In this document: positions 1 to 52,433 of the stretch, one piece after another
Numbering within the stretch: position 1 is the first letter of the stretch
Layout: the number at the start of each line of letters is the position of its first letter
From: Escherichia virus TH23
Sequence record: MT446397.1
Strand: one strand, 5' to 3'
Length of the DNA stretch: 52,433 nucleotides
The notes under the pieces: generated by a model
The model's database searches: none
Told to the model about the DNA's origin: nothing
Seen by the model: only the letters and a program-made list of their open reading frames with translations
Translations under genes and position numbers: made by a program

Positions 1-433
1 CGTGCTCTGATTGCCTTTGACCTTGACCCACTACCTAACTTGGTGTTGATTGAAAGCCGATAGGCTATAGGAAAAAGTTGGGGTAGGGACCGTATTTAAG
101 TCCGATAGGACGTTGGGCTTCCCCTCCTCGGAGATAAAATTTTAAAAATAATAATGACACAACTTCCCCCCCCCGCCACCTCAAAAATAAAATAATATCG
201 CCACAATTCTAGTCTCATTAATATTGAAACAATTCGAGTCTCATTAATTCCGTAGCAATATTTAAATTAAAAAAAAAATTATATAAAATTTTTATAACAT
301 AGTCGGGCTTCTGTTCGAACAAATTTCGGCTAGATACAGCTGACCGATTGTGAACGAGTCTATGTCCAGATACAGTTGACCGATCATTTACCATTTGGTT
401 TGAACTTTACGCATTCCTAATATTACTTTAAAT
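1..433. repeat. Direct terminal repeat, left copy (equals 52000..52433 except poly-C run of 9 vs 10)
   Basis: Window start cgtgctctgattgcc...tattactttaaat recurs at the window end; AT-rich, contains poly-C, poly-A and short internal direct repeats. True repeat may extend beyond the window edges. Confidence 0.85.
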
Positions 434-565
434 ATTGTAGCAATATTGGGAATAAGTAATATTGAAAACTTACTTATTTTATTCTAGCTCAAAGAGAAAC
501 GACGCTAACGCATCGAATCTCTTCTCACATATTAACTGACAAACGTCAGCCTTCACCATACCCAA

Positions 566-1684
566 TCATAATTCAAATCCACCTAGAGCATCAGTATCAA
601 CTTCGGAGTCAATTTGCCCGACCAGATAGGAACTAATCTCCGTTTCCTGTGGAGCAACCTGTACAGCATCCGAATTCAACCATGCGTTAATCCACGGAAT
701 CGGGTTAGTTGCACCTTTGAATGGAGCATCTAATCCAACTGCTTGCATACGAATATTCGTGATATATTCCACATACCCGCACAGAATTTGCTTGTTTAAG
801 CCAATCATGGAGCCATCTTTGAACAGATAATCGGCCCAATCTTTCTCTTGTTGAGCAGCATCTTCGAACAATTTCTGGCACTCTTCACGGCATTCTTGGG
901 CAATTTCACCCATTTCTGGGTCATCTTTACCACTCGCAAGAATATTCAACATGTGCTGAGTTCCGGTCAAATGGAGTGCTTCATCTCGTGCAATCAGTCG
1001 AATAATCTTGGCATTTCCTTCCATTAACTTGCGTTCAGCGAAGGCAAATGAGCAAGCAAAACTAACATAGAAGCGAATTGCTTCAAGTGCGTTGATAGAC
1101 ATGAGGCATAAATAGAGCTTCCTCTTCAACTCACGAAGACTAATTTCATGACCAGCATGGTTCCCTTCTCCGAACAATTGCCATAATGCAGTGAGTTGTT
1201 GAAGCTCGTCATAATATTGGGAGATGCCAATTGCTCGTGCTTTGATATGCTCGTTAGTTACAATTTCATCAAAGATAATGCTTGGGTCTGTAACGATGTT
1301 TCGAATAATGTGGGTGTAAGAACGTGAATGGATAGTCTCGGAGAAAGACCAAGTTTCAATCCAAGTTTCAAGCTCAGGAATGCTCACGATTGGGAGCAAA
1401 ACTGTGTTAGGTCCACGTCCCTGAATGGAGTCCAGAAGGATTTGATAGCGCAAATTACTGGTGAAAATGTGCTGTTCGTTTGGTGGAAGCTTCTGGTAAT
1501 CAATGCGGTCTTGTGAAACATCTACCTCTTCCGGTCTCCAGAAGAATGACAATTGTTTCTCAATCAACTTCTCGAATATGCCATACTTCTGTTGGTCATA
1601 GCGAGCAACGTTGACGTTCTGACCAAAGAACATTGGTTCTAATAGTTGGTTATTCTTGGTTTGTGAAAAGGTAGTGTAAGACAT
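566..1684 (-). CDS. nrdB: Ribonucleotide reductase class Ia beta subunit (NrdB), very close to E. coli NrdB
   Basis: 372-aa ORF nearly colinear with E. coli NrdB as recalled ([11 protein letters not shown], [18 protein letters not shown], [38 protein letters not shown], C-terminal [15 protein letters not shown]). Two-nt gap to the upstream gene. Confidence 0.93.
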
Positions 1685-1686
1685 TA

Positions 1687-2247
1687 TTATTTATTTCCTA
1701 AATACTTATAAAATTTATGTCCACCATAGGTTCCTCTTCCAACAACTCTTTTGAAATTACATTTCTCTGTAGCTGTGCAGAAGTGGGTGGCATCGGTTAC
1801 ATCTGGGGCATCCAACAATGCGAAGCTAATTGCCACATTCATGGCGTCCCAAACCTGTTTTGATTCGGTCTTCCAATTTGTTTTAACTATGTTCTTCCAC
1901 TGAGCATTCTTCTTCTTTGCTTCTCTTGTCCAAGCAAACTGGTTGCGTTGATATACTACATCGCAAACGGTGTTAGCGAATGGCTTCCCGAATTTGATTC
2001 GATTACGGACGACATTAGCTACCAGAATCTTTCCATGTTTGCTTTCTCCACGAGCTTCAAACCAAATTACTTTGGCATAGCATTCTATATCTTTGCGTTG
2101 AGAAATAGATAGTTTCGGATTTCCATTTAAATAGGATTGACTTGCAAAATCTGTAATAGTGGCGTTCACTGCCCCAGCCGAAGCTGGGACATTTGCGTGA
2201 AACAGACTTACCAACAGAAATGCAAGAACTTGTGCTGAGGGCATCAT
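1687..2247 (-). CDS. SleB/Hydrolase_2-like cell-wall hydrolase with N-terminal signal peptide (endolysin candidate)
   Basis: 186 aa; hydrophobic N-terminus [26 protein letters not shown]; WFEARGES...VANVVRNR...QF.AW...ATHF motifs recalled from SleB-type hydrolases; directly downstream of a holin. Confidence 0.55.
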
Positions 2248-2262
2248 AGTTCCTTGTTTGCA

Positions 2263-2604
2263 TTATTTGGCCTTCTTAAACCAATTGAGTGGGTTGAGTT
2301 GTTTGATTGCAGCAGTGAAGCAATCTCGAATTGTGGTAATGATTAGGTTAGCCCCAATCAAACCAATCACCATTGCAGCGATTGTGGCATAACGTGGTTC
2401 ATCTTTGAATATGTCCACGAAGCCAGGGAGGGAGAAAACAAACGTACCAATAACCACACAAAGCAGAGCATCGAGAATTGCTTTCAGCAAGCCTTCCTTT
2501 TCATATGCCCCACGAATGAGTGCAGTCAATCCAGCCAGGAGTCCATGAAGAACTCCATACTGGTGCATTGCTTCCCAAATCATCTGGAAAGTTTGTCTAT
2601 CCAT
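2263..2604 (-). CDS. Holin, lambda S-like (three predicted transmembrane segments)
   Basis: 113 aa; three hydrophobic helices; ALIRGAYEKEG...ILDALLCVVIG resembles lambda S AYLRGRYNGG...IDATMCAII (from memory); charged C-terminal tail. Confidence 0.6.
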   Translation of the reverse strand: MDRQTFQMIWEAMHQYGVLHGLLAGLTALIRGAYEKEGLLKAILDALLCVVIGTFVFSLPGFVDIFKDEPRYATIAAMVIGLIGANLIITTIRDCFTAAIKQLNPLNWFKKAK

Positions 2605-3134
2605 TAGATTTCATTCCAGTCGATTGTCTTAGTTAAGTCCATTCGAGATACAAGGATTCGCTTCTTCTTCAATTCAAGAAGAGCTTCTTCATCACCTTTC
2701 TCTTGCATCTTGAGTTCAAATACACTATCGAGCAGAGCAATCTGTTCTGACAGGCGTGAGATTGCTTTGCCCTGACGGAACTTGTTGAACAGTATGCGGT
2801 TCTCGGTGTGAGGTACAAACTTCTTACCATCAAACTTCCAGAAGTGCATTTCTTCTGCGACACCTTCTGGCAGGGCATCCAATTCAACTATGTTTCCACC
2901 TAGCGGCGTAGCCACAGTGTCACCAGGTCCAAAGTCGATATGACGAATAGAGCCATCATTCTCATACACAACCTTGGCAGTTCCATCTTTAAGACTCTTT
3001 CGAATCTTATACCAGCACTTACCATTCTCGTCACACCCGAAGATAATTTTGTGCTCGTCCTTGAGCACTTGCTGGTTTTCAGTTAAGTTTGTGTTCTCAA
3101 CAAACCCTTTATAGTTACACAGAATAGCTGTCAT
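2604..3134 (-). CDS. Putative tail fibre assembly / chaperone-like protein
   Basis: 176-aa ORF immediately downstream of three fibre-like genes; position-based call, no diagnostic motif. Confidence 0.3.
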   Translation of the reverse strand: MTAILCNYKGFVENTNLTENQQVLKDEHKIIFGCDENGKCWYKIRKSLKDGTAKVVYENDGSIRHIDFGPGDTVATPLGGNIVELDALPEGVAEEMHFWKFDGKKFVPHTENRILFNKFRQGKAISRLSEQIALLDSVFELKMQEKGDEEALLELKKKRILVSRMDLTKTIDWNEI

Positions 3135-4467
3135 ACCATGTTCCGTTCATATATTTCTGCAATTTACGACGACCAACGTAGTCAATAAATTCATCAGAAG
3201 TTGTGTTATAGCACGATGTAATGACCCAACCAGATTCATCGCGGTAGCCAGGGCCACGCCATGCAGCAGTTTCTTGGTAGGATGCTAAACGAATGTCACT
3301 CATGAAATAGGCATTGACCCAATTCTCTCGTGCAAATCGGAAAGGACCGCCATTACCAGTGTAGTCGATGTTACCATCAAGGCCGAACATCCAGTTATGT
3401 ACTGCTCCGTCATCGCTTCGGCGTGAAATTACAGGACTTGAGAAGTCCGATGTTCTGGTGTATGCACCAAAGGAAATCCAAGAGCCATATCCATAACCAG
3501 TTGTGATTGTGTTCAATGTTGCAAGAGGAACCCAGGAATCTGGGCCAACTTCACAACTGTACACACCATAAGGAACGTTGCCATCTGCCTCTTGTCCCCA
3601 GCCACGACCCCAAGTTATGCCGCGATATTGACCAAGCAAGTGGAGCTTAAAGTCTTGACCAGTGCCAAGTAATTTAAGTTGGTTGTACCCTTCTGCGATA
3701 AGACGTGCAGTGAAGTCTAAACCAGAGTTTGCATAGTGGAAGTCAATAAACGGCGTATTGTTATACAACTCTATTGCAGCAACTTCTGTGGTGCGGTCAC
3801 GCTGCAAGACTCGTGCAAGCTCTCTCCAGTTGGCCCAATTCTGCGAGGCATCTAGTGTACGACTTCGAACCCAGACGTTGCCATAGATTGAAGTATAGCG
3901 TTGCTGAACATTATACGCAGATGGAAGAACTTCCAAAGTACCAGCCATTGCTGCCGGATAGCCGCCAGCAGAGCCAGCAACAGCATCAGACTCTTGATAG
4001 TAGATACCAACATCTGACGCACCTGTAAGCAGGTTAATGTTCATGTTTGAGGCATTCTTACAAGTCATTACAGCATGTGCTGTGTACACCCTGCTACCAG
4101 ATGTGCCTTGCGAGTAGTACATAATCGGAGGCCGTGCTGCGTTACCATGTGTTACCAAGATTGAAGCATTGCTGTTATCAGACACGCCAAGAACAGTAAT
4201 GATTACATACGCACCGCTTACAGAAGATAAGTCCCACTTCTGCAACTCTGGGGGAACGTTGACAGCAGAGTTCATCTCAACGTAGAGAACTTCACCATTT
4301 ACAAAAGTGTATGTATTGAAGTTGAAGTTTCTTACAAATGCCGTGGTTGGAATCTGGGCATTCTTTTGTCCAACAGTGATTACCTCACCACGAGCAGTAC
4401 CTGCATTTAAGAATGCAGCAGACTTTAAGGCGGCAACTAAGCCGCCAAATGACCAACCTTTAGCCAT
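3115..4467 (-). CDS. Tail fibre / receptor-binding protein (distal)
   Basis: 450 aa, G/S/T/N-rich, last of three consecutive fibre-like ORFs. Confidence 0.4.
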   Translation of the reverse strand: MAKGWSFGGLVAALKSAAFLNAGTARGEVITVGQKNAQIPTTAFVRNFNFNTYTFVNGEVLYVEMNSAVNVPPELQKWDLSSVSGAYVIITVLGVSDNSNASILVTHGNAARPPIMYYSQGTSGSRVYTAHAVMTCKNASNMNINLLTGASDVGIYYQESDAVAGSAGGYPAAMAGTLEVLPSAYNVQQRYTSIYGNVWVRSRTLDASQNWANWRELARVLQRDRTTEVAAIELYNNTPFIDFHYANSGLDFTARLIAEGYNQLKLLGTGQDFKLHLLGQYRGITWGRGWGQEADGNVPYGVYSCEVGPDSWVPLATLNTITTGYGYGSWISFGAYTRTSDFSSPVISRRSDDGAVHNWMFGLDGNIDYTGNGGPFRFARENWVNAYFMSDIRLASYQETAAWRGPGYRDESGWVITSCYNTTSDEFIDYVGRRKLQKYMNGTWYDSYSV

Positions 4468-4476
4468 TACATTACC

Positions 4477-5868
4477 TTATAAAGTGGATATTTGGTTTGG
4501 TGTCATCTTGAAATCCCAAACTCGGAAGTTACGAACCGCATAGTTTCTTGATGTTGGGCGATAGTGAATCTGTGGGTATCTTCCGACACATGCAGCAGCA
4601 GCATTCTGAGAAGTATCAGAAGCTACACGAACACCATCAACATAAATCTCAAGGCCAGTGGTTGTGCTAAGGGTTGCAACAATACGATACCAACGATTCA
4701 CCTGGGCAGGAAGATTATAGTAAATCCAATCACTAGCTCCAGAGGCATTTCGGTTAATATTAAGCTGACCTTTGTTCTGCAAATAGAAATCTATGTTCTC
4801 GTTATTCAACCCATTTAAGGAAAAGAATACGCCAACAGAATCATCACTACTCGGTGCACGAGGTGTATTAGATAGGATGTCTACACAGATTGTGCAGTCC
4901 ATAAAACCATATCCAACACCTTCATACATCACATCCAGATTATCTTGTCCAGCAGGTCGATACAAAGCACCACCGTAAGCATTGTTGAAGTACAAGCTAT
5001 CGGGGGCGTTAATTGCACCCTTTCCATAATAGATGTTGAAATCACCAATCAAATGCTGGCAGAAGTTTGGTTCTGGTACAGCATACTTTGGTTCTTCACG
5101 AGCCTTAACTTCTGCAAATGTTGCATCAGTAATGATTCGAGAGTTGGTGTTTGTTGAAGCCTTTCCAACAACTGGAACACCACTGGCATCCAGACCAATA
5201 CGTGTATCACCAGACTGCATGTAGAAGCCAGCAGGACCGAATGACAACTTTGTGGTTCCACTTGCATCAAACAACATACCTTGCTGGAACGTAACAGGTC
5301 CGGTATAAGTGCCGCCAATGATAGGTACAGCACCTGCCTGAGCAGCAGTTACTTGATGGGGATTGTTTCGGTCGTTGGCGTGACTTGCAACAAGGGCATT
5401 ATATTGAGCAATCAACGAATCGATTTGTGCTTTGTTGTATGCACCAATCATGTTGGCTGTTAGTCTGTGTGGGTTAGAAGTAACATCTGCAATGTGTGCA
5501 GAAATCTTACTAACAATATCGTCGTAGTCATAACGAGATACTTGAATCGCACTTGCAGCCCACTGCCCTAAGTTCTGGCTAGGGCGCAGAGTACGACTAG
5601 GAGAACCAACAGTTGCAACATAAACAGTTCGAGTTGCATCATCCCACACAAGGGAACCAAGTCCGTACTGAACATCGGTTCCCCATTCGAAGACACCACG
5701 TTCAGCTAATGCCAGAAGAGTAGTGTCAACCTTATACTGCAAATAGTTAAGAACCTGGAAGGTTGGGATTTCTGCAATCCACCCTTGAAGATATTTAGCA
5801 TCTCCTGGGTCACGCCGTAAGTTGGCGTTGTTCGAAGTCCAGACTCTATTAAGTTTTGGTCTTAACAT
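4477..5868 (-). CDS. Tail fibre protein
   Basis: 463 aa; NPHQVTAAQAGAVP motif typical of phage tail fibres; repetitive beta-rich composition. Confidence 0.55.
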   Translation of the reverse strand: MLRPKLNRVWTSNNANLRRDPGDAKYLQGWIAEIPTFQVLNYLQYKVDTTLLALAERGVFEWGTDVQYGLGSLVWDDATRTVYVATVGSPSRTLRPSQNLGQWAASAIQVSRYDYDDIVSKISAHIADVTSNPHRLTANMIGAYNKAQIDSLIAQYNALVASHANDRNNPHQVTAAQAGAVPIIGGTYTGPVTFQQGMLFDASGTTKLSFGPAGFYMQSGDTRIGLDASGVPVVGKASTNTNSRIITDATFAEVKAREEPKYAVPEPNFCQHLIGDFNIYYGKGAINAPDSLYFNNAYGGALYRPAGQDNLDVMYEGVGYGFMDCTICVDILSNTPRAPSSDDSVGVFFSLNGLNNENIDFYLQNKGQLNINRNASGASDWIYYNLPAQVNRWYRIVATLSTTTGLEIYVDGVRVASDTSQNAAAACVGRYPQIHYRPTSRNYAVRNFRVWDFKMTPNQISTL

Positions 5869-7067
5869 TATCGTCTCGCAAGCATAGAGATTTGGTTGGC
5901 AGAAAGTCTTGGATATACGGCAAAGAATCTTAGAGCCATAACAGTCTTATCTGCAAATAAGTTATTATCAATGTAGTCCTTCAAATCAAGTCCGTCAGGG
6001 AAGTTGAAGGAATCACCATCAGCAGTTCGCATGACCACATCGACTTCATCGGTAGTAACCACAACAACCACAGTGGTCGGTATATCCAGAATAGGACCAA
6101 AGAATTTCAACCCATTGTCAGAGATTTTAAATCCACCATACCAAAACTCTGGGTCAATGGTTGTCTCGACAGTCCACAAACCAACAGACTCTGCGTCATT
6201 AATATCTTCATGGAAGTTGGCACGGAGCATTGGCACAGGAAGTGCAAACTGATTACCATACTTAATGTTGAAGCTGTTGTAGTTTGCTTCTGTGATGATT
6301 TCAAAAGCACCCGCAGAGTTGATGAACCACGCGTGTCCACCACTGTCCACACCGATTGCAGTAGTTCCGTTGACCAATTCAAATACGCCGGTAGAATCAT
6401 TTCGATGTGCATATTGTGAAACACCGCTACCAGCATATGCTTCTTCAGTGAAGACTATCGGACCTGTGAAGGTTCCACCAGATGTTGGAAGTGTTCCAAG
6501 TTGTTCTGGAGTTACCCTGTGAACAGATGCACCAGTTCTGGAGATGTGATACGGGATTGTTGTAACTCGTTCGTCACTGGCAAACCTGTCATACACATAA
6601 TCTTGAAGGTAGGTTCCATCAACAATTGTGTCTACAGTATCCTTGTGCGGGTTCTGTTCTGCCATGTGGGCATTGAACGTGTTCTTGAGATATTGGACCT
6701 TTTCACTATACTGAACGAGGTTAGTCTCAAGAACTTCCTGCCACCCACTTCCAGAGGTTGAAGGATTTATATTCCCAGGAATCTCTTCCCGCTTCTGATA
6801 AATCTTACCATCAACTAATGCAAAAGCACCGAGTGAGTATGTTACAGTGTCGCACCATTGAAGTATGCCACCAAGCAACATCTCTCGAATCTTGACGTCA
6901 GTGATTTGAGTTAAGAAGTTCTGCCATTGTTCAGGAGGCTTTTCAGCTTCCCAACCAACAGTGGCATATCGGTCTGGAATATAGGATGGTGCAGTTGTAT
7001 CCAAGTCGGGGTCAAGTGCTTCGCCATCCTGCGCCCAATATTCTGGGTAATTCAAACGATTTGTCAT
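5868..7067 (-). CDS. Tail fibre protein (proximal, gpH-position)
   Basis: 399 aa; follows gpI-like baseplate gene in P2-like order; NPHKDTVDT segment similar to fibre motif. Confidence 0.45.
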   Translation of the reverse strand: MTNRLNYPEYWAQDGEALDPDLDTTAPSYIPDRYATVGWEAEKPPEQWQNFLTQITDVKIREMLLGGILQWCDTVTYSLGAFALVDGKIYQKREEIPGNINPSTSGSGWQEVLETNLVQYSEKVQYLKNTFNAHMAEQNPHKDTVDTIVDGTYLQDYVYDRFASDERVTTIPYHISRTGASVHRVTPEQLGTLPTSGGTFTGPIVFTEEAYAGSGVSQYAHRNDSTGVFELVNGTTAIGVDSGGHAWFINSAGAFEIITEANYNSFNIKYGNQFALPVPMLRANFHEDINDAESVGLWTVETTIDPEFWYGGFKISDNGLKFFGPILDIPTTVVVVVTTDEVDVVMRTADGDSFNFPDGLDLKDYIDNNLFADKTVMALRFFAVYPRLSANQISMLARR

Positions 7068-7708
7068 TGGTTCTCCGGTGGATAAACTTTAGAGACGTAT
7101 GGAAGGTCAATAGCACCACCATTGTCTGCAAGGGTTATGGAGATGCCAACAGGTTTAAAGTCTGGCAGCATGTAAGCTAACAAGACTTTCTCAGCAACTG
7201 ACAAGGTATTATGAACCTGATAGTGTAACGTCTGGAACCCTTCAACAATTTCAAGATTCAAGTTACGACCAAGAACAAGGTCTACATAAACAATCAGTTC
7301 TTCGATTGTACAGCTTCCGACAATCTTGCGAATACGAGCACGTATCGCATCTTTAAGCTGAGTGTCGGTACGAACAAAGTCACCAGAGTCTCGGTCACTA
7401 TCTGACTTCAAGACACCACCAACGCCAGGATTATTGTCATCTCCAGCAGGGAATGCACTTGGGTCAGAATAGAAGCCGAAGTACCCAAGTGGTGCAGCAC
7501 CATAGATAGTACGGCTGGCACCAACGAGATATGCAATATCATCAACCATGACGCCGAATGAATCAGCAAGGTAGCGATATTTAACAGACTCTTCTTGAGC
7601 ATTTTGAACGAGCTTTAACTCGTCCAAGAAAATCTGGATATATGCCCGTAAGTTTGGAGAATCGCTATACTGCATTAGCAGCATATCTAAACCAGATTTA
7701 CCAGCCAT
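7064..7708 (-). CDS. Baseplate protein, P2 gpI-like (by position)
   Basis: 214 aa, between J-like and fibre genes. Confidence 0.35.
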   Translation of the reverse strand: MAGKSGLDMLLMQYSDSPNLRAYIQIFLDELKLVQNAQEESVKYRYLADSFGVMVDDIAYLVGASRTIYGAAPLGYFGFYSDPSAFPAGDDNNPGVGGVLKSDSDRDSGDFVRTDTQLKDAIRARIRKIVGSCTIEELIVYVDLVLGRNLNLEIVEGFQTLHYQVHNTLSVAEKVLLAYMLPDFKPVGISITLADNGGAIDLPYVSKVYPPENQ

Positions 7709-7716
7709 GATTAACC

Positions 7717-8871
7717 TTATGGTGTTTCAGTGAAAATTACAGATGCAGTTGTAGCTTCCGCTTTCTTATCAATGTCCAGTTCGATTGTAGCAATTCCAGT
7801 AGGACTTGCAGAAGTACCAATGAACAATGAATCAACCTGAACACCATTAGTGGCATCCATGATAGGCTTGAAACATTCTGACCAGATAACAGAATCACCT
7901 GGGTTCAGGGAGTTGATGTAATCCATCATAGCTGTTTGTAACTGACGGGCAGCATCATTGGAACTAATGTTAGAACCAGGGCGACGCTTGAATGTACCAG
8001 TTACATAAATGATTTCATCTTCTGGACGACTGAACTTAACTTCGTGTGGATAACCTTTACTGTCATAAATAGACACAGATGTAGTCCCATGAGTTGGGAC
8101 ACCGCCCGTTTTGGAAGAGTAGATTCGACGAGCAATTTCGTCTTCTGTTCCACCCTCTACGACAACAAAGACTGTACCCGAAGGCTGAGTCCCAATAGGA
8201 GCGCCGGTATCATTATCACGAATACGAAGGTAAGATAGATTAAGGTCAGCGAGTGCAGCGTAAATAGCTTCAACAAAGGCCGAACCGCTGTGCGCAGTAG
8301 TCCTGTCACGGCGAGTACGAAGTGCTGGGTCAGACTCATAATCCACACCTGTTTGACCAATCTCTGGGTTGTTAACTGATTCCCAACCTGCGACTGGTGT
8401 ATTGATTTTATTAACAGTGTCGGCAGCAATATAATATTCACCAGTTTCTGTGGCTACTGCCGTAACAGTTCCTGGAATAATGCAATCATATTGCGTCTCA
8501 AAATCCATTGTTCCATCACTGACAATAGAGCCAGCAGGAACAAGGGTGCCAGCCTGACCAGCACAACGGACACCAACACGAGAAGGCCAGTTGACCAATC
8601 GTTTAGTGAATGTCAGTTCACAGATGTTGTCCAGACCAATCTTCTGCATTGCACCAGGACGATAGGCATTGTATACCATTTCAGCCTGTTGCCAGCACTT
8701 AGAGATTTCTTCCGAAATGATTCCAATAACCTGACCATCTGGGCCTTCTGGACTAATGTCAAAGTTGGCACCAAACACGCTAAGGAATCTGCTATTAATG
8801 TGCGACACGATTTCTTGAACAGGCTTCTGTACGAACCCGTTTTCAGTCACGCCGTACTGGATTGTTGCCAT
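7717..8871 (-). CDS. Baseplate J-like protein
   Basis: 384 aa; size and position in a V-W-J-I gene order; general resemblance to Baseplate_J family. Confidence 0.5.
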   Translation of the reverse strand: MATIQYGVTENGFVQKPVQEIVSHINSRFLSVFGANFDISPEGPDGQVIGIISEEISKCWQQAEMVYNAYRPGAMQKIGLDNICELTFTKRLVNWPSRVGVRCAGQAGTLVPAGSIVSDGTMDFETQYDCIIPGTVTAVATETGEYYIAADTVNKINTPVAGWESVNNPEIGQTGVDYESDPALRTRRDRTTAHSGSAFVEAIYAALADLNLSYLRIRDNDTGAPIGTQPSGTVFVVVEGGTEDEIARRIYSSKTGGVPTHGTTSVSIYDSKGYPHEVKFSRPEDEIIYVTGTFKRRPGSNISSNDAARQLQTAMMDYINSLNPGDSVIWSECFKPIMDATNGVQVDSLFIGTSASPTGIATIELDIDKKAEATTASVIFTETP

Positions 8872-9218
8872 GTTAAGTAATCCTCAAGATTCCCGTAATC
8901 GGAGATAGCAATGAAAGAAATTCTCACTTCACGCTCACGGAAATCAGCATCAATGTTTATAGAGATAAGTTGTTGAACACCAGGAGTGCTTCGAATGACA
9001 TTGGCGATAGCCGCCTCAATGTCGGCAGTTCGAACAGTTTTAGTGAAGATTCCTTCAAACCAAGGAAGACCAGTGGTCGGGTCATGTTTCCATTCTCCGA
9101 ACACCGTCAGTAATCTGCACTTAACTATTTGAGCAACTTCTTCTACACCACCAACCCTGGTTGCACCACGACCAATAATAATATCGTGGTTAGAATCTAA
9201 TAGTAAGTTTCCAGCCAT
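8847..9218 (-). CDS. Baseplate wedge protein, gpW/gp25-like
   Basis: 123 aa, between spike-like and J-like genes. Confidence 0.4.
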   Translation of the reverse strand: MAGNLLLDSNHDIIIGRGATRVGGVEEVAQIVKCRLLTVFGEWKHDPTTGLPWFEGIFTKTVRTADIEAAIANVIRSTPGVQQLISINIDADFREREVRISFIAISDYGNLEDYLTWQQSSTA

Positions 9219-10012
9219 TATTTCATCGGCCCTACATCGCCGCCTTCTGGGTTAGTGTGAGTGTGTTCGTTAACCGTGACCCCGTTAATGGTGAACGTAC
9301 CCTGTTGAATCATGTTGCCTGTGATGGACATTGTTCCACCACCACTGCCACCGGAAACGGACATTCCACCAAGTACAGTGAGTGATTTGGTAACTGTTGT
9401 GTCGCCATCCAGAAGGATTTGCGGCGAGATAACAGACGCTTTCTCTGTCGCTTCAATTACTATCTCCGAATCTTTCGTGATTGTAATCTTTGCAGCACCA
9501 GTAATAAGTTCTACCTTTCCGTCACCATGAAGTGTCAGACGTTGGTCACGACTTGCATTTCGGAGTTCAGTAACTCCTGCATTAAATCCTGGTATTGCAC
9601 CTGGAATTGGTTGTGTCCCAATAATGCACACAGCAGAATTGTGGGAGAACAATTGGCTGAATGCTGGGGCAGGTCTTCCACCAATCATGCCAGCAGAGTC
9701 TTTATTCTCTGCCAGCCAATGTTCGATTCCACGTTGAGCAAAATGAACATAGCAAGGAGTACCATCTGGGACTGGATGCGTTAAACTCCAGCCACCACCC
9801 TGAATGAATTGTACGGGAACATTTCTGAGCCGCTTCTTCTTCTCCAGGGTGTAGGCATTGGTGTAGCCTGTGAATAGGTTTTCGATTGCAAGCTGCACCT
9901 CACATGTTTGAGTTACAGCATCGAAGTTATAAATATGGCCTGGGTATCCTGTGTTAACAGTTGCAGACTTTACATCGTTGTTATGACTCGCCACGTTCAA
10001 GCACACTCGCAT
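9218..10012 (-). CDS. Baseplate central spike, gpV-like
   Basis: 264 aa; G/S-rich beta-helix-like C-terminal half (SGGSGGGTMSITGNMIQQGTFTINGVTV). Confidence 0.45.
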   Translation of the reverse strand: MRVCLNVASHNNDVKSATVNTGYPGHIYNFDAVTQTCEVQLAIENLFTGYTNAYTLEKKKRLRNVPVQFIQGGGWSLTHPVPDGTPCYVHFAQRGIEHWLAENKDSAGMIGGRPAPAFSQLFSHNSAVCIIGTQPIPGAIPGFNAGVTELRNASRDQRLTLHGDGKVELITGAAKITITKDSEIVIEATEKASVISPQILLDGDTTVTKSLTVLGGMSVSGGSGGGTMSITGNMIQQGTFTINGVTVNEHTHTNPEGGDVGPMK

Positions 10013-10343
10013 CTACAATGAAGAGGAACATTTGTCGCCAAGTGTAGACCTCTTCTCCTGGGCTTACAGTATTCGTAACGTACATGTTCGGAAGTGGTGT
10101 ACTGTATTGCTTAAGAATATCAATACCACCACGAATTGGGATTCCGTAAATCTTTTCAGATGCACCCCAAGCAAGGTCAAACATGTAACAGTTTAAATAC
10201 TCGTTTAAATACAATGCAGACATTTTGACTGTGATTCCACGAAACTCAAAAGATACATCCTTTGAAATATCGTATGGAACAGTCTTCACATATCCTGGAG
10301 GGAGTAGTGATAATATTTCTTGCAGTGCTTGTTGTTCTGTCAT
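9981..10343 (-). CDS. Hypothetical tail/baseplate protein
   Basis: 120-aa ORF inside the structural operon. Confidence 0.3.
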   Translation of the reverse strand: MTEQQALQEILSLLPPGYVKTVPYDISKDVSFEFRGITVKMSALYLNEYLNCYMFDLAWGASEKIYGIPIRGGIDILKQYSTPLPNMYVTNTVSPGEEVYTWRQMFLFIVDASVLERGES

Positions 10344-11290
10344 TTGAACAGTCTTCCTTTAACCGAGGACAGTGGAGATTCAAGTTTGGCAAGTTTGTCT
10401 TTCAACGTACCAAGTTGACTCACTGCCGTAGCACCTACTGCACCCAGACCTGGGAGAGATATGCCAGCACCACCGAGAGCACCTATTCCAGCACTTTGAG
10501 CAATCTTCCCAAACTCAGAGTAGTCTGTCATGGATTGCATTGCTTTACGTGCTTCGATTGCCAATGTATCTTCACCAATAACCTGCAATTCTTCCAGCGT
10601 GATTTCAACAGCCAGTATCGCAGAAGTCATCTTGTCAGTCTTAGTTCGAATGCCTGTTACTACGCAATTCAAATAAGGCCCAATGATGGTGGAGATGTAC
10701 AGCTTGGTTCCGGTCGAACGGAAGTTGTTGAACAAATCATAGGTAGACTGAATTCGGTTGCTTGTTTCAAATGCAGAAGCAACAGCACCAGCAGCAGCAC
10801 CAATGATTGGGATGATTGGGTTATTAAAGATTGCACCAGTGGCAACAGATAAACCCTGAACAGAAGCAGTCCACATTGCAGCGTTCTGCATGTTTGTTGC
10901 AACAGCAGTTAGCTTTAGGATTCGGTTCTGTTTGATGATGTGGTCACTTACCATGAAGCCCGAACTTACAGGGAACTTGGTAACGACTGATTGAGCATCA
11001 TGCTCTTCACTAACCATTGCATCAAACTTAAAAGAGTTGAAGCTCTCTGGAACCGAAGACATAACAAGGGATTCCATTGTCTTGGCAATGCCGCCAAAGG
11101 CTTTACCAAACAATCCTTCATCTTCTTTCTGAACCGATGGGCCATTTGACCACATGATTACAGATGGGTTATGCCCGTAGCTAAATGCTTTTGACAGGGA
11201 TGATAATCCATCCCCGATAAGACTTGTATCAATTAATGCCATTAGAAAGACTCCATAGCCATTCCACTGTTTAGGTAGGCTTGCTGCCAA
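10340..11290 (-). CDS. Hypothetical tail protein
   Basis: 316-aa ORF, A/G/S-rich, in tail operon. Confidence 0.3.
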   Translation of the reverse strand: MAASLPKQWNGYGVFLMALIDTSLIGDGLSSLSKAFSYGHNPSVIMWSNGPSVQKEDEGLFGKAFGGIAKTMESLVMSSVPESFNSFKFDAMVSEEHDAQSVVTKFPVSSGFMVSDHIIKQNRILKLTAVATNMQNAAMWTASVQGLSVATGAIFNNPIIPIIGAAAGAVASAFETSNRIQSTYDLFNNFRSTGTKLYISTIIGPYLNCVVTGIRTKTDKMTSAILAVEITLEELQVIGEDTLAIEARKAMQSMTDYSEFGKIAQSAGIGALGGAGISLPGLGAVGATAVSQLGTLKDKLAKLESPLSSVKGRLFK

Positions 11291-12348
11291 GCCGCTTCTT
11301 TACCGCCCATTGCAGTATTGCCACCAAGCATTGCAGTGATGGTTGTTTGGAAAACAGTTTCATGGGTTGAGCCATGATGGACAACTTCTGTAATGAAGTA
11401 TTTATCTTCCATCGCCCAACGGAACACGCTCTGGTCTGTGTTAAGAACAACACCCTTTCCAGTTACAGAGGTTACACCATTCGCCAGCAATTGTTCTCCC
11501 AACAAAGGAGATACATCAAGAATCATTCCTGGCTGATAACTCGCATTCAGAAATGTATTCAATGAATATGTTGCAATGCCAGCAATAGGATTCCCAATAA
11601 CCTGGTTGGCATCCAGCTTGATTGGTTCACGGTCTTTTGACATTCTATCTACAGCATCTTTGTTGCCGTAGGTATCTGGGAAGATTTGAATCTCACCAGT
11701 AGTTACAGAGAATAGTAAATTGTATTCTCCAAGCAGGGTTCGGAACTCTTCCAAGAATGTGTCATGGAATACTCGACCCAACTTCAACTGAGATTTGAAT
11801 ACAGACTCTTCAACACCAAAAGATGAAATAGTGGAGAAGCCGTAATCCGCACACATAGAACGAATGGCATCTTCCAACGTTGCACCATTTGGAATATCTT
11901 TCATCTGAGTAAATTCAGTAGATGCACCATAGGCTTTGGAGATGCAGAACAATTGTGTTACGTGTTCTGGAGGACGTCTGAATCCAACTGCGTTTGTTAC
12001 TATGCCAGAGAAGATTGTTGGGAGGATTTGACCAATCTCAATCCTTACTTCCGAATCAGCCTGACTTGGGCTTTGATACTTACTGTGACCAGCATTAACA
12101 ATGCGCTCGTCTTCATAGTATCCTGCACGAATTTCAATATACATATCACCATAGGACTTGTCTTGAAGGAATTTAACTTCATCAACGCCCAGGTTGTATA
12201 GAGTAATATCGGCAGTATCTGCGGGCCAACCAACAGTTGACCGGATGGTGAAATCAATCTTGTGCGCTTTAAACACAGACTTGGTTTCTGGGTCATCCTT
12301 TCTTGAGACAACTATCTCTATACCACGCATCCACGGCATGTTATACAC
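11242..12348 (-). CDS. Tail protein (possibly P2 gpD-like)
   Basis: 368 aa, immediately downstream of the tape-measure gene. Confidence 0.3.
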   Translation of the reverse strand: MYNMPWMRGIEIVVSRKDDPETKSVFKAHKIDFTIRSTVGWPADTADITLYNLGVDEVKFLQDKSYGDMYIEIRAGYYEDERIVNAGHSKYQSPSQADSEVRIEIGQILPTIFSGIVTNAVGFRRPPEHVTQLFCISKAYGASTEFTQMKDIPNGATLEDAIRSMCADYGFSTISSFGVEESVFKSQLKLGRVFHDTFLEEFRTLLGEYNLLFSVTTGEIQIFPDTYGNKDAVDRMSKDREPIKLDANQVIGNPIAGIATYSLNTFLNASYQPGMILDVSPLLGEQLLANGVTSVTGKGVVLNTDQSVFRWAMEDKYFITEVVHHGSTHETVFQTTITAMLGGNTAMGGKEAAWQQAYLNSGMAMESF

Positions 12349-12390
12349 CTATTGAAATTAATACATATTCAAATAATATTAAAGAGGAAT

Positions 12391-12408
12391 GCCGAGACGA
12401 ATCCCGGC
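12391..12408 (-). terminator. Weak hairpin followed by T-rich tract after the tape-measure gene (possible attenuator)
   Basis: gccgggattcgtctcggc on minus strand followed by attcctcttt; short stem. Confidence 0.2.
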
Positions 12409-12414
12409 ACTTTC

Positions 12415-15400
12415 TTATCTACGTTCCATTGCACCATTACCCATGTTGATTGTTTGGGTAACAGTTTGACCGTTCGGAGTTGACACGGTTGCAGACGCTT
12501 GCTTGTTGTTCACAGTAGCTTTGACTTCAACGTTAACTACAGTGGCCTGTGTCTGACCATAAGACAGTCCGTTTCTGGTGAAGCCAGTTGCACCTTCTGC
12601 GATAGAATCACCCTGAGAAGCCCATTCACGGTACTTCTTGACGCGGTTCTGTGCCTGTAGAGGAACAGCATTGAGCCAGTCGGTTCCGTGTTTGTTGATA
12701 GCATCATCAACAGTTCCAGCACCATCCGTATACGCCGCCATAGCCTTCTCAGCGTCACCATTATAACGCTTGAGCATTGCATCATAGTAGTCACGACCAA
12801 CGCGAGCACGTTCTTCCAGTGAGTTATCACGGGCAGGTTTAACGCCAAATCCTGGGTCACGGGAAGTTGAATCAAGAACCTGCATACGACCTTTGGCACC
12901 AGTCGGAGATGTAACCACCGAACCATCTGCGTTCAAATCGCGGTTCCCTGACTCTTCTCCTGCGATAAAGTCATATACCGTTCTGGTAGTATCAGCTAAA
13001 CCATTTGACGCTGTACGCGCTACTCTGGCCGCATCTCCACCTGCTTCGATAAATGAACTCCCGTATGATATTGCAGCTTGCGGGACTGCGTATCCTGGCA
13101 GCACCCCAGCACGCTCCGTCTGCGCTATTCCTAGCTGTGCAATACCATCGGCATACTGTGAGTTGGCACCACGGCTTACGTTCTCCTGAGCCTCGTTCAC
13201 GCTGTAATCTGTACGGTCATAGGCGCGAGCCATGCCATCCAGACCTGCCATCTCCATAGCGCCAGCGATACGAGCCTGACTCCAGCCCCGCTCCTGACCA
13301 CGTTCACGCATTACCCGCGCTAAGGCCACAGGGTCGCCCTGTGCCGCACGAATGTCGCCAATAGTGATAAGACCACGGGTTCCCTGAACGATGTTGACAG
13401 CGCCGCTAGGGTCGCCATTCAGGAGGGTGTTATAGGCACTATGTGTGGTTCGATTGAGTCGGCCAGCTTGTTGCTGATTAAGCCCCAACATCTCCAAGCC
13501 CTGTGACATGGAAGAATATTCATTAGGGTTATTGACACCAGCGTCTAAAGAGTTTCCGTAGAAATCGTTCAGACCTTCGAGCGCCTCGTTACCAATCTGG
13601 GTAGCACCGATAGCCATACCCGCCACACGTCCCCACGGGGTCATCATGAGGGCATTCATTGCACCATTGGATAGTGAGCCTATGCTACCGCCAGCTACGC
13701 CAGCAGCCAATGCGCCACCAGCACGACCGAAGTCATCTGAGAAGCTGCCACCAGTATTCCAACCACGACCGCCACCGCCACCGGAACCACCCCCACCAAT
13801 GCCATAACTACTAGCATCGAAGGTGTCCCAGAAGCCGCCACCACCGCCACGACCACCATTGTCCCCGAAGTCGGCATCTTGTCCACGCAGCTTATTTTCT
13901 TCCTGAGCAGCGAGGATACCTTTCTTGACAGATACTGCCATCAAGTCATTGCCAGTTGTGCTGTCAGAGCCTACGGCAGAGGCTGTGGCTTCCCCAACTC
14001 CAGCACTGGTACGGTTGCCTATGAATGGGTCATCGGCTGTACCAGCAGCGGCAGAGTAGCCACGCGTTGACTTCTGCTTAACATCCTTCCAGATACCATC
14101 GCCAGTCATTGCAGCACGAGCACCTTTGATTAAATCATCATTGGACAAGTCTGAATTAGCTTCAACAAACTCTCGACCAGCATTAAGACGACCAATAGTA
14201 GAATCAATCTTATCTTTGTTGCGTTCGTACCATCCCTCGTCCTTCTCAATCCATTCCGATACCGTCTTGTCTCCGATTGTCTGAGAGAACAATGCACGAC
14301 TACGGCCAGATACAAGCATGCCAAATTGAAGTTGGTCGAGATAGTCCTTATGCTCACCAGCAGACAGGTTAGAAAACTTCTTAGCCCTTTCAGGGTTCTT
14401 GTGTTCCCAAATCGCGTCATCACCGATAAGACCATCTGGGGAATACATGAACGACGGATAATTGTCATTTGTTATTGCGCCAGCTTGCTCAATGTCGAAT
14501 CCAAATTCTTTGGCGACACGGTTACGAGCAACTTCTTCCGTCCGATGACCTGCTTCGAACATTCGTTGAGTAAATTCACTTGGCCCCTTTCCGCGTTGTA
14601 GGCCAATCTTATCAACCATTGCAGCCCAGGGTCGGTTGTATTCATTGTTACCAAGAAACGAGCCAACAGTGGAACCAGTAATGTCATATTGCTTGCGGAA
14701 GTCTAACCATTCCTGAGTGCCCTGTTCCATGTTGTGATAACGGATTGGGCCTTCTTGCGGAGCTGGCTGTGGAGCAGAGTCCAAATTAGATATAGCAATG
14801 CTCTCACGACGAGAGCGAGCAGAGTTCCAACTTGTTGGAGAATCAAGTTGTGCAATAAACTCTGTTGAAGGACTTAATTCAGTAGGTCCAGTATTTCTTA
14901 AACGTTCAGCAGGGTCAAATGTTCGAGAAACTTCTGCCTCATTATATTGGTGAGCATTCTCAAGAACACCACGAATTGATGTACCAGAGTAACGAGGGTC
15001 GTCACCAATATCTTTCTTAAGGTTATCGTAACCGGAACGAACATCTGCAATGTCTGCATAACGAGAAGCAGAGTCCAGGATTAAATCTCTGTCAGAAGAT
15101 TGAGTGCGATATGCATTCATTCCTCTTTCAGCACCACCAGAATAAACCTTTGCCGCAGATTTAACTACGCCAGAAACATCTTGGTAGAGTGTCTTGCTTG
15201 CATCAGACCAACCTGGAGAACCAGACAAGGATGCAGATAGGGAATATTCAGACTTGATACCTCCACCAAATGAACCTATCGGAAGACCAGATGCGTTAAG
15301 AGGCTGTCGAGGATGCAGAATATCTCCAACAACAGATTCAGAACCAAGTTGAGGTAATGAATCCATGTATGAAAGTTTTGGCCCCGACTTATTTCCTACA

Positions 15401-16092
15401 TTCATTGCAGATACGGCAGCAACTTCTCGGAAGTTTTGCGGCAATTCTGATTCTAAACGTTTGGCTACACGATAAACATCTCGTGCATAGCGGTCTGGGT
15501 TGTCGTATTGTTCACGGTCAACATACATGTGAGCAAGATAGCCAAATGACTTGGCAATATCTCCACGGTTTGTGGAATATTCATCCATAATATTACCGGT
15601 ATAGTGTCCGGCAAGTTCAGGCATTATATCTTGATGACCTGCAAGAGTATCTCGCATGTACGAGTTAAGCATTCCCCAATGACCTTCCGGCTTGTTGGGG
15701 TTGGCTTTAGGCATGTGCATCCAAACATCATCAGCGGATACACCAAGTTGTTCCATGTATGCGTGAACTGCTTCTACATGGTGTCCTGGTCCGTTCATTG
15801 CAGCATGGAATGTTTCAGTCAGCCCAGCGCCAGAAATCATCTGTGCTATATGTGCTGCATCTGAAATCATATCAGAAGTCCCGTATGAAGTTTCATCCTC
15901 ATACATCTGGGAATCTGGTTCGCCCAAAAGCTGTGAATTTGTTTCCATCCAACCTGACGCAGCACTTGATTCAAGTTGCTGGGCCATATCTCGTTTGCGC
16001 ATACCAGGATTGAAGGACAGACCGTACTGAGCACCCATGCCGATTAGTTCGGCCTCGGATAGCTTCATTAAATCTTTTAAGTTCTTAGCCAT
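12415..16092 (-). CDS. Tape-measure-like large tail protein with an internal YqaJ-type nuclease-like segment, a glycine-rich tract and a C-terminal lytic transglycosylase (SLT) domain
   Basis: 1225 aa between chaperone and baseplate genes; QGTQEWLDFR...YSPDGLIGDDAIWEHKNP resembles the YqaJ/lambda-exonuclease motif; GGRGGGGGF...GGGGSGGGGGRG tract; ESGNRDLNADGSVVTSPTGAKGRMQV resembles the SLT catalytic region. Confidence 0.55.
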   Translation of the reverse strand: MAKNLKDLMKLSEAELIGMGAQYGLSFNPGMRKRDMAQQLESSAASGWMETNSQLLGEPDSQMYEDETSYGTSDMISDAAHIAQMISGAGLTETFHAAMNGPGHHVEAVHAYMEQLGVSADDVWMHMPKANPNKPEGHWGMLNSYMRDTLAGHQDIMPELAGHYTGNIMDEYSTNRGDIAKSFGYLAHMYVDREQYDNPDRYARDVYRVAKRLESELPQNFREVAAVSAMNVGNKSGPKLSYMDSLPQLGSESVVGDILHPRQPLNASGLPIGSFGGGIKSEYSLSASLSGSPGWSDASKTLYQDVSGVVKSAAKVYSGGAERGMNAYRTQSSDRDLILDSASRYADIADVRSGYDNLKKDIGDDPRYSGTSIRGVLENAHQYNEAEVSRTFDPAERLRNTGPTELSPSTEFIAQLDSPTSWNSARSRRESIAISNLDSAPQPAPQEGPIRYHNMEQGTQEWLDFRKQYDITGSTVGSFLGNNEYNRPWAAMVDKIGLQRGKGPSEFTQRMFEAGHRTEEVARNRVAKEFGFDIEQAGAITNDNYPSFMYSPDGLIGDDAIWEHKNPERAKKFSNLSAGEHKDYLDQLQFGMLVSGRSRALFSQTIGDKTVSEWIEKDEGWYERNKDKIDSTIGRLNAGREFVEANSDLSNDDLIKGARAAMTGDGIWKDVKQKSTRGYSAAAGTADDPFIGNRTSAGVGEATASAVGSDSTTGNDLMAVSVKKGILAAQEENKLRGQDADFGDNGGRGGGGGFWDTFDASSYGIGGGGSGGGGGRGWNTGGSFSDDFGRAGGALAAGVAGGSIGSLSNGAMNALMMTPWGRVAGMAIGATQIGNEALEGLNDFYGNSLDAGVNNPNEYSSMSQGLEMLGLNQQQAGRLNRTTHSAYNTLLNGDPSGAVNIVQGTRGLITIGDIRAAQGDPVALARVMRERGQERGWSQARIAGAMEMAGLDGMARAYDRTDYSVNEAQENVSRGANSQYADGIAQLGIAQTERAGVLPGYAVPQAAISYGSSFIEAGGDAARVARTASNGLADTTRTVYDFIAGEESGNRDLNADGSVVTSPTGAKGRMQVLDSTSRDPGFGVKPARDNSLEERARVGRDYYDAMLKRYNGDAEKAMAAYTDGAGTVDDAINKHGTDWLNAVPLQAQNRVKKYREWASQGDSIAEGATGFTRNGLSYGQTQATVVNVEVKATVNNKQASATVSTPNGQTVTQTINMGNGAMERR

Positions 16093-16260
16093 TGTCTTCT
16101 TCTTTAGGTTTTAGTTCATTACGCAAATCAAGTATTGCGTGGAAAGTTAACAAATCCATAATAGAGTAGGTCCCGTCCGAGAGTTCTTTAAGAGAACAGA
16201 GAGAACTGTCCTCTATTACAGGACGGTGCAGGAAGTATTTTATTTCCGGGAACTTCTGAG

Positions 16261-16719
16261 TTAAATCGTTTCCGGACTCGAATTCTTCTGCTCGGCCATT
16301 TTGGATGCTTCCACCGCCTCCAATTGTCTGCGTTCGTTGAGTTCGAGCCCTTGCTTGAAAAAATCAAGGAAGTTCGATTCAAGAACAAATGCAAACACAT
16401 GGTGCATGAGCATTAAATTGCCGTTGTACTTCATCTGCATAGTGCGTGGATTAACTTCGACACCATCAATGGTTGCCATACACACTACACGTTTAATTAA
16501 TTCTGTTACTTCCGTATGAGTTCCACCCTGCTGCATCAAATGAATAATGTCTGCAAAGTTATATTTGTTCTCAACGAATGGGAATATCGAAATACCGAGT
16601 TTCTGAACAAGCTCGACTTGGAGGTCAAGAGCTTGGCTGGCACCGAGTTGTCGCGTACCAACCAAGACTGTCTCACCAGAGTCGGCTTGTAACTCGCGTT
16701 GGCGAAGTTCACAAGCCAT
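16261..16719 (-). CDS. Tail assembly chaperone (possible frameshift extension into 16188..16400)
   Basis: 152 aa between tube and tape-measure genes; an overlapping ORF in another frame covers its 3' end. Confidence 0.4.
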   Translation of the reverse strand: MACELRQRELQADSGETVLVGTRQLGASQALDLQVELVQKLGISIFPFVENKYNFADIIHLMQQGGTHTEVTELIKRVVCMATIDGVEVNPRTMQMKYNGNLMLMHHVFAFVLESNFLDFFKQGLELNERRQLEAVEASKMAEQKNSSPETI

Positions 16720-16733
16720 GCTCTTACCTTATA

Positions 16734-17189
16734 TTAAACGCCGATTTCTGGATACTGGCCAGTCACGATGGTGAGGCGTTCTACAAACACAGCCCACATA
16801 TTCGAAGTGAAGGTTACACCACGAACGATTGCTGGCTGTTGCAGAATTGCACCGTTGACACCGTTAACCAGTACGTCACCCATCTTGTCAACCAATTGCA
16901 ACTGCAAAGGTTCCCAGAGGGATTTGTTACCAGACAAACCAGTTGCACGAGTAAGCTGTGCACGTTGGTAAAGGATTTCGTTCCAGTCTGCCGTTTGCAG
17001 CAGTGGGAAAGTGATAACCCCAGACTGGTCAGCAGTGGTTGCTACAGCAAGTTTGCCGTAAGCATCCATAACAGGAACATGCTGTGGCACGTTGTAGCGT
17101 GCCGTAATTACAGATTGCCCTGCCTGAAAACCGTCTACACGAGCACCGTCAATCAGGAGGTCTGTATTATAAAACGAATATTGCTTCAC
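16734..17189 (-). CDS. Tail tube protein
   Basis: 151 aa immediately downstream of sheath gene. Confidence 0.5.
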   Translation of the reverse strand: MKQYSFYNTDLLIDGARVDGFQAGQSVITARYNVPQHVPVMDAYGKLAVATTADQSGVITFPLLQTADWNEILYQRAQLTRATGLSGNKSLWEPLQLQLVDKMGDVLVNGVNGAILQQPAIVRGVTFTSNMWAVFVERLTIVTGQYPEIGV

Positions 17190-17198
17190 TGTTCACCC

Positions 17199-18647
17199 TT
17201 ACTGAATGAAGTTGCCAGAGATTACAGCACCCTGGATTGCACCGGAACCGATAGCAATAAAGGAAGTACCTTCCCAAATACGTTCACCCTTCTGCGACTG
17301 CAAGAGTTCTAACGGAGTAGAAATAACTTTGTAGCCTTCTGGATAGAAGACGCCTTCGTTATCATAGCCAGGGGCAATGAGGCCGTTAGTCTTAGCGAGT
17401 TCGAGCGCCAGGGTTACTTGCTGGTTAACCATTGCTACACCAGTGTCCGTCCAAGGAATCTTGGTAGTGGAGGTGTAGAACAAGTTGAACACGTTCAGTC
17501 GAACTTTCTGAGTCAGCCATTCAACACCTTGTACGGAGTCGAACCATGTGCCGTCAGCCATACGACCGTTGTAGAACATTACGTTGCCAGCAACAGAAAT
17601 GAATGCGTTACCACCACAAGAAAGCAGCGCACTTACCTGCCCAGAAGACAGGTCAGCAGTGGCGATACCTGGACCTTTCTTGTATGCCAGAATAAGAACA
17701 GAGTTTGCAACGTTAAAGTTAACAGTTGATGCACGACCCAGGATAGAAATTTCCGGATATTCATCACCATTCGCAGAAGCATCGTAAACACACAGAGTGT
17801 TACGCAGGTTCTGGTTCTTAGCACGACGGAAGCTGTTATCAGTGCCGTTGATAAGAATGTTCTTGTCGTTATCACCCCAGCCAAATACTTTGCTGGATGC
17901 TTCACACCACTTCGCCACAGACATTTGGTTGTCTACTGGAGAGGTTTTGCCACGATACTGGCGGTCAAGGCCCACATAGAAGAAGTTGAATGGAGCATCT
18001 GCAATATTAGACAAGTCGGAAGAAATGGATAGCTCGTTCTTACCAGCAACAATAACTGCGCTGTCAGAAGATTGCAGTTTCAGTACTTCACCAACTTTAC
18101 CACCAACGTTGCTGATAGTTGCGTTGATGCCAGTTGCAGAAGTGGTCAGCTTGAACTTGCCAGCTTCCTGAGTAACAGTTACGCCAGCACCAACAGAAGA
18201 TAGTGCAGTAGTTACTAGAGTTGCAACTTCTTCGAAGTCAGCAGCAGCAGAGAAATCAATCGGGTCAGTAACATACTGAACACCGCTAACACTTAACTGC
18301 ATGGTTGCAGCAGTTTCCAGCTTAATGGTTGCCAATACAGCAGCAGTTGCAGCAGTAACAGTGGCAGGAGTTGCTGGAGTCAAAGTATCGTACTTGATAG
18401 CACCAACCAGGAAAGTCTTCGGAGTTGGCTTCTGCGAGTACCAAGAGGTAGCAGCTTTAGCAATCTCACCACCAGGGAAGTCTGCGAGAACTTCTTTCAA
18501 ACTGGTATAGGAACGAACCGGATATACATCAACGGTCGGTACAAACTCTTTGCTCATAAAGAGCAATGGCCCAAAACCATCGGTCGCAATGGCGTTCGGG
18601 GAGATTGCGATATCAACCTGAACTAAATCAGAAATTGGGATTGACAT
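17199..18647 (-). CDS. Contractile tail sheath protein
   Basis: 482 aa; size, composition and position before the tube gene. Confidence 0.55.
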   Translation of the reverse strand: MSIPISDLVQVDIAISPNAIATDGFGPLLFMSKEFVPTVDVYPVRSYTSLKEVLADFPGGEIAKAATSWYSQKPTPKTFLVGAIKYDTLTPATPATVTAATAAVLATIKLETAATMQLSVSGVQYVTDPIDFSAAADFEEVATLVTTALSSVGAGVTVTQEAGKFKLTTSATGINATISNVGGKVGEVLKLQSSDSAVIVAGKNELSISSDLSNIADAPFNFFYVGLDRQYRGKTSPVDNQMSVAKWCEASSKVFGWGDNDKNILINGTDNSFRRAKNQNLRNTLCVYDASANGDEYPEISILGRASTVNFNVANSVLILAYKKGPGIATADLSSGQVSALLSCGGNAFISVAGNVMFYNGRMADGTWFDSVQGVEWLTQKVRLNVFNLFYTSTTKIPWTDTGVAMVNQQVTLALELAKTNGLIAPGYDNEGVFYPEGYKVISTPLELLQSQKGERIWEGTSFIAIGSGAIQGAVISGNFIQ

Positions 18648-18649
18648 TA

Positions 18650-19168
18650 TTAAACCTTTTTGGTTGTGATAAGTGTATTACCATCATAGAAGTTGCCACC
18701 AACATATGCGCCAGACATGACTCCGATAGGACTCAAATCTTCACGAATAACATTGAATTGCATTTTAACCGCTTGGCGAACTTCCCAATTGGTTTCCATT
18801 TGTATGGTGGCAAGATTTAAAGGTTCTTTACCAAGAGCAGCAAACTTCTCCTGCTTCAATTTGGCTTGAACATCGGGACGGTAAAACGAATTATCAAACT
18901 TGATAAATTCATCACCCTCACGAGAAAACATTATTGCAAATGTCAGAATACGAACACCACGAGTACGGAATATCTCTTCGCCATTAATGGTTACTATTCT
19001 GTTCTCGTCAAAACCTGGGTTGGTGCTTGATAAACATTTGATTGCAGCATACTCACCATGGGGTCGGGGAGCGTTAATCTGCATGTTGTATGTAAATTGT
19101 GGGATGCCCACACATACATCTACAATCTCTTTCATGGATTGTAGTTCTTCAAGTCTAATATCCATCAC
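18650..19168 (-). CDS. Hypothetical neck / tail-completion protein
   Basis: 172-aa ORF between head and tail modules. Confidence 0.3.
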   Translation of the reverse strand: MMDIRLEELQSMKEIVDVCVGIPQFTYNMQINAPRPHGEYAAIKCLSSTNPGFDENRIVTINGEEIFRTRGVRILTFAIMFSREGDEFIKFDNSFYRPDVQAKLKQEKFAALGKEPLNLATIQMETNWEVRQAVKMQFNVIREDLSPIGVMSGAYVGGNFYDGNTLITTKKV

Positions 19169-19581
19169 TTCTCCAGTACGCGAGCGGCAATCACGGAGAA
19201 GAACCCAGCATCTTCATAATCGTTTATTGCTATAACTTTATACTGAATGCCGTAAACAGTGATAATGGATTTCATAGGCATCTTAGTACGACTATGAATC
19301 TTCATGAATGCTGGCTGACGTTCGCCAACATCAGTCGCTTTAAGCTGTTGACCAGCTACACCTGAATCCCTGTCTCCATATGCAATGGGAGTACAGCGGA
19401 ACTTCTTCGGAGGTGCCCAGGAATCTTCCACCCAGTTATTAAGATTGTCGTAATAACCTTCTATATAAACTGCAATGGTGGGTCGGTTTGTGGTTGTGTA
19501 TCTGTTAAATGCTCGACGTTGATTTATCACATCTGCCACCCTGGAGAAATTCGAGGGCCAGCAAAAGCCATACGTCGCCAT
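19165..19581 (-). CDS. Hypothetical head-tail joining protein
   Basis: 138-aa ORF, position only. Confidence 0.3.
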   Translation of the reverse strand: MATYGFCWPSNFSRVADVINQRRAFNRYTTTNRPTIAVYIEGYYDNLNNWVEDSWAPPKKFRCTPIAYGDRDSGVAGQQLKATDVGERQPAFMKIHSRTKMPMKSIITVYGIQYKVIAINDYEDAGFFSVIAARVLEK

Positions 19582-19916
19582 TGCAAATAACGTTGCCCAT
19601 AAACGGTAGACATGAGGTCAGCTTCAACATAGGGAATTGTTGAAATGATTCGGTCGCTAAACTCTACCTGCACATCGTCAACATCTGTACGACTTACAGG
19701 TATAGATGGCATAGCAGCATCCCCAGGCAGTAGGTCGTCAATTGTTGAAGACCAATGCGCAATAAGGGATGCCATTGCTGGGTCATAAAACCCACACCAA
19801 CGCGATTCGATTGTTCCCATCATCAGTTTTGCATCTTCAACTAAGATTTCAAAACGGTCTTGGGTCATGTCAGCCATTGCAGGATAACGTTTAACCAAAT
19901 CGGTTAGTGTTATCAT
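19527..19916 (-). CDS. Hypothetical head-tail adaptor
   Basis: 129-aa ORF, position only. Confidence 0.3.
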   Translation of the reverse strand: MITLTDLVKRYPAMADMTQDRFEILVEDAKLMMGTIESRWCGFYDPAMASLIAHWSSTIDDLLPGDAAMPSIPVSRTDVDDVQVEFSDRIISTIPYVEADLMSTVYGQRYLQWRRMAFAGPRISPGWQM

Positions 19917-20357
19917 TTACGCCAACTTATCGTAGAGGGCCAGTTTAGCTTCTTCCGGCATATCTTTGATGTTCACGCCGTTAGCAACCAACACTTTATC
20001 AATGTCAGGCATACCAACTTTCACGCGTTCAACAATAGACAGACTGCCAGCTTTGATAGCTTCTTTGACCAGGTTTACTTTACGAGTTTTACCCGTGGTG
20101 TAATATTCCTTAATCACGAGTGCTTCTTTGCCAGACTTAACGTCAGCACCAATGTTGGAGTCGTCCAGCTTAACTTCTTCTTCACGCATCACTTCAACTT
20201 CAGTGACAGAAGAGGTAATTGCTTTATACACTTCATCATCAATTTCAACAGTTGCACCGCCAGGAATGTGTACAAAATCCAGTACAGGTTTGCCAGATTT
20301 ATCCTTCTTATAGAAGAAGAATTGGAGGTTGCGAGTTTCGTTGTTCTTAAGCTGCAT
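19917..20357 (-). CDS. Hypothetical head protein
   Basis: 146-aa ORF directly downstream of the capsid gene. Confidence 0.3.
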   Translation of the reverse strand: MQLKNNETRNLQFFFYKKDKSGKPVLDFVHIPGGATVEIDDEVYKAITSSVTEVEVMREEEVKLDDSNIGADVKSGKEALVIKEYYTTGKTRKVNLVKEAIKAGSLSIVERVKVGMPDIDKVLVANGVNIKDMPEEAKLALYDKLA

Positions 20358-20359
20358 TA

Positions 20360-20395
20360 CATTTCTCTTAAATTAGGCGAGATTTCTCCCGCCAT
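20360..20395 (-). terminator. Possible attenuator hairpin after the major capsid gene
   Basis: ggcgggagaaatctcgcc followed by A/T-rich run between the capsid stop and the next start. Confidence 0.2.
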
Positions 20396-20400
20396 CTGGG

Positions 20401-21408
20401 TTAAATACCGGAGTTGATGGAGATTGCTGCCGGGTACATTGCCTGGAAGCCAGCGAAACGGCCACGACCAGGTACTTCATAAACCAGACCATGCAGCTGA
20501 ACTGGTTGCCAAGTTAACGGCAGCGGTTCACGCAGACGGAAGGTGCGGTTGCCCATAGCTTCACGGCACACAACTACGAAGCAATCTGCGCCAGAAGCAC
20601 CGTGACCTTTGATTGCATTAAGGCCCTTGATTTTGTCACGGGAATTAATGAACTGGTTGTTGTCAATGAAGAACTGACCGATAGTCTTATCAGACTGCTC
20701 AGAACGTGCGGTGTTGAAGATGTACTGCTCATGCTCAACAGGCATCCAGATTTCAGAAGGACGCATGATTTTCAGAGTAGATGCGTACATTGCAGACACA
20801 GCAGTGGTCAGGTCAGCAATAACTTCGGTCGGAGTCTTCTCGTTCCACTTGGTAGAACTGCCAGCGCCCTGAGCAACAGTTGCTTTGGTAACGTCTGGGT
20901 TTTCGAAGAAGCCAACAAAGCCGTTAGCCTGGTCGCCGTACCATGCAGCGGAGTTTACATACTGCTCGTAACCACGAATCGCAGCATTTGCTTTACGAGT
21001 TTCCAGCGGCAGACCAGTTACAGCAGCAGATGCAACTTCGTCAATGTCATAGTCGAATGCAGTACCAACAGACTTAACTGTTACGCTGTATTCTTTACCA
21101 GAAATGCTGGACTTCGGCAGGTCGGTTGCACGGGCGTTGATTACCTGAGCTTTACCAACATGGTTGTATGAACGGTAGGTCAGCGTGTTAACACCAGCGC
21201 CGCCAGTAGTATCAACACCGAAAGCAGCACGAGCTTCCAGTTCAGGATACAGGGTGTCGTAAGTTTGAGCTTCAATGAACTCAAGCTGACGTTGAAAGAA
21301 CACTGCGTCGTCGTCATTCAAAACAACGGTGCCAGAGTCCTGGATACGGGTGATGGCATCATTCAGTTCAAATTCAGAACCGTCGGCCAGTTTAATCATC
21401 TTTGGCAT
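20401..21408 (-). CDS. Major capsid protein
   Basis: 335 aa, strong Shine-Dalgarno, between scaffold/decoration-like and neck genes; no motif verified. Confidence 0.55.
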   Translation of the reverse strand: MPKMIKLADGSEFELNDAITRIQDSGTVVLNDDDAVFFQRQLEFIEAQTYDTLYPELEARAAFGVDTTGGAGVNTLTYRSYNHVGKAQVINARATDLPKSSISGKEYSVTVKSVGTAFDYDIDEVASAAVTGLPLETRKANAAIRGYEQYVNSAAWYGDQANGFVGFFENPDVTKATVAQGAGSSTKWNEKTPTEVIADLTTAVSAMYASTLKIMRPSEIWMPVEHEQYIFNTARSEQSDKTIGQFFIDNNQFINSRDKIKGLNAIKGHGASGADCFVVVCREAMGNRTFRLREPLPLTWQPVQLHGLVYEVPGRGRFAGFQAMYPAAISINSGI

Positions 21409-21452
21409 TAAATTTATTCCATTAGGCGCAGATTATTCTACGCCAATTAAAC

Positions 21453-21704
21453 TTAAGGATGCGTAATGGTGATTGCTTTAGTAGCAGTTACACCAGGAGC
21501 AGTCTTATGAGTTGCTTTGATTGTTGCAGAAGTCGCAGTACCAATCGTCGCAGTTGCAACAGTTACAGTACCATTGGCCGCCACAGTTACTCCAGTGACC
21601 GCTGGGTCAACAGTGAAGTTGTAGTCACTTGCAACAGAGTTTGCAAACGTAAACAGTTTATCAACAGTTACGGTAGCATTTACAGTTGAAGCATCAGCAG
21701 TCAC
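21453..21704 (-). CDS. Small T/A/V-rich head protein (Ig-like decoration?)
   Basis: 83 aa, threonine-rich beta-strand-like repeats. Confidence 0.3.
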   Translation of the reverse strand: MTADASTVNATVTVDKLFTFANSVASDYNFTVDPAVTGVTVAANGTVTVATATIGTATSATIKATHKTAPGVTATKAITITHP

Positions 21705-21745
21705 AGCCGCCGCTACCGCAGTAACGGTCGGTGCTGGAGGTGGCG

Positions 21746-22219
21746 TTACGACTTTGGGACTACGTTAATCATGACCGGAACAACATCACCAGCAGCAGCC
21801 GGATAGCGAAGTGCAGTCAGGTTGGTTGCCTTAGTATAGCCAGCGCCAACACCACCAAATTGACCAGTGGCAGACACGCCAATGTTCTTGTCAGTGATTG
21901 CAGTAACCAGTTTAACCATGATTGGGCCAGACAGCATAACGCCCAGAGGCCAGCCAGCTTTGATTGCAACAGTGCCGTCACCAGGACGAGTTGCGGATTC
22001 GATGTTAATCTGGCGCATAGTAATGCCCAGAACAGTGCCGTCGGCTTCAATACCAGGCTTAACCTGATTAGAAGCAGTACCCTGAACAACAGCTAAACCA
22101 AAGTTAGCCATTTCAGCTTCAGCATTGAAAGTCAGGCGCTGAGAGTTAGTGGTAGCCAGGCCATATTGCTCACCCGCATATGCTGCACCAGTATTAATAG
22201 ACCAATCTTGCTTTGGCAT
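21746..22219 (-). CDS. Hypothetical head protein (decoration/scaffold-associated)
   Basis: 157-aa ORF. Confidence 0.3.
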   Translation of the reverse strand: MPKQDWSINTGAAYAGEQYGLATTNSQRLTFNAEAEMANFGLAVVQGTASNQVKPGIEADGTVLGITMRQINIESATRPGDGTVAIKAGWPLGVMLSGPIMVKLVTAITDKNIGVSATGQFGGVGAGYTKATNLTALRYPAAAGDVVPVMINVVPKS

Positions 22220-22228
22220 TGTCTTACC

Positions 22229-23248
22229 TTATAAAGAGTTGAAGCGTTCTAAACGACGTTTGTTAGCTTCTTCGGAAATAGAAACTTTAGGCTTACGAGC
22301 TTCTGAATCTTTCTTAGCAGAGAATTGCATAGATTGGTTCAGTGCATCGCCCAAAGTAATGGAATCACAATCTTCAAGTGCTGCATCGAAACGAGCAGAG
22401 ATATAATCTTCACTCTTATCGCTGAAATCCTTGTCATGCAATTTATTAACTACAGCCAACTTAACTTCTGAATCGGACTTGCCGGAGAAATCAAGACTGG
22501 AGAATTCGTCGCCAAGACGGGCCACATCAATGAGAAGTGCTGTACGAGCAACAACACGTTTGTCTACCTCAGCCTGAATGGCTTCATCGGATAGTCGTGC
22601 AGTTTCTGCATCAGCAAGTTTCTGCTCAAGGGTGCTAATCTTGTCAAGCGCCGCATCACGCTCTGCTTCAACAACATCAAAGGTTGCCTTATCGACAATG
22701 GAAATCTCTTCACCAGAGTCACCAATGCGAGTAGTCTGAGCACGACCACGAACAACAATTGCAGCATGGTTAGGGATAATACGAACTTTGTCGAAGTCTG
22801 CATCGGCATCTTCTGCAACAGCCAGTTCTGCATTATGCCCCAGGGAGATTTGGTCAACGCCAGAATCAACTAATCGAATGGCTTGCTCGTCATTCAAAAC
22901 GATTGATGCAGCCAAGAAAGAACCGTCTGCAATTGGACGACCTTCGATGAACCCTTTCTGGAGTTCTTTGTTGTTCTTGATATTGACGTCATCTTTTGGA
23001 TGGCCGATAGTAACCGGAATTGAGCGACAACCTTCGATGGTTGCTTCATCAAATAATACTTCCGGTTTGGTGCGAACACGGCAAACAGATTCTGGGTCTA
23101 GATGTTTTGCAATCTCACCAAGTTCTTTCGCTTTGTACAGCATAATGCCAGTACGAGCAATGGTGCATTCTGCAATCATTTCGCCAGAGTCGCGTAAACG
23201 ACGGGTCGTCAGAGTAGCCTTGTCGGTTAACAAAACTACTTCATTCAC
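22229..23248 (-). CDS. Putative scaffold / prohead protease
   Basis: Long ORF between portal and capsid with coiled-coil-like LEQKLADAETARLSDEAIQAEVDKR; listed ORF start (23470) overlaps the portal, so the start given here (a GTG near 23248) is a guess. Confidence 0.35.
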   Translation of the reverse strand: MNEVVLLTDKATLTTRRLRDSGEMIAECTIARTGIMLYKAKELGEIAKHLDPESVCRVRTKPEVLFDEATIEGCRSIPVTIGHPKDDVNIKNNKELQKGFIEGRPIADGSFLAASIVLNDEQAIRLVDSGVDQISLGHNAELAVAEDADADFDKVRIIPNHAAIVVRGRAQTTRIGDSGEEISIVDKATFDVVEAERDAALDKISTLEQKLADAETARLSDEAIQAEVDKRVVARTALLIDVARLGDEFSSLDFSGKSDSEVKLAVVNKLHDKDFSDKSEDYISARFDAALEDCDSITLGDALNQSMQFSAKKDSEARKPKVSISEEANKRRLERFNSL

Positions 23249-23261
23249 AGTATCTTCGTCG

Positions 23262-24578
23262 TTAAGCTGGACCAGGTTTTGGCTTTGCTTCACTTGCGTT
23301 ACCCTTTTGGATGTTAGGAGGTTTAGGATTTGGCTTACCAAGGTCACAAGTTCCGAACACGCCCGAATGGAACATGACTTCATTTGCAACTTGCGTAGTA
23401 ATGGTGCCGTTGTTAACCAGTAGGTCAACAGCAAATGCCAAATCTTTAGCTCGCTTCGCTTTCTCAACATTGGATTCAGGGAAGATATCTAACCATTCAT
23501 AGTCATATTCTTCAATGCCAAAGTGCGCTTGGACAATCTTGTCTACCACATCTAAACGAGGGTCGAACACAGAAGTCTGCAAGCCAGTCAACAAGTCGAT
23601 ATAGTTTACGAGGTCAGATTCGCCCGTAGCGTTCATACCGTCTGGAGATGCAGAAAGGAAACGTGTAGCCGGAATACCAACTGCGGCAGCAACTATCTTT
23701 AAGTATTCCCAAATCAAATCTTTCACACCAGATAGTGCAATTGACTTGGTGTCATACTTCTCAGTGTTGTCGAGAATTAGGACATTATAAATACTCTTTG
23801 CCAGCTTCATGAGTTTGAAGCGCTTCATCACAGCAGCTTCACCTTCCGGTGATGTAAGCAGAGATTGTAAGCCTTCAACAGTTACCACATCAATTGTGGC
23901 TTCTTGAGCAAGGCTGGCAGCAGCAGCAGCGGTTGTATAAAATTGGTCAATCGTTTTCAGCAGTGGAATAAGTACCGAATCAGAATACCACATGTTACGT
24001 TGGAATTCGAACAGTGGGAGTTCAGTACCCTCGAACCGAAGGAAACGAGTGTAGTGGATATAGCCGGGATACCCAGCCAAAGTGTAAAACTCTGGCAAAC
24101 CATAATGAGGACTCAAGGGGTCCAGCACCATAGTTCCTGCGGCAAATAAGCGTGAGCGGTCAATAACTCTCATGGATTTAATACATCCAGTCTTCAAGTT
24201 ATCCAGACGCAATGGTGTATCAAGTTTACCCGTCCCTTTCAGGTCGAGTAAAACAAATGAAGTCCCATAGAGTCTGGCCCATTGATATGCTTCACGGAAC
24301 AGTTTGCGGATACGAAGTTTCTTATCTGCTTTGCGCCCTTCTTCACTATCAATATGTCGCCACTTACGCGTCATGTCTTGAGGAATAACGGTACACACTT
24401 TCTGCGATACCCAATCCTCACGGAAGCGGTTCATTAGTTCGCGATAGTTCGCGTTCTTGTTGGAGAAAGACCACTGGTTAAAAGTAGACTTATCTGCCTG
24501 ACCGCCCAACCCTGTTACAAGGTTTTCTAATCCATCCGCAACTTTGACAGAGAGATTGTTTTTCTTTTTGGAAGTCAT
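23262..24578 (-). CDS. Portal protein
   Basis: 438 aa immediately downstream of the terminase large subunit. Confidence 0.55.
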   Translation of the reverse strand: MTSKKKNNLSVKVADGLENLVTGLGGQADKSTFNQWSFSNKNANYRELMNRFREDWVSQKVCTVIPQDMTRKWRHIDSEEGRKADKKLRIRKLFREAYQWARLYGTSFVLLDLKGTGKLDTPLRLDNLKTGCIKSMRVIDRSRLFAAGTMVLDPLSPHYGLPEFYTLAGYPGYIHYTRFLRFEGTELPLFEFQRNMWYSDSVLIPLLKTIDQFYTTAAAAASLAQEATIDVVTVEGLQSLLTSPEGEAAVMKRFKLMKLAKSIYNVLILDNTEKYDTKSIALSGVKDLIWEYLKIVAAAVGIPATRFLSASPDGMNATGESDLVNYIDLLTGLQTSVFDPRLDVVDKIVQAHFGIEEYDYEWLDIFPESNVEKAKRAKDLAFAVDLLVNNGTITTQVANEVMFHSGVFGTCDLGKPNPKPPNIQKGNASEAKPKPGPA

Positions 24579-24790
24579 TATTTCTTCCTTAGAACAGTTC
24601 CATTACCTTTAACAATTTGAATGTTGTCGGAGGTGTGGAGTCGCAGATTTGACTCGTGCTTTAACTTAACACAGTCACTCTCTGTGGTAGAAACTGCCTC
24701 AATCACGCACAGAATGTTCCCTTCCAAATCTTGAATCTGGAGGGAGTTGTTCTTGCGGGAGCGGGCATCTAATCGAGTGATTACCGCCAT
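24578..24790 (-). CDS. Hypothetical small protein
   Basis: Internal ATG of the 24578..24940 ORF just after the terminase stop. Confidence 0.25.
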   Translation of the reverse strand: MAVITRLDARSRKNNSLQIQDLEGNILCVIEAVSTTESDCVKLKHESNLRLHTSDNIQIVKGNGTVLRKK

Positions 24791-24791
24791 A

Positions 24792-26837
24792 TTACATCCA
24801 TGCCGAGTAGTTGGCACTTGGGCCGGAGAATTCGATTGCAACCATATCTGAAACGTTATCGACACAATCGTCGTGTCCAGTACCACTACCCAAAGAAGTG
24901 AATCCAAGTATTTCACGTCTAACGTGGTCAATGTGTTCATGACCAGCAGGGAAGAATATCCTCTTTTGAGAGAAATATGGGATTGCGTTAAGGAATCGAG
25001 TTACCTTGTCATTACCGTTAATGCCATCGCGAGGCAGTGGTAAGACTCGGACACTCCCATCTCTAATAAATTGTTGGTTCAAGAACTGTCCAGCAGACTT
25101 ATCTTCCATGTACAAAGCACGAGGAATGCAGCCTACATATTTCAAATCCAACTTATTGCATTTATTCCAGAAGTCGATAATAGCAGTCTTGAGTTCTGGA
25201 GTTTCAAACTTACCGAGCATGATATCTAAACAATAAACATCACGCTCTTTAGTCACGCCCCAATGCTTAAGGACCGAATAGTCAGAATAAGACTTGGCAG
25301 TAGATGCCGTGTCAGCAGTAATGAAACTTCTAACTATGCGACTTCTGTCGAAAGCGTCTGGCTCATACTCTTGCCACCAATCTTCTTTAACAAGGCCATG
25401 ACCTTGGGCAGACGGGTCGCCAGCATACTGTGAGTTGTATGTGTATGGGTTGGACTCCTTCATTGCCTCCAAAGATTCTAAACTCTTACGTGAGGGCCAC
25501 AATGCAGACTTCTCTTCTTTCCTGTTCAAATCATAGAGAATAGGGATAGCATGAGTGTAGTTCTGCTTCTTAATTAATTTGTCGTACCACTGAGCACTGC
25601 CAACACCTTTCTCAATAATCGCTGGGATGTTGAGATAATGATATTTATCAGAGGAACCACCACGGAGTATATAGCCAACTAAATCTTGGTCATGAACTCG
25701 CTGCATGATGATAACCATTGGAGTACGAGAGCACTTAATTTGGTTTCCACGAGAATCGGTTATGCACCCATCATTGGCAAGACGGGACATAAAGGTGTTA
25801 TCAAAGCGGTCGTTGATTTCTGCTCGAACTGTGTCAGAGTAGGCATCCTTAGGTTTGATAACGTCATCCACCACAAAGCAACCAGAGTAGTTTGCAACAA
25901 GAAGTCCAGCACCTTTACCAGTTAATTTACCACCAGTAGGTACTGCGTGCATAACTCCAGCTTTGGTCGTACCCCAGCGTTCAAGGGAACGTTTGTTGGG
26001 GTCGATTCTCACCTTTGGGAATATGCGTTGGAATAGTGGGTCCAGCATTACTGCGCGGATGTAACCGCTCGATTCCAATACAACGTCTTCTGCATAGGAG
26101 GTGATGATGTTGTGGCTTGATTCATTGTGGCAAAATGAATACAGTGGTAGTGCAATACTCATAAGCTGAGTCTTGGAATGTCGTGGTGGAATGGTGACAA
26201 TTAGTCGGTCAATCTCACCGTCAACAACTTTCTGACCTACTTTGAATATTACATCGTGAAAGTCTTGAGACTGGAATGGGAATCCCATTTGAATATGGAA
26301 CTGCCATTTACCAAATGCTTCAAAACTCTTCATCAAAACTTTACGGACTTGTTCTGCAACCTTGGCTGGGATTACAGATGGGTCAACGTTGTGTGGGTCA
26401 TAAAGGATTTTATCGACAAGCTCTTGAGTATTGTCGTGTTCAGAAGTTGGCTCTTCTAAAGTCGAACCAGCTACACGGTCTGATACCCCAGCTTGGATTC
26501 CTTTCTTCAACTCGTCGGCATACGCAGTTGAATCTTTCTTATCGCCAGAGCGAAGGCGCTCAAGTTGTGCTCGGAAAACGGAACGCAACACAGCATCGTT
26601 TTCCAGACCCTGGCCTTCTAACTCTGCTTGAATTTGTTCTTCATAGCTGTCAACTATCGCAGAGTTTTCTGAAATATATCGACGGAGCAATGGCAAAGAT
26701 AGAATGCAGAATCTTTCTCTTGAGACTTTTAATACGTCACCGTAGTGTTTGGCAAGATACGAGGCTACTGTATCATTAAACTCCGGTCCGAGGTCATCAG
26801 TCTTTGACATTGATTCGTTCTCTTTGGTTTTAATCAC
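24792..26837 (-). CDS. Terminase large subunit
   Basis: 681 aa; Walker A-like VTIPPRHSKTQL, acidic FVVDDV, C-terminal nuclease-like GTGHDDCVD; GTG start with roughly 100-aa N-terminal extension, so the true start may be downstream. Confidence 0.7.
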   Translation of the reverse strand: MIKTKENESMSKTDDLGPEFNDTVASYLAKHYGDVLKVSRERFCILSLPLLRRYISENSAIVDSYEEQIQAELEGQGLENDAVLRSVFRAQLERLRSGDKKDSTAYADELKKGIQAGVSDRVAGSTLEEPTSEHDNTQELVDKILYDPHNVDPSVIPAKVAEQVRKVLMKSFEAFGKWQFHIQMGFPFQSQDFHDVIFKVGQKVVDGEIDRLIVTIPPRHSKTQLMSIALPLYSFCHNESSHNIITSYAEDVVLESSGYIRAVMLDPLFQRIFPKVRIDPNKRSLERWGTTKAGVMHAVPTGGKLTGKGAGLLVANYSGCFVVDDVIKPKDAYSDTVRAEINDRFDNTFMSRLANDGCITDSRGNQIKCSRTPMVIIMQRVHDQDLVGYILRGGSSDKYHYLNIPAIIEKGVGSAQWYDKLIKKQNYTHAIPILYDLNRKEEKSALWPSRKSLESLEAMKESNPYTYNSQYAGDPSAQGHGLVKEDWWQEYEPDAFDRSRIVRSFITADTASTAKSYSDYSVLKHWGVTKERDVYCLDIMLGKFETPELKTAIIDFWNKCNKLDLKYVGCIPRALYMEDKSAGQFLNQQFIRDGSVRVLPLPRDGINGNDKVTRFLNAIPYFSQKRIFFPAGHEHIDHVRREILGFTSLGSGTGHDDCVDNVSDMVAIEFSGPSANYSAWM

Positions 26838-27015
26838 AATCCACTAATGGCTGAGTTTGCACGGGATTGATGCGAATGATGTTGCCCAAACTAGAATCAG
26901 CTTTTAAAATGAGCCGATTTAGCGGCATGAATGAATCACAGATAGGACATTGTTGGGTGATAAAATCATCCTCTGCCACTTCGTAATGGCAGTTACTACA
27001 TTGAATTGTGCGCAT
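26830..27015 (-). CDS. Small zinc-ribbon protein
   Basis: 61 aa with CSNC...CPIC. Confidence 0.3.
   Translation of the reverse strand: MRTIQCSNCHYEVAEDDFITQQCPICDSFMPLNRLILKADSSLGNIIRINPVQTQPLVDCD
26833..26850 (-). promoter_or_regulatory. Conserved intergenic motif copy (candidate phage promoter), upstream of the terminase gene
   Basis: Minus strand CCATTAGTGGATTGTGAT; matches the family consensus ACATTAGTTGGATGTGA. Confidence 0.3.
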
Positions 27016-27069
27016 AAGCGACTCCGAATAAGATAGGAGGCCAGATAGCCTCCCTATTATGCGTGCCGC

Positions 27070-27399
27070 TTAATATTTAATATCGCTCCAATCCATATCT
27101 TTAAAGAAATCTTCAAAATACTGCTGGGTAGAACCAACAACCACCACAATCTTAAATGGCAGTATCAGCGGCTTTACAGCCGACATTAAATCTTCGCGCC
27201 CACGCTTGATACGTTCGACGTTCTTGATTGTATTTTCACCACGAGGAAGCATGAAAACGATAACATCCGCACCTGTTTCATTGCGCGTTGCAAGTGCACG
27301 GGTGAGATAAGTACCACCGCCAGTTGAAGTGACGGTGGATTTCAAATATGCAAACTTGACTTTGCGATTATTTACAACAACAGGTGAGGACAGTTTCAT
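27070..27399 (-). CDS. Hypothetical protein
   Basis: 109-aa ORF with Shine-Dalgarno, between dUTPase and terminase. Confidence 0.3.
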   Translation of the reverse strand: MKLSSPVVVNNRKVKFAYLKSTVTSTGGGTYLTRALATRNETGADVIVFMLPRGENTIKNVERIKRGREDLMSAVKPLILPFKIVVVVGSTQQYFEDFFKDMDWSDIKY

Positions 27400-27428
27400 T
27401 CAGATAGGTTCCAAATAGTTACTAATTA

Positions 27429-27881
27429 CTAAACTCGTCCAGTTGAACCAAACCCACCTTCACCACGAACAGTGGAATTTAAGTGGTCAACTTCAACGAA
27501 ATGGTGTTGAGTAGCTTTACTAACTTGCACTTGACAAACACGTTCGCCTGGTTGAATAACAAAGGCTGTGTCCGAGTCGTTGTGCAGCTTAACCATAAGA
27601 TTACCGCGATAGTCGGAATCCAGAATGCCTGTGCAGTTTGCAAGGCGAATACCAGACTTAAAGCCGTGACCAGAACGGCTATGCACTTTGAGTTCGTATC
27701 CAATTGGTACTTCGAACTGGAGGCCAGTATCGACAACAACAGAAGAGCCGGGATTGATAACAACAGTGGTATCGGATACAGTACAAACATCAGCAGCAGC
27801 AGCGCCAGCTGTAGCATACACAGGTAATTTCGCATTAGGGTGTACTCGTTTAACTGCAACAACTTGGGTCATACAAGACAT
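27429..27881 (-). CDS. dut: dUTPase (trimeric Dut family)
   Basis: 150 aa; LPVYAT.GAAA.D, SRSG, GILDSDYRGNLMV, IQPGERVCQ and C-terminal RGEGGFGSTGR motifs match E. coli Dut as recalled. Confidence 0.88.
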   Translation of the reverse strand: MSCMTQVVAVKRVHPNAKLPVYATAGAAAADVCTVSDTTVVINPGSSVVVDTGLQFEVPIGYELKVHSRSGHGFKSGIRLANCTGILDSDYRGNLMVKLHNDSDTAFVIQPGERVCQVQVSKATQHHFVEVDHLNSTVRGEGGFGSTGRV

Positions 27882-27883
27882 GG

Positions 27884-28510
27884 TTATTTCTCTACTTGAT
27901 AAGTTATGCGTTCAATCCAATTGAACACTTTGAATACGGAATCGTCCACCTTACCATCAATTAGATGTTCATCCACTGTTACGCGGGTAGGTGTATTTGG
28001 GAGGTTGATGTATCTGCGAGAATCGCCCGTGAAATCAAAACCATCACGATGCAAACGCACAATGATGACGAAATCATAAGCAGACTCAACGGCAACGACT
28101 TCATCACCAAAACCGCCATCGGGATAAATGACATTAATAACGCCACCCATACGCCCCGTGAGTTCTTCAACACGAGCAGCTTCAACCTTACCGAAGTAGT
28201 CTTGTCCGTAGCGAGGTTTATAGATGTCTTCACTAGCGTGAATAAGAGCTTGACGAGGTGTTCTGCCACCAAGACCTGCAAGGGAGATAGAGTCTTTGAG
28301 GTCACGGTCCGAAGCATAGTGGATAAACTTGTCCACATCGACTTGAAAGTGTTTGGCAGTATGCTCATACAGTGCATCCTTAAACTGGTGTTTAGTGAAT
28401 CGGCGCTTACCGAGAAAGTATGATTCCTCGGCAGCAACTATCTTGTTGGCAATTGTGTCTTTACCACAGCCAGGTGGGCCATTAAGAATGACAGCTAAAC
28501 GCTTAATCAA
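27884..28510 (-). CDS. P-loop nucleotide kinase (dNMP kinase-like)
   Basis: Walker A ILNGPPGCGKDT; listed ORF start overlaps the upstream gene by about 110 nt, and a TTG at 28510 preceded by GAGG is the likelier start. Confidence 0.45.
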   Translation of the reverse strand: MIKRLAVILNGPPGCGKDTIANKIVAAEESYFLGKRRFTKHQFKDALYEHTAKHFQVDVDKFIHYASDRDLKDSISLAGLGGRTPRQALIHASEDIYKPRYGQDYFGKVEAARVEELTGRMGGVINVIYPDGGFGDEVVAVESAYDFVIIVRLHRDGFDFTGDSRRYINLPNTPTRVTVDEHLIDGKVDDSVFKVFNWIERITYQVEK

Positions 28511-29258
28511 AACTTTCCTCGCTCTTGTCTGTGCGAAGGCGAACCAAAGAAGGGAAGCGGAATTTACCAGCTTCTGTCTTCTCACGATATCGAACTTGCA
28601 TAATCGAACCAACTAGCTCGTTACGATGTTCCCACAACCACTTACGGATTGCGGTGTTTGATTCTGGAATACCGTGGTCTGCCAGACAATCTTTCACCAT
28701 TGAGCCAGCACTGCCGTAGTTAGAAGAGATAGAGCCACACATACCTTTGAGAGCACCAGTACCTTCTTTCATACCAGTAATCTTCACATCGGCGTATTTG
28801 TATGGTACAATCTTCCACCACTTACCTTTTGCATCTCGGACGATAATACCCTCATGACCAAGCGCCAGATATTTATCCATCAATGCCTTAAGGTTTTCAT
28901 TGCTTGGGTCCTTGCACCAGCCGATGTACAGGCGTGGGTCAACAGCACCATCACTCAACTCATACACGTTTTCTTGAGTTAGTGCGACCGTAGGCGGGTC
29001 AATACGACCGAGGATGCTAGAAGTCTCATTCCAACTATTACGGAATATCTCAGCATCTCTGAACTCCAGGTGCGATAAATGAGGTAAGGGTTTGGAATTA
29101 CGACTCCAGACACCACCTGCTTTATTACGGATAGCTCGAATTCCGTCAATCTTGATGAAGAGTTCGCAGCGTCCTTTGATTTGGCAGTCTGGGTCTTCCC
29201 AATCATGAGCATGGGCCTTCGTATATTTTGTACCATCATCGAGAAGCTTAATAGTCAT
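28503..29258 (-). CDS. Small ATP-dependent DNA ligase-like nucleotidyltransferase
   Basis: 251 aa; motif I KIDGIR, motif IV-like EGIIVRDAKGKW. Confidence 0.5.
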   Translation of the reverse strand: MTIKLLDDGTKYTKAHAHDWEDPDCQIKGRCELFIKIDGIRAIRNKAGGVWSRNSKPLPHLSHLEFRDAEIFRNSWNETSSILGRIDPPTVALTQENVYELSDGAVDPRLYIGWCKDPSNENLKALMDKYLALGHEGIIVRDAKGKWWKIVPYKYADVKITGMKEGTGALKGMCGSISSNYGSAGSMVKDCLADHGIPESNTAIRKWLWEHRNELVGSIMQVRYREKTEAGKFRFPSLVRLRTDKSEESFD

Positions 29259-29772
29259 TAAGATTCAGTCTCAAGTATTCTCGGACAGCATTCTTACGTC
29301 CGATTTTGGTTTTAGGGATTGGGTCAATCTTGGCGAGTTTGCACTTAGCAATTTGCTCGTCATCTTTCAATTTGGCGAATGCAATACACTTCTTCTCTAT
29401 GACTGCATCTCTACGAGATACCCCATATCGTTCCATGTATGTTATGATGCCATGACAATCATGACACAACAGTTCCAAATCTTCCGGCTGAACCAATAGA
29501 AGGTTGTCCACAAAACGGTGAAGGTCTTCCAGCTTAAGGAGTCCTCCAACCTGTTTCTTGTGGTTCACTTCAATCTCTTTCAACTTATACAGTTTCTTAC
29601 AGTGATAGCACTGAATGTGGAATATTGGTTTGTTGGATGTACCAACTTTCAACGCCACACGTCGAGCCTGGATAAGAGATAGCTTGCTTGGATGTTTAGA
29701 CCAAACACTGCGAATAGCAGACTGGAGCCAAGAAACAAACTTGGCTTCCGTACCGCAATAACCGTAAGCCAT
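29248..29772 (-). CDS. HNH endonuclease
   Basis: 174 aa; CYHCKK...HDCHG cysteine/histidine pattern. Confidence 0.45.
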   Translation of the reverse strand: MAYGYCGTEAKFVSWLQSAIRSVWSKHPSKLSLIQARRVALKVGTSNKPIFHIQCYHCKKLYKLKEIEVNHKKQVGGLLKLEDLHRFVDNLLLVQPEDLELLCHDCHGIITYMERYGVSRRDAVIEKKCIAFAKLKDDEQIAKCKLAKIDPIPKTKIGRKNAVREYLRLNLNDY

Positions 29773-29783
29773 TTCAACTCCAA

Positions 29784-30845
29784 TTATTTCTGGAGATACT
29801 CTGCATGAGGGATTATACGGTTCTCTTTAAGATGGAATCGGTCGATGACACCTTTATAGTGCCACAAGCGAACGAGGTTTCCATCATCAATTTGGTGATG
29901 CATGTACACGAGTCGGCCAACTTTGAGAAGTTCTTCTTCCCAACCGTCTCCGAATCGCATGATAAATGCACCAATAACTTTCTTCAAACCTTCTGCATAA
30001 GAAGTGGTCTTATCCAAAAGTTCGAAAGATTCGACAGCACCGACACCGCTTCGACGGAAGTATGTTTCTCCAGCCTTGGCACCAGTCTTGTAAATCTTCT
30101 CTTCCAGAACACCACAACCCATAACGTTATCCGTTGAGTCGCCGATAAGAAGTTGATGCAAGAAGAATTTAGGGCCACAGCCTTTGACTTCTTTCTTCTT
30201 AGATTTACCGTTGTCTTTGATAATTAATTTGAGTTCACCATAATCCTTCGGGATTACAATCTTCTCACCAATGTTCTGAGATTCACGTTCCCATTGGTAG
30301 TGCTTGATTACTGGACCAGTGTCGCCGAATTGTCCGATTTGGCGCAAGTCTTTGTCAAGCGACGCAATCCAAACTTCATCATATGTGCACGGACCAATAC
30401 GCGTGAGGCTCTTAATCTCATTACGTTTACCCATTGTTGCTTCGTATTCATGACGGGCGAATACAGCCAGAAGGTCATCTGCTTCCAGACCCTTCATCCA
30501 CATTCCGTTCCATGCAACCATGAGATGTGCTTTCGCATTCTTAAGGTTTTCTGGACGCCATACGCCATCACGGTTGCCCTTATAATCAGGAGCAAATTCG
30601 TTGCGCATGGTTTTGGATGGTGAAATGAAAGTAATTACTTCTGTAGCACCAGCACGTTTGGCGAGGAATTCCATTTTAGAATCCATCGACATTTGAATCT
30701 TAGCAAAGTTAATATCTTCGGGGTCTTTGCCGTGCTCTTCAGCAGCACAGTGGCTGAATGCAACCATGTCGCCGTCTACCAGCAACAATACTCGTTTCTT
30801 ACTCACTTTGGTAAGCTCCAAACTAAAGGCTCCCGAAGGAGCCAA
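29784..30845 (-). CDS. 5'-3' exonuclease / flap endonuclease (T5 D15 / T4 RNase H family)
   Basis: 353 aa; LLLVDGDMVAF and EADDLLA acidic motifs. Confidence 0.65.
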   Translation of the reverse strand: MAPSGAFSLELTKVSKKRVLLLVDGDMVAFSHCAAEEHGKDPEDINFAKIQMSMDSKMEFLAKRAGATEVITFISPSKTMRNEFAPDYKGNRDGVWRPENLKNAKAHLMVAWNGMWMKGLEADDLLAVFARHEYEATMGKRNEIKSLTRIGPCTYDEVWIASLDKDLRQIGQFGDTGPVIKHYQWERESQNIGEKIVIPKDYGELKLIIKDNGKSKKKEVKGCGPKFFLHQLLIGDSTDNVMGCGVLEEKIYKTGAKAGETYFRRSGVGAVESFELLDKTTSYAEGLKKVIGAFIMRFGDGWEEELLKVGRLVYMHHQIDDGNLVRLWHYKGVIDRFHLKENRIIPHAEYLQK

Positions 30846-30851
30846 TTATAA

Positions 30852-40586: not shown

Positions 40587-40858
40587 TCGCGAGTTGCAAT
40601 TTGCATGGACTTGTTTGGTCCGAGGTAGAAGTATTTCTTAACTTCCTCAAGTGTGTATTTAGCACTGCTTCCGAGTATGTCTTTGAAAGTGTGCTTCCAG
40701 AACCCATCTTTCTCCGAAATTCCTACGGTAAAGTCGTTGGTGCCGTTGTACCACCAACGTCCGCCAACCAGGACGAAGTGGATTGTTTCTTCCTCACCTG
40801 TGGGAGCTGTTGTTACATTTCTTAATGTCAAAACTTTAGCAGAATGCTTGCGAATCAT
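40547..40858 (-). CDS. Hypothetical protein (C-terminus ...YGVPF)
   Basis: 103-aa ORF with GGAGAG Shine-Dalgarno. Confidence 0.35.
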   Translation of the reverse strand: MIRKHSAKVLTLRNVTTAPTGEEETIHFVLVGGRWWYNGTNDFTVGISEKDGFWKHTFKDILGSSAKYTLEEVKKYFYLGPNKSMQIATREWTTNQPTYGVPF

Positions 40859-41493
40859 AGGAACTCTCCAATTTTCGATTCAGTGTTTGTGACTTCTCTT
40901 CTCATCTTTTGGCCCAGGAACAGGCCACAGGGTAGCGCAGGAAGGCCGAAAATCGGGCCACTGCCTACCGTTTGTGTCAATTCTGGATAACTGCATTGGC
41001 GAAGGGTTACTCCCGTTAGGGTGCGATACGCTAATCACATGAGTGTCGTCGCCATACGGCTCAGGCGTGTCACAGAGGCTTTGCAACCCTTCCCAATACA
41101 TTCACCCAAATCCCAGCGTTGGCGTAGCTGGTGGCTCGGTTTTGTGCGGATTATGCCACTCTAAGCCCTGTTTGTCCGACTTTCTCGGAGCACCAGCGAC
41201 TTGTGGCACAAACCTATTTTCGAATGACTAACATAAGCATGAGGCATAACCCTCTAATTATTCAGCCCTAACAGCTTGCTTATTTAGTACCAATTCAACC
41301 CAATACATCGACCTATAACAAGTGATTAGCTTCTGCGAAGAAGTATTCTGGCCCTTTGGCCTATGTTAAAAGATAAGTGTATTTGATGGAAACATTCCAT
41401 CGAAAATAACTTTGTAGAATGAGTTGAACATTCTCGCACGTTATCGGCCGTAACGGTCTACCGAGTTACAAAGTTATTATCTGATGTTGTTTC

Positions 41494-41510
41494 TTCAATT
41501 CCAACTAATG
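41494..41510 (-). promoter_or_regulatory. Conserved intergenic motif copy (candidate phage promoter)
   Basis: Minus strand CATTAGTTGGAATTGAA, at the upstream edge of the 40.9-41.7 kb island. Confidence 0.3.
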
Positions 41511-41540
41511 TTTCAGAATTATTCCAATATTCCAAACAAA

Positions 41541-41609
41541 AAGAATAATAAGAATAAATTAAATAAATGAAGAAAGTGCTTGACACCCATTTGGCTATAA
41601 GTGTATAAT
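41541..41609 (+). promoter_or_regulatory. Consensus sigma70-type promoter with A-tract UP-like element, oriented opposite to all genes
   Basis: TTGACA at 41580..41585, 18-nt spacer, TATAAT at 41604..41609; upstream A-tracts aaagaataataagaataaattaaataaatg. Confidence 0.5.
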
Positions 41610-41634
41610 GCCTTTCTTCCCTAAGAGGTCAGAA

Positions 41635-41650
41635 TCAAATCCCACTAATG
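41635..41650 (-). promoter_or_regulatory. Conserved intergenic motif copy (candidate phage promoter)
   Basis: Minus strand CATTAGTGGGATTTGA; shares a 14-nt identity (actaatgtttcaga) with the 41494 copy. Confidence 0.3.
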
Positions 41651-41720
41651 TTTCAGACTAAAGCCGAAGGCCAATGCGAGTACAAAACCCGCTTGGCACT
41701 TCGAAGAAACCCGCCTGGAA

Positions 41721-41924
41721 CTATAGTGTTTTCCAGTCTGAATCAAACATTACAGTTGGTCGAGTAAAGATTGTTGAAGAATCGGTGCTCAAGAAGGTAT
41801 GATTCCCATACCGTTTAACTTCCTGATAAGCAAATCCCTCAATCCACTCTCCGCTGGTGGCTTTAATCTTCGTTGGCCCCAGAATACGGTAATAAGTATT
41901 TCTTGGCTGGTGATGAACAATCAT
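41721..41924 (-). CDS. Hypothetical protein
   Basis: Internal start of the 41721..42026 ORF after the upstream gene stop. Confidence 0.25.
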   Translation of the reverse strand: MIVHHQPRNTYYRILGPTKIKATSGEWIEGFAYQEVKRYGNHTFLSTDSSTIFTRPTVMFDSDWKTL

Positions 41925-41937
41925 CTCAGCTTCGATT

Positions 41938-42558
41938 TCAGATGTTTTCAAGCTGCGCACGAAACAATACCCCATTTGAGAAGATGAAGTCTGAACCATA
42001 ATCGTGAACAAACTTCTCCCAATCAATGTAGTTCAGTAAATTATCAGGAATGCCATACGAATCGCTTTCCTGTCGGAAATACTGCTCCATAGAGTCAAAT
42101 TCTCCGATATACGCATCAAGCAAATTAACTTCTTGATAGAAGATATCAATTTCATCACTGTCGTATGCAGCCATGATAATTTCTTCACTAACTTCTGTCA
42201 GCAAATTGTTATAATGGTCGTAGCGAGTGCGACTAAAGACACCTTTAATAAAGCAGAGCTTGGTTACGCTGTCATCATCTGATTCGATAATGTCATACGT
42301 GCCGGTTTCAGGGAATTCGATTCCGTATTCTTCATGCAGATACTCCTGCATATTGAAGTCATAGAGCCGCCATGCCAGACCATCAATCCAAACATCTTCA
42401 AATTCAGAGTTGTTTTCGCCTGTGTAGAAACGAACCAATAAGGTTTCATCTCTACGCCAGGACTTAAGTTGTTCCACTGCTTTAGTAATGTTATCGTTTT
42501 GCATTAAGTTTCTCCCACATACCTTGAAGTTCCATGTTAAGGATTTTGAGCTGTTCAA
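41938..42558 (-). CDS. Acidic protein, ArdA-like antirestriction candidate
   Basis: 206 aa, strongly acidic; C-terminal NYIDWEKFVHDYGSDFIFSNGVLF resembles the ArdA region as recalled; true start may be the internal MQNDNITK. Confidence 0.35.
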   Translation of the reverse strand: MNSSKSLTWNFKVCGRNLMQNDNITKAVEQLKSWRRDETLLVRFYTGENNSEFEDVWIDGLAWRLYDFNMQEYLHEEYGIEFPETGTYDIIESDDDSVTKLCFIKGVFSRTRYDHYNNLLTEVSEEIIMAAYDSDEIDIFYQEVNLLDAYIGEFDSMEQYFRQESDSYGIPDNLLNYIDWEKFVHDYGSDFIFSNGVLFRAQLENI

Positions 42559-42781
42559 TTCGCCCTTTCCCGCCCTTTACTAGTATGTCCAGGATGGCGG
42601 TCTTCTCTTCATATGTTACTAGATAACAGCATCTGCCAACCTCAATTTCGTGTCTCAGACTACGGGAATCTTGCACATGATTTGACAAATGTTGGTGGAG
42701 TTCTGCCTCTGCACGAGACGTACGCTCCTGCATACGCTCTAATTCTTTCGGTATTTCCTGATATTCCATCGGATACTCCAT
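42491..42781 (-). CDS. Hypothetical coiled-coil protein
   Basis: 96-aa ORF. Confidence 0.3.
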   Translation of the reverse strand: MEYPMEYQEIPKELERMQERTSRAEAELHQHLSNHVQDSRSLRHEIEVGRCCYLVTYEEKTAILDILVKGGKGRIEQLKILNMELQGMWEKLNAKR

Positions 42782-42789
42782 TGATGAAG

Positions 42790-43185
42790 TTATGCTGGAA
42801 GTTCGAAGTGCGGTGCGTCGAGGAATTTAGCCCATTTCACTGGCTTAGTGAATGAACGTTCCCATGTTCCACCCCAACGAATAACAATTCCAAGCTCCTC
42901 TGCGGCTTTGAACATGTGTTCAGCTACAATTTGGAATCGTTCAAGGTCATTCCAGTCAATTGGGTATGGTGCAATGTCCAAAGCGTTGCCTGACATGTGT
43001 CGGCTAATAGAAACTTTGGTTGCACCCTGCTTTAAAAGCTCTTGTTGACGTTCATAAGAGCGTAAACCTTCCAAAACAGTTACATCAAAAGGCATGGTTT
43101 CACATGCCCGTTTGAAAACTGCAACTAATGAAGGATTTACTCCCTTAAGTCGGTCTAAAGAACGTTGGCCGAGCTTAACATTCAT
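42790..43185 (-). CDS. Peptidase M15-family L-alanyl-D-glutamate endopeptidase (T5 Lys-like endolysin)
   Basis: 131 aa; LEGLRSYERQ, SRHMSGNALDIAP (H-x6-D) and DAPHFE zinc-ligand motifs. Confidence 0.65.
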   Translation of the reverse strand: MNVKLGQRSLDRLKGVNPSLVAVFKRACETMPFDVTVLEGLRSYERQQELLKQGATKVSISRHMSGNALDIAPYPIDWNDLERFQIVAEHMFKAAEELGIVIRWGGTWERSFTKPVKWAKFLDAPHFELPA

Positions 43186-43460
43186 TATTTACCCTTTAAT
43201 GCATCGTTTAAAGTGTTGTTCAACAGTGTGTTGAGTTCATCAAGCTCGTCAAATGCTGCCTGAGCTTTGTTAACTTCGTCAACAAGTAGTGCTCGAAGGA
43301 CTGCATGCTCAACAAGCACCCATCCGTTAATACAGTCGATGAAAACTTTAACTTTATCAACTGGAGCATTTAAATCAAAGGCCGACAAGTCGGATTTGGC
43401 ATTGTCCAACTTTCCTTTTGCCTTACTTAGTTCAACAGGAACTTGGTCTATAGAAATCAT
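43185..43460 (-). CDS. Hypothetical coiled-coil protein
   Basis: 91-aa ORF whose stop overlaps the next start. Confidence 0.3.
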   Translation of the reverse strand: MISIDQVPVELSKAKGKLDNAKSDLSAFDLNAPVDKVKVFIDCINGWVLVEHAVLRALLVDEVNKAQAAFDELDELNTLLNNTLNDALKGK

Positions 43461-43690
43461 TGAAAATTATTTCCACTAGGGTGAATGGTTAATTTGAAGG
43501 ATACTAATTCCCTATTGATTGAGGTTGTTCCTAGAACTGTTGCCTCAAACAACATGGATTTGGAAGTTTCCTTACCTACACGTTCCAAGTATTTTACAAC
43601 TCGGTCGTGAATTACTGCCCATTGGCGATATTCGCAATCGGATTCCAGCAGGTATTGAACTCCATCAATGGTAAATTCGGATGACGTCAT
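43457..43690 (-). CDS. Hypothetical protein
   Basis: 77-aa ORF. Confidence 0.3.
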   Translation of the reverse strand: MTSSEFTIDGVQYLLESDCEYRQWAVIHDRVVKYLERVGKETSKSMLFEATVLGTTSINRELVSFKLTIHPSGNNFQ

Positions 43691-44037
43691 TTAACTTCCT
43701 TACAATAGGTTGATAACAATGGAAATTTGGCATGAAAGAAGTCAATGTCACGATAAATCTGTAGCACCAAACGTTCCTCAGCGTCAACACCAACTAAGGC
43801 CAGCTTACTGCTCTGTGTATTGTAGAACACTGTTGACATTGGATTAGGATTTCCATTATCTGGAATCTCAATCCATGTACCTTCGTGCAAAGAAATTGTT
43901 GCAATGAGTGGCTGGCTCATTGTAATTGTTTCAACGGACATTTTGTACCCGCCACACTGGAAGCTGCGAACAGATGCTTCTGATTTGAATGCGAATACTC
44001 CAAACAAAATTGTGAGTGCAATGTATAAAGTTTTCAT
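43687..44037 (-). CDS. Secreted/periplasmic small protein (signal peptide)
   Basis: 116 aa; MKTLYIALTILFGVFAFKSEA signal-peptide-like N-terminus. Confidence 0.35.
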   Translation of the reverse strand: MKTLYIALTILFGVFAFKSEASVRSFQCGGYKMSVETITMSQPLIATISLHEGTWIEIPDNGNPNPMSTVFYNTQSSKLALVGVDAEERLVLQIYRDIDFFHAKFPLLSTYCKEVK

Positions 44038-44092
44038 AAATGCTCCAGTGATAATTAATCGAGGCCACTCGAAGTGGAATGACCTCTGTTAA

Positions 44093-44995
44093 TTACAGCT
44101 TCTTAATAAGCTCTGCGGATTTGCTTGCGGCAACTTTCATTTCATCGCGTGCGGCTTTAGTGATTGATGCCTTGTCCACGCGAATATTGCAGTTGCCAAT
44201 TGCAATCTTGCCATCTGCTGTTGGTGCAAGCTGCTGTAAGTCAAGCATTTGCTCCAGCTTTTGCAGAAGAATACGCTGCGCTTCGATTGCATTTTGGATA
44301 TTTAAAGTTTCCATAACTGCTCTTACCTTTCTTGAAAATGTTCCGGTTAATGCGAGGCGTACTTGTAGACCTTTAACGTTTCCATAGTCTACATTTACTT
44401 TATTGGCTGGTGAATGTGGATGTTTGTACACGTTTGTTACAGTTGCCCAATTATTATTTACCCAAATAACATCACCAACTTCCACATCTTTTCCGAGAAC
44501 ATCTTCTTCATCGGATACTTTCTGCTTCTTAGATTCTTCTACAGGAAGGAATACTGGATTTATCTGATTAGGGAACTCAATTGTTGGTGAGTTTGACATT
44601 GGTCCTGGGTTAACAATATAAACAACCCTACTCTTAACAAAGTCGAAGTACCCTTTTTCGTGGTGCAGACGAACATCCGAGCCATAATCTTCTACGCGAG
44701 TAATGTAGAAGAAGTTCACACCGTAGCTCAGTGTTTCACCTGCTACAACCATACAAGCTTTTACTGGAGTAACCTTTGGCAACTCTTTATATGTACCAAT
44801 GTTACATAAAATTTCAACAGCCTGCATATTCTCCAGATTGAAGTATCCCTGTTTTGTGTGGTTTATTTGCACACTGTCTCTGAGTTGAATAACGTCAGCT
44901 ACAGGATATTCTTCTCCCTCATGAACTATTACATCACCTTTCTTAACCAGATTGGCTGGAATCTTTACAACCTTAATTCCCATGATATTCCTCAC
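44093..44995 (-). CDS. Hypothetical protein
   Basis: 300-aa ORF, largest early gene. Confidence 0.4.
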   Translation of the reverse strand: MRNIMGIKVVKIPANLVKKGDVIVHEGEEYPVADVIQLRDSVQINHTKQGYFNLENMQAVEILCNIGTYKELPKVTPVKACMVVAGETLSYGVNFFYITRVEDYGSDVRLHHEKGYFDFVKSRVVYIVNPGPMSNSPTIEFPNQINPVFLPVEESKKQKVSDEEDVLGKDVEVGDVIWVNNNWATVTNVYKHPHSPANKVNVDYGNVKGLQVRLALTGTFSRKVRAVMETLNIQNAIEAQRILLQKLEQMLDLQQLAPTADGKIAIGNCNIRVDKASITKAARDEMKVAASKSAELIKKL

Positions 44996-45105
44996 GCATT
45001 GCTGAACAGTGCTTACACACCCAAAAGGTTACATAATCGTTTTCATGCGAAATTTCCCAATTATGTAGCCCTATAAAACATAAAATTTTCATAGGGCATC
45101 TCCAA

Positions 45106-45483
45106 TTAGAATGGAATATCGTCGTCGAAGTCTTTCGGCTCGTTCGGATTGTAGTTACTGTTCTGCGTCTGTTGCTGAATAGGTGCTTGCTGTTGTGCAG
45201 CAGGTTGCTGGCGTTGCTGTTGCTGTTGAGCAGCAGCTTGAGGTTGAGCTTTGGCTTTAGCTTTCTCTTCACGCTTACGCATCATTTCATCAACTTGTTC
45301 TTGGGTCATGATGGTGAGTGCCAGCGAGGTAAATTCATTACCATTGGCTTGCTTGTTCCAACCAGACACCCAATACCAGATTCCGTCAACGTTAATACGT
45401 CCACGAACGTCAGGATGTTTTGGGTCTTTCTTAAAGCCATTGGAACCGATGATGCCAGTGTTTACGTCTGAATATTGTGCCAT
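45106..45483 (-). CDS. Small protein with Q/P/A-rich linker and C-terminal DFDDDIPF (SSB-tail protein; minimal SSB or SSB-tail decoy)
   Basis: 125 aa; last eight residues equal the E. coli SSB C-terminal peptide; N-terminal region about 70 aa (GRINVDGIWYWVSGW); conserved motif about 80 nt upstream. Confidence 0.5.
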   Translation of the reverse strand: MAQYSDVNTGIIGSNGFKKDPKHPDVRGRINVDGIWYWVSGWNKQANGNEFTSLALTIMTQEQVDEMMRKREEKAKAKAQPQAAAQQQQQRQQPAAQQQAPIQQQTQNSNYNPNEPKDFDDDIPF

Positions 45484-45554
45484 GATTAAGATTCTCTTAA
45501 GTTAATTTACGGTTTAAGTTTCAGCGACATTGCTAACCACGGAATAGCTTTGTC

Positions 45555-45572
45555 TCTCACATCCAACTAATG
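45555..45572 (-). promoter_or_regulatory. Conserved intergenic motif copy (candidate phage promoter)
   Basis: Minus strand CATTAGTTGGATGTGAGA, about 80 nt upstream of the SSB-tail gene start. Confidence 0.35.
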
Positions 45573-45731
45573 TTGAATTAATCAGGAACACTCAATGAAT
45601 GCTCCTTGTTAATTTAACGCGCCAGTTTATATTCCTGCTTGTAATAGCAGCAGGTTGGCAAAGCCTATAACAATCGTAATTATAACAACGCTAATAGTAA
45701 GTGTCAGTATTAGGTATTTAATATTCAATCC

Positions 45732-46019
45732 TCACATCACCTTCGATACAGGAATTGGGTCAATGTTTGATTCAGGTTTATACCAACTAACTTCACCAGA
45801 ATCTTTCACAAGTTCCCAATTATCGGAGAATGTACGATAGAGTAGAACATTGTTATCATCAATAACGACAAAACCCAAAGGAGATTGAATATACGCACCT
45901 AATGTACCACTGTTTCGAGGAACTCCGTCACCACGACCTGCGACGATTTTGTACTTCTTGCCTTTGGTAAAGCTGGAATTAGTTTCACCAACATATTTAA
46001 CGATTGAATTCTTGTTCAT
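45732..46019 (-). CDS. Hypothetical protein
   Basis: 95-aa ORF with GGAGAA Shine-Dalgarno. Confidence 0.35.
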   Translation of the reverse strand: MNKNSIVKYVGETNSSFTKGKKYKIVAGRGDGVPRNSGTLGAYIQSPLGFVVIDDNNVLLYRTFSDNWELVKDSGEVSWYKPESNIDPIPVSKVM

Positions 46020-46230
46020 TGCTCTAGTTTCTCCAAAGCTGCCAAAACTGAATCACCAGAACCGCTAATTACAAGCGACTCTCCTGGAAGATTGTAGGAT
46101 ATATAAGAGAACGTCCATTTTACAACAGTTCTCTGATATTAGGAGCTGTATTTATCAGACAGCTCTACATCTTGTCTTGCATCATTTAATAAGAACTCCT
46201 GTCCATTGACATTGAGTCTTTTAAACATTT

Positions 46231-46533
46231 CTATATAGTTCTTACCCACGGTTTCATCTTCTCCCATTTAGACAAACCACCTTCAAGACTAAAGATTCGG
46301 TTACAGCCAGATTCATCTTTAATGACAAATTGAGTTCCTGTCAGTTGAATTGGCTCAAGTGCGCCAAACAACACTTTAGGTTTTGACAAGCTGGTGGCAA
46401 GAACCACATAAACTTTGCTTGGGCAAATATCAAAAGCAAAGTCGCGAGTGTAAACTAAGTCACCAACTTTCAAATATGCTGGCAACAGGCGACCTGTGGC
46501 TGGGTCACGTTGTAAACGAGTACGTTGTTTCAT
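46231..46533 (-). CDS. Hypothetical protein
   Basis: 100-aa ORF. Confidence 0.35.
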   Translation of the reverse strand: MKQRTRLQRDPATGRLLPAYLKVGDLVYTRDFAFDICPSKVYVVLATSLSKPKVLFGALEPIQLTGTQFVIKDESGCNRIFSLEGGLSKWEKMKPWVRTI

Positions 46534-46596
46534 AAATGCTCCAAGTTAATTAATAATATTCAGCAACCACTCTCATTATAAGAATGGTTGAGGAAA

Positions 46597-46827
46597 TTAT
46601 TTGACTTCTTTCCAAGTCCAAACACTGCCGTTTAATGGGACACTTTCACCAATGCTCCAGTAGGGTCTGCCATTGGCAGCCACTCGGTCCCCAACATTCG
46701 AAACAATTATTCGAGGGTCGATTCCGTGTTTTCGCTGTTTGTGGATAAGTTCTCCTTCAATCACATCTCCAACTTTTGGAGTATGTTCGGATGAAGAAGA
46801 GGATTTTATACATACAAACTTTGTCAT
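46597..46827 (-). CDS. Hypothetical protein, paralog A (NG-x-W-T-W family)
   Basis: 76 aa; shares KF.C...VGD.IEGE.I...VP.NG..WTW with the adjacent gene. Confidence 0.35.
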   Translation of the reverse strand: MTKFVCIKSSSSSEHTPKVGDVIEGELIHKQRKHGIDPRIIVSNVGDRVAANGRPYWSIGESVPLNGSVWTWKEVK

Positions 46828-47051
46828 TGTAATACACCTTGTTCACAAATGTCTGCAAACTCTGCACGATGGTCACGCTGCCATGTCCAGAATGCACCAT
46901 TCATAGGAACGACAGCACCTTTACGAAATGCTGGAGAGAACTCCTCAGCAGATTTGGTAACTTTAAATTCCAAAGGTGAAATAGCTTCACCCTCAATGAT
47001 TAGGCCAACTGGAACGTAGTCTTTGTTGGAAGCAACACATTTAAATTTCAT
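46824..47051 (-). CDS. Hypothetical protein, paralog B (NG-x-W-T-W family)
   Basis: 75 aa; tandem with 46597..46827, stop/start overlap. Confidence 0.35.
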   Translation of the reverse strand: MKFKCVASNKDYVPVGLIIEGEAISPLEFKVTKSAEEFSPAFRKGAVVPMNGAFWTWQRDHRAEFADICEQGVLQ

Positions 47052-47304
47052 GGTATAAAACTCCTAATTCAGATTCTAATTTAAATTCACGGAAGAAATC
47101 CATTGTTACAAATCGGACTTTACCTTCGTCATCAACTACGTTACAGGAAATGTCGGAGTGGACCATCCTGCCTAGCTTCAAAGCAACTTCTGAAAGATTC
47201 GCTTCGCCAGTCCCTGAGATTACACGGTAGATGCGATATGGTGTAAAGCCGCTTAAAGAGTTATTACGGCTTGGGACAATCATCATGCCTGTTTTAGTAG
47301 CCAT
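47041..47304 (-). CDS. Hypothetical protein
   Basis: Internal ATG (MATKTGMM) of the 47041..47355 ORF, preceded by GGAG. Confidence 0.35.
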   Translation of the reverse strand: MATKTGMMIVPSRNNSLSGFTPYRIYRVISGTGEANLSEVALKLGRMVHSDISCNVVDDEGKVRFVTMDFFREFKLESELGVLYHEI

Positions 47305-47400
47305 AATAACTCCAATATTAAAAGTACATGAATGCGCCAATAGTAAGTAGCACAAGTGGGAACATCAGAATACAGAATACTAATTTCTTTACGATATCCA

Positions 47401-47574
47401 TTATTTCACCAGGAAGTAGAGAACAATAGCAACACCAACACATGTAATGATTGTTGGCATATAATTATCAATTTTACGATATTTACGTTCGACTGGCTTC
47501 TTGCCTTCGATGGCATTCATCAGTTCTTGATGATTAATCTGCTGCATTAATGTGTTGAATTGCTGGTCGTTCAT
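47401..47574 (-). CDS. Unlisted small membrane protein (57 aa, C-terminal transmembrane helix)
   Basis: Hand translation: MNDQQFNTLMQQINHQELMNAIEGKKPVERKYRKIDNYMPTIITCVGVAIVLYFLVK; its ATG overlaps the upstream TGA as ATGA. Confidence 0.35.
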   Translation of the reverse strand: MNDQQFNTLMQQINHQELMNAIEGKKPVERKYRKIDNYMPTIITCVGVAIVLYFLVK

Positions 47575-47759
47575 TTTGCCTCCAGAATTTGGCTTAATGA
47601 GCTGAACACGATTTCCTCATGTTCGTCAGGTGTACATGCATTGATGTAACCAAAGTCATAACCAACAAACTTCTCTGCCCACTGCTGTAAACGAAGTAAA
47701 GAATTGAAGTACAAACTTTGCTCTACACCATTTAACTTAAAGTAGACGATGAAGTCCAT
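47571..47759 (-). CDS. Hypothetical protein
   Basis: 62-aa ORF. Confidence 0.3.
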   Translation of the reverse strand: MDFIVYFKLNGVEQSLYFNSLLRLQQWAEKFVGYDFGYINACTPDEHEEIVFSSLSQILEAK

Positions 47760-47849
47760 GATTAACCTCGGGCTTTAATGAAGTGAGGGTGAGCAGCCAT
47801 TGCCACAATTTTGTTGTGCTTGTCATTTTGAATTGCAAGCCAAACATAT

Positions 47850-47999
47850 TCAGGGTGTGCAGCAGGTTTCCAAACCAGACGCCCCCCTTTCTCCATAAAT
47901 CATCGTGTCAGCCAACATCACTGCCTTAGTTACAGTATTAACCAAAGCATGTGAAACAACACCGTCACGATTGATGTACTGATACAGTGCATAATTCAT
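47850..47999 (-). CDS. Hypothetical small protein
   Basis: Internal start of the 47850..48059 ORF just after the upstream stop; weak. Confidence 0.2.
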   Translation of the reverse strand: MNYALYQYINRDGVVSHALVNTVTKAVMLADTMIYGERGASGLETCCTP

Positions 48000-48000
48000 T

Positions 48001-48252
48001 TCAGAATCCTTTAGTGTATCCAACAGTTTTACGTAGAATGATTTCATCATTTGAACCACCTGGCTCTAATTCGATTTCGATTTCAACAACATCACTGTCT
48101 TTAAGTTTACATGCACGGCTTGAGTCATAGAATCTTACAGTGTTGTACAGACCACACTCACCCTCCACCTTAATACATTTGATAGAATTGTAAGTGAAGA
48201 TTTGACCTTCTGACAGGTCAGCAAATTTTGCACGTTTGTTGATGGTGTCCAT
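48001..48252 (-). CDS. Hypothetical protein
   Basis: 83-aa ORF. Confidence 0.35.
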   Translation of the reverse strand: MDTINKRAKFADLSEGQIFTYNSIKCIKVEGECGLYNTVRFYDSSRACKLKDSDVVEIEIELEPGGSNDEIILRKTVGYTKGF

Positions 48253-48288
48253 TATAGCTCCGAAGTTGGAGGGTTACTCCCCCCCATA

Positions 48289-48507
48289 TTAAACTGAAAT
48301 TGGCTCTTGAACTAAATCAGAAGCTGAGATTTCTTTAAACTCTTCTTCTGTAAAAGTTCTCTCATTGTCATTTAATAAAACACCAATGTTAGAATCACCA
48401 ACGAACACAGCATTTACATTAATGTCATCTTCCAAAACCTTTTGCAGATGTTCCCCACCACGCGTGAAGAAGATTGCACCATCTTCCAAATCTTTAAAAC
48501 GAGTCAT
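48289..48507 (-). CDS. Hypothetical acidic protein
   Basis: 72-aa ORF, first gene after the repeat-rich region. Confidence 0.35.
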   Translation of the reverse strand: MTRFKDLEDGAIFFTRGGEHLQKVLEDDINVNAVFVGDSNIGVLLNDNERTFTEEEFKEISASDLVQEPISV

Positions 48508-48797
48508 TTTATTCTCCTAAGTTAAAAGAAAACTCCCGTCATAACGATTGTGGAGGTCTTGTATTACCTTAATCCACCTTAAAGAATCAGGGAGTTATAT
48601 AGTATTCCTGTGTGTGCCGCCATCATGGACTTCCTAGTCTGGTGGGCGCGTTGCAATCCAGCAATAAACCACACGTTTTTCACAGGCTATATATGTGACA
48701 CACAAAGTGTCTAAAAACTACAATGATTAGCTTGGAGACATAATCTCTCTAAAATCTGTCACACAATTTCAGCAGAATTCACAGAGATTTGGTCTTA

Positions 48798-48814
48798 TTC
48801 ACATACAACTAATG
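48798..48814 (-). promoter_or_regulatory. Conserved intergenic motif copy (candidate phage promoter)
   Basis: Minus strand CATTAGTTGTATGTGAA. Confidence 0.3.
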
Positions 48815-48859
48815 ATAAATGAACATGCTTAATTGCAACTAACTCATCTGCCAAATAGA

Positions 48860-49715
48860 CGAATTTTGTCACAATTAAACATGCGTCATTAATTACAGGT
48901 TTACTCCCACCTTGAATGTATTTGGCACATTAAGATTGGAGCAAGCAGGTACGGAAAACCGACCATGTACAGCATAATAAAACTAATTAAATAAAGGGTT
49001 TTATCCCAATATTGTCACAATATTTACATGCGATGATAAAGCCTTCGCTTGGCTGGAAGCCAGTATTCATGCGGGTTGCAAGAATATTGGGTCAATACTG
49101 ATACAGCTATTACATGTGAAATTGGCACAAATACTGTTACAAAATTAACATGCCGGATTGGTAGACAATTGTATCTTCGAGGTGATTAGTCCTCTAACAA
49201 TTCTGCCACATTCTAACATGCCAATTTGTAGCAATATTTACATGCCATACTGTGACGCAATTGTCACAATATTTGTTGCTCAAAATCGGGGCGGGCTACG
49301 GGATTAGTTTCGCGGCTTTGCTCCGACTCTTCTCTTCTTTCGAATTAAGATAGAAAGAAAGAAGCATGTCCAAAAGTTCCAGTCTTGCCAAAGTTATCTC
49401 CCGGCTTGTGGGTGGGCCTTTATAATAGGAGATGGAGCAATATTGTCGCAATTGAACATGCTTTAGTTGAAGAACAGTTTCGAATGATAATCCTACTTCA
49501 CACATGGTTGCTGGAACTTTGTCTGGCCAAAGACAGGGAGTTCAATGATTGCCACATCATTACAACGCTGTGTGTTTAGTTGACATGCTGAAATGTTTCT
49601 AGAATGATTTCAACATGACATGCGGAATACTTCTCCGTATTCTGTTACTTCACATCCAACTAATGTCGAATATTGAAACAATATTACATGCAGCAATATT
49701 GCTTGAATATTGGGA
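48860..49715. repeat. Cluster of at least nine degenerate copies of an AT-rich 20-mer (consensus TTGTCACAATATTTACATGC), mostly one orientation, one palindromic unit TGTGACgcaattGTCACA
   Basis: Copies near 48866, 49011, 49122, 49201, 49225, 49249-49280, 49441, 49550 and 49676; related copies near 199-270 and 435-470. Confidence 0.6.
49649..49665 (-). promoter_or_regulatory. Conserved intergenic motif copy (candidate phage promoter)
   Basis: Minus strand CATTAGTTGGATGTGAA, about 75 nt downstream of the RNA polymerase terminator. Confidence 0.35.
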
Positions 49716-49737
49716 ATTAAAGGATTTAATTAATAAA

Positions 49738-49774
49738 GAATAAAGAAAGGGCCATCACCTTTCGATGACAGCCC
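49738..49774 (-). terminator. Intrinsic terminator immediately downstream of the RNA polymerase gene
   Basis: Minus strand: stop codon, gaaaca, GGGCUGUCAUC-GAAA-GGUGAUGGCCC (about 11-bp stem, GNRA loop), then UUUCUUUAUUC. Confidence 0.55.
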
Positions 49775-49782
49775 TGTTTCTC

Positions 49783-51897
49783 TTATTGACAGAAGTAGTA
49801 AGCGTGTTCGCTCATCAGAAGCTCTTCGGTTACGATGTTCTCATGATACATCTGAATGCCACCAAGTTGCTTAGACAGATTCTCGAATTGATTGTTGGTT
49901 ACGAAGATTTCAACATATGCTGCACGAATAACTTCCATCATTTTAGGAGCATCAGCTAAGCAGCAACGGAAACAATCATGGATTGAAGTAAAGCCACGAA
50001 GACCAGCTTCTTTAGCTTTGACTGCAACAGTACGAGCAACCAATGCGTCAATACCTTGAATGTAGTTAACAACGAAGGTACGTTTGAATTCCTCTTTAGT
50101 TGGATTGGACTCACGAATGGTCCAAGGCTTATTCTCCTGAATCTGACCAAAGATGACACGAGTTTGAGAGTCAACACGAATGCTGAATGCATCACAAACA
50201 TCACGAGATGGGAAGCAAGGTTTCATTACAACTTGACCATCAGTGTGCTTATATGTGATGTACTCTTTGTTGAGTTCAACACAACGAGCAAATGCAGCAT
50301 CAGCAGCTTTCTCGATGAACATGTTAATCTTAGCACCCAATGCGTTATGGATTGCTTCAACACAAAGTTCAGCAAATGCTTCGGCTTTCTCCATAGGAAT
50401 CTGGAGAGCTTCTGTCATGTATGCGGTGAAATCAGAAGAACCAGTCAATGCAGCTTTACCACCACCATATTGGATAGCCATGTATGGAGTTTTGATAAAC
50501 TTACGACCAGCTTTCGGATTCAAGAATTCATCCATAATTTCAGCGGATGGTTTCATTGAAGAACGGTCAAGCAACTTCAACAGTTCACGAAGAGATAACT
50601 GGTATGGGTCAGATGCTTTAGTCTCAGAATCAACCAGACCTGTAGCACGAGCCATTTCCATGTTACCAGCAATGAATGCCAAGTATTGGGTACCAGAACA
50701 TTTAGCATCTAAGCCAAAGCCTACACGAGAATCACACTCACCTGTAGTCTCAAACTTGAACCAATCCAGAGCCAGACGAACATAAGTGAATGGCTTAGAA
50801 GGACGCTCACCTTTAGGCATGTTCAGCATACGAGCCAAAGAACCAGCAGGATTCTGTGCAACATAAGTTAAACGTTTTGCAGAAGTCCAGTCTCCACCAG
50901 CAATATCTTCCAGCTCAAGCATGAACATGTTGTATGCCAGAGTTGTTGAGCCATCATCATTAAACTTGCTCACAGTGTTCTCAACATTGTGGGAATACAG
51001 GCAACGAGCAAAGTCGGATGATTGTGGGTTAGGACCAGCACATGCTACATGATACAAACGACCACGGTTATCAGCAAAGTAGTCAGAGAACAGAGTGTCC
51101 TGCCCAACCATTGCTACAGCATTGTTCCAAACATGGAGTTCAGTCTGGATTGCTTCTGGCATCTGTAAGCCACCAAAGGTACGTTGTTCTAACATGGAAG
51201 AGATAACCTTAACCATTGTTGCATCAACGTGATATTCAGTATCTTGCAGGAATTCGATTGCAGCTTTCAGAGTCTTGGATGGCTTAACTTTGCCACCTTT
51301 AACGAAAGGCTTGCGACGAGATTCAGTTGTTACACGCTCAGTGAATGGAACTGAGGTATCTTTGGTTGTAACCAGCTCAACCCATGCATCAGTCATCTGG
51401 AACGATTTGTCCTCGTTCATGGTGATGAAACCGAAGTGCTTAGCTAAACCAATGAGGTTGATAGCTGGGTCAACATAGTGCATTGCTTTCAGGTCGTTGT
51501 TATAACGGTTGGCATCAGCAATAGAAGCAGAAGCCAGCTCGACCATTGCAATGGCTGGGACAACATCATCACGAGTGAATGACGTCATCATCTTGAAGAT
51601 TGCAAGAGCAGCAATAGCACAGGTCTGAGGCTGCATGTAATTCTGTTTCTCTTTGGCACGGTATACCAGAGCCGTGATAGCAGGGACAACGGATTTGATA
51701 GTTTGAGTTGAGATAGTTGTCATTTTGCGAGTCTCCAAGTTAGTTTCGGTTTTAGTTTCGGATTGTGTAGCAGCAGTGATTTCGTCAACCATTTGGTTGC
51801 AACGGTCCATCGTATCAAGCACGTCTTTCCAACCGTGGCCTTCTTCTTTTAAGCGAGCGCCATCAGCAGCCAGTGCGCGATATTCTTCGTTAGTCAT
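49783..51897 (-). CDS. Single-subunit T7-like DNA-dependent RNA polymerase (small, 704 aa)
   Basis: Motif A FGLDAKCSGTQYLAF (T7 FDGSCSGIQHF), motif B RKFIKTPYMAIQYGGG (T7 RSVTKRSVMTLAYGS), motif C FTSIHDCF...ADAPKM (T7 ALIHDSF...ADAANL); GGAG Shine-Dalgarno. Confidence 0.85.
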   Translation of the reverse strand: MTNEEYRALAADGARLKEEGHGWKDVLDTMDRCNQMVDEITAATQSETKTETNLETRKMTTISTQTIKSVVPAITALVYRAKEKQNYMQPQTCAIAALAIFKMMTSFTRDDVVPAIAMVELASASIADANRYNNDLKAMHYVDPAINLIGLAKHFGFITMNEDKSFQMTDAWVELVTTKDTSVPFTERVTTESRRKPFVKGGKVKPSKTLKAAIEFLQDTEYHVDATMVKVISSMLEQRTFGGLQMPEAIQTELHVWNNAVAMVGQDTLFSDYFADNRGRLYHVACAGPNPQSSDFARCLYSHNVENTVSKFNDDGSTTLAYNMFMLELEDIAGGDWTSAKRLTYVAQNPAGSLARMLNMPKGERPSKPFTYVRLALDWFKFETTGECDSRVGFGLDAKCSGTQYLAFIAGNMEMARATGLVDSETKASDPYQLSLRELLKLLDRSSMKPSAEIMDEFLNPKAGRKFIKTPYMAIQYGGGKAALTGSSDFTAYMTEALQIPMEKAEAFAELCVEAIHNALGAKINMFIEKAADAAFARCVELNKEYITYKHTDGQVVMKPCFPSRDVCDAFSIRVDSQTRVIFGQIQENKPWTIRESNPTKEEFKRTFVVNYIQGIDALVARTVAVKAKEAGLRGFTSIHDCFRCCLADAPKMMEVIRAAYVEIFVTNNQFENLSKQLGGIQMYHENIVTEELLMSEHAYYFCQ

Positions 51898-51959
51898 GAT
51901 AAGTCTCCAATTGATTATGATTTAACTGAAACGGATTAGACTTGCGTAGCCTATTCATA

Positions 51960-51977
51960 ATCACAACCAACTAATGG
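51960..51977 (-). promoter_or_regulatory. Conserved intergenic motif copy (candidate promoter), upstream of the RNA polymerase gene
   Basis: Minus strand CCATTAGTTGGTTGTGAT, about 70 nt upstream of the polymerase ATG. Confidence 0.3.
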
Positions 51978-51999
51978 TAAGGCTAGCTCGTTACAACAG

Positions 52000-52433
52000 C
52001 GTGCTCTGATTGCCTTTGACCTTGACCCACTACCTAACTTGGTGTTGATTGAAAGCCGATAGGCTATAGGAAAAAGTTGGGGTAGGGACCGTATTTAAGT
52101 CCGATAGGACGTTGGGCTTCCCCTCCTCGGAGATAAAATTTTAAAAATAATAATGACACAACTTCCCCCCCCCCGCCACCTCAAAAATAAAATAATATCG
52201 CCACAATTCTAGTCTCATTAATATTGAAACAATTCGAGTCTCATTAATTCCGTAGCAATATTTAAATTAAAAAAAAAATTATATAAAATTTTTATAACAT
52301 AGTCGGGCTTCTGTTCGAACAAATTTCGGCTAGATACAGCTGACCGATTGTGAACGAGTCTATGTCCAGATACAGTTGACCGATCATTTACCATTTGGTT
52401 TGAACTTTACGCATTCCTAATATTACTTTAAAT
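52000..52433. repeat. Direct terminal repeat, right copy
   Basis: Matches 1..433 with one extra C in the poly-C run. Confidence 0.85.

Follow-up and report, generated by a model that had tools for sequence, protein, structure and literature searches.

The 433-bp repeat at the ends of the Escherichia virus TH23 record is best explained as an untrimmed assembly overlap beside a predicted Chaseviridae terminus

The window, by which we mean the whole stretch of DNA analysed here, is the 52,433-bp record MT446397.1 of Escherichia virus TH23 (GC content 44.0%). All of its ORFs that were matched to known genes lie on the minus strand. The first early gene, encoding a T7-like RNA polymerase, was found at 49783-51897 (minus strand; Pfam PF00940 and the annotations of relatives), and nrdB, encoding the small chain of ribonucleotide reductase, is the last gene of the genome (566-1684, minus strand; Pfam PF00268, E = 7e-50). 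The large terminase gene lies at 24792-26837, where Terminase_6C was the only Pfam match. Together with this family, Pfam matches included RNA_pol and portal, and tail sheath and baseplate genes are annotated in the matching records. Over 19.6 kb, the window shows 100% identity with Escherichia viruses TH33 and TH28; identity is 89-95% with MLP1, with the PYps phages (PYps3T) and with PO103-1. The phage is a phiEcoM-GJ1-like myovirus of the Chaseviridae, as seen from its genome size (in the family range of 52-56 kb), its unidirectional genes, its T7-like RNA polymerase and its myovirus genes.

Near the RNA polymerase gene, two promoter motifs were located on the minus strand: a phage-promoter-like motif, CATTAGTTGGTTGTGA, at 51961-51976, upstream of the gene, and phage promoter 1, CATTAGTTGGATGTGA, at 49650-49665. 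Over the whole window, the phiEcoM-GJ1-type promoter consensus CATTAGTTGGWTGTGA gave 13 matches at no more than 3 mismatches, compared to 1.5 expected, and 12 of the 13 were on the coding strand. Minus-strand sites were found at 51961, 49650, 48799, 45557, 41635, 41495, 39538, 31847 and 26834, and one match immediately precedes the RNA polymerase gene itself. The segment of about 600 bp that follows the RNA polymerase terminator, 49100-49700, is almost gene-free and highly conserved in five aligned relatives; GCATGT and AATATTG motifs are frequent in it, and it holds the right boundary predicted below for the direct terminal repeat (DTR). The related phage phiEcoM-GJ1 reportedly has an intron-containing tRNA. 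In the window, ARAGORN called a tRNA-like gene of undetermined anticodon at 38081-38150 (minus strand), and an Rfam scan of the whole window gave no matches at gathering thresholds, at this gene or elsewhere; 0 tRNAs are listed in the TH23 announcement.

The two ends of the window match. Positions 1-433 align end to end with 52000-52433, and one indel is the only difference: the left copy has C9 at 166-174, and the right copy, which is 434 nt long, has C10 at 52165-52174. This alignment confirmed the first-pass annotation, in which the ends had been described as the same except for a poly-C of 9 versus 10. Near-identity of two ends over 433 nt cannot be due to chance. Unlike the two unequal copies found here, the DTR copies in the Y2, PM1, JL1 and PYps23T records show 0 mismatches. 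Once the duplicated 433 bp are counted once, the unique sequence of the window amounts to 52.0 kb, and on the circle so obtained the 433 bp are a single-copy part of the 667-bp non-coding region that extends from the nrdB stop to the RNA polymerase start. This intergenic region was aligned from 12 relatives. The boundary 433/434 turned out to lie inside a conserved block (CCCAATATTGCTACAAT/ATTTAAAGTAATATT, the slash marking the boundary here and below), and so did the boundary 51999/52000 (...CAGAGCACG/CTGTTGTAA...). Neither a break between features nor an end-like mark was seen in this alignment at either boundary of the repeat.

The region between nrdB and the RNA polymerase gene contains several elements that are conserved among relatives. 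After nrdB comes an intrinsic terminator (500-515, minus strand), which closes the late operon and is kept in the 12 relatives, with one substitution in 2KOFFS. A terminator scan of 1-700 and 49200-52433 found the nrdB and RNA polymerase terminators only. The motif AATATTGCTAC (AATATTGYKAC) is present at 437-447, and the 433/434 boundary falls within its conserved block; it recurs at 252-262, 49014-49024, 49228-49238 and 49263-49273. In total, 6 matches to this motif were counted, compared to 0.21 expected, all of them on the minus (coding) strand and only in non-coding early or intergenic DNA, and the motif may be a regulatory site.

Two repeat pairs lie further inside. An 18-nt pair had been reported at 332-349 (AGATACAGCTGACCGATT) and 368-385 (AGATACAGTTGACCGATC); these coordinates proved correct, and 16 of the 18 positions are identical. 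The conserved repeat contained in it, TCGGTCARCTGTATCT (332-347 and 368-383, minus strand), is present as a pair in 12/12 aligned relatives. Repeats of this type are confined to 332-385 within the window, where 0.72 chance matches were expected at no more than 3 mismatches. The TCGGTCARCTGTATCT pair is a candidate for protein-binding sites, and could serve as a recognition element for packaging or replication. The second pair, of 12 nt, had been placed at 221-232 and 246-257, where we found unrelated sequence; the true 12-mers, AGTCTCATTAAT, are at 211-222 and 237-248, and are the cores of two 26-nt tandem units (205-256, minus strand) of which relatives have 2-3. In the phiEcoM-GJ1 record, a putative sigma-70 promoter is annotated in the homologous 26-nt unit, and the tandem units may thus be a putative cluster of early host sigma-70 promoters. 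This assignment rests on the phiEcoM-GJ1 annotation and on conservation, since a strict sigma-70 scan of 1-700 and 49200-52433 found no minus-strand promoter in the 433 bp.

The remaining elements are palindromes and homopolymers. Two CCGATAGG palindromes were found, at 55-66 and at 100-111. The latter, a dyad of sequence GTCCTATCGGAC (minus strand; equivalent to 52099-52110), lies within a block, some 60 nt long, with hardly any variation among 12 relatives; the former, AGCCTATCGGCT (minus strand), has the same TATC centre. Folding of the dyads, of the inverted repeat at the right boundary discussed below and of the 16-nt pair was no more stable than that of shuffled sequences (z from -0.7 to +0.3). 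Given the absence of significant hairpins and of a minus-strand promoter in the strict scan, the functional labels of the control-region elements are putative. The poly-A tract reported earlier was recovered as A10 at 269-278, within a very AT-rich stretch, and the TH25 contig is interrupted over the equivalent of 249-304. The poly-C tract at 166-174 (poly-G on the coding strand) is of unstable length between consensus calls, four consensus copies of near-identical DNA having 9 and 10 (window), 11 (TH33) and 12 (TH28) residues. It is a lineage-specific homopolymer, since MLP1 and EcoM1 have an interrupted G-run at this place (GGGGAGGGGG or GAGGAGGGG). Elsewhere in the genome, a second C-run differs between assemblies (C7 at 48279-48285 in the window, C8 in TH33).

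Assemblies of sister phages allowed us to ask whether the end repeat is recovered independently. According to the announcement of the TH phages, libraries were made with Nextera XT and sequenced by MiSeq (2x250) with inserts of 350-450 bp and about 55x coverage, and reads were assembled with the Geneious de novo assembler. The length of the repeat, 433 bp, is within this insert range. TH33 is 99.98-99.99% identical to the window, with few differences, mostly in homopolymers, which indicates that it is the same phage. In the TH33 assembly, the 433-bp stretch is found once, in an internal position with both flanks contiguous; the ends of that assembly overlap instead over 847 bp, equivalent to 26659-27505 of the window, with 1 mismatch and 1 indel, and this overlap reaches into the 5' end of the large terminase gene. 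TH26 has an exact end overlap of 149 bp at the equivalent of 313-459, crossing the supposed end at 433. TH25 shows no overlap of its ends, and the AT-rich stretch at the equivalent of 249-304 is missing from it. In TH28, the 433-bp stretch is again single-copy and internal, and the ends overlap imperfectly elsewhere over about 3.8 kb (1-2836 with 52073-54902, and 3214-3818 with 55217-55824; 90-96% identity); this assembly appears to be a chimera or a mixture of two related phages. The 433-bp repeat was thus not recovered as an end repeat in TH33, TH26 or TH25. End overlaps vary from assembly to assembly, as seen from the lengths of 433 bp (window), 847 bp (TH33), 149 bp (TH26) and about 3.8 kb (TH28) and from their absence in TH25, and one pipeline therefore leaves end overlaps of arbitrary length and position.

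We then compared the repeat with the genome ends known in relatives. According to the ICTV profile, genomes of the Chaseviridae are linear and non-permuted, their terminal redundancy consisting of repeats of about 3 kb. For PYps23T, a DTR of 2,339 bp (copies 1-2339 and 52531-54869) was established by restriction, ligation-PCR and direct sequencing, and the same paper notes that repeats of about 2.6 kb had been described earlier for Y2 and PM1. DTRs are present as exact duplicates in the records of Y2 (2,608 bp), PM1 (2,665 bp) and JL1 (2,995 bp), and were called by PhageTerm in Mangalitsa (3,234 bp), Myduc (3,202 bp) and 4HA13 (3,120 bp). The RNA polymerase gene is inside every relative's DTR that could be located. 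These DTRs adjoin the 433-bp stretch, with no more than about 100 bp in common.

The left ends of Y2, PM1, JL1 and Mangalitsa, which belong to three genera, are within 5 nt of each other in one conserved dyad, and this dyad, GTCCTATCGGAC, is conserved exactly in the window. The cuts are CCTGTCG/GAC in Y2, CCCTATCG/GGAG in PM1, CCTAT/CGGAC in JL1 and CCTATCGGAC/TT in Mangalitsa. The symmetry of the dyad (GTCC-TATC-GGAC) is kept in PM1 by compensatory changes (CTCCC-TATC-GGGAG). On the right, JL1, Mangalitsa and PM1 have their boundaries close together at ...GAGAAGAGTC/GG, window 49325-49329, and all three share ...AGTC/G; the Y2 boundary, placed by eye only, is about 8 nt further on. In window coordinates, the JL1 and Mangalitsa termini thus map to 52098-52103 and 49325-49329, with the Y2 and PM1 left ends at the same dyad. 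No relative's terminus maps to 1/52000 or to 433/52433. We did not find a statement of the convergence of four Chaseviridae left termini on one dyad in the family literature consulted on termini. To look for independent contigs that end at this terminus, an IMG/VR scan was conducted with a 14-mer adjoining the dyad: 8/120 of the matches listed were Chaseviridae-like, all internal, and only one of the matches listed starts at the dyad terminus, a 52,401-nt contig consistent with 4HA13, whose genome had earlier been aligned to that of Mangalitsa.

The published termini of the family are not unanimous. Those of PYps23T map to 51965 (left end) and 49655 (right boundary of the DTR), in the two promoter motifs that flank the RNA polymerase gene, and both DTR boundaries are at the same position of the promoter consensus (ATTAGTTGGA/YGTGAA), which makes this phage an outlier with respect to Y2, PM1, JL1 and Mangalitsa. 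Its boundaries may be genuinely different, or may have arisen by template switching at a shared 13-nt microhomology during ligation-PCR. Taking them (49655-51965) as the family termini was considered and dropped, as the four other phages share a different site. The phiEcoM-GJ1 genome was proposed to be circularly permuted in the paper describing it, and Fifi44 was called headful by PhageTerm. None of these three alternatives turns the 433 bp into a physical repeat.

By homology with these relatives, we predict that the left terminus of the virion DNA lies in the dyad at 100-111, its first base being at about position 102, equivalent to 52101. The homologous boundaries of JL1, Mangalitsa, Y2 and PM1 would place the true DTR at 49325-52101 (minus strand). 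It would then be about 2.8 kb long (some 2,777 bp), would include the RNA polymerase gene, and would bring the virion DNA to about 54.8 kb. The 433-bp stretch would straddle the predicted left terminus, with its first 100 bp or so inside the real DTR and the remainder, including the TCGGTCARCTGTATCT pair, outside. A role of the 18-nt and 12-nt repeats in packaging or as terminase sites, suggested in the first-pass annotation, found no support; the left termini of Y2, PM1, JL1 and Mangalitsa map to the dyad at 100-111 instead, and no terminus that was mapped lies within these short repeats.

Taken together, the 433/434-bp repeat is very probably an untrimmed overlap of the ends of a de novo contig and not a physical terminal repeat. 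We infer the following behaviour of the assembler. The true, much longer terminal repeat would collapse during assembly, so that reads close into a circle; the assembler would then pass once round the map and read the same single-copy region again for about one insert length. Each copy would be a consensus of its own, called from part of the reads, and as independent calls of a hard homopolymer the two would disagree at the 9-12-nt poly-C. The stretch concerned is the control region between the last late gene, nrdB with its terminator, and the first early gene, that of the RNA polymerase, a region that carries the putative early host-promoter units, the conserved 16-nt repeat pair and, by homology, the real left terminus. 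Two readings had been offered initially for the matching ends: assembly overlap of a circular map, which the sister assemblies favour, and physical terminal redundancy of the linear genome, against which stand the 2.3-3.2 kb DTRs of the relatives. From sequence alone, a collapsed real DTR and a circular overlap are indistinguishable.

Other explanations must be weighed against an assembly overlap. The 433 bp might be a genuine short DTR of the T7 type, with virion DNA running from 1 to 52433 and with C9/C10 as a real or a sequencing difference. The repeat is indeed non-coding and AT-rich; as in T7-like genomes, it lies exactly where the late operon has ended and the early one has yet to start, and the phage encodes a T7-like RNA polymerase. 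The overlap, moreover, sits in the one large non-coding region, about 100 bp off the predicted end, a place to be expected of a real short DTR as well. In the window, TH25 and TH26, the contig ends cluster in this control region, and that three TH assemblies break there could point to a physical feature beyond low-complexity sequence. We nevertheless consider a short DTR most improbable. All measured or predicted DTRs of the family are 2.3-3.2 kb long and include the RNA polymerase gene, and the two sets of ends are impossible in one genome; neither 433-bp boundary is at a relative's mapped terminus, both being within conserved blocks; the TH26 overlap (equivalent 313-459) crosses the supposed end at 433; and TH33, from the same pipeline, has a comparable 'repeat' that reaches into the terminase gene. 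In a PhageTerm export, both copies of a DTR are one and the same string, which makes unequal copies impossible, and a DTR added by hand would likewise give two identical copies. Nextera libraries, for their part, lose the termini, so that data of this kind are unable to define them. A repeat appended by PhageTerm was considered separately and rejected on the same grounds, as the copies differ and Nextera data yield no PhageTerm termini. Headful packaging, with permuted genomes and no fixed termini, would leave the 433 bp an assembly overlap and remove the 2.8-kb DTR. It agrees with the permuted genome proposed for phiEcoM-GJ1, with the PhageTerm call for Fifi44 and with a large terminase that resembles T1-like headful enzymes and here matches Terminase_6C only; the disagreement among published family termini (promoter motifs in PYps23T, permuted in phiEcoM-GJ1, headful in Fifi44) also weighs against our main reading. 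Against it, restriction, ligation-PCR and direct sequencing support defined ends and a DTR in PYps23T, whose terminase is reported to be 97% identical to that of phiEcoM-GJ1. The exact DTRs with coinciding left ends in the Y2 and PM1 records, the four PhageTerm DTR calls in relatives and the non-permuted genomes of the ICTV profile also argue for fixed termini, and we regard headful packaging as improbable.

The difference between the two copies could also be real: the poly-C, which lies between the early promoters and the terminus, would be prone to slippage, and its varying length in the phage population would have blocked the merging of the ends. Four lengths (9, 10, 11 and 12) in near-identical DNA would fit such heterogeneity, as would the second C-run (C7 versus C8 at 48279); in addition, the imperfect overlaps of the window and TH33 were both left untrimmed, and other differences between assemblies are very few. 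Illumina consensus calling at about 25-55x, on the other hand, does not resolve runs of 9-12 C reliably. Conservation of the tract is lacking, as relatives have the interrupted GGGGAGGGGG, which argues against a function. We therefore hold real length heterogeneity to be unlikely, and it is in any case compatible with an artefact and not an alternative to it.

The assembly overlap that we prefer resembles a known class of artefact, the contig-end overlap of circular assemblies, which completeness tools read as a 'DTR' signal. As in that class, the ends are near-identical over a length on the scale of the insert, position and length vary across assemblies of the same or sister phages, and the copies differ by a consensus-level indel only. 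What differs is the place: the overlap is intergenic and beside a predicted real terminus, and so not fully arbitrary. With the long DTRs of the Chaseviridae, it has in common that the phage is a member of the family, that the left-terminus dyad is in the 433 bp and that the first 100 bp or so would be in the real DTR; the 433-bp repeat, however, is entirely intergenic, lacks the RNA polymerase gene, is too short by a factor of five to seven and has unmatched boundaries. The short exact DTRs of T7-like Autographiviridae (about 150-500 bp) are similar in size and in their non-coding nature, with host-type promoters nearby, whereas Chaseviridae are myoviruses with experimentally shown long DTRs, and the copies here are unequal. 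Neither the mapping of the relatives' termini nor the alignment pointed to a terminus at either end of the 433-bp repeat.

These results call for caution, as contig-end repeats are routinely taken to prove that a genome is complete or that it has a T7-like DTR. In the present case, three assemblies of the same phage yield three different 'terminal repeats', and the real repeat, predicted at about 2.8 kb, would be absent from the record. Taken at face value, the 433 bp would lead to a wrong assignment of the packaging type, to a genome size of 52.4 kb instead of about 54.8 kb, and to the counting of 433 bp twice where the unique sequence is 52.0 kb. The repeat is thus best explained as an ordinary issue of record quality and not as a real biological feature, and the modest interest that remains is in the terminus dyad shared by Chaseviridae. 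The termini of four relatives, from three genera, converge on this one dyad, which provides a precise and cheap test for disputed genome ends in the family. We tentatively propose a joint reading, in which the dyad GTCCTATCGGAC would be the site-specific cleavage point for the left end of the DTR, a related TCGGA-containing site at 49325 would create its right boundary, and the TCGGTCARCTGTATCT pair would be a pac-like recognition element. If this were true, a myovirus with a headful-looking large terminase would produce long, exact repeats and thereby carry its RNA polymerase gene twice.

Follow-up and report, generated by a model that had tools for sequence, protein, structure and literature searches.

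Locus organization

The window analyzed here is the whole 52,433-nucleotide stretch of Escherichia virus TH23 (MT446397.1), a member of Carltongylesvirus, the phiEcoM-GJ1 group of the Chaseviridae. Positions 1-433 of the window repeat 52000-52433, and the window therefore contains a closed genome of about 52.0 kb. Near its first positions, on the minus strand, a gene encoding the ribonucleotide reductase (RNR) beta subunit follows a holin gene and an endolysin gene. The features of the region are listed below.

2263..2604, minus strand: holin (class I), gene 1 of the lysis cassette (PF05106, 3.6e-09; annotation in relatives)
1687..2247, minus strand: endolysin, a Hydrolase_2 / SleB-like cell-wall hydrolase (PF07486, 8.8e-16; its Mangalitsa counterpart carries a SAR endolysin annotation)
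1694..1699, minus strand: Shine-Dalgarno-like AGGAAA for nrdB (read from the sequence)
566..1684, minus strand: nrdB, class Ia ribonucleotide reductase beta (R2) (open reading frame, PF00268, NF006576, E. coli R2 structures)
around 537-552, minus strand: second small hairpin, CTGAC-GTTT-GTCAG (read from the sequence)
500..515, minus strand: terminator-like hairpin, CGATGCGTTAGCGTCG then TTTCTCTTTG (consensus scan and sequence)
100..565, minus strand: non-coding tail from nrdB to the right end of the unique genome (alignment to Mangalitsa)

The original prediction, made from the sequence of the window, described nrdB as the last gene after the lysis cassette, two nucleotides past a hydrolase gene. 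This arrangement was confirmed: exactly 2 nt lie between the endolysin stop codon TAA (1689-1687) and the nrdB ATG (1684-1682), the holin-endolysin pair precedes them, and nrdB is the final gene ahead of the terminal repeat. The AGGAAA motif lies 9 nt ahead of the ATG, within the final codons of the endolysin gene. AGGAAAT is also found in Mangalitsa and phiEcoM-GJ1, in both of which the nrdB start codon overlaps the stop codon of the endolysin gene (TAATG), and AGGAAA(T) is given as the Shine-Dalgarno sequence of nrdB in the description of phage ST32 (PMC6266442). By alignment to Mangalitsa, whose ends are a PhageTerm prediction with a 3,234-bp direct terminal repeat, the terminal repeat of TH23 begins at about window position 99 and carries the RNA polymerase gene.

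Scanning upstream of nrdB revealed no sigma70-like site at a usable position. A 17-nt motif that is repeated 8 times in the genome falls entirely within 31.8-52 kb, with no copy near nrdB. Because nrdB lies 2 nt from the endolysin gene here and overlaps it in relatives, has its ribosome binding site inside that gene, and has neither a usable sigma70-like promoter nor any of the repeated early-region motifs nearby, it is probably transcribed together with the holin and endolysin genes at the end of the late block and coupled to them in translation. The hairpin at 500..515 is about 50 nt downstream of the nrdB stop codon, and the transcript would probably stop there. Such sites are not found in this region above the level of shuffled controls, and the hairpin is only suggestive as the nrdB terminator.

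Identity of the nrdB product

The nrdB reading frame is intact, starts with ATG, and encodes 372 amino acids. The product matches Pfam family PF00268 (7e-50; 170.3 bits against a cut-off of 33.6) and, end to end, the NCBIfam equivalog NF006576 'class Ia RNR subunit beta' (protein 1-372, model 1-376; 717.7 bits against a cut-off of 346), while the NrdF model TIGR04171 gives only 100 bits against a cut-off of 355. A search of the PDB aligned residues 1-372 with residues 1-376 of E. coli R2 (E=6.5e-205), a match far beyond chance. The protein had been described as almost colinear with E. coli NrdB, and the alignment bears this out, with 79.5-80.4% amino-acid identity and a single 4-residue gap.

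All six diiron ligands (D84, E115, H118, E204, E238 and H241 in E. coli numbering) are identical in phage NrdB, as they are in two other members of the genus. The radical-bearing Y122 and the radical-transfer residues W48, E52, D237, E350 and Y356 are kept, and the hydrophobic radical pocket (F208, F212, I234) is invariant. Each of the 17 residues examined for a part in catalysis or radical transfer is retained. A surface loop at about E. coli residues 175-184 is 4 amino acids shorter in TH23 NrdB and 10 amino acids shorter in the Mangalitsa/ST32 type. When 27 cellular sequences were compared, the phage clade differed at 12 of the 245 sites that are invariant in cells, including N131T, Q306G and, in the tail, N343A and D369A. 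An excess of lineage-specific change in the phage protein was considered and rejected, as phage betas that have their own alpha carry 13-14 such changes. The conserved residues are consistent with a catalytically competent class Ia beta2 that would generate a diiron-tyrosyl radical, and this prediction is one part of the overall explanation favored below.

Absence of an alpha subunit

The TH23 genome encodes a lone beta subunit and has neither nrdA nor yfaE, and the original prediction was correct in naming no nrdA partner. Searching the whole closed genome by tblastn with E. coli NrdA and YfaE gave best E-values of about 0.5 (0.54 for NrdA), with no gene and no remnant found, flanks of nrdB included, and no large ORF matched the Pfam RNR large chain. 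The ORFs longer than 500 amino acids are all otherwise assigned: Pfam identifies RNA polymerase, terminase, DNA polymerase and primase-helicase, and the annotation of 4HA13, a colinear relative, identifies the tape measure protein. Among the 3681 phage records that match NrdA, the best 60 listed likewise include none from Carltongylesvirus. Bacterial nrdB loci, for comparison, have nrdA directly upstream in 77 of 80 cases.

Roughly half of the ORFs in the phage lack a functional assignment, and NrdB might in principle partner an alpha that is not recognized among them, or the host class Ib NrdE. The unassigned ORFs are, however, 300 amino acids or shorter, too small for an alpha, and the NrdA search that came up empty here does pick up the T4-like alpha, whose identity to the E. 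coli protein is 54%. The contact residues and tail described below, together with the low score against the NrdF model, fit a class Ia beta, and a partner of either kind is highly improbable. As there is no alpha in the genome, a role in ribonucleotide reduction is therefore possible only together with host NrdA.

Distribution among phages

Window positions 1-6000 are 100% identical to Escherichia virus TH33 and 99.9% identical to Escherichia virus TH28, and NrdB is 100% identical in both. The TH33 and TH28 records are unannotated. Within the phage collection, NrdB at 89.8% identity or higher is found in 45 records and the RNA polymerase at 90% or higher in 45 records, and nrdB is present and intact in every one of the 45 Carltongylesvirus-group records. 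The same gene occupies the same position in phiEcoM-GJ1, ST32, Mangalitsa and the PYps phages, with 90-100% amino-acid identity and no material difference, and phages isolated on Yersinia carry NrdB at 99% identity. Both the gene and its status as an nrdB without nrdA are already known in this genus: GenBank annotates it as RNR beta, nrdB was noted as the last ORF of ST32 (PMC6266442), and Dwivedi et al. 2013 tabulated phiEcoM-GJ1 as an nrdB-only phage (PMC3653736).

In five sister genera (Sabourvirus, Faunusvirus, Suwonvirus, Loessnervirus and Myducvirus) nrdB is absent at this locus. Their genomes end with the holin and endolysin genes followed by a conserved terminal non-coding region, and part of the TH23 tail at 100..565 is conserved there, 3' of the endolysin gene. 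NrdB was undetectable across the whole genome of 4HA13, the closest outgroup tested. Because nrdB occurs in all 45 records of the group and is missing from five sister genera, the gene entered this lineage at the base of the genus.

Age, origin and selection

The original prediction went further and proposed that nrdB was captured recently from an Escherichia host, in which case it would be unadapted to the phage and act as a moron. The colinearity with E. coli NrdB at 80% identity, the addition of the gene relative to the sister genera, and the slightly higher identities to Escherichia and Klebsiella (80-80.6%) are in keeping with such a capture. Comparison at the nucleotide level revealed instead an ancient divergence, the very outcome that the original prediction had named as speaking against it. 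Phage nrdB is only 70-72% identical to nrdB of E. coli in all 5426 genomes, third-position identity is 0.41, dS by the NG86 method is undefined through saturation, and dN (0.157) is above that between E. coli and Pasteurella (0.125). The GC content of phage nrdB is 0.424, and its GC3 of 0.418 ranks 31st of 53 phage ORFs, close to the phage mean (0.404 +/- 0.042) and far from E. coli nrdB (0.629). Codon usage agrees: RSCU values correlate at 0.69 with those of the phage and at 0.19 with those of E. coli nrdB, and neither measure marks the gene as foreign.

The best cellular match among 185,579 species genomes is 80% identical by tblastn and 80.6% in our own alignment, and the GTDB species genomes, IMG/VR and a set of 5.8 billion proteins contain no closer donor, with nothing between 81% and 90% identity. 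In neighbor-joining trees, which are distance trees only and are rooted on the long T4 branch, Enterobacterales without the phage clade were monophyletic in 97% of bootstrap replicates, while the phage grouped with Enterobacteriaceae in 0% and with Enterobacterales in 1% of them, placing phage nrdB outside Enterobacterales. The gene has also diverged to a dS of about 0.7 inside the genus. It is old and phage-adapted and was not taken recently from E. coli; the chance that a recent capture is the right explanation is minimal.

Phage NrdB is about equally distant (76-81%) from its counterparts in Enterobacterales, Pasteurellaceae and Vibrio. A protein identity of 80% seemed to indicate a recent event, yet it equals the depth of the split between Escherichia and Vibrio, whose NrdBs are 79.5-79.8% identical, and this calls for caution in annotation. 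The gene had also been read as a sign of an Escherichia-like host. The host is indeed E. coli, but with NrdB this evenly distant from several families and 99% the same in Yersinia phages, its sequence is a weakly supported indicator.

Within the genus, dN/dS of nrdB is 0.033-0.076 at dS values of 0.44-0.72, and the gene is under strong purifying selection. This bears on whether nrdB might serve no purpose today, as a neutral passenger or as the decaying leftover of an nrdAB operon that was formerly complete. Its obligate partner is missing, it sits at the extreme genome end in a region that varies between genera, and the 175-184 loop is progressively shorter from TH23 to the Mangalitsa/ST32 type, all of which might be expected of a remnant. 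Such low dN/dS over this range of dS, an intact gene with all catalytic residues throughout the group, and the lack of any trace of nrdA or yfaE in the flanks or the rest of the genome make a functionless gene very unlikely.

Compatibility with host NrdA

SI Tables S9/S10 for the 2.6-A E. coli alpha2beta2 structure (PMC11551348) list 32 beta residues in direct contact with alpha. Of these, 30 are identical in phage NrdB, compared with 78% identity elsewhere in the protein (Fisher p=0.023). The two that differ, N131T and N343A, are changed across the whole phage clade, and N343 is invariant in 27 of the 27 cellular sequences compared. The C-terminal 20 residues of phage NrdB are identical to those of E. 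coli at 16 positions, while the T4 tail is unrelated. Conservation of the alpha contacts does not discriminate between a lone beta and one with its own partner, because Privateervirus NrdBs, which have their own NrdA, keep 31 of 32. The original prediction held that the beta subunit would have to pair with host NrdA; the missing alpha and the retained contacts agree with this, and the pairing itself we infer from sequence.

Two further possibilities were considered. Escape from dATP inhibition found no support, since I297, documented as the key beta residue of the alpha4beta4 ring (PMC11447812), is kept along with its neighbors S295, M296 and N300. The idea that the beta tail tracks the host was rejected, as NrdBs that are 99% identical occur in E. 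coli and Yersinia phages whose host NrdAs are 91% identical.

Phage NrdB could also have a non-catalytic or regulatory role, in which it would bind host NrdA, or form a heterodimer with host NrdB, and sequester or re-tune the host enzyme; it could act as a dominant-negative subunit, for instance, or as an anti-defence decoy. The conserved alpha-binding tail and contacts would serve a binder equally well, expression appears to come late in infection along with the lysis cassette, and in vaccinia a catalytically dead R2 that can still bind R1 has a dominant-negative effect (PMC2900304), so such an activity is physically possible. A mere binder, however, needs no iron ligands, Y122, W48, D237 or radical pocket, all of which are invariant under purifying selection, and a block of dNTP synthesis would hurt a lytic phage that replicates 52-kb genomes. 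We therefore consider a regulatory role distinctly unlikely.

Proposed role of phage NrdB

The explanation that we favor, and that we hold to be reasonably likely as a whole, is that NrdB is a competent beta2, acquired long ago and co-transcribed with the late block, that pairs with host NrdA as a hybrid reductase. The Carltongylesvirus ancestor would have taken up nrdB as a single gene, with neither nrdA nor yfaE, at the junction of the endolysin gene with the terminal non-coding region, where purifying selection would have retained it since. The conserved C-terminal tail of phage NrdB is predicted to insert into host NrdA, and the product would be a phage-beta2/host-alpha2 enzyme; with no alpha in the genome, the borrowing of host NrdA is most likely. 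The hybrid may keep up or increase the de novo synthesis of dNDPs in infected cells under aerobic conditions, acting alongside ThyX, the thymidylate synthase of the phage, and a dUTPase and a dNMP kinase that are annotated in its close relatives. Class Ia RNR requires O2, and any benefit would therefore be limited to aerobic growth. A late, lysis-linked site is unusual for a gene of nucleotide metabolism, and NrdB could arrive too late to matter. The sister genera manage without nrdB, which is a point against a hybrid reductase. Our literature search found no biochemical, genetic or expression data for NrdB of the Chaseviridae.

It is also conceivable, though unlikely, that the chimeric enzyme behaves unlike the host reductase and serves as a deregulated dNTP pump late in infection. 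Its possible traits would be a lesser dATP-induced alpha4beta4 off-state, YfaE-independent maintenance of the radical, or promiscuity across Enterobacterales alphas, with N131T, N343A, Q306G, D369A and the shortened 175-184 loop as candidate adaptations.

Comparison with known systems

Phage NrdB belongs to the same family as E. coli NrdB (e.g. PDB 1RIB, 6W4X) and has the same length; all metal, radical and PCET residues are common to both, as are most of the alpha contacts and I297 of the dATP-inhibited ring interface. In contrast to the E. coli gene, phage nrdB stands alone, with no nrdA upstream and no yfaE downstream, and has phage composition, and its product has the shortened loop and the changes at cell-invariant sites.

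Among viruses, most chordopoxviruses encode R2 only, and the R2 C-terminus binds host R1 to form functional hybrids that support viral DNA synthesis (PMC2900304). TH23 likewise encodes a host-like small subunit alone, as in vaccinia F4, although F4 belongs to a eukaryotic virus and host and its hybrid was demonstrated by experiment, whereas the phage hybrid is proposed from sequence compatibility. If it is shown, a hybrid phage/host RNR would be, to our knowledge and by the papers searched, the first virus-host hybrid RNR in bacteria. The 'small subunit only' strategy of poxviruses would then extend to bacteria, the radical-bearing beta rather than alpha would limit RNR activity in infected E. 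coli, and phage NrdB would provide a natural beta variant for studies of alpha-beta recognition across Enterobacterales. The gene bears more generally on the way in which a virulent phage of medium size, with T7-like transcription, boosts its DNA precursors through one borrowed subunit.

T4 and Privateervirus NrdAB also provide a class Ia beta for dNTP supply in virulent phages, and the Privateervirus beta is host-like as well (75% identity). In these phages nrdA lies directly upstream of nrdB, whereas TH23 has no alpha, and the tail of the T4 beta is unrelated to that of E. coli.

Phage morons are extra genes inserted between conserved genes. The description of nrdB as a moron stands insofar as it is a single added gene that closes an operon, is missing from this site in the five sister genera and is followed by a terminator-like hairpin. 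It differs from morons in that no usable sigma70-like promoter of its own was detected and its composition is typical of the phage. TH23 is moreover virulent, and nrdB encodes a subunit of a metabolic enzyme with no function in lysogenic conversion.

Genome and classification

The sequence is a closed phage genome with about 52.0 kb of unique sequence, in which bases 1-433 recur at 52000-52433. Since the two end copies are identical except for one homopolymer (C9 versus C10 near 166-174), the window represents a ~52.0-kb genome assembled as a circle. The direct terminal repeat, 2.3-3.2 kb in the virion DNA of relatives, is collapsed in this assembly. Window 1-6000 shares 100% identity with Escherichia virus TH33 and 99.9% with TH28, and the window is 80-95% identical to MLP1, the PYps Yersinia phages, ST32, Mangalitsa and others. 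The phage belongs to the genus Carltongylesvirus in the family Chaseviridae (phiEcoM-GJ1 group). All likely genes are found on the minus strand, in the order RNA polymerase, early genes, replication module (primase-helicase, DNA polymerase, ThyX and exonuclease), structural genes, holin, endolysin and nrdB.

Several minor features were also recorded. A GC spike at 13001-14000 (0.561, compared with a genome value of ~0.44), where GC skew is strongly negative, lies within a 1225-aa ORF (12415-16092), presumably the tape measure. ARAGORN made one tRNA-like call at 38081-38150 (-), with the anticodon read as 'ac'; one tRNA-Arg is reported in the related phage Tiny. A 206-aa early ORF at 41938-42558 (-) has an ArdA antirestriction match below threshold (21.1 bits, cut-off 27), and its homologues in Mangalitsa and in 4HA13, a Sabourvirus, are annotated as antirestriction proteins.

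Identity of the nrdB product

The product of 566-1684 is beyond doubt a class Ia RNR beta subunit. It matches Pfam PF00268 (7e-50), scores 717.7 bits end to end against the NCBIfam equivalog NF006576 (cut-off 346), and aligns with E. coli R2 crystal and cryo-EM chains at E=6.5e-205 with a single 4-residue gap. In E. coli numbering, all iron ligands (D84, E115, H118, E204, E238 and H241), the radical Y122 with its hydrophobic pocket (F208, F212 and I234), and the radical-transfer residues W48, D237, E350 and Y356 are kept. The sole length difference from E. coli NrdB is a surface loop at ~175-184, 4 residues shorter in this protein and 10 shorter in the Mangalitsa/ST32 type, and no alpha-contact residue is located there.

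GenBank records of many Carltongylesvirus members annotate the gene as RNR beta, which is also the product of the last ORF in ST32 and phiEcoM-GJ1 (PMC6266442). Dwivedi et al. 2013 counted two phages with nrdB only, and their Table S1 gives nrdB as the sole RNR gene of phiEcoM-GJ1 (PMC3653736); the nrdB-only feature is therefore already known. Added here are the genus-specificity of the gain, the ancient, fully ameliorated character of a gene that did not come recently from E. coli, the strong purifying selection on it, and an alpha-contact surface predicted to suit the host enzyme.

Locus and expression context

The relevant features are as follows.

566-1684 (-), nrdB, ORF of 372 aa with an ATG start
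1687-2247 (-), Hydrolase_2 endolysin, TAA stop 2 nt before the nrdB ATG
49783-51897 (-), single-subunit RNA polymerase (ORF and Pfam)
31847-31863, 39538-39554, 41495-41511 and 41635-41651, repeated-motif copies 1-4
45557-45573, 48799-48815, 49650-49666 and 51961-51977, repeated-motif copies 5-8

ORF and sequence reading showed that the original prediction had the coordinates of nrdB and its 2-nt spacing from the hydrolase gene exactly right. The nrdB Shine-Dalgarno sequence, AGGAAA, falls inside the final endolysin codons, and a consensus scan upstream of nrdB found no usable sigma70-like promoter. The simplest reading is that nrdB would be co-transcribed and translationally coupled with the lysis genes. 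A hairpin with a T-rich tract after it (515-500, -) lies approximately 50 nt past the nrdB stop; matches of this type are no commoner here than in shuffled sequence.

A 17-nt motif (17-22 nt) occurs in 8 copies versus 0.3 expected, all in the same orientation, reading TCACATCCAACTAATGT on the plus strand and ACATTAGTTGGATGTGA on the coding strand. It is confined to 31.8-52 kb, the early/middle region, with one copy just upstream of the RNA polymerase gene and none near nrdB or in the late region, and is a candidate early/middle promoter or regulatory site.

The direct terminal repeats of relatives are long and contain the RNA polymerase gene: PhageTerm predicts 3,234 bp for Mangalitsa and 3,120 bp for 4HA13, and a repeat of ~2.3 kb was shown experimentally for PYps23T. 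Mapping the Mangalitsa ends onto the window places the repeat boundary at ~99-100, which makes nrdB the last gene of unique sequence, ~466 bp from the right repeat. By the same alignment the repeat spans window ~48900-52099 (also 1-99) and includes the entire RNA polymerase gene, so virion DNA would hold two copies of that gene, one per end.

Absence of an alpha subunit

The lack of an nrdA partner was borne out across the closed genome. A tblastn search of the whole window with E. coli NrdA and YfaE returned nothing better than E=0.5, while the same search regained NrdB at 79.5% identity. All ORFs above 500 aa are accounted for, the RNA polymerase, terminase, DNA polymerase and primase-helicase by Pfam and the 1225-aa ORF through its counterpart in 4HA13, a colinear relative, where it is annotated as tape measure; ORFs without an assignment are at most 300 aa. 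No alpha, thioredoxin, glutaredoxin or ferredoxin is annotated in the well-curated relatives Mangalitsa and 4HA13. When 50,697 phage records were searched with E. coli NrdA (tblastn), no Carltongylesvirus was among the best 60 of 3681 matching records. Because nrdA lies directly upstream of nrdB in 77 of 80 bacterial loci sampled, the phage holds just the distal gene of the operon.

Host-like NrdB proteins (73-76% identity to the window protein) are also found in several jumbo phages, including Erwinia phage AH04, Pantoea phage Survivor, Kosakonia Kc263, Shewanella SXP01 and Aeromonas LAh10. The AH04 gene (MZ501267.1, 187409-188539) has no adjacent nrdA, and none of these phages is among the 60 best NrdA matches (at least 56.6% identity) in the phage collection. 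These phages could constitute a second, independent set in which the beta subunit is orphaned or mismatched.

Distribution and origin of nrdB

In the phage collection, NrdB of at least 89.8% identity occurs in 45 records and RNA polymerase of at least 90% in 45 records; both counts fit one set of Escherichia, Shigella and Yersinia phages plus one labelled Staphylococcus. The latter, 'Staphylococcus phage Pel53' (PP952070.1, stated host Staphylococcus hyicus), is a Carltongylesvirus with 85.7% nucleotide identity over window 15-2377 and a 98.7% identical NrdB, and its host label looks doubtful.

Five sister genera within this subfamily (Sabourvirus 4HA13, Faunusvirus, Suwonvirus PM1, Loessnervirus Y2 and Myducvirus) carry no nrdB at the locus; their genomes finish with holin-endolysin and then a terminal non-coding region. 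In local alignment, the holin-endolysin block is conserved together with some of the non-coding sequence downstream of it, and the 1.1-kb nrdB is without counterpart. NrdA, NrdB and YfaE are not detectable in the whole 4HA13 genome. The survey of related phages that the original prediction proposed thus found the gene genus-wide and missing from the sister genera, and nrdB was gained once, at the base of Carltongylesvirus. The genome end beside the terminal repeat may, we conjecture, be merely a permissive insertion site, as the region after the endolysin gene varies between genera.

The proposal that nrdB is a recently captured host gene fails on nucleotide identity, synonymous divergence, codon usage and phylogeny. 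Across all 5426 complete E. coli genomes, nrdB matches the phage gene at 70-72% nucleotide identity, third positions in the codon alignment are 41% identical, and Nei-Gojobori dS is saturated and undefined. The dN between the phage and E. coli genes (0.157) exceeds that between E. coli and Pasteurella (0.125), and at 80.4% protein identity the phage NrdB is as distant from E. coli as is Vibrio NrdB (79.5-79.8%). Outside the genus, no cellular or viral sequence exceeded ~80-81% among 5.8 billion proteins, species genomes (185,579 species, one genome each) and IMG/VR. One public bacterial NrdB of 494 aa (58,868-bp NCBI contig) is broken up by repeated VSYTHLDVYKRQ segments, the peptide obtained when the Nextera transposase adapter (CTGTCTCTTATACACATCT / AGATGTGTATAAGAGACAG) is translated, and is therefore an assembly artefact. 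GC and codon usage, suggested as a check on capture, are phage-like and not donor-like: GC3 is 0.418, mid-distribution for the phage (0.404 +/- 0.042), versus 0.629 in E. coli nrdB, and codon usage correlates more closely with the remainder of the phage (0.69) than with E. coli nrdB (0.19).

In neighbor-joining trees (300 bootstraps) the phage clade was monophyletic in 100% of replicates, Enterobacterales were monophyletic without it in 97%, and it grouped with Enterobacteriaceae or Enterobacterales in 0-1%, so nesting inside Escherichia's family is excluded. A position outside Enterobacterales, Pasteurellales and Vibrio had 61% support; the exact position is uncertain, since the trees are distance-based and their root lies on a long T4-like branch. 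Within the genus, nrdB has dS of 0.44-0.72 and dN/dS of 0.033-0.076, indicating long residence under strong purifying selection and contradicting a reading of the gene as a neutral remnant.

Probable pairing with host NrdA

A beta2 subunit alone cannot reduce nucleotides. The conservation of the radical machinery under purifying selection argues that phage NrdB is used catalytically, and with no phage alpha, host NrdA is the only one available. An alternative role purely as a binder or decoy fits poorly with the protein's invariant iron and radical sites.

Contacts were defined from the 2.6-A alpha2beta2 structure (SI Tables S9/S10, PMC11551348) as those E. coli beta residues that lie within 3.5 A of alpha. 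Of these 32, 30 are unchanged in the phage protein, compared with 78% of other positions (Fisher one-sided p=0.023), as are 12 of 13 water-bridged residues; a true Yersinia orthologue also scores 30/32. Both differing contacts, N131T and N343A, are common to the whole phage clade, and all 27 cellular sequences in the comparison keep N343. Of the final 20 residues, 16 match E. coli; the T4-type beta tail is unrelated, and T4 and E. coli RNR subunits are not known to cross-react. E. coli and Yersinia pseudotuberculosis have both served as isolation hosts for phages with ~99% identical NrdB, and the NrdAs of Escherichia and Yersinia are 91% identical, so the phage beta would tolerate that much alpha variation. 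The alpha-contact surface thus appears host-compatible, and we consider it fairly probable that phage NrdB forms a hybrid phage-beta2/host-alpha2 reductase.

Such an enzyme would sustain aerobic de novo dNTP synthesis and would complement the phage ThyX as well as two enzymes for which close relatives have annotated genes, a dUTPase and a dNMP kinase. Conjecturally, the phage carries beta because this radical-bearing subunit would become limiting for activity after host gene expression has stopped. Evasion of the dATP-induced alpha4beta4 off-state by the phage beta finds no positive support: I297, the only beta residue for which a key role at that interface is documented (PMC11447812), and its neighbours are conserved, and clade-specific changes at otherwise invariant sites number 12/245, versus 13-14 in phage betas with their own alpha. 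The closest experimentally established parallel to the proposed phage hybrid is found in chordopoxviruses, most of which encode R2 alone; this R2 uses its C-terminus to bind host R1, and efficient replication depends on it (PMC2900304).

Follow-up and report, generated by a model that had tools for sequence, protein, structure and literature searches.

Lysis genes at three loci and two putative endolysins in Escherichia virus TH23, a phiEcoM-GJ1-like member of the Chaseviridae

In phages T7 and T4 the genes for the holin, the wall hydrolase and the spanins belong to separate transcription units. The T7 hydrolase, gp3.5, is encoded among the DNA-metabolism genes and the holin gene follows the tail-fibre gene; this phage relies on one amidase, which is also a regulator of T7 RNA polymerase, and an internal virion protein bears a transglycosylase domain for entry. 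Other phages export their endolysins, namely, the SAR endolysins P1 Lyz (with the holin LydA), phage 21 R and phiKMV gp45, as well as the secreted Lys44 of Oenococcus phage fOg44. These enzymes are exported through Sec before holin triggering, and their activation is coupled to membrane depolarisation. In phage P1, a holin and an exported endolysin can suffice alone.

The closest described systems are those of relatives of the phage analysed here. First, phiEcoM-GJ1 has orthologues in the same positions, annotated as endolysin (gp21, an M15 protein with 98.5% identity), Rz-like spanin (gp31, the i-spanin orthologue), holin (gp73) and endolysin (gp74), and its spanins are listed by Kongari et al. 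Second, a holin and two endolysins are given in Table 2 of the ST32 report, as found here. Third, the PP101 paper characterises this phage group by a holin-SAR endolysin module, naming only two genes. The name given to the M15 protein by Center for Phage Technology annotators reflects its activity and not an endolysin role, and they left the spanin pair of Mangalitsa as hypothetical; the Mangalitsa genome announcement leaves lysis unmentioned. The 'Chaseviridae endolysin' of Pantoea phage PA1 was rejected as a comparator, since it is an unrelated 217-aa lysozyme-like enzyme. The literature found on these relatives does not discuss why two enzymes are present, and no genetic, biochemical or expression data on Chaseviridae lysis genes were found in the literature searched.

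Genome comparison identified the window, that is, the whole 52,433-nucleotide stretch of DNA that was analysed, as a phiEcoM-GJ1-like member of the Chaseviridae, whose own record was deposited unannotated. A sequence-only reading had proposed that its lysis functions are split across three loci with two different wall-degrading enzymes, and all the coordinates given there are real open reading frames on the minus strand. Profile matches bear out the three loci, namely, a holin with a SleB-like hydrolase (1687..2604), a spanin pair (37528..37900) and an M15 peptidase (42790..43185), and the two peptidoglycan-degrading enzymes, SleB-like Hydrolase_2 and M15 peptidase, are unrelated. The E-values for these family matches are far outside the chance range. 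The gene calls are right, but the arrangement is already known, as it is annotated in phiEcoM-GJ1, ST32, PP101 and 4HA13; compared with the annotated lysis genes of phiEcoM-GJ1, ST32, PP101/PM1 and 4HA13, those of this phage show no structural difference.

The holin gene (2263..2604, minus strand) encodes a 113-aa predicted class I holin of the lambda S family, as indicated by Pfam PF05106 Phage_holin_3_1 (37.4 bits against a cut-off of 23.8, E 3.6e-9) and by PHROG 126 holin/anti-holin (3.3e-19), and its start codon overlaps the stop codon of the tail-fibre assembly gene. Lambda S-type class I holins have three transmembrane helices and a charged C-terminal tail. Hydropathy analysis revealed two strong segments, at about residues 37-67 and 71-93, and a weak one at about residues 18-30, with a basic C-terminal tail, KQLNPLNWFKKAK; in the record of the 4HA13 orthologue, TMHMM gives two helices and Phobius three. 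Inspection for a dual start, which in this family yields an antiholin carrying one more positive charge, located both Met1 and Met8, with an extension, MDRQTFQ, of net charge zero, and no clear ribosome-binding site in the sequence before Met8. The PM1 orthologue shares 72% identity and occupies the same position.

Immediately beside the holin gene lies that of the SleB-like peptidoglycan hydrolase (1687..2247, minus strand; 186 aa). The protein matches PF07486 Hydrolase_2 (SleB/CwlJ; E 8.8e-16, 58.8 bits against a cut-off of 27) and the PHROG 938 endolysin family (4e-20), with a weak match to the Bacillus SleB structures 4F55 and 4FET. Its E64-A-R-G-E68 motif aligns with the G-E-S-R-G-E catalytic region of B. 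cereus/anthracis SleB and is invariant in an alignment of SleB-like orthologues (n=7), and the enzyme is presumably a lytic transglycosylase. Two pairs of cysteines, Cys56/Cys95 and Cys157/Cys163, are lost only as pairs across the orthologues, a pattern that fits periplasmic disulfides. Carltongylesvirus, Sabourvirus, Suwonvirus, Faunusvirus and Loessnervirus all have the two genes side by side where the late operon ends, and among the Chaseviridae records compared the SleB-like gene is the only hydrolase gene retained family-wide. A scan for sigma-70 promoters and terminators around the late cassette gave results no richer than those from shuffled sequence.

The first 26 codons of the SleB-like gene (2170..2247, minus strand) specify a putative Sec-type export signal, consisting of an n-region and a 10-residue apolar core, followed by P-A-S-A-G-A. 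A SAR domain is recognised as a weakly hydrophobic spanning segment of about 18-20 residues, rich in Gly, Ala, Ser and Thr, and devoid of a signal-peptidase site. Relatives' SleB-like genes carry the annotation 'SAR endolysin', but SAR endolysins have a T4-lysozyme-like fold rather than the SleB/Hydrolase_2 fold seen here, and their anchors differ from the apolar runs of the 11 phage SleB-like proteins compared, which are only 8-15 residues long (10 in this phage) and lead into a conserved small-x-small motif. The 19-residue Kyte-Doolittle maximum of this N-terminus is 1.59. In the alignment A22, S23 and G25 are invariant and (A/V)-G-(A/T) is found in every orthologue, and the conserved P-A-S-(A/V)-G-(A/T) is compatible with a signal peptidase I site. 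Judged by these features, the N-terminus resembles a cleaved signal peptide more closely than it does a releasable SAR anchor, although either may apply.

The overlapped pair at 37528..37900 had been called only spanin-like, and formal prediction now supports spanins, with a transmembrane domain, a lipobox and PHROG spanin families. The i-spanin (37664..37900, minus strand; 78 aa) has an N-terminal transmembrane helix, with a 19-residue hydropathy maximum of 2.46 within residues 1-27, a charged remainder predicted to form a periplasmic domain, and a match to the PHROG 1026 Rz-like spanins (6e-20). The o-spanin (37528..37740, minus strand; 70 aa), MFRKKCLAVLIAMSIVSC, is read from an internal ATG and not as the 115-aa TTG reading frame; it matches PHROG 1275 Rz-like spanin (2.3e-18) and starts with the lipoprotein signal MFRKKCLAVLIAMSIVS-C18-S, in which the lipobox is IVSC (I-V-S-C18) and position +2 is occupied by Ser and not by Asp. 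The two genes share a 77-nt overlap in different frames, whereas they abut in 4HA13 and Faunus. Among the o-spanin orthologues, those of Carltongylesvirus relatives, 4HA13 and Faunus have an evident lipoprotein-type signal with a terminal Cys, and that of Y2 has a less canonical one; for PM1 the start codon is ambiguous.

The spanin and M15 genes lie downstream of motifs that resemble phage promoters. The motif AACATTAGTTGGA (45562..45574, minus strand), upstream of the transcription unit that holds the M15 gene, reproduces exactly the promoter core annotated in the phiEcoM-GJ1 GenBank record, and a version with two mismatches (39543..39555, minus strand) is the nearest one upstream of a tRNA-like element and the spanin pair. 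Nine matches to this motif, identified as consensus matches only, fall on the coding strand, and eight of the nine are in the 39.5-52 kb region; the opposite strand has none. Rfam gave no match in the window, the tRNA called by ARAGORN included.

The M15 gene (42790..43185, minus strand) encodes a 131-aa predicted M15_C L-alanyl-D-glutamate peptidase. The assignment draws on PF13539 Peptidase_M15_4 (E 3.9e-9, 37.4 bits against a cut-off of 25), PHROG 465 endolysin (5.4e-55) and structural relatives, namely 23RI (5.8e-24), 8Q2G (1.5e-23) and T5 EndoT5 (2MXZ, 1.6e-19), together with ChiX; the M15_C family in question is that of the T5 and RB49 endolysins. The zinc-ligand and catalytic motifs are intact, with SRH63MSGNALD70 providing H63-x6-D70, D123-A-P-H126 providing D123-x-x-H126, and W103GGTW107; the C-terminal D-x-P-H aligns with that of 23RI. 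The role of a conserved Trp near the M15_C active site has been described (PMC10487532), and the phiEcoM-GJ1 protein was included in a published M15_C alignment. Hydropathy analysis detected no hydrophobic segment in the peptidase. Its best reading is that of a cytoplasmic L-Ala-D-Glu peptidase acting as a second endolysin, as these sequence features suggest.

The M15 gene belongs to the early/middle genes, with SSB on one side and primase/helicase on the other, and lies just upstream of an ArdA-like gene. It is not in the lysis cassette, the holin being about 40 kb away. No second holin was recognised beside it: the proteins encoded next to it (91, 77 and 96 aa) lack hydrophobic segments and typical holin transmembrane segments, and the 116-aa protein encoded upstream has only a signal-peptide-like N-terminus.

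A transglycosylase domain had been noted in the tape-measure protein, and Pfam agrees, with SLT (PF01464) detected at residues 1060-1136 (12685..12915, minus strand; 29.1 bits against a cut-off of 21.3, E 7.9e-7) of a 1225-aa tape-measure-like protein (gene 12415..16092), a long protein encoded between tail and baseplate genes; residues 1030-1200 give PHROG endolysin/transglycosylase matches. This domain presumably acts at entry and outside terminal lysis. The orthologue in 4HA13 was found in virions as the tape measure protein.

Small M15 peptidases are tail-associated lysins in some phages. The M15 protein could likewise be a virion-associated enzyme that pierces the wall at DNA injection, a possibility already raised by the sequence-only reading, but its gene is surrounded by early genes of non-structural function, an SLT domain for entry is already available in the tape measure, and in the sister subfamily Nefertitivirinae the peptidase gene forms part of the lysis cassette. 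The M15 protein is also missing from the 15 proteins listed with at least 50% coverage in 4HA13 virions, which is weak evidence; a low-copy virion M15 could be missed by that list. A virion role appears very improbable.

The distribution of these genes bears on what the peptidase does. One set of 72 records (37 from Escherichia, 22 from Erwinia, 8 from Yersinia, 2 from Pantoea, and others) has both the M15 gene and a member of the exported SleB-like clade; three Proteus records with the SleB-like gene are outside the genomes examined. The early slot, with the order SSB ... hydrolase, small reading frame, ArdA, is syntenic across five Cleopatravirinae genera, all those sampled. In Pectobacterium phage PM1 this slot holds a CHAP/TIGR02594 hydrolase instead of M15, a type that adjoins holins or Rz genes in other phages, and tblastn detected no M15 homologue anywhere in the PM1 genome. 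In Nefertitivirinae (pAh6-C, pAh6.2TG, SppYZU05 and seven more records), an M15_4 or M15_3 peptidase gene is found directly upstream of the signal-bearing SleB-like gene in a single late cassette, where it follows the tail-fibre genes and has genes for membrane proteins as neighbours.

These observations can be set against the idea that only one of the enzymes is an endolysin, with the holin, an exported (SAR) SleB-like enzyme and the spanins lysing the cell, and M15 mainly regulating the T7-like RNA polymerase, as gp3.5 does, or acting on cytoplasmic wall precursors. This phage has in common with T7 a T7-like RNA polymerase and a replication module, and the position of the M15 gene resembles that of T7 gene 3.5, being early/middle, close to SSB and primase/helicase and preceded by a phage-type promoter motif; the single T7 amidase differs from the M15 peptidase plus second, exported enzyme of this phage. 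Of the two enzymes it is the SleB-like one that is universal, the PP101 module has two genes, and, because a holin and an exported endolysin of the P1 type can suffice, M15 may be dispensable. However, the slot is occupied by unrelated folds (M15_C and CHAP), which points to selection on the ability to cut the wall and not on a particular protein-protein contact, and since an unrelated fold can replace M15, we rate a gp3.5-like regulatory role as low. The cassette position of the Nefertitivirinae peptidase, the intact metal-binding and catalytic motifs and the kinship with the T5 and RB49 endolysins likewise speak against this explanation, which we consider rather unlikely. A role for the early-region peptidase outside terminal lysis, as first suggested, is disfavoured on account of its endolysin family, the synteny of its slot, the Nefertitivirinae cassette and the phenotype of the relative Tiny, for which no rounding of cells before lysis was reported; a second, non-lytic role besides lysis is possible.

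A similar pair of enzymes is found in T5-like phages (Demerecviridae), which pair an M15 L-Ala-D-Glu peptidase of the cytoplasm with a small Hydrolase_2 protein bearing a Sec signal, and Guzel et al. (2024) remarked on this pair as unexplained. The arrangement mirrors that of the phage analysed here, with M15 next to the only holin, and the SleB-like gene, which carries the signal, distant among early genes. The T5-like SleB protein lacks a linker of about 25 residues (FASQSYLNG) and the second Cys pair, both of which are present in this phage, and the T5-like holin is of a different type.

The T5-like order could mean that M15 is the true endolysin, freed by a large-hole holin, and the SleB-like protein an auxiliary periplasmic factor for wall remodelling or superinfection protection. 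The lambda S family forms large holes, which fits release of a cytoplasmic enzyme and is the kind of holin such release needs, and reviews take the M15 protein of MLP1 as the MLP1 endolysin. Against this stand the adjacency of the holin and SleB-like genes, kept in every Cleopatravirinae genus examined, the family-wide retention of the SleB-like protein, unique among the hydrolases, and its match to PHROG endolysin families; the alternative periplasmic function is without direct support. We therefore regard this assignment of the enzymes as improbable.

The reading we prefer, to which we give a probability of roughly 0.55, is a complete, canonical Gram-negative holin-endolysin-spanin system whose genes occupy different transcription units and which would have two endolysins, an exported glycan-cleaving enzyme and a cytoplasmic peptidase. 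It builds on gene identities, export-signal features, synteny and distribution, from which we infer timing, latency, enzyme co-operation and bond specificity. Early/middle units with the phage-type promoter motif would produce the M15 peptidase and the i- and o-spanins, and the peptidase would build up harmlessly in the cytoplasm, the spanins forming a complex that spans the periplasm. The holin, of the lambda S type, and the SleB-like enzyme would come from the 3' end of the late operon. The SleB-like enzyme would be exported via Sec and would remain latent in the envelope, whether tethered to the membrane as a SAR-like protein or soluble yet inactive. Holin triggering would depolarise the membrane and open large holes, upon which the SleB-like enzyme would become active and M15 would escape. 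Together, both enzymes would cut glycan and peptide-stem bonds, and the spanins, once freed, would disrupt the outer membrane.

A stronger version of this model holds that Chaseviridae and, convergently, T5-like phages need an obligate two-compartment pair. In it, the SleB-like enzyme has a cleaved signal and is latent and soluble in the periplasm, and the cytoplasmic peptidase is swappable (M15_C, M15_A or CHAP), its gene being mobile between early and late units. This proposal is tentative, and we hold it to be doubtful though conceivable. If true, it would mean that an endolysin is exported in advance and stays soluble and latent, a form of lysis control undescribed for phages of Gram-negative hosts.

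For this genome alone the significance is little, as the lysis system is already annotated in the GenBank records of relatives and in papers on them. Reviews and annotations differ on which gene is 'the endolysin', which matters for enzybiotic mining. The wider pattern, an exported SleB-like enzyme with a replaceable cytoplasmic peptidase across the family, mirrored in T5-like phages, poses a modest but testable lysis question, namely, why two enzymes are kept, which of them is rate-limiting, and how the exported hydrolase is silenced until the holin fires.

Over its first 6 kb and over 36.4-44.1 kb, the window matches Escherichia virus TH33 (MT446406, a record that carries no annotation) at 100% identity and MLP1, PYps3T, phiEcoM-GJ1 and ST32 at 88-94%; all five phages belong to the Chaseviridae, subfamily Cleopatravirinae. 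Every long ORF lies on the minus strand, and transcription therefore runs from high to low coordinates, in the following order. First, the RNA polymerase gene (51897..49783) is followed by small early genes, the M15 peptidase gene (43185..42790) and an ArdA-like gene. Second, beyond a tRNA-like element comes the spanin pair (37900..37528), and then the thymidylate synthase gene, T7-like replication genes, the terminase gene and structural genes. Third, the tape-measure-like gene (16092..12415) precedes baseplate, fibre and tail-fibre assembly genes, the holin gene (2604..2263), the SleB-like gene (2247..1687) and, last, a class Ia ribonucleotide reductase beta-subunit gene (566..1684, minus strand). 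The latter stands by itself at the extreme end of the late operon, beyond the lysis cassette, with no window ORF long enough for the alpha subunit. Among relatives, it was found in the Carltongylesvirus phages that were examined (PYps3T, BSBP01, ST32), and 4HA13, PM1, Faunus and Berlingot have none annotated behind the lysis cassette.

The sequence-only reading had distributed the lysis functions over three loci with two wall-degrading enzymes, and all of its gene calls hold. The holin matches Pfam Phage_holin_3_1, the lambda S family, above threshold, as well as PHROG 126, and the neighbouring 186-aa protein matches Hydrolase_2 (SleB/CwlJ; 8.8e-16), its E-x-R-G-E catalytic region aligning with Bacillus SleB structures. 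In each of the five sampled Cleopatravirinae genera the late operon ends with this cassette. The 131-aa early protein is an M15 peptidase, with a PF13539 match, PHROG 465 at 5.4e-55, both the H-x6-D and D-x-x-H motifs, and T5 EndoT5 among its related solved structures. On formal feature prediction the spanin-like pair consists of a 78-aa protein with an N-terminal transmembrane helix (37664..37900) and, from an internal ATG at 37740, an overlapping ORF (37528..37740) for a 70-aa lipoprotein precursor, whose lipobox is IVSC, followed by Ser at +2, both matching PHROG 'Rz-like spanin' families (~1e-18 to 1e-20). Their orthologues in five genera conserve Cys and motif positions; the Cys-ending lipoprotein-type signal is clear in most, Y2 has a less canonical motif, and in PM1 the start codon is ambiguous. 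The two genes overlap by 77 nt in the window and abut in 4HA13 and Faunus. The 1225-aa tape-measure-like protein does carry an SLT domain (aa 1060-1136). Additionally, it contains a YqaJ-like viral recombinase/exonuclease domain (aa 461-597, ~nt 14302..14712; PF09588, E 2.9e-11, with PHROG RecE-like exonuclease matches at aa 432-640), a nuclease fold that is unusual within a tape measure.

Two stretches flanking the spanin pair, 36679..37527 and 38188..39121 (each ~0.85-0.95 kb), are without ORFs of at least 70 aa, in contrast with the tight packing elsewhere in the genome, and relatives have only very small ORFs annotated there. ARAGORN called the tRNA-like element (38081..38150, minus strand) a 70-nt 'tRNA-???' to whose anticodon no amino acid could be assigned, and Rfam at its gathering threshold gave no tRNA at this position, where the phiEcoM-GJ1 record has a 95-nt tRNA-Arg that 'may contain an intron'; ST32 is reported to carry a tRNA-Arg without an intron (ST32 paper).

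We scanned for AACATTAGTTGGA, the core of the annotated phiEcoM-GJ1 promoters, allowing up to two mismatches, and obtained nine matches on the coding strand of the window and none on the opposite strand. Eight fall within 39.5-52 kb (51966..51978, 49655..49667, 48804..48816, 45562..45574, 41640..41652, 41500..41512, 39875..39887 and 39543..39555, minus strand), and these copies, in the genome's early/middle third, often have TGTGA after them; the ninth, weaker match (7959..7971) is inside a gene. One copy precedes the RNA polymerase gene itself, an exact match at 45574 lies upstream of the M15 gene and the site at 39555 upstream of the spanins, while the window scan gave no match near the holin. 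This distribution supports what we infer for the lysis genes, namely, that they would belong to separate temporal classes. T4 and T7 are familiar examples of phages with dispersed lysis genes.

Measured in 11 phage SleB-like proteins, the longest apolar stretch covers 8-15 residues and precedes a small-x-small motif, and P-A-S-(A/V)-G-(A/T) is nearly invariant across the Cleopatravirinae. As predicted from these sequences, the N-terminus has the textbook form of a Sec signal peptide cut by signal peptidase I, and its apolar run is shorter than would be expected of a SAR anchor that spans the membrane. 'SAR' is the published label for the enzyme of this group, and it may yet be right: the PP101 paper describes a 'holin-SAR endolysin' module in every phage of the group, and the 4HA13, Mangalitsa and DE15 annotations read 'SAR endolysin'. 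Among orthologues, Cys pairs 56/95 and 157/163 are each lost only as a unit, the first from pAh6.2TG and the second from Berlingot and the T5-like protein, a pattern that fits periplasmic disulfides and lends support to export.

Of the 80 phage records in the exported SleB-like clade, 72 also have a close M15 homologue. Synteny around the M15 slot holds across genera, in the order SSB, a few small genes, hydrolase, small ORF and ArdA. No close M15 homologue was found in Pectobacterium and Dickeya phages, and tblastn over Pectobacterium phage PM1 gave no M15 anywhere. At the equivalent map position PM1, PP101 and Okapia have a 158-aa CHAP/TIGR02594 hydrolase, which in PM1 (8426..8902) occupies the M15 slot of TH33 and whose type adjoins holins and Rz genes in other phages. 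By sequence, this is a non-orthologous replacement that would keep wall-cutting activity. RefSeq names the PM1 protein 'baseplate hub subunit and tail lysozyme', apparently a wrong name for this early-region product. That M15 is itself a virion enzyme is very improbable, given its map position and its absence from the 15 proteins listed for 4HA13 virions.

Three genes upstream of M15, a 116-aa protein (43687..44037, minus strand) of PHROG 35432, a family without known function, has a signal-peptide-like N-terminus, MKTLYIALTILFGVFAFKSEA, and may be a periplasmic early protein. Separately, PP952070.1 ('Staphylococcus phage Pel53', 53.7 kb), labelled as a Staphylococcus hyicus phage, carries a Carltongylesvirus-type SleB-like gene (74% identical) and an M15 gene (80% identical); its host assignment is probably an error or contamination.

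The late operon of the sister subfamily, Nefertitivirinae, closes with genes for two membrane proteins, an M15 peptidase (M15_4-like in pAh6-C, M15_3 in pAh6.2TG and SppYZU05) and, last, a signal-bearing SleB-like protein, the pAh6-C-type enzyme pair being adjacent in 10 records. Instead of a lambda S-type holin, two other proteins lie upstream of the two hydrolases, one of 128-134 aa with a single transmembrane domain and a coiled region, the other of 55-64 aa and amphipathic or hydrophobic (18872..19440 in L016, 1517..2070 in L017, 1051..1455 and 1769..1963 in L018, the loci compared), and the lysis membrane components thus differ between subfamilies too. T5-like phages also have both enzyme families: M15 adjoins the holin, and the early genes include that of a 149-aa SleB-like protein, whose signal reads MKAALLLVAALTFSFSSQA. 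Guzel et al. (2024) noted this pair and left it open. Together, the 72/80 co-occurrence, the CHAP replacement and the Nefertitivirinae and T5-like pairs point to a recurrent unit of an exported SleB-like enzyme and a cytoplasmic peptidase, in which, as far as sequences tell, the former is constant and the latter varies by family and map position.

The suggestion that the early peptidase has a role other than terminal lysis, with the SleB-like enzyme alone lysing the cell and M15 acting, for example, like T7 gp3.5, is unlikely, the CHAP replacement and the adjacency of both enzymes in Nefertitivirinae being the main counter-arguments; the sequence-only interpretation as a whole was partly supported. 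Reviews name M15 as the endolysin of MLP1, whose record keeps the SleB-like gene hypothetical; that M15 is the sole endolysin and the SleB-like protein auxiliary seems more doubtful still. We favor, at roughly 55%, canonical three-step lysis (holin, endolysin, spanin) with two endolysins, which would cut different bonds from two compartments. Cells infected by the close relative Tiny become more compact, with nucleoids condensed until lysis and early rounding not reported, which fits a cytoplasm-confined peptidase.

All parts of this arrangement are known and already annotated in relatives: the phiEcoM-GJ1 record labels gp21 an endolysin (M15) and gp31 an Rz-like spanin, Kongari et al. list this phage among two-component spanins, and the ORF table of the ST32 paper gives one holin and two endolysins. 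Why there are two enzymes is a question that we did not find raised in the available literature on these phages. The interest that remains lies in the family-wide pairing of the enzymes and in how the exported one would stay latent.

Follow-up and report, generated by a model that had tools for sequence, protein, structure and literature searches.

The tail and ejection proteins closest to the one described here carry enzymes directed at the envelope only. The tape measure proteins of T5 (Pb2) and of mycobacteriophage TM4 have embedded cell-wall hydrolase domains, and T7 gp16 is a long ejected protein with an SLT domain. The "evolved" VgrG, Hcp and PAAR nucleases of the T6SS are effector domains fused to an injection machine, and Mu N and T4 gp2 are injected with the genome and act on its ends, shielding them from RecBCD. 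SPP1 G34.1P, together with G35P, is a phage recombination exonuclease that processes terminally redundant genomes. Lambda Red, reviewed in PMC7496540, belongs beside it in chemistry, in that both convert double-strand ends to 3' tails for single-strand annealing. Lambda Exo and LHK-Exo, which are 5'->3' alkaline exonucleases of PF09588, assemble into toroidal trimers, load at double-strand ends and act preferentially where there is a 5'-phosphate (PMC7496540, PMC3239189).

The protein studied here resembles each of these systems in part. It shares the fold and the catalytic E/D/E/K residues of lambda Exo and LHK-Exo, but these enzymes are free-standing proteins of ~200-330 aa, whereas the nuclease domain described here occupies residues 450-665 within a virion protein of 1225 aa. 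Like T7 gp16 it is a long protein with an SLT domain, matched here by profile and by fold, but in contrast to T7 gp16, T5 Pb2 and TM4 it holds a DNA-directed enzyme as well, and this enzyme is more conserved than the SLT domain. The exonucleases of SPP1 and lambda Red, of the same enzyme family and with the chemistry proposed here, are made as early genes after entry with a dedicated annealase, whereas the embedded nuclease would come with the virion. Mu N and T4 gp2 are end binders without nuclease chemistry, whereas protection here would be achieved by enzymatic conversion of the ends. As with T6SS effectors and AFP/PVC cargo (PMC8718954), an enzyme payload is physically coupled to the inner part that a contractile tail expels; those payloads are toxins against the target cell, however, whereas a lambda-Exo-type nuclease is end-dependent and not obviously toxic to a circular chromosome.

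The window, meaning the whole 52,433-nucleotide stretch that was analyzed (Escherichia virus TH23, MT446397.1), is from the genome of a Chaseviridae (phiEcoM-GJ1-like) coliphage, a myovirus. The open reading frame at 12415..16092 on the minus strand begins with ATG, encodes 1225 residues and is present exactly as the initial annotation had given it, and its proposed tape-measure position is borne out by gene order. The sheath gene (17199-18647) and the tube gene (16734-17189) are followed by a tail assembly chaperone (16261..16719, minus strand; phrog_11820, E=3e-58), which lies directly upstream of the 1225-aa reading frame, and the baseplate hub gene (11242-12348) comes after it. Three-frame translation and comparison with phiEcoM-GJ1 gp61 show a conserved -1-frame reading frame (16085..16363, minus strand) that overlaps the 3' end of the chaperone gene and reaches the start of the 1225-aa frame. 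To judge from sequence, this is likely a G/GT-type frameshift extension of the chaperone, a hallmark of the tape-measure slot. The same order of sheath, tube, chaperone with extension, long reading frame and hub is found in remote relatives, in which Pfam Phage_TAC_15 occupies the chaperone slot. The protein matches phrog_19855 ("virion structural protein") over its full length in a PHROG search, its orthologues include phiEcoM-GJ1 gp62, and the same domain architecture is found in ~90 orthologue clusters.

Alternatively, something else would set tail length, and the 1225-aa protein would be a baseplate-associated lytic protein or, like T7 gp16, an internal ejection ("core") protein. In keeping with this, a Pfam search found no match to a tape-measure family, and in AlphaFold2 (AF2) models the protein consists of several folded modules with disordered linkers between them, in place of the one long, unbroken helical rod that tape measure proteins typically have. 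Similarity to T7 gp16, and to "lytic tail" or virion proteins of ~600-750 aa from other phages, is seen in the C-terminal half, and GenBank annotations of the orthologues conflict, with the phiEcoM-GJ1 version named a "T4 gp5 analog" and that of 4HA13 a "tail tape measure protein". Against it stand the canonical slot, conserved in remote relatives, and the lack of any other long reading frame in the tail module that could be the tape measure; phiEcoM-GJ1 also has a separately annotated spike gene, gp66. In addition, a rough length check fits, with ~879 non-enzymatic residues at 0.15 nm each giving ~132 nm against reported tails of 110-130 nm. We regard this alternative as highly improbable. 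The 1225-aa protein is shown to be a virion protein of the tape-measure slot, built as modules like beads on a string.

The N-terminal region (residues 1-445; 14758..16092, minus strand) belongs to no known family, with no Pfam match even at E<=5, and is modeled by AF2 as a mainly helical fold at residues ~80-380 followed by a disordered linker at 383-446; 41 of 382 positions are invariant among orthologues. The nuclease domain comes next and is followed by a Gly/Ala-rich tract (residues ~690-835; 13588..14025, minus strand) that is predicted to be disordered (pLDDT below 50). The glycine-rich tract of the initial annotation is therefore confirmed, since residues 681-840 contain 26% Gly, along with 15% Ala. 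Within it, segment 789-836 (GGALAAGVAGGSIGS...GMAIGATQIG) is weakly hydrophobic, with a Kyte-Doolittle maximum of 1.0 at residue 794, and is a candidate membrane-interacting stretch. A highly conserved all-helical domain (residues ~840-990; 13123..13575, minus strand; AF2 pLDDT ~95) matched no Pfam family, and its residues 931-960 are the joint most conserved 30-residue window of the protein (0.81 identity). The C-terminal tail (residues ~1187-1225; 12418..12534, minus strand) has three predicted beta-strands in AF2 secondary structure at low pLDDT and possibly docks in the baseplate hub.

Between this all-helical domain and the tail lies an SLT-type (family 1) lytic transglycosylase domain (residues ~1040-1160; 12613..12975, minus strand), as had been proposed for the C-terminus. 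Pfam SLT (PF01464) matches residues 1060-1136 at E=7.9e-7, with 29.1 bits against a curated cut-off of 21.3, and profile matches include P. aeruginosa Slt, MltD, E. coli Slt70 and T7 gp16. Foldseek aligns the domain to MltD with an rmsd of 4.0 over 139 columns and a probability of 1.0. The motifs are nearly invariant among orthologues, with E1047-S1048 and Q1071 (in G-x-M-Q1071) each kept in 88 of 89 and A1120-Y1121 (in A-A-Y1121-x-x-G) in all 89. Motifs II and III align to Slt; the Glu-Ser motif falls just beyond the HMM-aligned region, so the equivalence of E1047-S1048 to the catalytic Glu-Ser is judged by position and conservation only. Across the SLT domain, 11.6% of positions are invariant.

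The central module (residues 450-665; 14098..14745, minus strand) is a YqaJ/lambda-exonuclease-type PD-(D/E)xK nuclease domain. The initial annotation had read such a segment from the letters QGTQEWLDFR (residues 457-466) and YSPDGLIGDDAIWEHKNP (residues 550-567) and had suggested a domain search over residues ~450-620, a check of catalytic D/E/K conservation and virion proteomics. Pfam, PHROG and PDB profile searches and Foldseek all agree with its reading. Pfam YqaJ (PF09588) matches residues 461-597 at E=2.9e-11, with 44.3 bits against a gathering cut-off of 22 and an alignment spanning profile positions 1-149 of 150. PHROG families of RecE-like exonucleases match residues 432-643 (best E 6.5e-21), phmmer against the PDB finds LHK-Exo (3syy) at E=4e-7, and a family profile against the PDB finds LHK-Exo at 2.7e-16 and lambda exonuclease at 7e-7. 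Matches at these E-values are far stronger than chance would give. By the stricter NCBIfam model TIGR03033 for the lambda-exonuclease family, the domain is a divergent member, scoring 47.4 bits, which is below the curated cut-off of 68.05, at E=2e-12 over profile positions 2-151 of 153. The AF2 model of residues 450-665 has a pLDDT of ~90-95, and in Foldseek it aligns to LHK-Exo (3sz4/3syy) with TM scores of 0.76-0.79 and to lambda Exo (1avq/3sm4) with 0.64-0.67, both at E ~1e-7.

Alignment to lambda Exo and conservation among orthologues locate the core catalytic motif, S551-P-D553-G ... E563-H-K565 (14398..14442, minus strand), whose S551, D553, E563 and K565 correspond to lambda S117, D119, E129 and K131. 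Upstream, W462, R466 and S474 correspond to lambda W24, R28 and S35, and E519 to E85; downstream, Q587 corresponds to Q157. By the roles described for lambda Exo (PMC7496540, PMC3239189), E519, D553, E563 and K565 (lambda E85, D119, E129 and K131) are the catalytic residues, and W462, R466, S474, S551 and Q587 form the 5'-phosphate pocket of lambda type (W/R/S/S/Q), which RecE does not have. All nine residues, including the D/E/K set that was to be checked, are invariant in the 89 orthologues compared (39-99% identity). Another 14 long relatives were checked, ten of them remote (32-41% domain identity), and all 14 keep the E/D/E/K/Q set. The nuclease domain has the highest density of invariant positions of any module, 24% compared to 11.8% for the whole protein. 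Structural reuse of an inactivated domain, which had been raised as one reading, is disfavored by this combination of invariant catalytic and pocket residues with the strongest constraint in the protein, and the nuclease module, by sequence and model, does not have the appearance of a relic.

A related possibility is that the domain acts without catalysis, as a clamp on the 5'-phosphate end, holding the leading end of the DNA to the tape measure protein in a pilot function, or as a plug or spacer, with hydrolysis irrelevant in vivo. The invariant pocket residues would suit such a clamp, as would the location of the module, since the N-terminal half of a tape measure protein is the part nearest the DNA end in the tail, and virion-delivered end binders are known in Mu N and T4 gp2. 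Pure binding, however, would not require the metal-ligand and general-base residues E519, D553, E563 and K565 to be kept without exception in the 89 orthologues and the 14 further long relatives. The domain is also the most constrained module, and we consider a non-catalytic role very unlikely. In lambda Exo, the K131A variant retains DNA binding (PMC7496540).

As for the virion proteomics, published mass spectrometry of CsCl-purified virions of another phage, 4HA13, detected the orthologue P0038 (64% identical) at 64-67% peptide coverage, a whole-protein figure whose peptides are not mapped onto the nuclease domain. In-silico digestion sets a ceiling of 38-43% for the C-terminal half alone and 48% for the N-terminal half alone; as the observed coverage exceeds both, both halves of the 4HA13 orthologue are needed to account for it. 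The corresponding ceiling for a protein without the YqaJ domain is 54-68%. Some contamination of the preparation is possible, as a non-structural SSB is also present there. With regard to delivery, gpH of lambda acquires TurboID-ManZ label while injection is under way, and in Bas14 the tape measure protein can be crosslinked through its N-terminal region to a cytoplasmic domain of SNIPE (10.1101/2025.11.03.685801). By extrapolation from these siphovirus proteins the nuclease module would reach the cytoplasm; the behavior of myovirus tape measure proteins is less clear.

Taken with the apparently intact active site, these observations are consistent with a virion-delivered 5'->3' exonuclease that is active only after ejection and acts, most probably, on the terminally redundant ends of the phage's own genome, a tentative reading to which we give a probability of roughly 0.45. 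The protein would be expelled from the tail tube before the DNA, probably C-terminus first, as are other tape measure proteins; the SLT domain would open the peptidoglycan, the Gly/Ala-rich middle would engage the inner membrane, and the N-terminal half, beside the leading DNA end, would arrive at the cytoplasmic side. Tape measure proteins are reported to be possibly trimeric, and the tube lumen is ~40 A wide (PMC8718954). In the virion the nuclease would be idle, because a three-subunit ring of lambda-Exo type would be too big for the ~4 nm lumen and the chain is probably extended. After ejection, copies of the protein, probably three, would fold and assemble into a Mg2+-dependent, 5'-phosphate-guided 5'->3' double-strand exonuclease. 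Resection of the phage's own ends, preceding any phage gene expression, would expose 3' single-stranded repeats that could anneal to form circles or concatemers, and resected ends would be poor substrates for RecBCD. Long direct repeats make Chaseviridae genomes terminally redundant (PMC8472413); the repeat of 4HA13 is 3120 bp, and the window ends in one of 433 bp.

From its invariant Arg/Trp pocket, the nuclease should recognize 5'-phosphorylated ends, and at entry the DNA that most obviously offers a double-strand end of this kind is the incoming genome of the phage. The phage's own ends are ranked above host or competing DNA because enzymes of this type require a double-strand end. The same property bears on the idea, raised in the initial annotation, that the ejected nuclease acts on host or competing DNA. 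As an offensive effector it would attack the host chromosome, plasmids, prophages, co-infecting phage genomes or DNA-based defense components in order to clear competitors or begin host takeover, and its closest analogs would be the nuclease effectors fused to spike or tube proteins of the T6SS. In favor of this, the nuclease is conserved, looks intact and is virion-associated, and AFP and PVC particles offer a precedent for cargo in the lumen of a contractile tail (PMC8718954). Chromosomes and most plasmids are circular, however, and no endonuclease domain is fused to the protein that could create the free, preferably 5'-phosphorylated ends on which such an enzyme acts; few copies would be delivered per virion, and the nuclease would need to leave intact the phage ends that enter along with it. 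An offensive role is therefore unlikely.

Several observations count against end resection of the phage's own genome as well. In its canonical role a lambda-Exo works with an annealase, the two proteins together making up a recombinase, but no annealase (Red-beta, RecT, Erf or Sak) was found in the replication and early reading frames scanned with Pfam and PHROGs, which showed only a small SSB gene (45106-45483), and the neighbors of the 1225-aa frame are tail genes with no adjacent annealase. A T7 gp6-like 5'->3' exonuclease gene (29784-30845) could already serve recombination. Exposing its own genome to a processive exonuclease would also be risky for the phage, and no mechanism that limits resection is evident.

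Finally, the nuclease might act in the producer cell at a late stage of infection, for instance in recombination, in processing of replication or packaging intermediates or in scavenging of host DNA, with its presence in the virion a by-product of the fusion. Large amounts of the protein would be made in the cytoplasm, with Mg2+ and DNA ends present, before tail assembly; no separate lambda-Exo-type gene was detected among the reading frames tested, and the fusion is ancient and stable. In an exhaustive search, the long proteins examined among the matches (10 of 10) all belonged to the family of the 1225-aa protein, and the remainder of the best 150 matches were mostly free-standing exonucleases. 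In a neighbor-joining tree built from 167 domains, the 30 copies taken from long proteins all fell in a single clade, which contained no free-standing member, and the fusion therefore probably arose once. Against a producer-cell role, it is hard to explain why a soluble enzyme would be kept family-wide in the middle of a 1225-aa structural protein with no free-standing copy. A newly made tape measure protein is normally held by its chaperone, and the T7 gp6-like exonuclease is already there for replication and recombination. We find this role quite unlikely compared to delivery of an end-resecting exonuclease with the virion.

A nuclease inside an ejected tail protein had been called unusual in the initial annotation, and the search results support this, with the long proteins examined among the matches all from one family; a literature search found no paper describing a nuclease and a cell-wall-cutting domain in one tape measure protein. 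The tail protein of this family pairs a wall-cutting domain with an apparently intact DNA-degrading domain of the lambda-exonuclease type.

The open reading frame at 12415..16092, on the minus strand like all genes in the window, was confirmed to encode a protein of 1225 amino acids. The gene is 100% identical to that of Escherichia viruses TH28 and TH33 and 97% identical to that of Yersinia phage PYps23T, and its product shares 66-68% identity with gp62 of Escherichia phage phiEcoM-GJ1. The latter phage is the founding member of the Chaseviridae, myoviruses whose RNA polymerase and replication module are T7-like. Minus-strand genes found in the window include those for an RNA polymerase (49783-51897), a primase/helicase (33972-35735), a DNA polymerase (31971-33905) and a T7 gp6-like exonuclease (29784-30845). 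An HNH endonuclease gene (29248-29772, minus strand; phrog_1985, E=4e-58), flanked by the genes for this exonuclease and a DNA ligase, may be a homing endonuclease gene that has inserted into the replication module.

The initial annotation had described the product of 12415-16092 as a protein in the tape-measure position with a YqaJ segment, a glycine-rich tract and a lytic transglycosylase (SLT) domain, a description that proved correct by Pfam, PHROGs, composition and gene order. The genes run in the order sheath, tube, tail assembly chaperone, tape-measure-slot gene and baseplate hub, and the full-length protein matches phrog_19855 'virion structural protein'. A conserved -1-frame open reading frame (16085-16363, minus strand) overlaps the chaperone gene at its 3' end and extends 8 nt into the tape-measure-slot gene; it has a protein-level counterpart, in an identical arrangement, in phiEcoM-GJ1 gp61. 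This frame is likely a programmed-frameshift extension of the chaperone, the usual neighbour ahead of a tape measure gene; an obvious slippery heptamer was not seen at the overlap. This gene order speaks against the rival view that the protein is not a tape measure; in favour of that view, GenBank names for the orthologues are inconsistent (tail fiber, tail tube initiator, tape measure, virion structural, hypothetical protein).

Two AF2 models depict a beads-on-a-string layout, in which a helical N-terminal region (residues ~80-380) and a disordered linker (383-446) precede the predicted nuclease domain (450-665; pLDDT ~90-95 with the orthologue alignment as input). The N-terminal 445 residues are without a Pfam family or an informative Foldseek match. 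The nuclease domain is followed by a long disordered glycine-rich tract (glycine makes up 26% of residues 681-840) with a weakly hydrophobic Gly/Ala segment at 789-836. Between this tract and the SLT domain (residues ~1040-1160) is a highly conserved all-helical domain (residues 840-990, window 13123-13575, minus strand; pLDDT ~95), for which there was likewise no Pfam family and no informative Foldseek match, and three beta-strands are predicted at the C-terminus. The entire protein contains no cysteine. GC content is 0.509 and GC skew -0.13 in window 12001-14000, as against ~0.44 GC elsewhere in the genome, and this interval matches the position of the gene's Gly/Ala-rich C-terminal half. 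The GC excess is probably a codon-composition effect, with a separate origin of the C-terminal half as an alternative that may apply.

Several lines of evidence identify the central domain. Pfam YqaJ (PF09588) scores 44.3 bits on residues 461-597 (cut-off 22), RecE-like exonuclease families in PHROGs cover residues 432-643, and a family profile matches LHK-Exo (E=2.7e-16) and lambda exonuclease (E=7e-7). Foldseek comparison of the AF2 model gave TM scores of 0.76-0.79 to LHK-Exo and 0.64-0.67 to lambda Exo. The sole negative on domain identity was NCBIfam TIGR03033, whose score fell below its strict cut-off. In the profile alignment, lambda W24, R28, S35, E85 and S117 correspond to W462, R466, S474, E519 and S551, and lambda D119, E129, K131 and Q157 correspond to D553, E563, K565 and Q587. 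All nine of these residues are invariant in an alignment of 89 full-length orthologues with 39-99% identity. They include the equivalents of E85, D119 and K131 of the lambda Exo active site, as well as those of W24, R28, S35, S117 and Q157, the residues of a 5'-phosphate pocket that confers on lambda Exo its preference for phosphorylated ends and that RecE does not have (PMC7496540, PMC3239189). Invariant positions amount to 24% of the nuclease domain, compared with 11.8% of the whole protein and 11.6% of the SLT domain, and the 30-residue segment that contains SPDG...WEHK ties as the most conserved in the whole protein.

From these alignments and models, we concluded that the domain belongs to the lambda-Exo branch of PD-(D/E)xK nucleases, as a divergent member that looks catalytically competent. 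The expectation that a domain search would return YqaJ was thus borne out, with a Pfam match above cut-off and the catalytic residues unchanged in 89/89 orthologues, while the suggestion of an inactivated domain reused structurally is disfavoured, as the catalytic residues are kept and the domain is strongly constrained. Degeneration was rejected on residue conservation in orthologues and remote relatives alike and on the constraint on the module, and an annotation or frameshift artefact was rejected on the presence of the domain, in frame and flanked by conserved sequence, in all orthologues. A non-catalytic clamp on DNA ends is a rival reading that would share the phosphate-pocket residues with an exonuclease; the equivalents of the active-site residues are just as invariant. 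Overall, we assign a probability of roughly 0.85 to the reading that a protein of the virion, encoded in the tape-measure slot, carries a nuclease domain of active type.

The SLT assignment is supported by a Pfam match (PF01464, residues 1060-1136, 29.1 bits against a cut-off of 21.3) and by resemblance, in both profile and fold, to Slt, MltD, Slt70 and the T7 ejection protein gp16. The profile matches in the PDB came from a 14-sequence profile, and a phmmer search of the PDB with the SLT segment alone gave no match. Conserved positions in the orthologue alignment include E1047-S1048, Q1071 and A1120-Y1121; because the Glu-Ser motif lies outside the aligned block, the catalytic equivalence of E1047-S1048 is only inferred. 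In BFVD, other phages have 'lytic tail' or virion proteins of ~600-750 aa that resemble, over their whole length, the C-terminal half of the protein, which suggests that the N-terminal 700 residues, nuclease included, were added to a lytic virion-protein core of wider distribution.

In order to trace the fusion, residues 431-660 were searched exhaustively with phmmer against 1.84 billion representative proteins, yielding 1081 matches; a word-indexed homologue search with the domain alone had recovered none of the orthologues, just 14 free-standing YqaJ proteins. After the orthologues came a second tier of long proteins (962-1534 aa) carrying the domain internally at 32-41% identity, and the remainder of the best 150 of the 1081 matches were mostly either free-standing, at ~200-330 aa, or proteins of 500-590 aa with the domain at the N-terminus. 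Each of the six second-tier proteins scanned matched phrog_19855 and four of the six had a C-terminal SLT domain, those checked fully kept the E/D/E/K/Q set, and two were found in a genomic context of terminator, sheath, tube, chaperone, small ORF, the protein itself and baseplate genes. In a neighbour-joining tree of 167 domains, built without bootstrap, the long-protein copies (30/30) form one clade with no free-standing member inside. The simplest reading of these sequence comparisons is one ancient fusion, retained since; a recent mobile insertion was rejected, the domain being monophyletic and present in all orthologues. Two side observations concern individual records. One remote orthologue lies in two bacterial contigs of chromosome size (GCA_002206365.2, 4.8 Mb; GCA_016103045.1, 1.6 Mb), accompanied by a full set of head and tail genes; these loci look like prophage relatives of a family that is considered strictly lytic. 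A 67%-identical orthologue of Gram-negative type, with SLT, is found in PP952070.1, 'Staphylococcus phage Pel53', labelled a Staphylococcus hyicus phage, likely through host mis-assignment or contamination.

Evidence for presence in the virion comes from phage 4HA13, whose 'tail tape measure protein' is 64% identical to the TH23 protein. Published LC-MS/MS of CsCl-purified 4HA13 particles detected this 128,217-Da protein with 64% and 67% coverage, among the strongest signals. In-silico tryptic digestion set coverage ceilings of 38-43% for the C-terminal part alone, 48% for the N-terminal part alone and 54-68% for the protein without the nuclease domain. The observed coverage therefore requires both halves in the 4HA13 virion, and nuclease-domain peptides are almost certainly present as well. 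A role for the nuclease in the producer cell is a rival reading. The 4HA13 preparation was not perfectly clean, since a non-structural single-strand DNA-binding protein (SSB; 13 kDa, 62% coverage) was also detected. Its counterpart in the window is the small SSB at 45106-45483 (minus strand; phrog_7364, E=8e-43). The SSB could be a contaminant, or conceivably it is co-packaged with the nuclease-bearing tail protein.

As tape measure proteins do, the protein would leave the tail tube before the DNA. Siphovirus lambda gpH is proximity-labelled by TurboID-ManZ during injection, and in Bas14 the tape measure protein touches, through its N-terminal region, a cytoplasmic domain of the host nuclease SNIPE (10.1101/2025.11.03.685801), so that parts of tape measure proteins reach the cytoplasmic face; by analogy with these siphoviruses, we infer cytoplasmic delivery for the present myovirus protein. 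Lambda Exo and LHK-Exo are toroidal trimers that thread a double-strand end (PMC7496540, PMC3239189), and tape measure proteins may reportedly be trimers, the lumen of the tube being ~40 A wide (PMC8718954). At 216 residues the globule has roughly the width of the lumen, which a ring of three would exceed; within the virion the enzyme would thus have to stay unassembled and hence silent. At entry, the phage genome would be the obvious DNA with a 5'-phosphorylated double-strand end, and resection of the phage's own ends is therefore favoured over an offensive nuclease directed against other DNA. Ends resected in this way would be readied for annealing and would be poor RecBCD substrates before any phage gene is expressed. 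Against own-end resection stand the lack of an annealase partner in the scanned open reading frames, the presence of a separate T7 gp6-like exonuclease, the reliance on siphovirus precedents for cytoplasmic delivery by a myovirus and the obvious risk of a processive nuclease acting on its own genome. We hold the full chain, a virion-delivered exonuclease resecting the phage's own ends, as a tentative proposal at a little under even odds.

The genome ends are relevant to this proposal. The window ends in a 433-bp direct repeat (1-433 and 52000-52433), 100% identical bar a 1-nt register shift. The repeat lies immediately upstream of the RNA polymerase gene and early region, and may be either a true, short direct terminal repeat or an overlap left by circular assembly. 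Genomes of Chaseviridae carry long direct repeats and are terminally redundant (PMC8472413); in 4HA13 the repeat measures 3120 bp. The TH28 record (MT446402.1, 'UNVERIFIED') was dropped for measuring terminal repeats, as its ends match only at 90-96% (first 3.8 kb vs last 3.8 kb); it begins mid structural module and looks like a mixed-population or chimeric circular assembly, not a true terminal repeat. A more specific version of own-end resection, which we regard as unlikely, has the nuclease domains of three expelled chains come together as a lambda-Exo-like ring where the injection channel opens into the cytoplasm, coupling entry to end-resection. The leading genome end would thread directly into the pre-positioned exonuclease, converting the terminal repeat to a 3' single-stranded tail that would be poor for RecBCD and could anneal with the other repeat, giving circularisation and end protection without gene expression.

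Tape measure proteins are usually viewed as rulers, sometimes with cell-wall hydrolases. Embedded enzymes in tape measure and ejection proteins are known; in the present protein the embedded enzyme is a predicted DNA-directed one. Database pipelines already place both Pfam domains on these proteins (precomputed YqaJ and SLT are both present in most of the 89 orthologues, ~10 showing just one), and the GenBank note for phiEcoM-GJ1 gp62 mentions a transglycosylase only. No description of a nuclease domain in a tape measure protein was found in the open-access literature, an absence that is not proof; the nearest report, on SNIPE, concerns a host nuclease that targets tape measure proteins, not a phage nuclease (10.1101/2025.11.03.685801). 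These phages, in development for E. coli, Erwinia and Pectobacterium biocontrol, have inconsistently annotated tape measure genes, and the coliphages among them are easily grown, leaving the question open to direct testing by point mutants. An apparently intact, strongly constrained exonuclease domain in the tape measure protein family-wide points to a DNA-processing enzyme delivered with the genome. The ring arrangement, if true, would make this the first tape measure protein with a DNA-directed catalytic activity to its name and would define a new class of virion-delivered 'first-responder' DNA-processing enzymes. If the enzyme is active at entry, it would bear on how genomes with terminal redundancy withstand RecBCD and are made ready for replication before any phage gene is expressed, on how deeply tape measure proteins penetrate the cell, and on how an enzyme is kept silent in the tail tube and refolds after ejection.

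Follow-up and report, generated by a model that had tools for sequence, protein, structure and literature searches.

A 17-nt motif repeated along the minus strand of the Escherichia virus TH23 genome is, with a probability of roughly 80%, the promoter used by a single-subunit RNA polymerase (RNAP) of the T7 family that the phage itself encodes. We favour this reading, which is argued from sequence comparison, because the motif is the top-ranking non-coding word, is conserved at syntenic positions, occurs in lineage-specific variants, corresponds neither to sigma-70 promoters nor to a common RNA structure, and accompanies a gene for an RNAP with a predicted T7 fold. The window, meaning the whole stretch of 52,433 nt that was analysed (MT446397.1), is a complete Carltongylesvirus (Chaseviridae) genome whose minus strand carries every gene. 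Over the 7.4 kb compared (45000–52433) it is a 100% match to Escherichia virus TH33.

Distribution of the motif within the genome

Matches to ACATTAGTTGGATGTGA were counted at up to three mismatches, with 100 shuffles as background. Eight matches were obtained, every one on the minus (coding) strand (P0 to P7 in Table 1), against 0.23 expected and a maximum of 2 in shuffled sequence; none of the 100 shuffles gave eight. When only the 9-nt core was searched with at most one mismatch, 22 matches fell on the coding strand versus 7 on the opposite strand. An unbiased 11-mer search of the non-coding DNA ranked the motif as its top word and returned no second repeated, oriented motif. The motif is non-palindromic and is found in one orientation only. 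Its information profile places the conserved block at positions 2–17, with G16 present in 54 of 55 sites.

Table 1. Motif copies and associated features in the window
Feature	Sequence	Position	Strand	Remarks
RNAP gene, single-subunit T7 family		49783..51897	-	704 aa; Pfam RNA_pol, catalytic motifs, fold match
Intrinsic terminator-like hairpin		49748..49775	-	right after RNAP stop codon; 12-bp stem, then U-rich tail
P0	CCATTAGTTGGTTGTGA	51961..51977	-	63 nt upstream of RNAP ATG
P1	ACATTAGTTGGATGTGA (perfect copy)	49650..49666	-	82 nt past terminator; GJ1 'putative phage promoter 1'
P2	TCATTAGTTGTATGTGA	48799..48815	-	GJ1 promoter 2
P3	ACATTAGTTGGATGTGA (perfect copy)	45557..45573	-	73 nt ahead of SSB gene; GJ1 promoter 3
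P4	ACATTAGTGGGATTTGA	41635..41651	-	GJ1 promoter 4
P5	ACATTAGTTGGAATTGA	41495..41511	-	GJ1 promoter 5
P6	ACATTAATTGGATGTGA	39538..39554	-	77 nt ahead of 112-aa ORF; GJ1 promoter 7
P7 (doubtful)	GCATTATTTGGAAGTGA	31847..31863	-	inside 81-aa ORF; GJ1 promoter 8
P8 (weak)	CCATTAGTGGATTGTGA	26834..26850	-	4 mismatches; 23 nt ahead of terminase ATG (26810)

Seven copies are cleanly intergenic and two, P7 and P8, are weaker. Distances to the next start codon are given in Table 1 for P0, P3, P6 and P8, and range from 144 to 533 nt for the remaining copies. P1 opens a gene-poor stretch of about 1.1 kb and is kept in all genera compared. Stable hairpins end 2–20 nt upstream of P1, P2, P3, P4 and P6; the one at P2 is long and ends 7 nt away, while that at P4 ends only 2 nt away. 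P4 and P5 are separated by 140 nt. Palindromic AATATTG boxes adjoin P1 and P5, in the latter case at -20. The 81-aa ORF that contains P7 is the next after the DNA polymerase gene, and the three mismatches of this copy include a T in place of the near-invariant G7; its conservation could stem from coding constraint (A-L-V-G). P8 runs into the end of a 61-aa ORF, overlapping its final codons and its stop, and is not significant alone, as about 0.6 four-mismatch matches per strand are expected by chance (a rough estimate).

The initial annotation had listed eight copies of a conserved motif, all in gene orientation and each in an intergenic spot. Repetition and orientation stand against the shuffled background, and seven of the listed copies are sites with up to three mismatches, their coordinates being 0–2 nt off. 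The eighth, placed at 26833, is the four-mismatch variant P8, and the copy at 31847–31863 had been missed. An intergenic position holds for seven of the eight, the exception again being P8. Copies had further been noted before the RNAP and terminase genes; the former is P0, and the latter does precede the terminase at the distance tabulated, yet it is the variant that runs into the small ORF.

The RNA polymerase gene and its surroundings

As judged from sequence and structural model, the genome codes for a T7-family single-subunit RNAP. The protein comprises a 646-aa core and an in-frame N-terminal extension of 58 aa, matches Pfam RNA_pol (PF00940, E=2e-19), and carries a motif A (LDAKCSGTQ) and a motif C (IHDCF) that can be aligned with T7 RNAP. 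Its AlphaFold model (pLDDT 89.8) gave T7 and mitochondrial RNAP as the top folds in the PDB (E ~1e-18, TM ~0.55). Approximately residues 549–600, which separate the regions of motifs B and C, are conserved and rich in beta-hairpins, and this is where the specificity loop of T7 RNAP lies. The candidate specificity-loop segment is unchanged where the motif core is unchanged and diverged where the motif differs, with overall phylogeny as a confounder.

The genome begins its gene order with the RNAP gene, which falls within a direct terminal repeat of 2.3–3.2 kb; P0 is about 130 nt away from the left physical end inferred for the genome. The RNAP gene is followed by a strong terminator (z = -6.5 for the region) and then by the perfect copy P1. 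Other motif copies precede gene blocks, several of them just past stable hairpins.

Conservation and lineage-specific variants

In Carltongylesvirus, Sabourvirus, Suwonvirus, Loessnervirus and Myducvirus the syntenic spacers have diverged except at the motif, which stands out as an island of identity, and the sequences flanking the copies bear no relation to one another. Each of the eight Cleopatravirinae genomes compared has a motif-like copy ahead of its RNAP gene; in Y2 and SNUABM27 this copy is degenerate. P8 was found in GJ1, Mangalitsa, 4HA13 and Myduc and is missing from PP101, Y2 and SNUABM27.

Where RNAP identity is 35–55%, lineage-specific variants of the motif occur, each at several intergenic sites: GCATTAGTAGGCTTTGG in genome L012, GCATTAGTTGATAATGG in L013, ACATTAGTTGAAAGTGA in L014 and TAGATTAGCTCGGATTT in L016 and L017, with L011 likewise carrying a variant. 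In L013 a stop codon and a Shine-Dalgarno sequence immediately flank the motif, whose ATAAT-GG fits the T7-group layout of an AT-rich block followed by a +1 G. The terminal GG of the motif is in some relatives the start of the Shine-Dalgarno sequence, 9–25 nt before the ATG. The motif was not found in ZPAH14 and Spp001 (RNAP 34% identical), and a de novo motif search of Spp001 and L015 returned local repeat arrays beside the RNAP gene with no clear dispersed candidate. A scan of IMG/VR for exact 16-mers gave 28 loci, about the chance number by a rough estimate, and likely relatives only among contigs of ~50–56 kb. As read from these sequences, the consensus shifts together with the RNAP lineage; this shift is inseparable from general phylogenetic divergence and would fit any phage-encoded factor.

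Comparison with known promoter and RNA elements

Scans for hexamers near each copy and ahead of the RNAP gene revealed nothing consistent with a sigma-70 promoter. Sigma-70-like sites numbered 34, versus 36.2 in shuffles, and P5 alone overlaps a weak sigma-70-like pair. The 536 nt that precede the RNAP ATG contained no sigma-70-like site (at least 9/12) on the coding strand. The consensus sequences of sigma-54, sigma-32, sigma-E, sigma-28 and T4 middle and late promoters, compared by eye, did not fit. A search of Rfam gave no match at gathering scores, and a structured RNA element or processing site, such as an RNase III site or a riboswitch-like leader, is disfavoured since the pairing partners of the motif change from site to site and no common fold includes it.

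No homology above chance was found with the T7, T3 or SP6 promoter sequences; the TTAG.TG shared with SP6 lines up only after the register is moved by 2 nt against the likely +1 and was judged to be chance. A division of the copies into two promoter classes by their next two bases (AG/AA/GA versus TT) was inconsistent at the syntenic sites of other genomes.

Discussion

The initial annotation had considered the motif a poor fit to sigma70 and most likely a promoter of the phage polymerase, with a conserved 5' leader or processing site as its alternative. No -35/-10 hexamers with a spacing of 16–18 nt lie at a fixed distance from the motif, and its first choice is the explanation that an encoded RNAP, an oriented intergenic motif, syntenic conservation and lineage variants best support. 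The alternative is disfavoured, as the motif shows no consistent pairing and belongs to no Rfam family. The search through the genome and its relatives that had been suggested as a check confirmed the repeats and yielded syntenic copies in five genera.

If the motif is such a promoter, the first RNAP would be made from the first gene, which is part of the direct terminal repeat, and read-through would be halted by the strong terminator behind that gene. The phage RNAP could then initiate at each of P1 to P6, with weaker initiation at P8, giving long polycistronic transcripts that run rightward through the early and replication genes and, from few promoters, the late genes; P0 may serve the RNAP to amplify its own gene. 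Recognition would be of primary sequence in the duplex, namely the core CATTAGTTG plus TGA. Transcription probably starts at G16 of the 17-mer (window position 49651 for P1), because G16 is near-invariant and the terminal GG of some relatives opens a Shine-Dalgarno sequence at the short distance from the ATG noted above.

Promoters of the T7/T3/SP6 type, used by Autographiviridae RNAPs, are asymmetric, oriented, intergenic sequences of 17–23 bp repeated about ten times; those of the T7 group were reportedly described by Dunn and Studier in 1983 and in later work. The consensus here is likewise repeated, asymmetric, oriented and intergenic. Further likenesses are the order of RNAP gene, terminator and phage promoters (T7 gene 1, TE, phi1.1A/B), the place of P0 close to the left end and ahead of the early region (as with T7 phiOL), the probable +1 G, and lineage-specific variants that parallel RNAP divergence. 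In contrast to T7, the RNAP gene comes first and lies inside the terminal repeat, the virus is a myovirus, late-region promoters are few, the bases before the likely start are GATGT with no TATA-like block at -4 to -1, and the RNAP is ~15% identical to T7 RNAP and ~240 residues shorter. Several features speak against a promoter. The 3' part of the motif, GTGA, is not AT-rich, whereas T7, T3 and SP6 promoters have an AT-rich melting block there. A copy also stands upstream of the RNAP gene itself, in a region that has no sigma-70-like site, and the 26-kb late region is served by one copy, P8, which is weak and not universally conserved.

Apart from P0, no promoter-like element can be recognised before the RNAP gene, and for this reason, together with the missing sigma-70-like site, infection might start without host transcription of that gene, either from a virion-borne RNAP or from the right-hand terminal-repeat copy read from a host promoter just outside the repeat. 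We regard this as quite improbable. A virion-borne RNAP would be an N4-like strategy, in a myovirus. The N4 virion RNAP uses hairpin promoters. Resemblances to N4 are a phage single-subunit RNAP needed before any phage gene expression and hairpins near several copies; however, the conserved element here is linear, and the neighbouring hairpins vary in sequence and size.

It is unlikely that the motif acts instead in RNA, as a conserved signal in 5' leaders or for processing that some factor of the phage or the host would cut or bind. In that case the hairpins upstream would stay behind as protective 3' ends, and messages downstream would gain new 5' ends. The hairpins close upstream of five copies, the placement of the motif in L013, the location of every copy on the transcribed strand, and an ACAUU compatible with the loose preference of RNase E (RN|WUU) would suit such a signal. 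Yet the motif nucleotides lack consistent pairing across sites, a host RNase would neither need a 17-nt signal nor drive its lineage-specific drift, and P0 lies close to the physical end of the genome, where no host promoter could be recognised upstream of it. Moreover, a T7-type RNAP requires promoters, and no alternative repeated, oriented motif was found.

Lineage variation would also suit any phage-encoded DNA-binding factor, so that the motif could be an operator of a phage regulator, or an element for host RNAP redirected by a phage specificity factor. The AATATTG palindromes suggest that protein-binding sites cluster near some copies, and many small early ORFs have no assigned function. 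We nevertheless consider both forms very unlikely: the motif is non-palindromic and strictly oriented, with a size and asymmetry like those of single-subunit RNAP promoters; a sigma-70-like pair overlaps it at P5 only, with no fixed-distance hexamers elsewhere; and no sigma-like or MotA-like gene was recognised outside the small early ORFs. Finally, P4 and P5 are close enough to be a local duplication, and the pre-terminase copy taken alone is within chance, but a chance repeat or a functionless remnant of duplicated intergenic cassettes is effectively refuted by the shuffles and by conservation of the motif across genera whose spacers have diverged, the copies having unrelated flanks.

That the motif is a promoter is already known as an idea, and our analysis re-finds the 2008 prediction for phiEcoM-GJ1, of which the study by Jamalludeen et al. 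that year (Appl Environ Microbiol 74:516) is said to be the source. We took the proposal of the GJ1 authors from the GenBank annotations of EF460875, in which identical 20-mers are labelled 'putative phage promoter 1-8'. The same sequence, e.g. CGACATTAGTTGGATGTGAA, occupies the corresponding syntenic sites there: GJ1 promoters 1, 2, 3, 4, 5, 7 and 8 are P1 to P7, P0 and P8 are unannotated, and GJ1 promoter 6, inside a CDS, has no counterpart in the window at up to four mismatches. Motif sites are likewise annotated as putative promoters in vB_EcoM_SA91KD (OL960574), P3 among them, so that independent annotators arrived at one prediction (EF460875, OL960574; review PMC8472413). The ICTV profile of 2022 states that chasevirus promoters 'have not yet been identified', and our literature search turned up no chasevirus with mapped transcript 5' ends, in vitro transcription data or a transcriptome.

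To the earlier prediction we add the cross-lineage variants, two copies beyond the GJ1 annotation (before the RNAP and terminase genes) and the likely start at G16. Experimental confirmation would settle the point left open by the ICTV profile and would provide a transcription map for the whole family, which includes coliphages and the Erwinia, Pectobacterium and Proteus phages in biocontrol development. The RNAP is compact, its 646-aa core comparing with 883 aa for T7. Given this small size, the ~15% identity to T7 RNAP and the lineage-specific promoter variants, these divergent enzymes could give several mutually orthogonal polymerase-promoter pairs for expression systems.

Genome context

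Over the 7.4 kb compared (45000-52433), the window matches Escherichia virus TH33 at 100% identity and MLP1, ST32, SA91KD and other Carltongylesvirus (Chaseviridae) members at about 90%. The minus strand carries every long ORF, and Pfam matches identify a single-subunit RNA polymerase (RNA_pol, E=2e-19), a primase/helicase, a family A DNA polymerase, the terminase large subunit, a portal protein and the major capsid protein. The window ends duplicate each other over about 433 nt (1-433 and 52001-52433, a single indel apart), so that the window represents a complete genome of about 52.0 kb in circularly collapsed form. Genomes of relatives are linear, with direct terminal repeats of 2.3-3.2 kb whose start precedes the polymerase gene by about 130-210 nt, as annotated with PhageTerm in Mangalitsa, 4HA13 and Myduc; the repeats of PYps23T were mapped experimentally (PMC8762354). 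Through alignment with these relatives, the physical left genome end (TTAAATACGGTCCCTAC...) is inferred to lie at about 52107. A single tRNA-like gene, detected by ARAGORN without an assigned anticodon, occupies the site where GJ1 and ST32 are annotated with a 95-nt tRNA-Arg.

Copies of the motif

Allowing up to 3 mismatches, ACATTAGTTGGATGTGA matches the whole window eight times, always on the coding strand, where 0.23 matches would be expected by chance and 0 of 100 shuffles attained eight. When repeated 11-mers were sought in the non-coding DNA without prior assumptions, the motif also came out first, and its 9-nt core with at most 1 mismatch occurs 22 times on the coding strand versus 7 on the other. 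The initial annotation had described eight oriented copies, all intergenic, and seven of these (P0-P6) were recovered as such, including the one ahead of the RNA polymerase gene. Its copy at 26833 (P8) does precede the terminase ATG by 23 nt, but as a 4-mismatch variant overlapping the end of a small ORF. The eighth match, P7, was absent from its list.

Positions of the motif copies and associated features (window coordinates unless a contig is named)
Feature	Position	Strand	Remark
P0	51961	minus	intergenic
P1	49650	minus	intergenic
P2	48799	minus	intergenic
P3	45557	minus	intergenic
P4	41635	minus	intergenic
P5	41495	minus	intergenic
P6	39538	minus	intergenic
P7	31847	minus	within ORF; near-invariant G7 replaced by T
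P8	26834-26850	minus	4 mismatches
RNA polymerase gene	49783-51897	minus	
Polymerase N-terminal extension	51724-51897		58 aa; own ribosome-binding site
Terminator	49775-49748	minus	12-bp stem, U tail; immediately 3' of polymerase gene
AATATTG box at P1	49686-49692		
AATATTG box at P5	41531-41537		
P3-to-SSB start leader	45484-45556		
Palindromic boxes	49442-53, 49260-71, 49121-32, 49011-22, 48865-76		AATATTGTGACAATATT type
Similar boxes	52197-52234, 433-444		either side of inferred terminal-repeat boundary
tRNA-like gene	38081-38150	minus	
ZPAH14 hairpin repeats	L009 2766, 2796, 2916, 3509, 4721, 6798, 9192, 11610	coding	

Conservation across genera

The polymerase-to-terminase region was compared in GJ1, Mangalitsa, 4HA13, PP101, Y2, SNUABM27 and Myduc, whose polymerases are 66-95% identical to that of the window. 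In all seven genomes, CATTAGTTG-N5-TGA recurs at syntenic sites: ahead of the polymerase gene, past this gene and its terminator, ahead of the SSB gene, behind the ArdA cluster, and ahead of a conserved ORF of about 115 aa. The P8 copy was not found in PP101, Y2 or SNUABM27. When three syntenic spacers were aligned, the motif stood out as an island of identity in diverged surroundings, which together with the shuffles rules out a chance repeat. Information is high over positions 2-17 in the profile of 55 sites; T4, T5, A6 and G10 are present in 55/55 and G16 in 54/55. Searching the genome and its relatives, as the initial annotation had suggested, found the motif over-represented here and syntenic across genera.

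Two further elements adjoin particular copies. In every genus examined, P1 and P5 have an AATATTG box at -19/-20 relative to the motif (17/55 sites overall, against a 10% background), which could be a regulator site beside a subset of the putative promoters. A block in the leader that separates P3 from the SSB start codon, GCAATGTCGCTGAAACTTAAACCGTAAATTAAC, is conserved between genera and includes two occurrences of AACTTAA; by analogy with T4 gene 32, which is autoregulated, it may be an SSB translational operator.

Variants in distant relatives and the polymerase

Contigs of more distant polymerase homologues carry variants of the motif, on the coding strand at several intergenic sites: nnTTAGTTGGGnnTGA in L011 (polymerase 55% identical), ACATTAGTTGAAAGTGA in L014, a Hafnia alvei chromosome (52%), GCATTAGTAGGCTTTGG in L012 (51%), GCATTAGTTGATAATGG in L013 (39%), and TAGATTAGCTCGGATTT in L016 and L017 (37% and 35%). 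The motif was not found in Aeromonas phage ZPAH14 or Spp001 (34%). ZPAH14 has a small repeated hairpin between genes, GGCTC-(3-4 nt)-GAGCC followed by AAAAG, which may be that lineage's own promoter or RNA-end element. Polymerase homologues of 35-55% identity are located in bacterial chromosomes or integrase-bearing contigs (L014; L011 18330-19304; L017 18480-19592), and therefore temperate or integrated relatives seem to exist in a family supposed to be strictly lytic.

In the polymerase itself, motif A (LDAKCSGTQ) and motif C (IHDCF) can be aligned to T7 RNAP. An AlphaFold model built from 61 homologues (pLDDT 89.8) has T7 RNAP and mitochondrial RNAPs as its top PDB matches (E ~1e-18, TM ~0.55, 13-15% identity). 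Residues ~549-600 form a beta-hairpin-rich segment that separates the regions of motifs B and C, the location of the specificity loop in T7 RNAP. This segment is near-invariant across genera having the common motif core and diverged in L012, L013, L016 and L017, that is, where the motif differs. The first 58 residues extend the protein in frame, include a linker modelled with low confidence, and are missing from most homologues. A second ribosome-binding site and ATG mark where the conserved 646-aa core begins; at the position of the extension, 4HA13 has a small ORF of its own.

Layout and proposed transcription

A perfect motif copy lies 82 nt past the polymerase terminator. The same succession is known from T7, in which gene 1 is followed by the terminator TE and the promoters phi1.1A/B. 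P1, P2, P3, P4 and P6 are each preceded by a stable hairpin that ends 2-20 nt away, which fits terminator-promoter or 3'-end-protection modules. In the proposed scheme the polymerase gene would be expressed before the others, its terminator would halt read-through, and the phage enzyme would start at P1-P6, to a weak extent at P8 and perhaps also at P0, transcribing long polycistronic units; late genes are probably reached via read-through. A scan of the coding strand over the 536 nt preceding the polymerase ATG gave no sigma-70-like site scoring 9 of 12 or better. GJ1 has an annotated sigma-70 site, TTGACG-18-TATTAT, immediately beyond the left edge of the terminal repeat; in the window this site is degenerate.

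In L013 and L017, 9-25 nt separate the motif end from start codons and the terminal GG opens the Shine-Dalgarno GGAG, so transcripts must start at or before that G. By transfer, G16 is the likely +1 in the window; the bases preceding it are not AT-rich.

Past the polymerase gene, a gene-poor stretch of about 1.1 kb (about 48510-49780) contains repeated palindromic boxes and GCATGT words, and comparable iteron-like arrays adjoin the polymerase gene in the distant relatives L011, L015, L016 and L017. The box arrays are candidate elements of a replication origin or of a signal at the repeat junction; the primary origin of T7 is just past gene 1.

Interpretation of the motif

We consider the motif to be the promoter of the phage polymerase, with a probability of roughly 80%; the first of the readings offered in the initial annotation is supported, on computational grounds. 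The upstream hairpins and the bias towards the coding strand would fit an RNA-level leader or processing signal, but this reading is disfavoured: the motif has no common pairing across sites, an Rfam search gave no matches, and P0 lies close to the genome end. Moreover, a T7-type enzyme requires promoters, and the non-coding word search offered no alternative candidate. A regulator operator or a site for redirected host polymerase is likewise disfavoured, as the motif is asymmetric and hexamers do not accompany it, in line with the poor sigma70 fit noted initially. The variant pattern argues against a conserved host reader (sigma-70, RNase E) and for a co-evolving phage-encoded one, although on its own it does not distinguish the polymerase from other phage gene products, since the whole phage gene set diverges in parallel.

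The promoter reading is already a published prediction in the public record. GenBank EF460875 (phiEcoM-GJ1) holds eight 'putative phage promoter' features with the sequence of the window motif (e.g. CGACATTAGTTGGATGTGAA), seven of which correspond one-to-one with P1-P7, and SA91KD has three annotated putative promoters credited to Jamalludeen et al. 2008. Neither transcript mapping nor biochemistry was found in the literature for any family member. The counterparts of P0 and P8 are without annotation in GJ1; to that annotation the present analysis adds these two copies, the cross-lineage series of variants and a likely +1.

Follow-up and report, generated by a model that had tools for sequence, protein, structure and literature searches.

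Why a phage with all of its genes on one strand should carry, in a gap between them, a host-type promoter directed against every one of them is the question raised by this locus. The window analysed here, the whole 52,433-nucleotide sequence of Escherichia virus TH23 (MT446397.1), represents a phiEcoM-GJ1/ST32-like Carltongylesvirus (Chaseviridae, Cleopatravirinae); between positions 40800 and 42600 it is 100% identical to Escherichia virus TH28 and approximately 88-90% identical to ST32, Mangalitsa, PO103-1 and other Carltongylesvirus. The Cleopatravirinae phages considered here are myoviruses with a T7-like single-subunit RNA polymerase; the phage also carries a T7-like primase-helicase and DNA polymerase. 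All genes of ST32 and GJ1 lie on one strand (PMC6266442), as they do in the window, where the ORFs of at least 100 aa that tile the sequence are all found on the minus strand; the first-pass annotation, which had described the promoter as pointing against every gene, agrees with this layout. The window is reverse-complemented relative to phiEcoM-GJ1, such that a window position corresponds approximately to 52150 minus the GJ1 position. The PhageTerm-annotated terminal repeats of Myduc, Mangalitsa and 4HA13 start beside the polymerase gene and place the promoter ~10.5-12.7 kb from the left genome end, ~20% into the genome, and therefore not at a terminus; a genome terminus at the promoter, as the record of phage flopper with its beginning at window position ~41500 might indicate, was rejected on account of these repeats, which are ~10 kb away.

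The plus strand of the window contains an exact 12/12 match to the sigma70 consensus (TTGACA, 18 bp, TATAAT) that is unique on both strands of the 52-kb sequence (Table 1); the second-best match in the window, on the gene strand at 45707, reaches 11/12. The spacer length falls within the range of 16-19 bp, one base above the optimum of 17. The hexamers and the upstream A-tracts proposed previously were recovered at this position, the latter as an A/T-rich tract at 41541-41579, and the proposed start near 41616 coincides with the site predicted by geometry, 7 nt after the -10 hexamer. The full A/T-rich tract (GC content 0.22-0.25) ranks third when 80-bp windows of the genome are ordered by increasing GC; in the six genera that share the 18-bp spacing, the 40 nt upstream of the -35 hexamer are 62-92% A+T, a likeness of composition and not of a specific UP consensus. 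The bases at the predicted start in the window are T, C, T and T, all pyrimidines, which makes initiation less favourable; the start bases in PP101 are pyrimidines too, and the seventh base past the -10 hexamer is A or G in 4HA13, Faunus, phiA050 and Myduc. The promoter is contained in an 860-bp gap (40859-41720) without credible ORFs, and the homologous gap in the ST32 record is likewise without annotation; the element could be mutated without altering any coding sequence.

Table 1. Features of the locus, in window coordinates, and the corresponding promoters with an 18-bp spacer (N18) in other genera.
Feature	Position	Strand	Remarks
-35 hexamer TTGACA	41580-41585	+	6/6 against consensus
-10 hexamer TATAAT	41604-41609	+	6/6 against consensus; next base always G
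Spacer, 18 bp	41586-41603	+	length invariant, sequence variable; CCCATTTGGCTATAAGTG
Predicted start of plus-strand antisense RNA	41615-41618	+	from the usual distance of 6-9 nt from the -10 hexamer
A/T-rich tract, UP-element-like, upstream of -35	41518-41579		8-mer repeats TATTCCAA (twice) and GAATAAT / GAATAAAT
Putative phage-RNAP promoter P4	41635-41654	-	GAAACATTAGTGGGATTTGA; annotated in NC_010106 as 'putative phage promoter 4'; face-to-face with the sigma70 promoter
Putative phage-RNAP promoter P5	41494-41513	-	GAAACATTAGTTGGAATTGA; annotated in NC_010106 as 'putative phage promoter 5'; back-to-back with the sigma70 promoter
Terminator-like hairpin	41664-41704	-	followed by CUUUAGU; closes the early block just upstream of P4
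Convergent small gene	41721-42026	-	phrog_2652, function unknown; its 3' end would be the first coding target of the antisense RNA
ArdA-like anti-restriction gene	41938-42558	-	phrog_14321 'anti-restriction protein', E = 1e-44
N18 promoter, 4HA13 (Sabourvirus)			spacer GAATTTTGACACATTCTG
N18 promoter, Faunus (Faunusvirus, Erwinia host)			spacer CAGATTTCGGCACATCTG
N18 promoter, phiA050 (Aeromonas host)			spacer CACATTTTGGCCGATGTG
N18 promoter, PP101 and a PM1-like contig (Suwonvirus, Pectobacterium host)			spacer of PP101 AGGTTTTGCGCACAGGTG
N18 promoter, Myduc (Myducvirus, Proteus host)			spacer GGATTAGTCACAGATTGG

The first-pass annotation had considered exact hexamers at this spacing unlikely to arise by chance in 52 kb, which is true, although to a modest degree when a single genome is considered: of 2000 Markov-1 random 52-kb genomes, 4.05% contained one or more exact TTGACA-N16-18-TATAAT matches on either strand, and the analytic expectation for an exact match in 52 kb is 0.045. 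At a chance of ~4% per random genome, uniqueness within a single genome is suggestive, and the case for the promoter has to be made by comparison. Conservation within the genus does not make it. The exact TTGACA-N18-TATAAT is present in 14 of the 14 Carltongylesvirus inspected, with four variable spacer positions, and the 281-bp block that surrounds it (41440-41720) is as a whole 94-98% identical in ~45 records, compared to 55-70% identity for the ArdA protein; since the entire block is conserved, intra-genus conservation of the promoter is uninformative.

The informative comparison is with five other genus-level lineages in which the exact N18 promoter occupies the syntenic position, likewise on the anti-gene strand (Table 1), among phages whose RNA polymerases are as little as 66% identical and whose ArdA proteins fall to 22-35% identity. 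Across the six genera, the hexamers agree fully (mean pairwise identity 1.00), compared to means of 0.46 in the spacer and 0.45-0.46 in the 20-nt flanks, and invariant columns account for 12 of 12 hexamer positions vs. 2 of 18 spacer positions (Fisher p = 1e-6). On one strand of a 900-bp gap, 1.3e-4 exact N18 matches would be expected, yet the element is present in six genera. The 12/12 match is also unique in the stretches of PP101 (16 kb), Myduc (16 kb) and GJ1 (50 kb) that were scanned, where one further match of at least 11/12 on either strand was found, an anti-gene site at Myduc 4637. Hexamers and spacing that stay invariant while spacer and flanks have drifted indicate selection on both hexamers and on their distance; to our knowledge, sigma70 holoenzyme is the only reader of two such hexamers at a fixed distance. 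The comparison thus supports strong purifying selection on the promoter element across genera. A 19-mer search added only one relative; the ArdA alignment was too divergent to locate loci, and a generic promoter pattern run against IMG/VR was too unspecific.

The manner in which the element decays is consistent with this picture. TATAAT is invariant in every Cleopatravirinae lineage examined with the exception of Papaline (TAAAAT), and variation is concentrated in the -35 hexamer: the uncultivated relative L163, which has flanks homologous to Loessnervirus, reads TGGACA followed by N18-TATAAT, and in Loessnervirus (Y2, SSEM1, Papaline, SNUABM27) the -35 slot is occupied by TTATTA or TTGTTG (3/6) while the 18-bp frame is retained in a gap-free alignment. 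Retention of the -10 hexamer and of the frame while the -35 hexamer erodes is decay that follows promoter logic. A 10-bp spacer deletion in Loessnervirus, which would yield TTGACA-N8-TATAAT, was considered and rejected; the alignment with L163 keeps the 18-bp frame, and the apparent TTGACA at N8 is an intra-spacer motif, TTGnCAC. Judging from the aligned sequences, the Loessnervirus promoter is weakened, not rearranged, and since these phages function with a 9/12 version, a strong promoter is not indispensable. No match of at least 11/12 was found on either strand in Nefertitivirinae (pAh6-C, Spp001) or in Shantouvirus ZPAH14; by its sequence distribution, the promoter element is a Cleopatravirinae trait.

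The spacer has constraints of its own. In the window it contains a short inverted repeat (ACAC..GTGT) that G.U pairs lengthen on the gene-strand RNA, where it folds into a spacer hairpin (ACACUUAU/AUGGGUGU); palindromes also occur in the spacers of 4HA13 (ACAGAAT/ATTCTGT), Faunus (ACAGAT/ATCTGT) and phiA050 (ACACAT/ATGTGT). The motif TTGnCAC appears as TTGTCAC in L163, TTGACAC in 4HA13, TTGCGCAC in PP101 and TTAGTCAC in Myduc, and reads TTGGCTA in the window. Palindrome and motif imply that part of the conservation in this region has another cause, perhaps a leader-RNA hairpin of the facing phage promoter P4. Two other promoter types were considered and set aside. A MerR-type promoter has a 19-20 bp spacer with a dyad operator, compared to 18 bp here, and the dyad in four genera has half-sites that differ, covary in the manner of a hairpin and shift register by 1 bp; GGCGATAA in the GJ1 spacer can be read as sigma28-like, but neither the window nor other genera retain it. 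The minus strand has a 23-codon ORF within the spacer, which is likewise not conserved across genera.

The promoter has a constant context: it is always located just past ArdA, a small gene and a terminator-like hairpin, and is always met head-on by P4. Along the gene strand, the window has the order ArdA, small gene, hairpin, P4, opposed sigma70 promoter, A/T-rich tract and P5, followed by ~630 bp of non-coding sequence before the next gene (40858). The ArdA-like gene scores 21.1 bits against Pfam ArdA (PF07275), below the 27-bit cut-off; the small gene follows ArdA syntenically in all genera. A separate hairpin lies over the stop codon of the small gene, ahead of the large terminator-like one. 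For the latter, folded on the gene strand, the 91 nt from 41745 to 41655 reach -31.7 kcal/mol (z = -3.07), compared to -25.3 kcal/mol on the plus strand, and the small distal stem shows compensatory changes across genera (GCC/GGC, GCTGC/GCAGC, GCGGC/GCCGC, GCGC/GCGC). The SA91KD record has a rho-independent terminator annotated at the homologous place; on the plus strand, the hairpin lacks a U-tail.

The two motif copies reported previously as flanking the promoter are a 23-nt repeat with 91% identity (41495-41517 and 41635-41657), and correspond to the gene-strand putative phage promoters 4 and 5 of phiEcoM-GJ1. A position weight matrix built from 32 gene-strand instances scores P4 at 18 bits and P5 at 31 bits, and yields 21 hits of at least 10 bits on the gene strand of the window vs. 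one on the anti-gene strand; this orientation bias is consistent with a promoter for the phage polymerase, with the consensus aACATTAGTTGGATgTGAa. The GJ1 record lists nine phage-promoter sites and, ahead of the polymerase gene, a single host promoter; the sigma70 element described here is not among them. The gap between P4 and the sigma70 promoter is ~20 bp in the window, and the reverse-oriented P4 core lies 29-46 nt past the -10 hexamer in all six N18 genera and ~110 nt past it in Loessnervirus. Other components of the neighborhood are less constant. TATTCC / GGAATA 8-mers, in direct and inverted orientation, occur in 4-9 copies in the window, 4HA13, Faunus and phiA050; in PP101, a P5-like motif lies ~320 bp from the sigma70 promoter and the repeat array is missing, and Myduc has neither array nor P5 beside the promoter. 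This absence in PP101 and Myduc led us to reject the array as an obligatory promoter partner, whether as operator or as iterons.

As a separate observation, the Loessnervirus clade has a phage-promoter-like motif on the anti-gene strand 30-85 nt downstream of the -10 hexamer, with scores of 12.3 bits in Y2, SSEM1 and Papaline, 11.3 bits in L163 and 7.7 bits in SNUABM27; the 5.5-kb Loessnervirus loci contain no other anti-gene hit. Such a motif would fit antisense transcription itself being the retained trait, and may be followed as a lead.

A plus-strand RNA starting at ~41616 would arrive at the convergent stop codon 105 nt downstream and at ArdA 322 nt downstream. The first-pass annotation had taken this RNA to be antisense to 41721-42558, ArdA-like gene included; by geometry this holds for the small gene 105 nt downstream, but the antisense RNA would reach ArdA by untranslated read-through of more than 320 nt, and Rho could stop it earlier. 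An RNA antisense to ArdA is possible. No ORF on the plus-strand RNA is conserved across the relatives compared; plus-strand ORFs at 41648 and 41674 were rejected, as both are frame-shifted by a 1-nt indel in GJ1. The locus contains no tRNA, and Rfam 15 gave no match at gathering score in the whole window and none at E <=1 between 40800 and 42100. A plus-strand terminator (hairpin and U-run) conserved within 330 nt was not found among 11 phages. A C-over-G bias as a sign of Rho loading is not decisive, with C/G ratios of 1.1-2.2 in the plus-strand RNA against a genome median of 1.1. Since neither a 3' end nor an RNA structure is conserved, the sequence does not indicate an RNA-based function. 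A discrete cis-antisense sRNA gene of the lambda oop or P22 sar type was therefore not adopted: the convergent overlap is given by geometry, and a terminator of its own is lacking. By its sequence, the plus-strand RNA looks like a non-coding antisense transcript with no fixed end, probably stopped by Rho or by collision.

The reading that we prefer, and that we consider about evenly balanced between right and wrong, is that of a genuine sigma70 promoter that provides convergent antisense transcription as a boundary element between early and middle genes throughout the Cleopatravirinae; the earlier proposal of an antisense regulator is thereby kept as the leading idea. That the promoter fires in vivo, how far its RNA extends, and what role it plays we infer from the sequence comparison. 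Host polymerase would initiate at ~41616 and transcribe the geneless strand, meet P4 head-on, cross the terminator hairpin, and run into the small gene from its 3' end, perhaps as far as ArdA. Convergent transcription of this kind would counteract host polymerase that reads through beyond the early block, the antisense RNA would be complementary to early mRNAs at their 3' ends, and the sigma70 promoter and the facing P4 would interfere reciprocally; the combined effects could help to set the early-to-middle switch. Early silencing of ArdA itself makes little obvious sense, since this protein is required immediately at infection. A more specific proposal, tentative and on balance unlikely, is a two-polymerase switch: occupancy and firing of the host promoter by active host polymerase would block P4, the first middle promoter, and hold host polymerase in the early block, until the blockade clears upon host-polymerase shut-off or at high levels of phage polymerase and middle transcription proceeds, possibly together with replication from the adjacent A/T-rich region; in Loessnervirus, the anti-gene phage-promoter-like motif may have taken over the antisense role.

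Other explanations start from the same constellation of elements. P4, the A/T-rich repeats and P5 could form a T7-style primary origin, where the host promoter, directed away from the A/T-rich tract, would aid its opening by the negative supercoiling in the wake of the polymerase or prime the leftward strand. In the window, the succession of P4, the tract from 41579 to 41518 (GC ~0.22) and P5 matches the T7-origin layout, with tandem phage-promoter motifs 140 bp apart that bracket the third most A/T-rich 80 bp and with the direct and inverted 8-mers that recur in 4HA13, Faunus and phiA050. The block is placed ~20% from the left end of a genome that encodes T7-like primase-helicase and DNA polymerase; the T7 primary origin lies at ~15% of its genome. 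In lambda, promoter cross-talk beside the origin tunes replication (PMC3985674). Yet PP101 and Myduc keep the 12/12 promoter without an adjacent array or second phage promoter, the plus-strand RNA would not traverse the A/T-rich tract, and the cumulative GC skew is monotonic without a turn at the locus, although this is weak evidence because all genes are on one strand. Lack of conservation of the A/T-rich array next to the promoter weakens the origin hypothesis, which we consider unlikely. Alternatively, the hexamers could serve as a parking site, at which tightly bound host polymerase delays the facing P4 until host shut-off, and perhaps also as a decoy sink as genomes multiply. Perfect hexamers bind polymerase very tightly and may release it slowly, the distance of 29-46 nt to the P4 core in six genera is such that footprints would abut in Carltongylesvirus and Myduc, and the absence of any conserved RNA feature suits a site that acts by binding. 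This distance nevertheless varies by 17 bp, footprints would not overlap in 4HA13 and Faunus, and Loessnervirus combines a weak -35 hexamer with a P4 that is ~110 nt away. The decoy for host polymerase, an idea of the first-pass annotation, found no specific support; a single site per genome makes a weak sink. Parking overlaps with the interference component of the preferred reading; as an explanation in its own right it is decidedly unlikely.

A product acting in trans, either a very small protein or a small RNA directed at targets in host or phage, is quite improbable. Over its first 130 nt, the plus-strand RNA folds more stably than shuffled sequences (-35.5 kcal/mol, z = -3.5), and the block is 94-98% identical within the genus; the fold, however, is accounted for by the gene-strand hairpin with its lower energy (-31.7 vs. 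-25.3 kcal/mol), the ORFs are broken by the GJ1 indel, no conserved terminator and no Rfam match at E = 1 accompany the RNA, and the sequence downstream of the promoter cannot be aligned across genera except for gene-strand elements. Finally, the match might have arisen by chance and been carried along by conserved neighbouring elements without any promoter function, as the ~4% probability of a single exact match per genome and the conservation of the whole 281-bp block within Carltongylesvirus would permit. With hexamers and spacing invariant across genera where spacer and both flanks vary, and with 1.3e-4 exact N18 matches expected per gap strand against six genera observed, this is a highly improbable explanation.

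The preferred reading, a convergent host promoter at the early/middle boundary, concerns an element that is not described in the literature searched, which did not reach the original GJ1 description (Jamalludeen 2008), or in the records of GJ1, SA91KD, Mangalitsa, Myduc and others. According to the ICTV profile, the promoters of the Chaseviridae polymerase "have not yet been identified" (PMC12842549). The promoter offers an entry point to the essentially unstudied transcription programme of the Chaseviridae. If it works as proposed, it would show cleanly, in a natural setting, how RNA polymerases of unrelated origin regulate each other by convergent transcription, and would provide a strong, compact and well-insulated promoter part; if it is silent, the invariant hexamers need a different and more surprising explanation.

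Antisense or convergent host promoters in phages are a known kind of element; unusual at the sequence level are the perfect consensus, its fixation in strictly one-strand genomes, and the head-on pairing with the promoter of another polymerase. The closest counterpart in lambda, pO/oop, is likewise a host sigma70 promoter that opposes the early operon from a short intergenic gap, and gives rise to an RNA that overlaps cII, the gene upstream, at its 3' end, as the predicted RNA does here by geometry with the small gene. The lambda oop RNA is a discrete 77-nt RNA with its own terminator, whereas no conserved terminator is present here; in contrast to pO, the promoter here matches the consensus perfectly. 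In lambda, pO converges with pR and lowers its transcription, which tunes replication (PMC3985674). Lambda is temperate and relies on host polymerase alone, whereas the promoter that faces the sigma70 element here is one for a phage-encoded single-subunit polymerase. Psar and Pant in P22, and pR and pL in coliphage 186, stand face-to-face a few tens of bp apart and suppress each other, which results in a temporal switch; both partners are host-polymerase promoters of temperate phages, in contrast to the present pair with one putative phage-polymerase promoter, for which we infer the interference.

Phages with T7-like polymerases provide a second set of comparisons. The leftward A0 of T7 is a minor E. 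coli promoter against the genes, non-consensus, located at the extreme left end and without assigned function; we know of no conservation of A0 across genera. A0 and the promoter described here are both host-type, anti-gene promoters in phages with a T7-like polymerase, but the latter is conserved and lies ~10.5 kb into the genome at the early/middle boundary. The primary origin of T7 consists of the promoters phi1.1A and phi1.1B and an A/T-rich region, without a host promoter. Tandem phage promoters, an A/T-rich stretch, a similar fractional position and the same type of replication proteins are shared with the window, whereas a host promoter is present here and the A/T-rich array is not kept beside it in PP101 and Myduc. 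In the T7-like phage LUZ100, antisense RNAs were detected by ONT-cappable-seq (PMC10134795); these transcripts are located in the structural region and are known from transcript data, whereas those proposed here are predicted from sequence conservation alone. Common to LUZ100 and the phages of this study are non-coding antisense transcription (predicted here), a polymerase of their own, and a gene layout on one strand.

At a threshold of at least 15 bits, the motif aACATTAGTTGGATgTGAa matched 14 sites on the gene (minus) strand and none on the opposite strand across the whole window, and this strand pattern, read from the sequence, is good evidence in favor of a candidate promoter of the phage polymerase; in the ICTV profile the phage-polymerase promoter is still listed as unidentified (PMC12842549). 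Example sites are given in the table below, together with related features. Among predicted promoters of the host type, the top-scoring one on the gene strand was CTGACA-17-TATAAT (11/12; window 45707-45679, minus strand), which carries a TG extended -10 element and lies within the early region.

The phage-promoter motif also recurs at sites of length variation. In ST32, SA91KD, Mangalitsa and other relatives, insertions of 140-200 bp were found at the place that P5, the counterpart of putative phage-polymerase promoter 5 of phiEcoM-GJ1, occupies in the window; since duplicated copies of the motif (CAATTCCAACTAATGT...) form the edges of these insertions, the motif seems to be a recombination or indel hotspot. 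The record of phage flopper (NC_048845.1) has its position 1 exactly at the P5 motif (window about 41500), and this start probably reflects an assembly break at a repeated motif; a physical genome end was considered for the same position and is probably not the explanation, because the mapped termini of relatives are situated elsewhere. The window itself opens with 40 bases that are repeated at position 52000, and positions 1-434 and 52000-52433 therefore probably overlap. This terminal redundancy, about 434 bp long, would either stem from circular assembly or belong to a long terminal repeat. The most A/T-rich 80-bp windows were located at positions 217 and 52217, one at each end.

Coordinates of motif sites, insertions and the non-coding stretch; positions refer to the window unless a locus of a relative (L-number) is named
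Feature	Position	Strand	Remark
aACATTAGTTGGATgTGAa example sites	49670, 48819, 45577, 41515, 39890, 39558	minus	motif match
Insertions	L001 3155-3300; L124 1560-1700; L002 3193-3385		relative to window about 41494-41513
Stretch without credible ORF, about 630 bp	40859-41494	minus	downstream of P5
Phage-promoter-like motif	L131/L132/L133 3422; L163 11285; L136 11765	anti-gene	

The stretch without a credible ORF may be transcribed from P5, as a long leader or as a non-coding RNA. Its counterparts in ST32 and SA91KD share 92-95% identity with it, and two short blocks within it are kept across genera, 41226-41285 (90% in 4HA13, 93% in Y2) and 41365-41414 (88% in Faunus). A 73-aa ORF at 40880-41101 had no match in a family search, and in the phiEcoM-GJ1 record a doubtful "SbcC" ORF is annotated within the equivalent region. 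Elsewhere, ARAGORN reported a tRNA without assigned identity (38081-38150, minus strand); at the equivalent place, the phiEcoM-GJ1 record carries a tRNA-Arg of 95 nt, with the remark that it "may contain an intron."

The spacer of the sigma70 promoter (window 41586-41603) and its equivalents in four relatives (L127, L128, L129 and L163) contain a small palindrome; its arms covary, and its loop, TTGnCAC, is semi-conserved. The register of the pairing differs by 1 bp from genus to genus, and the stem is absent in PP101 and Myduc. On the gene strand, this palindrome would be a predicted hairpin in the leader RNA of P4, the counterpart of putative phiEcoM-GJ1 promoter 4.

Record PP952070.1 (search matches H61, H116 and H142) is labeled "Staphylococcus phage Pel53" with S. 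hyicus as host; its polymerase and its sigma70-promoter block are each 97% identical to those of the window. By sequence comparison it is a typical Carltongylesvirus, and the host label looks wrong. In the Loessnervirus clade, where the sigma70 promoter has a weakened -35 element, a phage-promoter-like motif in anti-gene orientation, CTTAGTTGAxTTGGGATTC (7.7-12.3 bits), lies directly downstream of that promoter.

Follow-up and report, generated by a model that had tools for sequence, protein, structure and literature searches.

The T7 protein Ocr (gp0.3) is an acidic, dimeric DNA mimic whose gene is the first to enter the cell and is transcribed by the host RNA polymerase. Mimicry of about 42 bp of DNA by an elongated homodimer, with inhibition of type I restriction and modification, is what characterises ArdA. 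ArdA, the second described system with which the present locus is to be compared, occurs on plasmids (PF07275) and in Tn916 (Orf18; PDB 2W82; complexes 7BTO and 7BTR), and is made up of three small domains in a row (McMahon et al., PMC2731889). Its dimer interface holds the "antirestriction motif" (residues 126-140), with L127, L134, Y137 and I138, of which the pair Y137-I138 is essential; hydrogen bonds are made to D139 and D146, acidic residues cross the dimer interface, and the VF motif, I160-F161, is essential as well (PMC2731889). The C-terminal domain of ArdA standing alone (sArdC) has been reported to be sufficient for antirestriction, that is, for relief of type I restriction (PMC12548430). 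Closest of all are phiEcoM-GJ1 gp22 and its orthologues, found in myoviruses that possess a T7-like single-subunit RNA polymerase (ICTV) and are under study for the biocontrol of pathogenic E. coli. An antirestriction label is already public for gp22 and for the orthologues in PHROG 14321, one of which is noted as an "ArdA domain-containing protein"; since these orthologues had been annotated in this way, the finding described below is sound, but recovers anew a divergent protein from a family already recognised.

The window, by which we mean the whole stretch of 52,433 nucleotides that was analysed, is a complete phiEcoM-GJ1-like genome (Chaseviridae, Cleopatravirinae, Carltongylesvirus). Positions 1-433 are repeated at 52000-52433, and the window is therefore read as the whole genome, in reversed orientation relative to the phiEcoM-GJ1 record; all of its long ORFs lie on the minus strand. 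The 3-kb stretch around the gene of interest is 100% identical to that of Escherichia virus TH28 and TH33, and 88-92% identical to that of phiEcoM-GJ1-like phages of E. coli and Yersinia. The two terminal copies, about 433 bp long and in direct orientation, differ by one 1-nt indel close to position 174, and represent either terminal redundancy or overlapping ends of the assembly; for Chaseviridae, ICTV gives a terminal repeat length of about 3 kb. The features on which the following paragraphs draw are these:

41938-42504, minus strand: ArdA-like coding sequence, 188 aa plus stop; pI 4.06, net charge -28
42510-42516, minus strand: Shine-Dalgarno sequence GGGAGAA, read directly from the sequence, with a 5-nt spacer to ATG 42504
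42491-42781, minus strand: upstream ORF of 92-96 aa, probably beginning with M5 at 42769 and running on for 14 nt into the ArdA-like gene
41721-41975, minus strand: downstream gp23-like ORF of 84 aa (PHROG 2652), overlapping the 3' end of the ArdA-like gene
42790-43185, minus strand: endolysin gene, adjoining the ArdA-like region
49783-51897, minus strand: RNA polymerase gene, at the leading, right-hand end of the genome

The original prediction placed the gene at 41938-42558. An ORF of that extent does exist on the minus strand, but it is only the longest mechanical reading, from TTG 42558, and the gene itself occupies 41938-42504. The true start is almost certainly ATG 42504, because it is preceded at the 5-nt spacing by GGGAGAA, because all 47 near-full-length homologues begin at the corresponding position (MQNDNI or an equivalent), and because the ST32 orthologue has been annotated with the identical ribosome-binding site and start. 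The additional 54 nt (18 codons) between TTG 42558 and ATG 42504 fall inside the upstream ORF. The product is as strongly acidic as had been claimed, with 41 D+E against 13 K+R, and has the lowest pI among the 95 minus-strand ORFs of at least 60 aa.

A C-terminal segment resembling ArdA had been named in the prediction, and this resemblance is not due to chance. Pfam PF07275 (ArdA) is the sole credible Pfam family match of the protein, aligning residues 94-172 with profile positions 63-143 at E 4.9e-4; the score of 21.2 bits lies below the gathering threshold of 27 bits. PHROG 14321, "anti-restriction protein", covers residues 1-183 with profile positions 1-182 of 183 (E 7.2e-45). Among the 19 close homologues that form a chasevirus-only profile (A1), 17 match Pfam ArdA at E <= 0.01, and an exhaustive HMMER search with this profile, through 1.84 billion representatives, retrieved 73 proteins; in an alignment of the window protein with 59 of the profile hits (A2, 60 sequences), 52 match Pfam ArdA at E <= 0.001, with a lowest value of 1.9e-39. 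Two relatives linked to the A1 profile at E 1e-38 and 6e-31 (P0050 and P0053) exceed the Pfam threshold, with 32.5 and 36.2 bits, respectively, and a third protein that passes it (P0073) is 48% identical to the window protein over 69 aa in BLASTP, at residues 117-183. Identity to the plasmid ArdA used in experiments is only 28%, over 57 aa.

Profile-profile comparison of A1 with a canonical ArdA alignment (A3; 23 sequences including Tn916 Orf18) gave 99.2% probability and E 2.7e-19 in hhalign over residues 85-184, which correspond to ArdA domains 2 and 3; with 19 intermediate relatives added, residues 37-181 align to residues 21-161 of 2W82. At the level of sequence, these comparisons show residues ~37-181 to be homologous to ArdA. 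The N-terminal region alone scores E 0.22 and 0.073 against ArdA in hhalign, values that are not significant, so that the assignment to ArdA is one that rests on domains 2-3 and not on the whole protein. The reported sufficiency of sArdC (PMC12548430) makes the weakness of the N-terminal evidence less worrying.

Neither phmmer of the protein nor hmmsearch of the A1 profile against PDB sequences returned ArdA or 2W82, and hhalign of A1 against the single 2W82 sequence yielded only a 26-residue match at 8% probability. The top matches in the PDB sequence searches, subtilisin and PriL, had E > 0.03 and were set aside as noise. As for Ocr, the other half of the proposed profile check, the similarity stood for ArdA only: no Ocr family was matched at E <= 1 in the Pfam scan, and no Ocr chain appeared in the PDB sequence searches or among the Foldseek matches listed. 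PADLOC gave no match for the ArdA-like protein, as is expected of an anti-defence gene, and NCBIfam is uninformative here because even the validated plasmid ArdA control had no match in it.

Structure models add to the sequence comparison and divide the protein as follows:

42274-42447, minus strand: residues 20-77, N-terminal beta-beta-alpha-beta region, from the AlphaFold2 secondary structure
41941-42252, minus strand: residues 85-188, corresponding to the helical domain 2 and the dimerisation domain 3 of ArdA, from hhalign, AlphaFold2 and Foldseek
41962-42042, minus strand: residues 155-181, NLLNYIDWEKFVHDYGSDFIFSNGVLF, counterpart of the antirestriction (dimer-interface) motif and VF motif, from hhalign to Tn916 ArdA

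The AlphaFold2 model of the full-length protein (pLDDT 84.8, pTM 0.76) shows, in order, a helix at residues 2-15; two strands, short helices and a further strand (22-75); a helical middle part; and a C-terminal domain of helices and strands. In this model, residues 20-77 are likely to be the counterpart of ArdA domain 1, a three-stranded sheet with a short helix. When the full-length model was compared with the PDB by Foldseek, nothing credible was retrieved, and 2W82 was absent among the 50 matches listed; against BFVD, the matches were phage proteins labelled antirestriction or ArdA-like, the best two of which, both chasevirus proteins, reached TM 0.61-0.71 and the more distant ones TM 0.37-0.44. 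A model of residues 85-188 alone (pLDDT 86.3) found 2W82_A as its top PDB match (probability 0.97, TM 0.62, rmsd 3.9 A over 109 columns, with an E of only 0.063), and its remaining PDB matches had TM <= 0.31 and probability <= 0.07. Thus, on the models, domains 2-3 appear to share the fold of Tn916 ArdA, the only credible match in the PDB. The extra N-terminal elements, together with the geometry between domains in a very elongated protein, may account for the failure of the full-length model to find 2W82.

These family and fold comparisons also bear on a different name that some orthologues carry. The product is called "tail fiber protein" in the record of MLP1 (L002, 1382-1930) and in those of PYps3T, PYps4T, PYps16T and PYps23T, in both GenBank and RefSeq. 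That the gene encodes a tail fibre protein is a reading to which we give practically no credence: what speaks for it are GenBank product names only, and against these stand the lack of a match to any fibre-like family or fold, the position of the gene in a group of small pre-replication genes, well away from the genes for morphogenesis, and the name antirestriction protein given to the orthologue in many other annotated records. The reading is without any support and effectively refuted, and the label on the orthologues is almost certainly a misannotation.

In the register of the hhalign alignment, the dimer-interface and VF motifs of ArdA are conserved. L156, Y159, I160, D161 and D168 of the window protein are identical to ArdA L134, Y137, I138, D139 and D146, and L180-F181 occupies the place of the VF motif I160-F161, with F161 kept and I160 replaced by L180. 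Among the chasevirus homologues, no variation is seen at Y159 and D161, and almost none at L156, D168 and F181. ArdA L127 is not kept, the aligned residue being S149. The acidic residues D109, D111, D112, D115, E122, E123 and E129 of ArdA align with E135, D137, S138, Q141, S147, D148 and G151, so that only three of the seven interface positions are acidic in the window protein; E140, E146 and D154 are acidic neighbours. The charge as a whole is very close to that of ArdA (net charge -28 and pI 4.06 for all 188 aa; residues 2-161 of 2W82 have -31 and 4.05). Acidic residues occupy 25 positions in 90% or more of the family members, and the net charge stays between -21 and -29 even among alleles whose residues 85-160 show only 38-49% identity.

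With the profile-profile comparison, the relatives that pass the Pfam threshold, the domain-level structure match, the conserved motifs and the ArdA-like charge, the "ArdA-like" reading of the original prediction has held up. Compared with Tn916 ArdA, the window protein appears to have the same fold in domains 2-3, and has identical residues at the five aligned interface positions named above, a conservatively kept VF motif and a similar pI (about 4 for ArdA) and net charge (about -30 for ArdA); it differs in being ~20 aa longer, in having an extra N-terminal helix (2-15), and in being encoded by a virulent myovirus instead of a conjugative element, and its activity is a predicted one. With sArdC and sArdN (PMC12548430), it has in common the C-terminal domain of ArdA, where the window protein is conserved best; these, unlike the full-length window protein with its three regions, are single-domain proteins of about one-third of the ArdA length.

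On the strength of homology, the domain-level fold match, the motifs, the charge and conservation across the phage family, we consider that the product of the gene at 41938-42504 belongs to the ArdA superfamily as a divergent protein of a phage lineage, acting as an ArdA-type DNA mimic against type I restriction-modification (R-M) enzymes, with a probability of roughly 65%. By analogy with ArdA, two copies of the protein would be joined by their C-terminal domains into an elongated and highly acidic homodimer, which would be expected to obstruct the groove in which type I R-M enzymes receive DNA. Dimerisation, target, protection in vivo and timing of expression are what we infer for this protein. 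Our search of the literature found no published experimental test of any chasevirus homologue and no work linking Chaseviridae with ArdA or EcoKI experiments; the "phage ArdA" control of Silas et al. is a plasmid-type ArdA (WP_000129958.1) and not a chasevirus protein.

The same set of data can be used to judge whether the protein might be the degenerate remnant of an ArdA, or an acidic protein that serves outside defence, for example as a chaperone or scaffold, the ArdA label then being a product of annotation inertia. The Pfam score under the threshold, the conservation of acidic interface residues at only three of seven positions, and a function predicted from sequence and model would all be compatible with such an explanation. 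We nevertheless hold it to be very unlikely, as the reading frame is uninterrupted, 19 homologues agree at 43 residues without exception, the structural-core residues of ArdA are kept, and the net charge has been maintained although over 50% of the sequence in residues 85-160 has been replaced. The gene is, moreover, present in every Escherichia and Yersinia chasevirus record: tblastn detects it in 63 phage records, among them every one of the 37 Escherichia and 8 Yersinia records in which the chasevirus RNA polymerase is also detected.

If the ArdA-type reading is adopted, the placement of the gene among its neighbours deserves consideration. The order endolysin, small ORF, ArdA-like gene and overlapping gp23-like gene is conserved in three genera, and the overlap of the gp23-like ORF with the 3' end of the ArdA-like gene is always kept in Carltongylesvirus, Faunusvirus and Loessnervirus. 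The gp23-like protein carries an invariant RPxxFDSDW motif. The upstream ORF of 92-96 aa is present in MLP1, PYps16N, ST32, Faunus and SSEM1 and absent from phiEcoM-GJ1; it has no PHROG or PADLOC match, and in Pfam just two hits far below threshold. For neither of the two small flanking ORFs was a function obtained from Pfam, PHROG or PADLOC. Translational coupling of the ArdA-like gene to both of them is predicted from this arrangement.

A 20-nt motif (consensus AAACATTAGTTGGATGTGAA) occurs in eight copies in the window, all on the minus strand:

51960-51979, minus strand: copy of the 20-nt motif, motif match
49649-49668, minus strand: copy of the 20-nt motif, motif match
48798-48817, minus strand: copy of the 20-nt motif, motif match
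45556-45575, minus strand: putative phage RNA polymerase promoter motif CAACATTAGTTGGATGTGAG, the nearest upstream of the ArdA-like gene; 20/20 matches to "putative phage promoter 3" of phiEcoM-GJ1
41634-41653, minus strand: next putative promoter motif, at the downstream end of the presumed unit; 20/20 matches to "putative phage promoter 4" of phiEcoM-GJ1
41494-41513, minus strand: copy of the 20-nt motif, motif match
39869-39888, minus strand: copy of the 20-nt motif, motif match
39537-39556, minus strand: copy of the 20-nt motif, motif match

Five of the eight copies agree at 20 of 20 positions with "putative phage promoters" annotated in phiEcoM-GJ1; according to ICTV, chasevirus promoters are not yet identified, and the copies are thus motif matches only. 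With the copy at 45556-45575 on one side and that at 41634-41653 on the other, the ArdA-like gene is presumed to share one unit with the SSB and endolysin genes and several small ORFs, a unit that would probably be transcribed by the phage RNA polymerase. The claim that the gene sits in the early region is correct insofar as it lies between the RNA polymerase and the replication genes; it is, however, ~9.9 kb from the leading end, behind the third putative promoter and beside the endolysin gene. Its position is accordingly a pre-replication one and not immediate-early, the timing being deduced from position.

This position bears on the comparison with Ocr. The presumed likeness between the two is that of an acidic dimeric DNA mimic from a lytic phage with a T7-like RNA polymerase; the searches described above revealed no similarity of sequence or fold. 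The T7 gene is first-in, whereas the window gene, ~9.9 kb in and behind a putative phage promoter as well as the RNA polymerase gene, is therefore placed unlike ocr. Type I sites precede it within the leading 10 kb, which, like the placement, speaks against the preferred reading.

A position unsuited to immediate-early expression might instead indicate that the protein is an ArdA-fold DNA mimic whose main target is another or a broader one among the DNA-binding factors of the host (a BREX methyltransferase or a type III enzyme, for instance, or else nucleoid proteins or regulators), or that it acts together with the two coupled ORFs. An N-terminal third that is not demonstrably ArdA-like and carries an extra helix would fit this possibility, as would the location of the gene in a conserved, overlapping module with two ORFs for which no function is annotated; three published sources also describe the inhibition of BREX by Ocr and the alteration of host gene expression by ArdA (PMC11317158, PMC13300388, PMC10746416). 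On the other hand, all characterised ArdA proteins inhibit type I R-M (PMC2731889, PMC10149784), the dimer-interface and VF motifs are conserved in the window protein, and its sequence points to no specific alternative target. We regard a different main target as unlikely, albeit the most serious of the alternatives, and retain the ArdA-type mimic directed against type I R-M as the preferred reading.

The ArdA-like gene of the window phage differs in a further respect from phiEcoM-GJ1 gp22 and its orthologues. They share PHROG 14321, the place after the endolysin gene, the overlapping gp23-like gene, length and charge; the window phage possesses the upstream ORF of 92-96 aa that phiEcoM-GJ1 is without, and the window protein is only 56-69% identical to the orthologues overall and 38-49% identical in residues 85-160. 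This low identity in residues 85-160 is due to the window phage having a different recombinant allele, one that it has in common with TH33 (the TH28 locus is 100% identical in DNA) and with two metagenome clusters, and from which the phiEcoM-GJ1 allele differs. The allele is defined by the following segment:

41725-42330, minus strand: divergent recombination patch of ~600 bp, comprising approximately codons 60-188 of the ArdA-like gene and the gp23-like gene

Within the patch, nucleotide identity to MLP1, PYps16N and GJ1 falls to 40-75%, against 90-100% in the flanks. At the protein level, residues 1-20 are 50-100% and residues 21-84 are 72-92% identical to the other Carltongylesvirus proteins, and residues 85-160 only 38-49%, the exception being the two rare metagenome clusters with 92-95%. 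A metagenome contig of this kind (L006, which carries P0002) is 85-98% identical in the patch, and its gp23-like protein shares 82 of 84 residues with that of the window, whereas its N-terminal part and upstream ORF differ (50-61% identity). The occurrence of the same patch against a different upstream background in this contig, together with the divergent patch inside conserved flanks, indicates that the ArdA-like gene was rebuilt by recombination within the coding sequence and that domains 2-3 and the gp23-like gene were swapped as a unit. The window allele has 16 acidic positions in residues 85-160, and 10 of them recur in the phiEcoM-GJ1 allele.

What the recombinant C-terminal cassette adds to earlier knowledge is small and mildly new. 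Such an allele swap fits the view of anti-defence genes as recombination hot spots and opens no new question. Host "anti-antirestriction" sensors that fire on Ocr or ArdA include PARIS, Ronin and EcoR22I-type cell death. One might imagine that the ~600-bp patch is an exchangeable module passed among chaseviruses, which alters the systems that are blocked or evades sensors of the PARIS, Ronin and EcoR22I types, with the gp23-like protein as a co-factor of the mimic; we consider this a quite doubtful speculation.

If the protein is active as proposed, it would be an ArdA-type DNA mimic belonging to a virulent myovirus rather than to a plasmid or transposon, and it would help to explain how phiEcoM-GJ1-like phages cope with type I restriction. 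The practical value of the analysis is modest and lies in the corrected start codon, in showing the "tail fiber protein" labels to be wrong, and in narrowing the ArdA basis to domains 2-3.

Sites for type I enzymes are present in the genome at roughly chance frequency and without depletion, with 4 for EcoKI, 5 for EcoBI, 6 for EcoAI and 18 for EcoR124I. In the leading 10 kb, where avoidance of type I sites might be predicted from a T7-like stepwise entry, none was seen (20 sites observed and 21 expected). Certain other sites are rare: GATC occurs three times (382, 39082 and 52382), against ~167 expected, and two of these are the same site in the terminal repeat; CTGCAG is missing, with ~22 expected; and CTAG is found at 0.48 of expectation. 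The pattern would be compatible with passive avoidance of some type II sites combined with an active inhibitor for type I enzymes.

A last observation concerns the RNA polymerase ORF, which encodes 704 aa when counted from its first ATG. In tblastn, the match to this protein starts at residue 1 in several related records and only at residue 53-68 in many others. Because the matches begin there, the RNA polymerase start, annotated or true, may lie further downstream in the latter phages.
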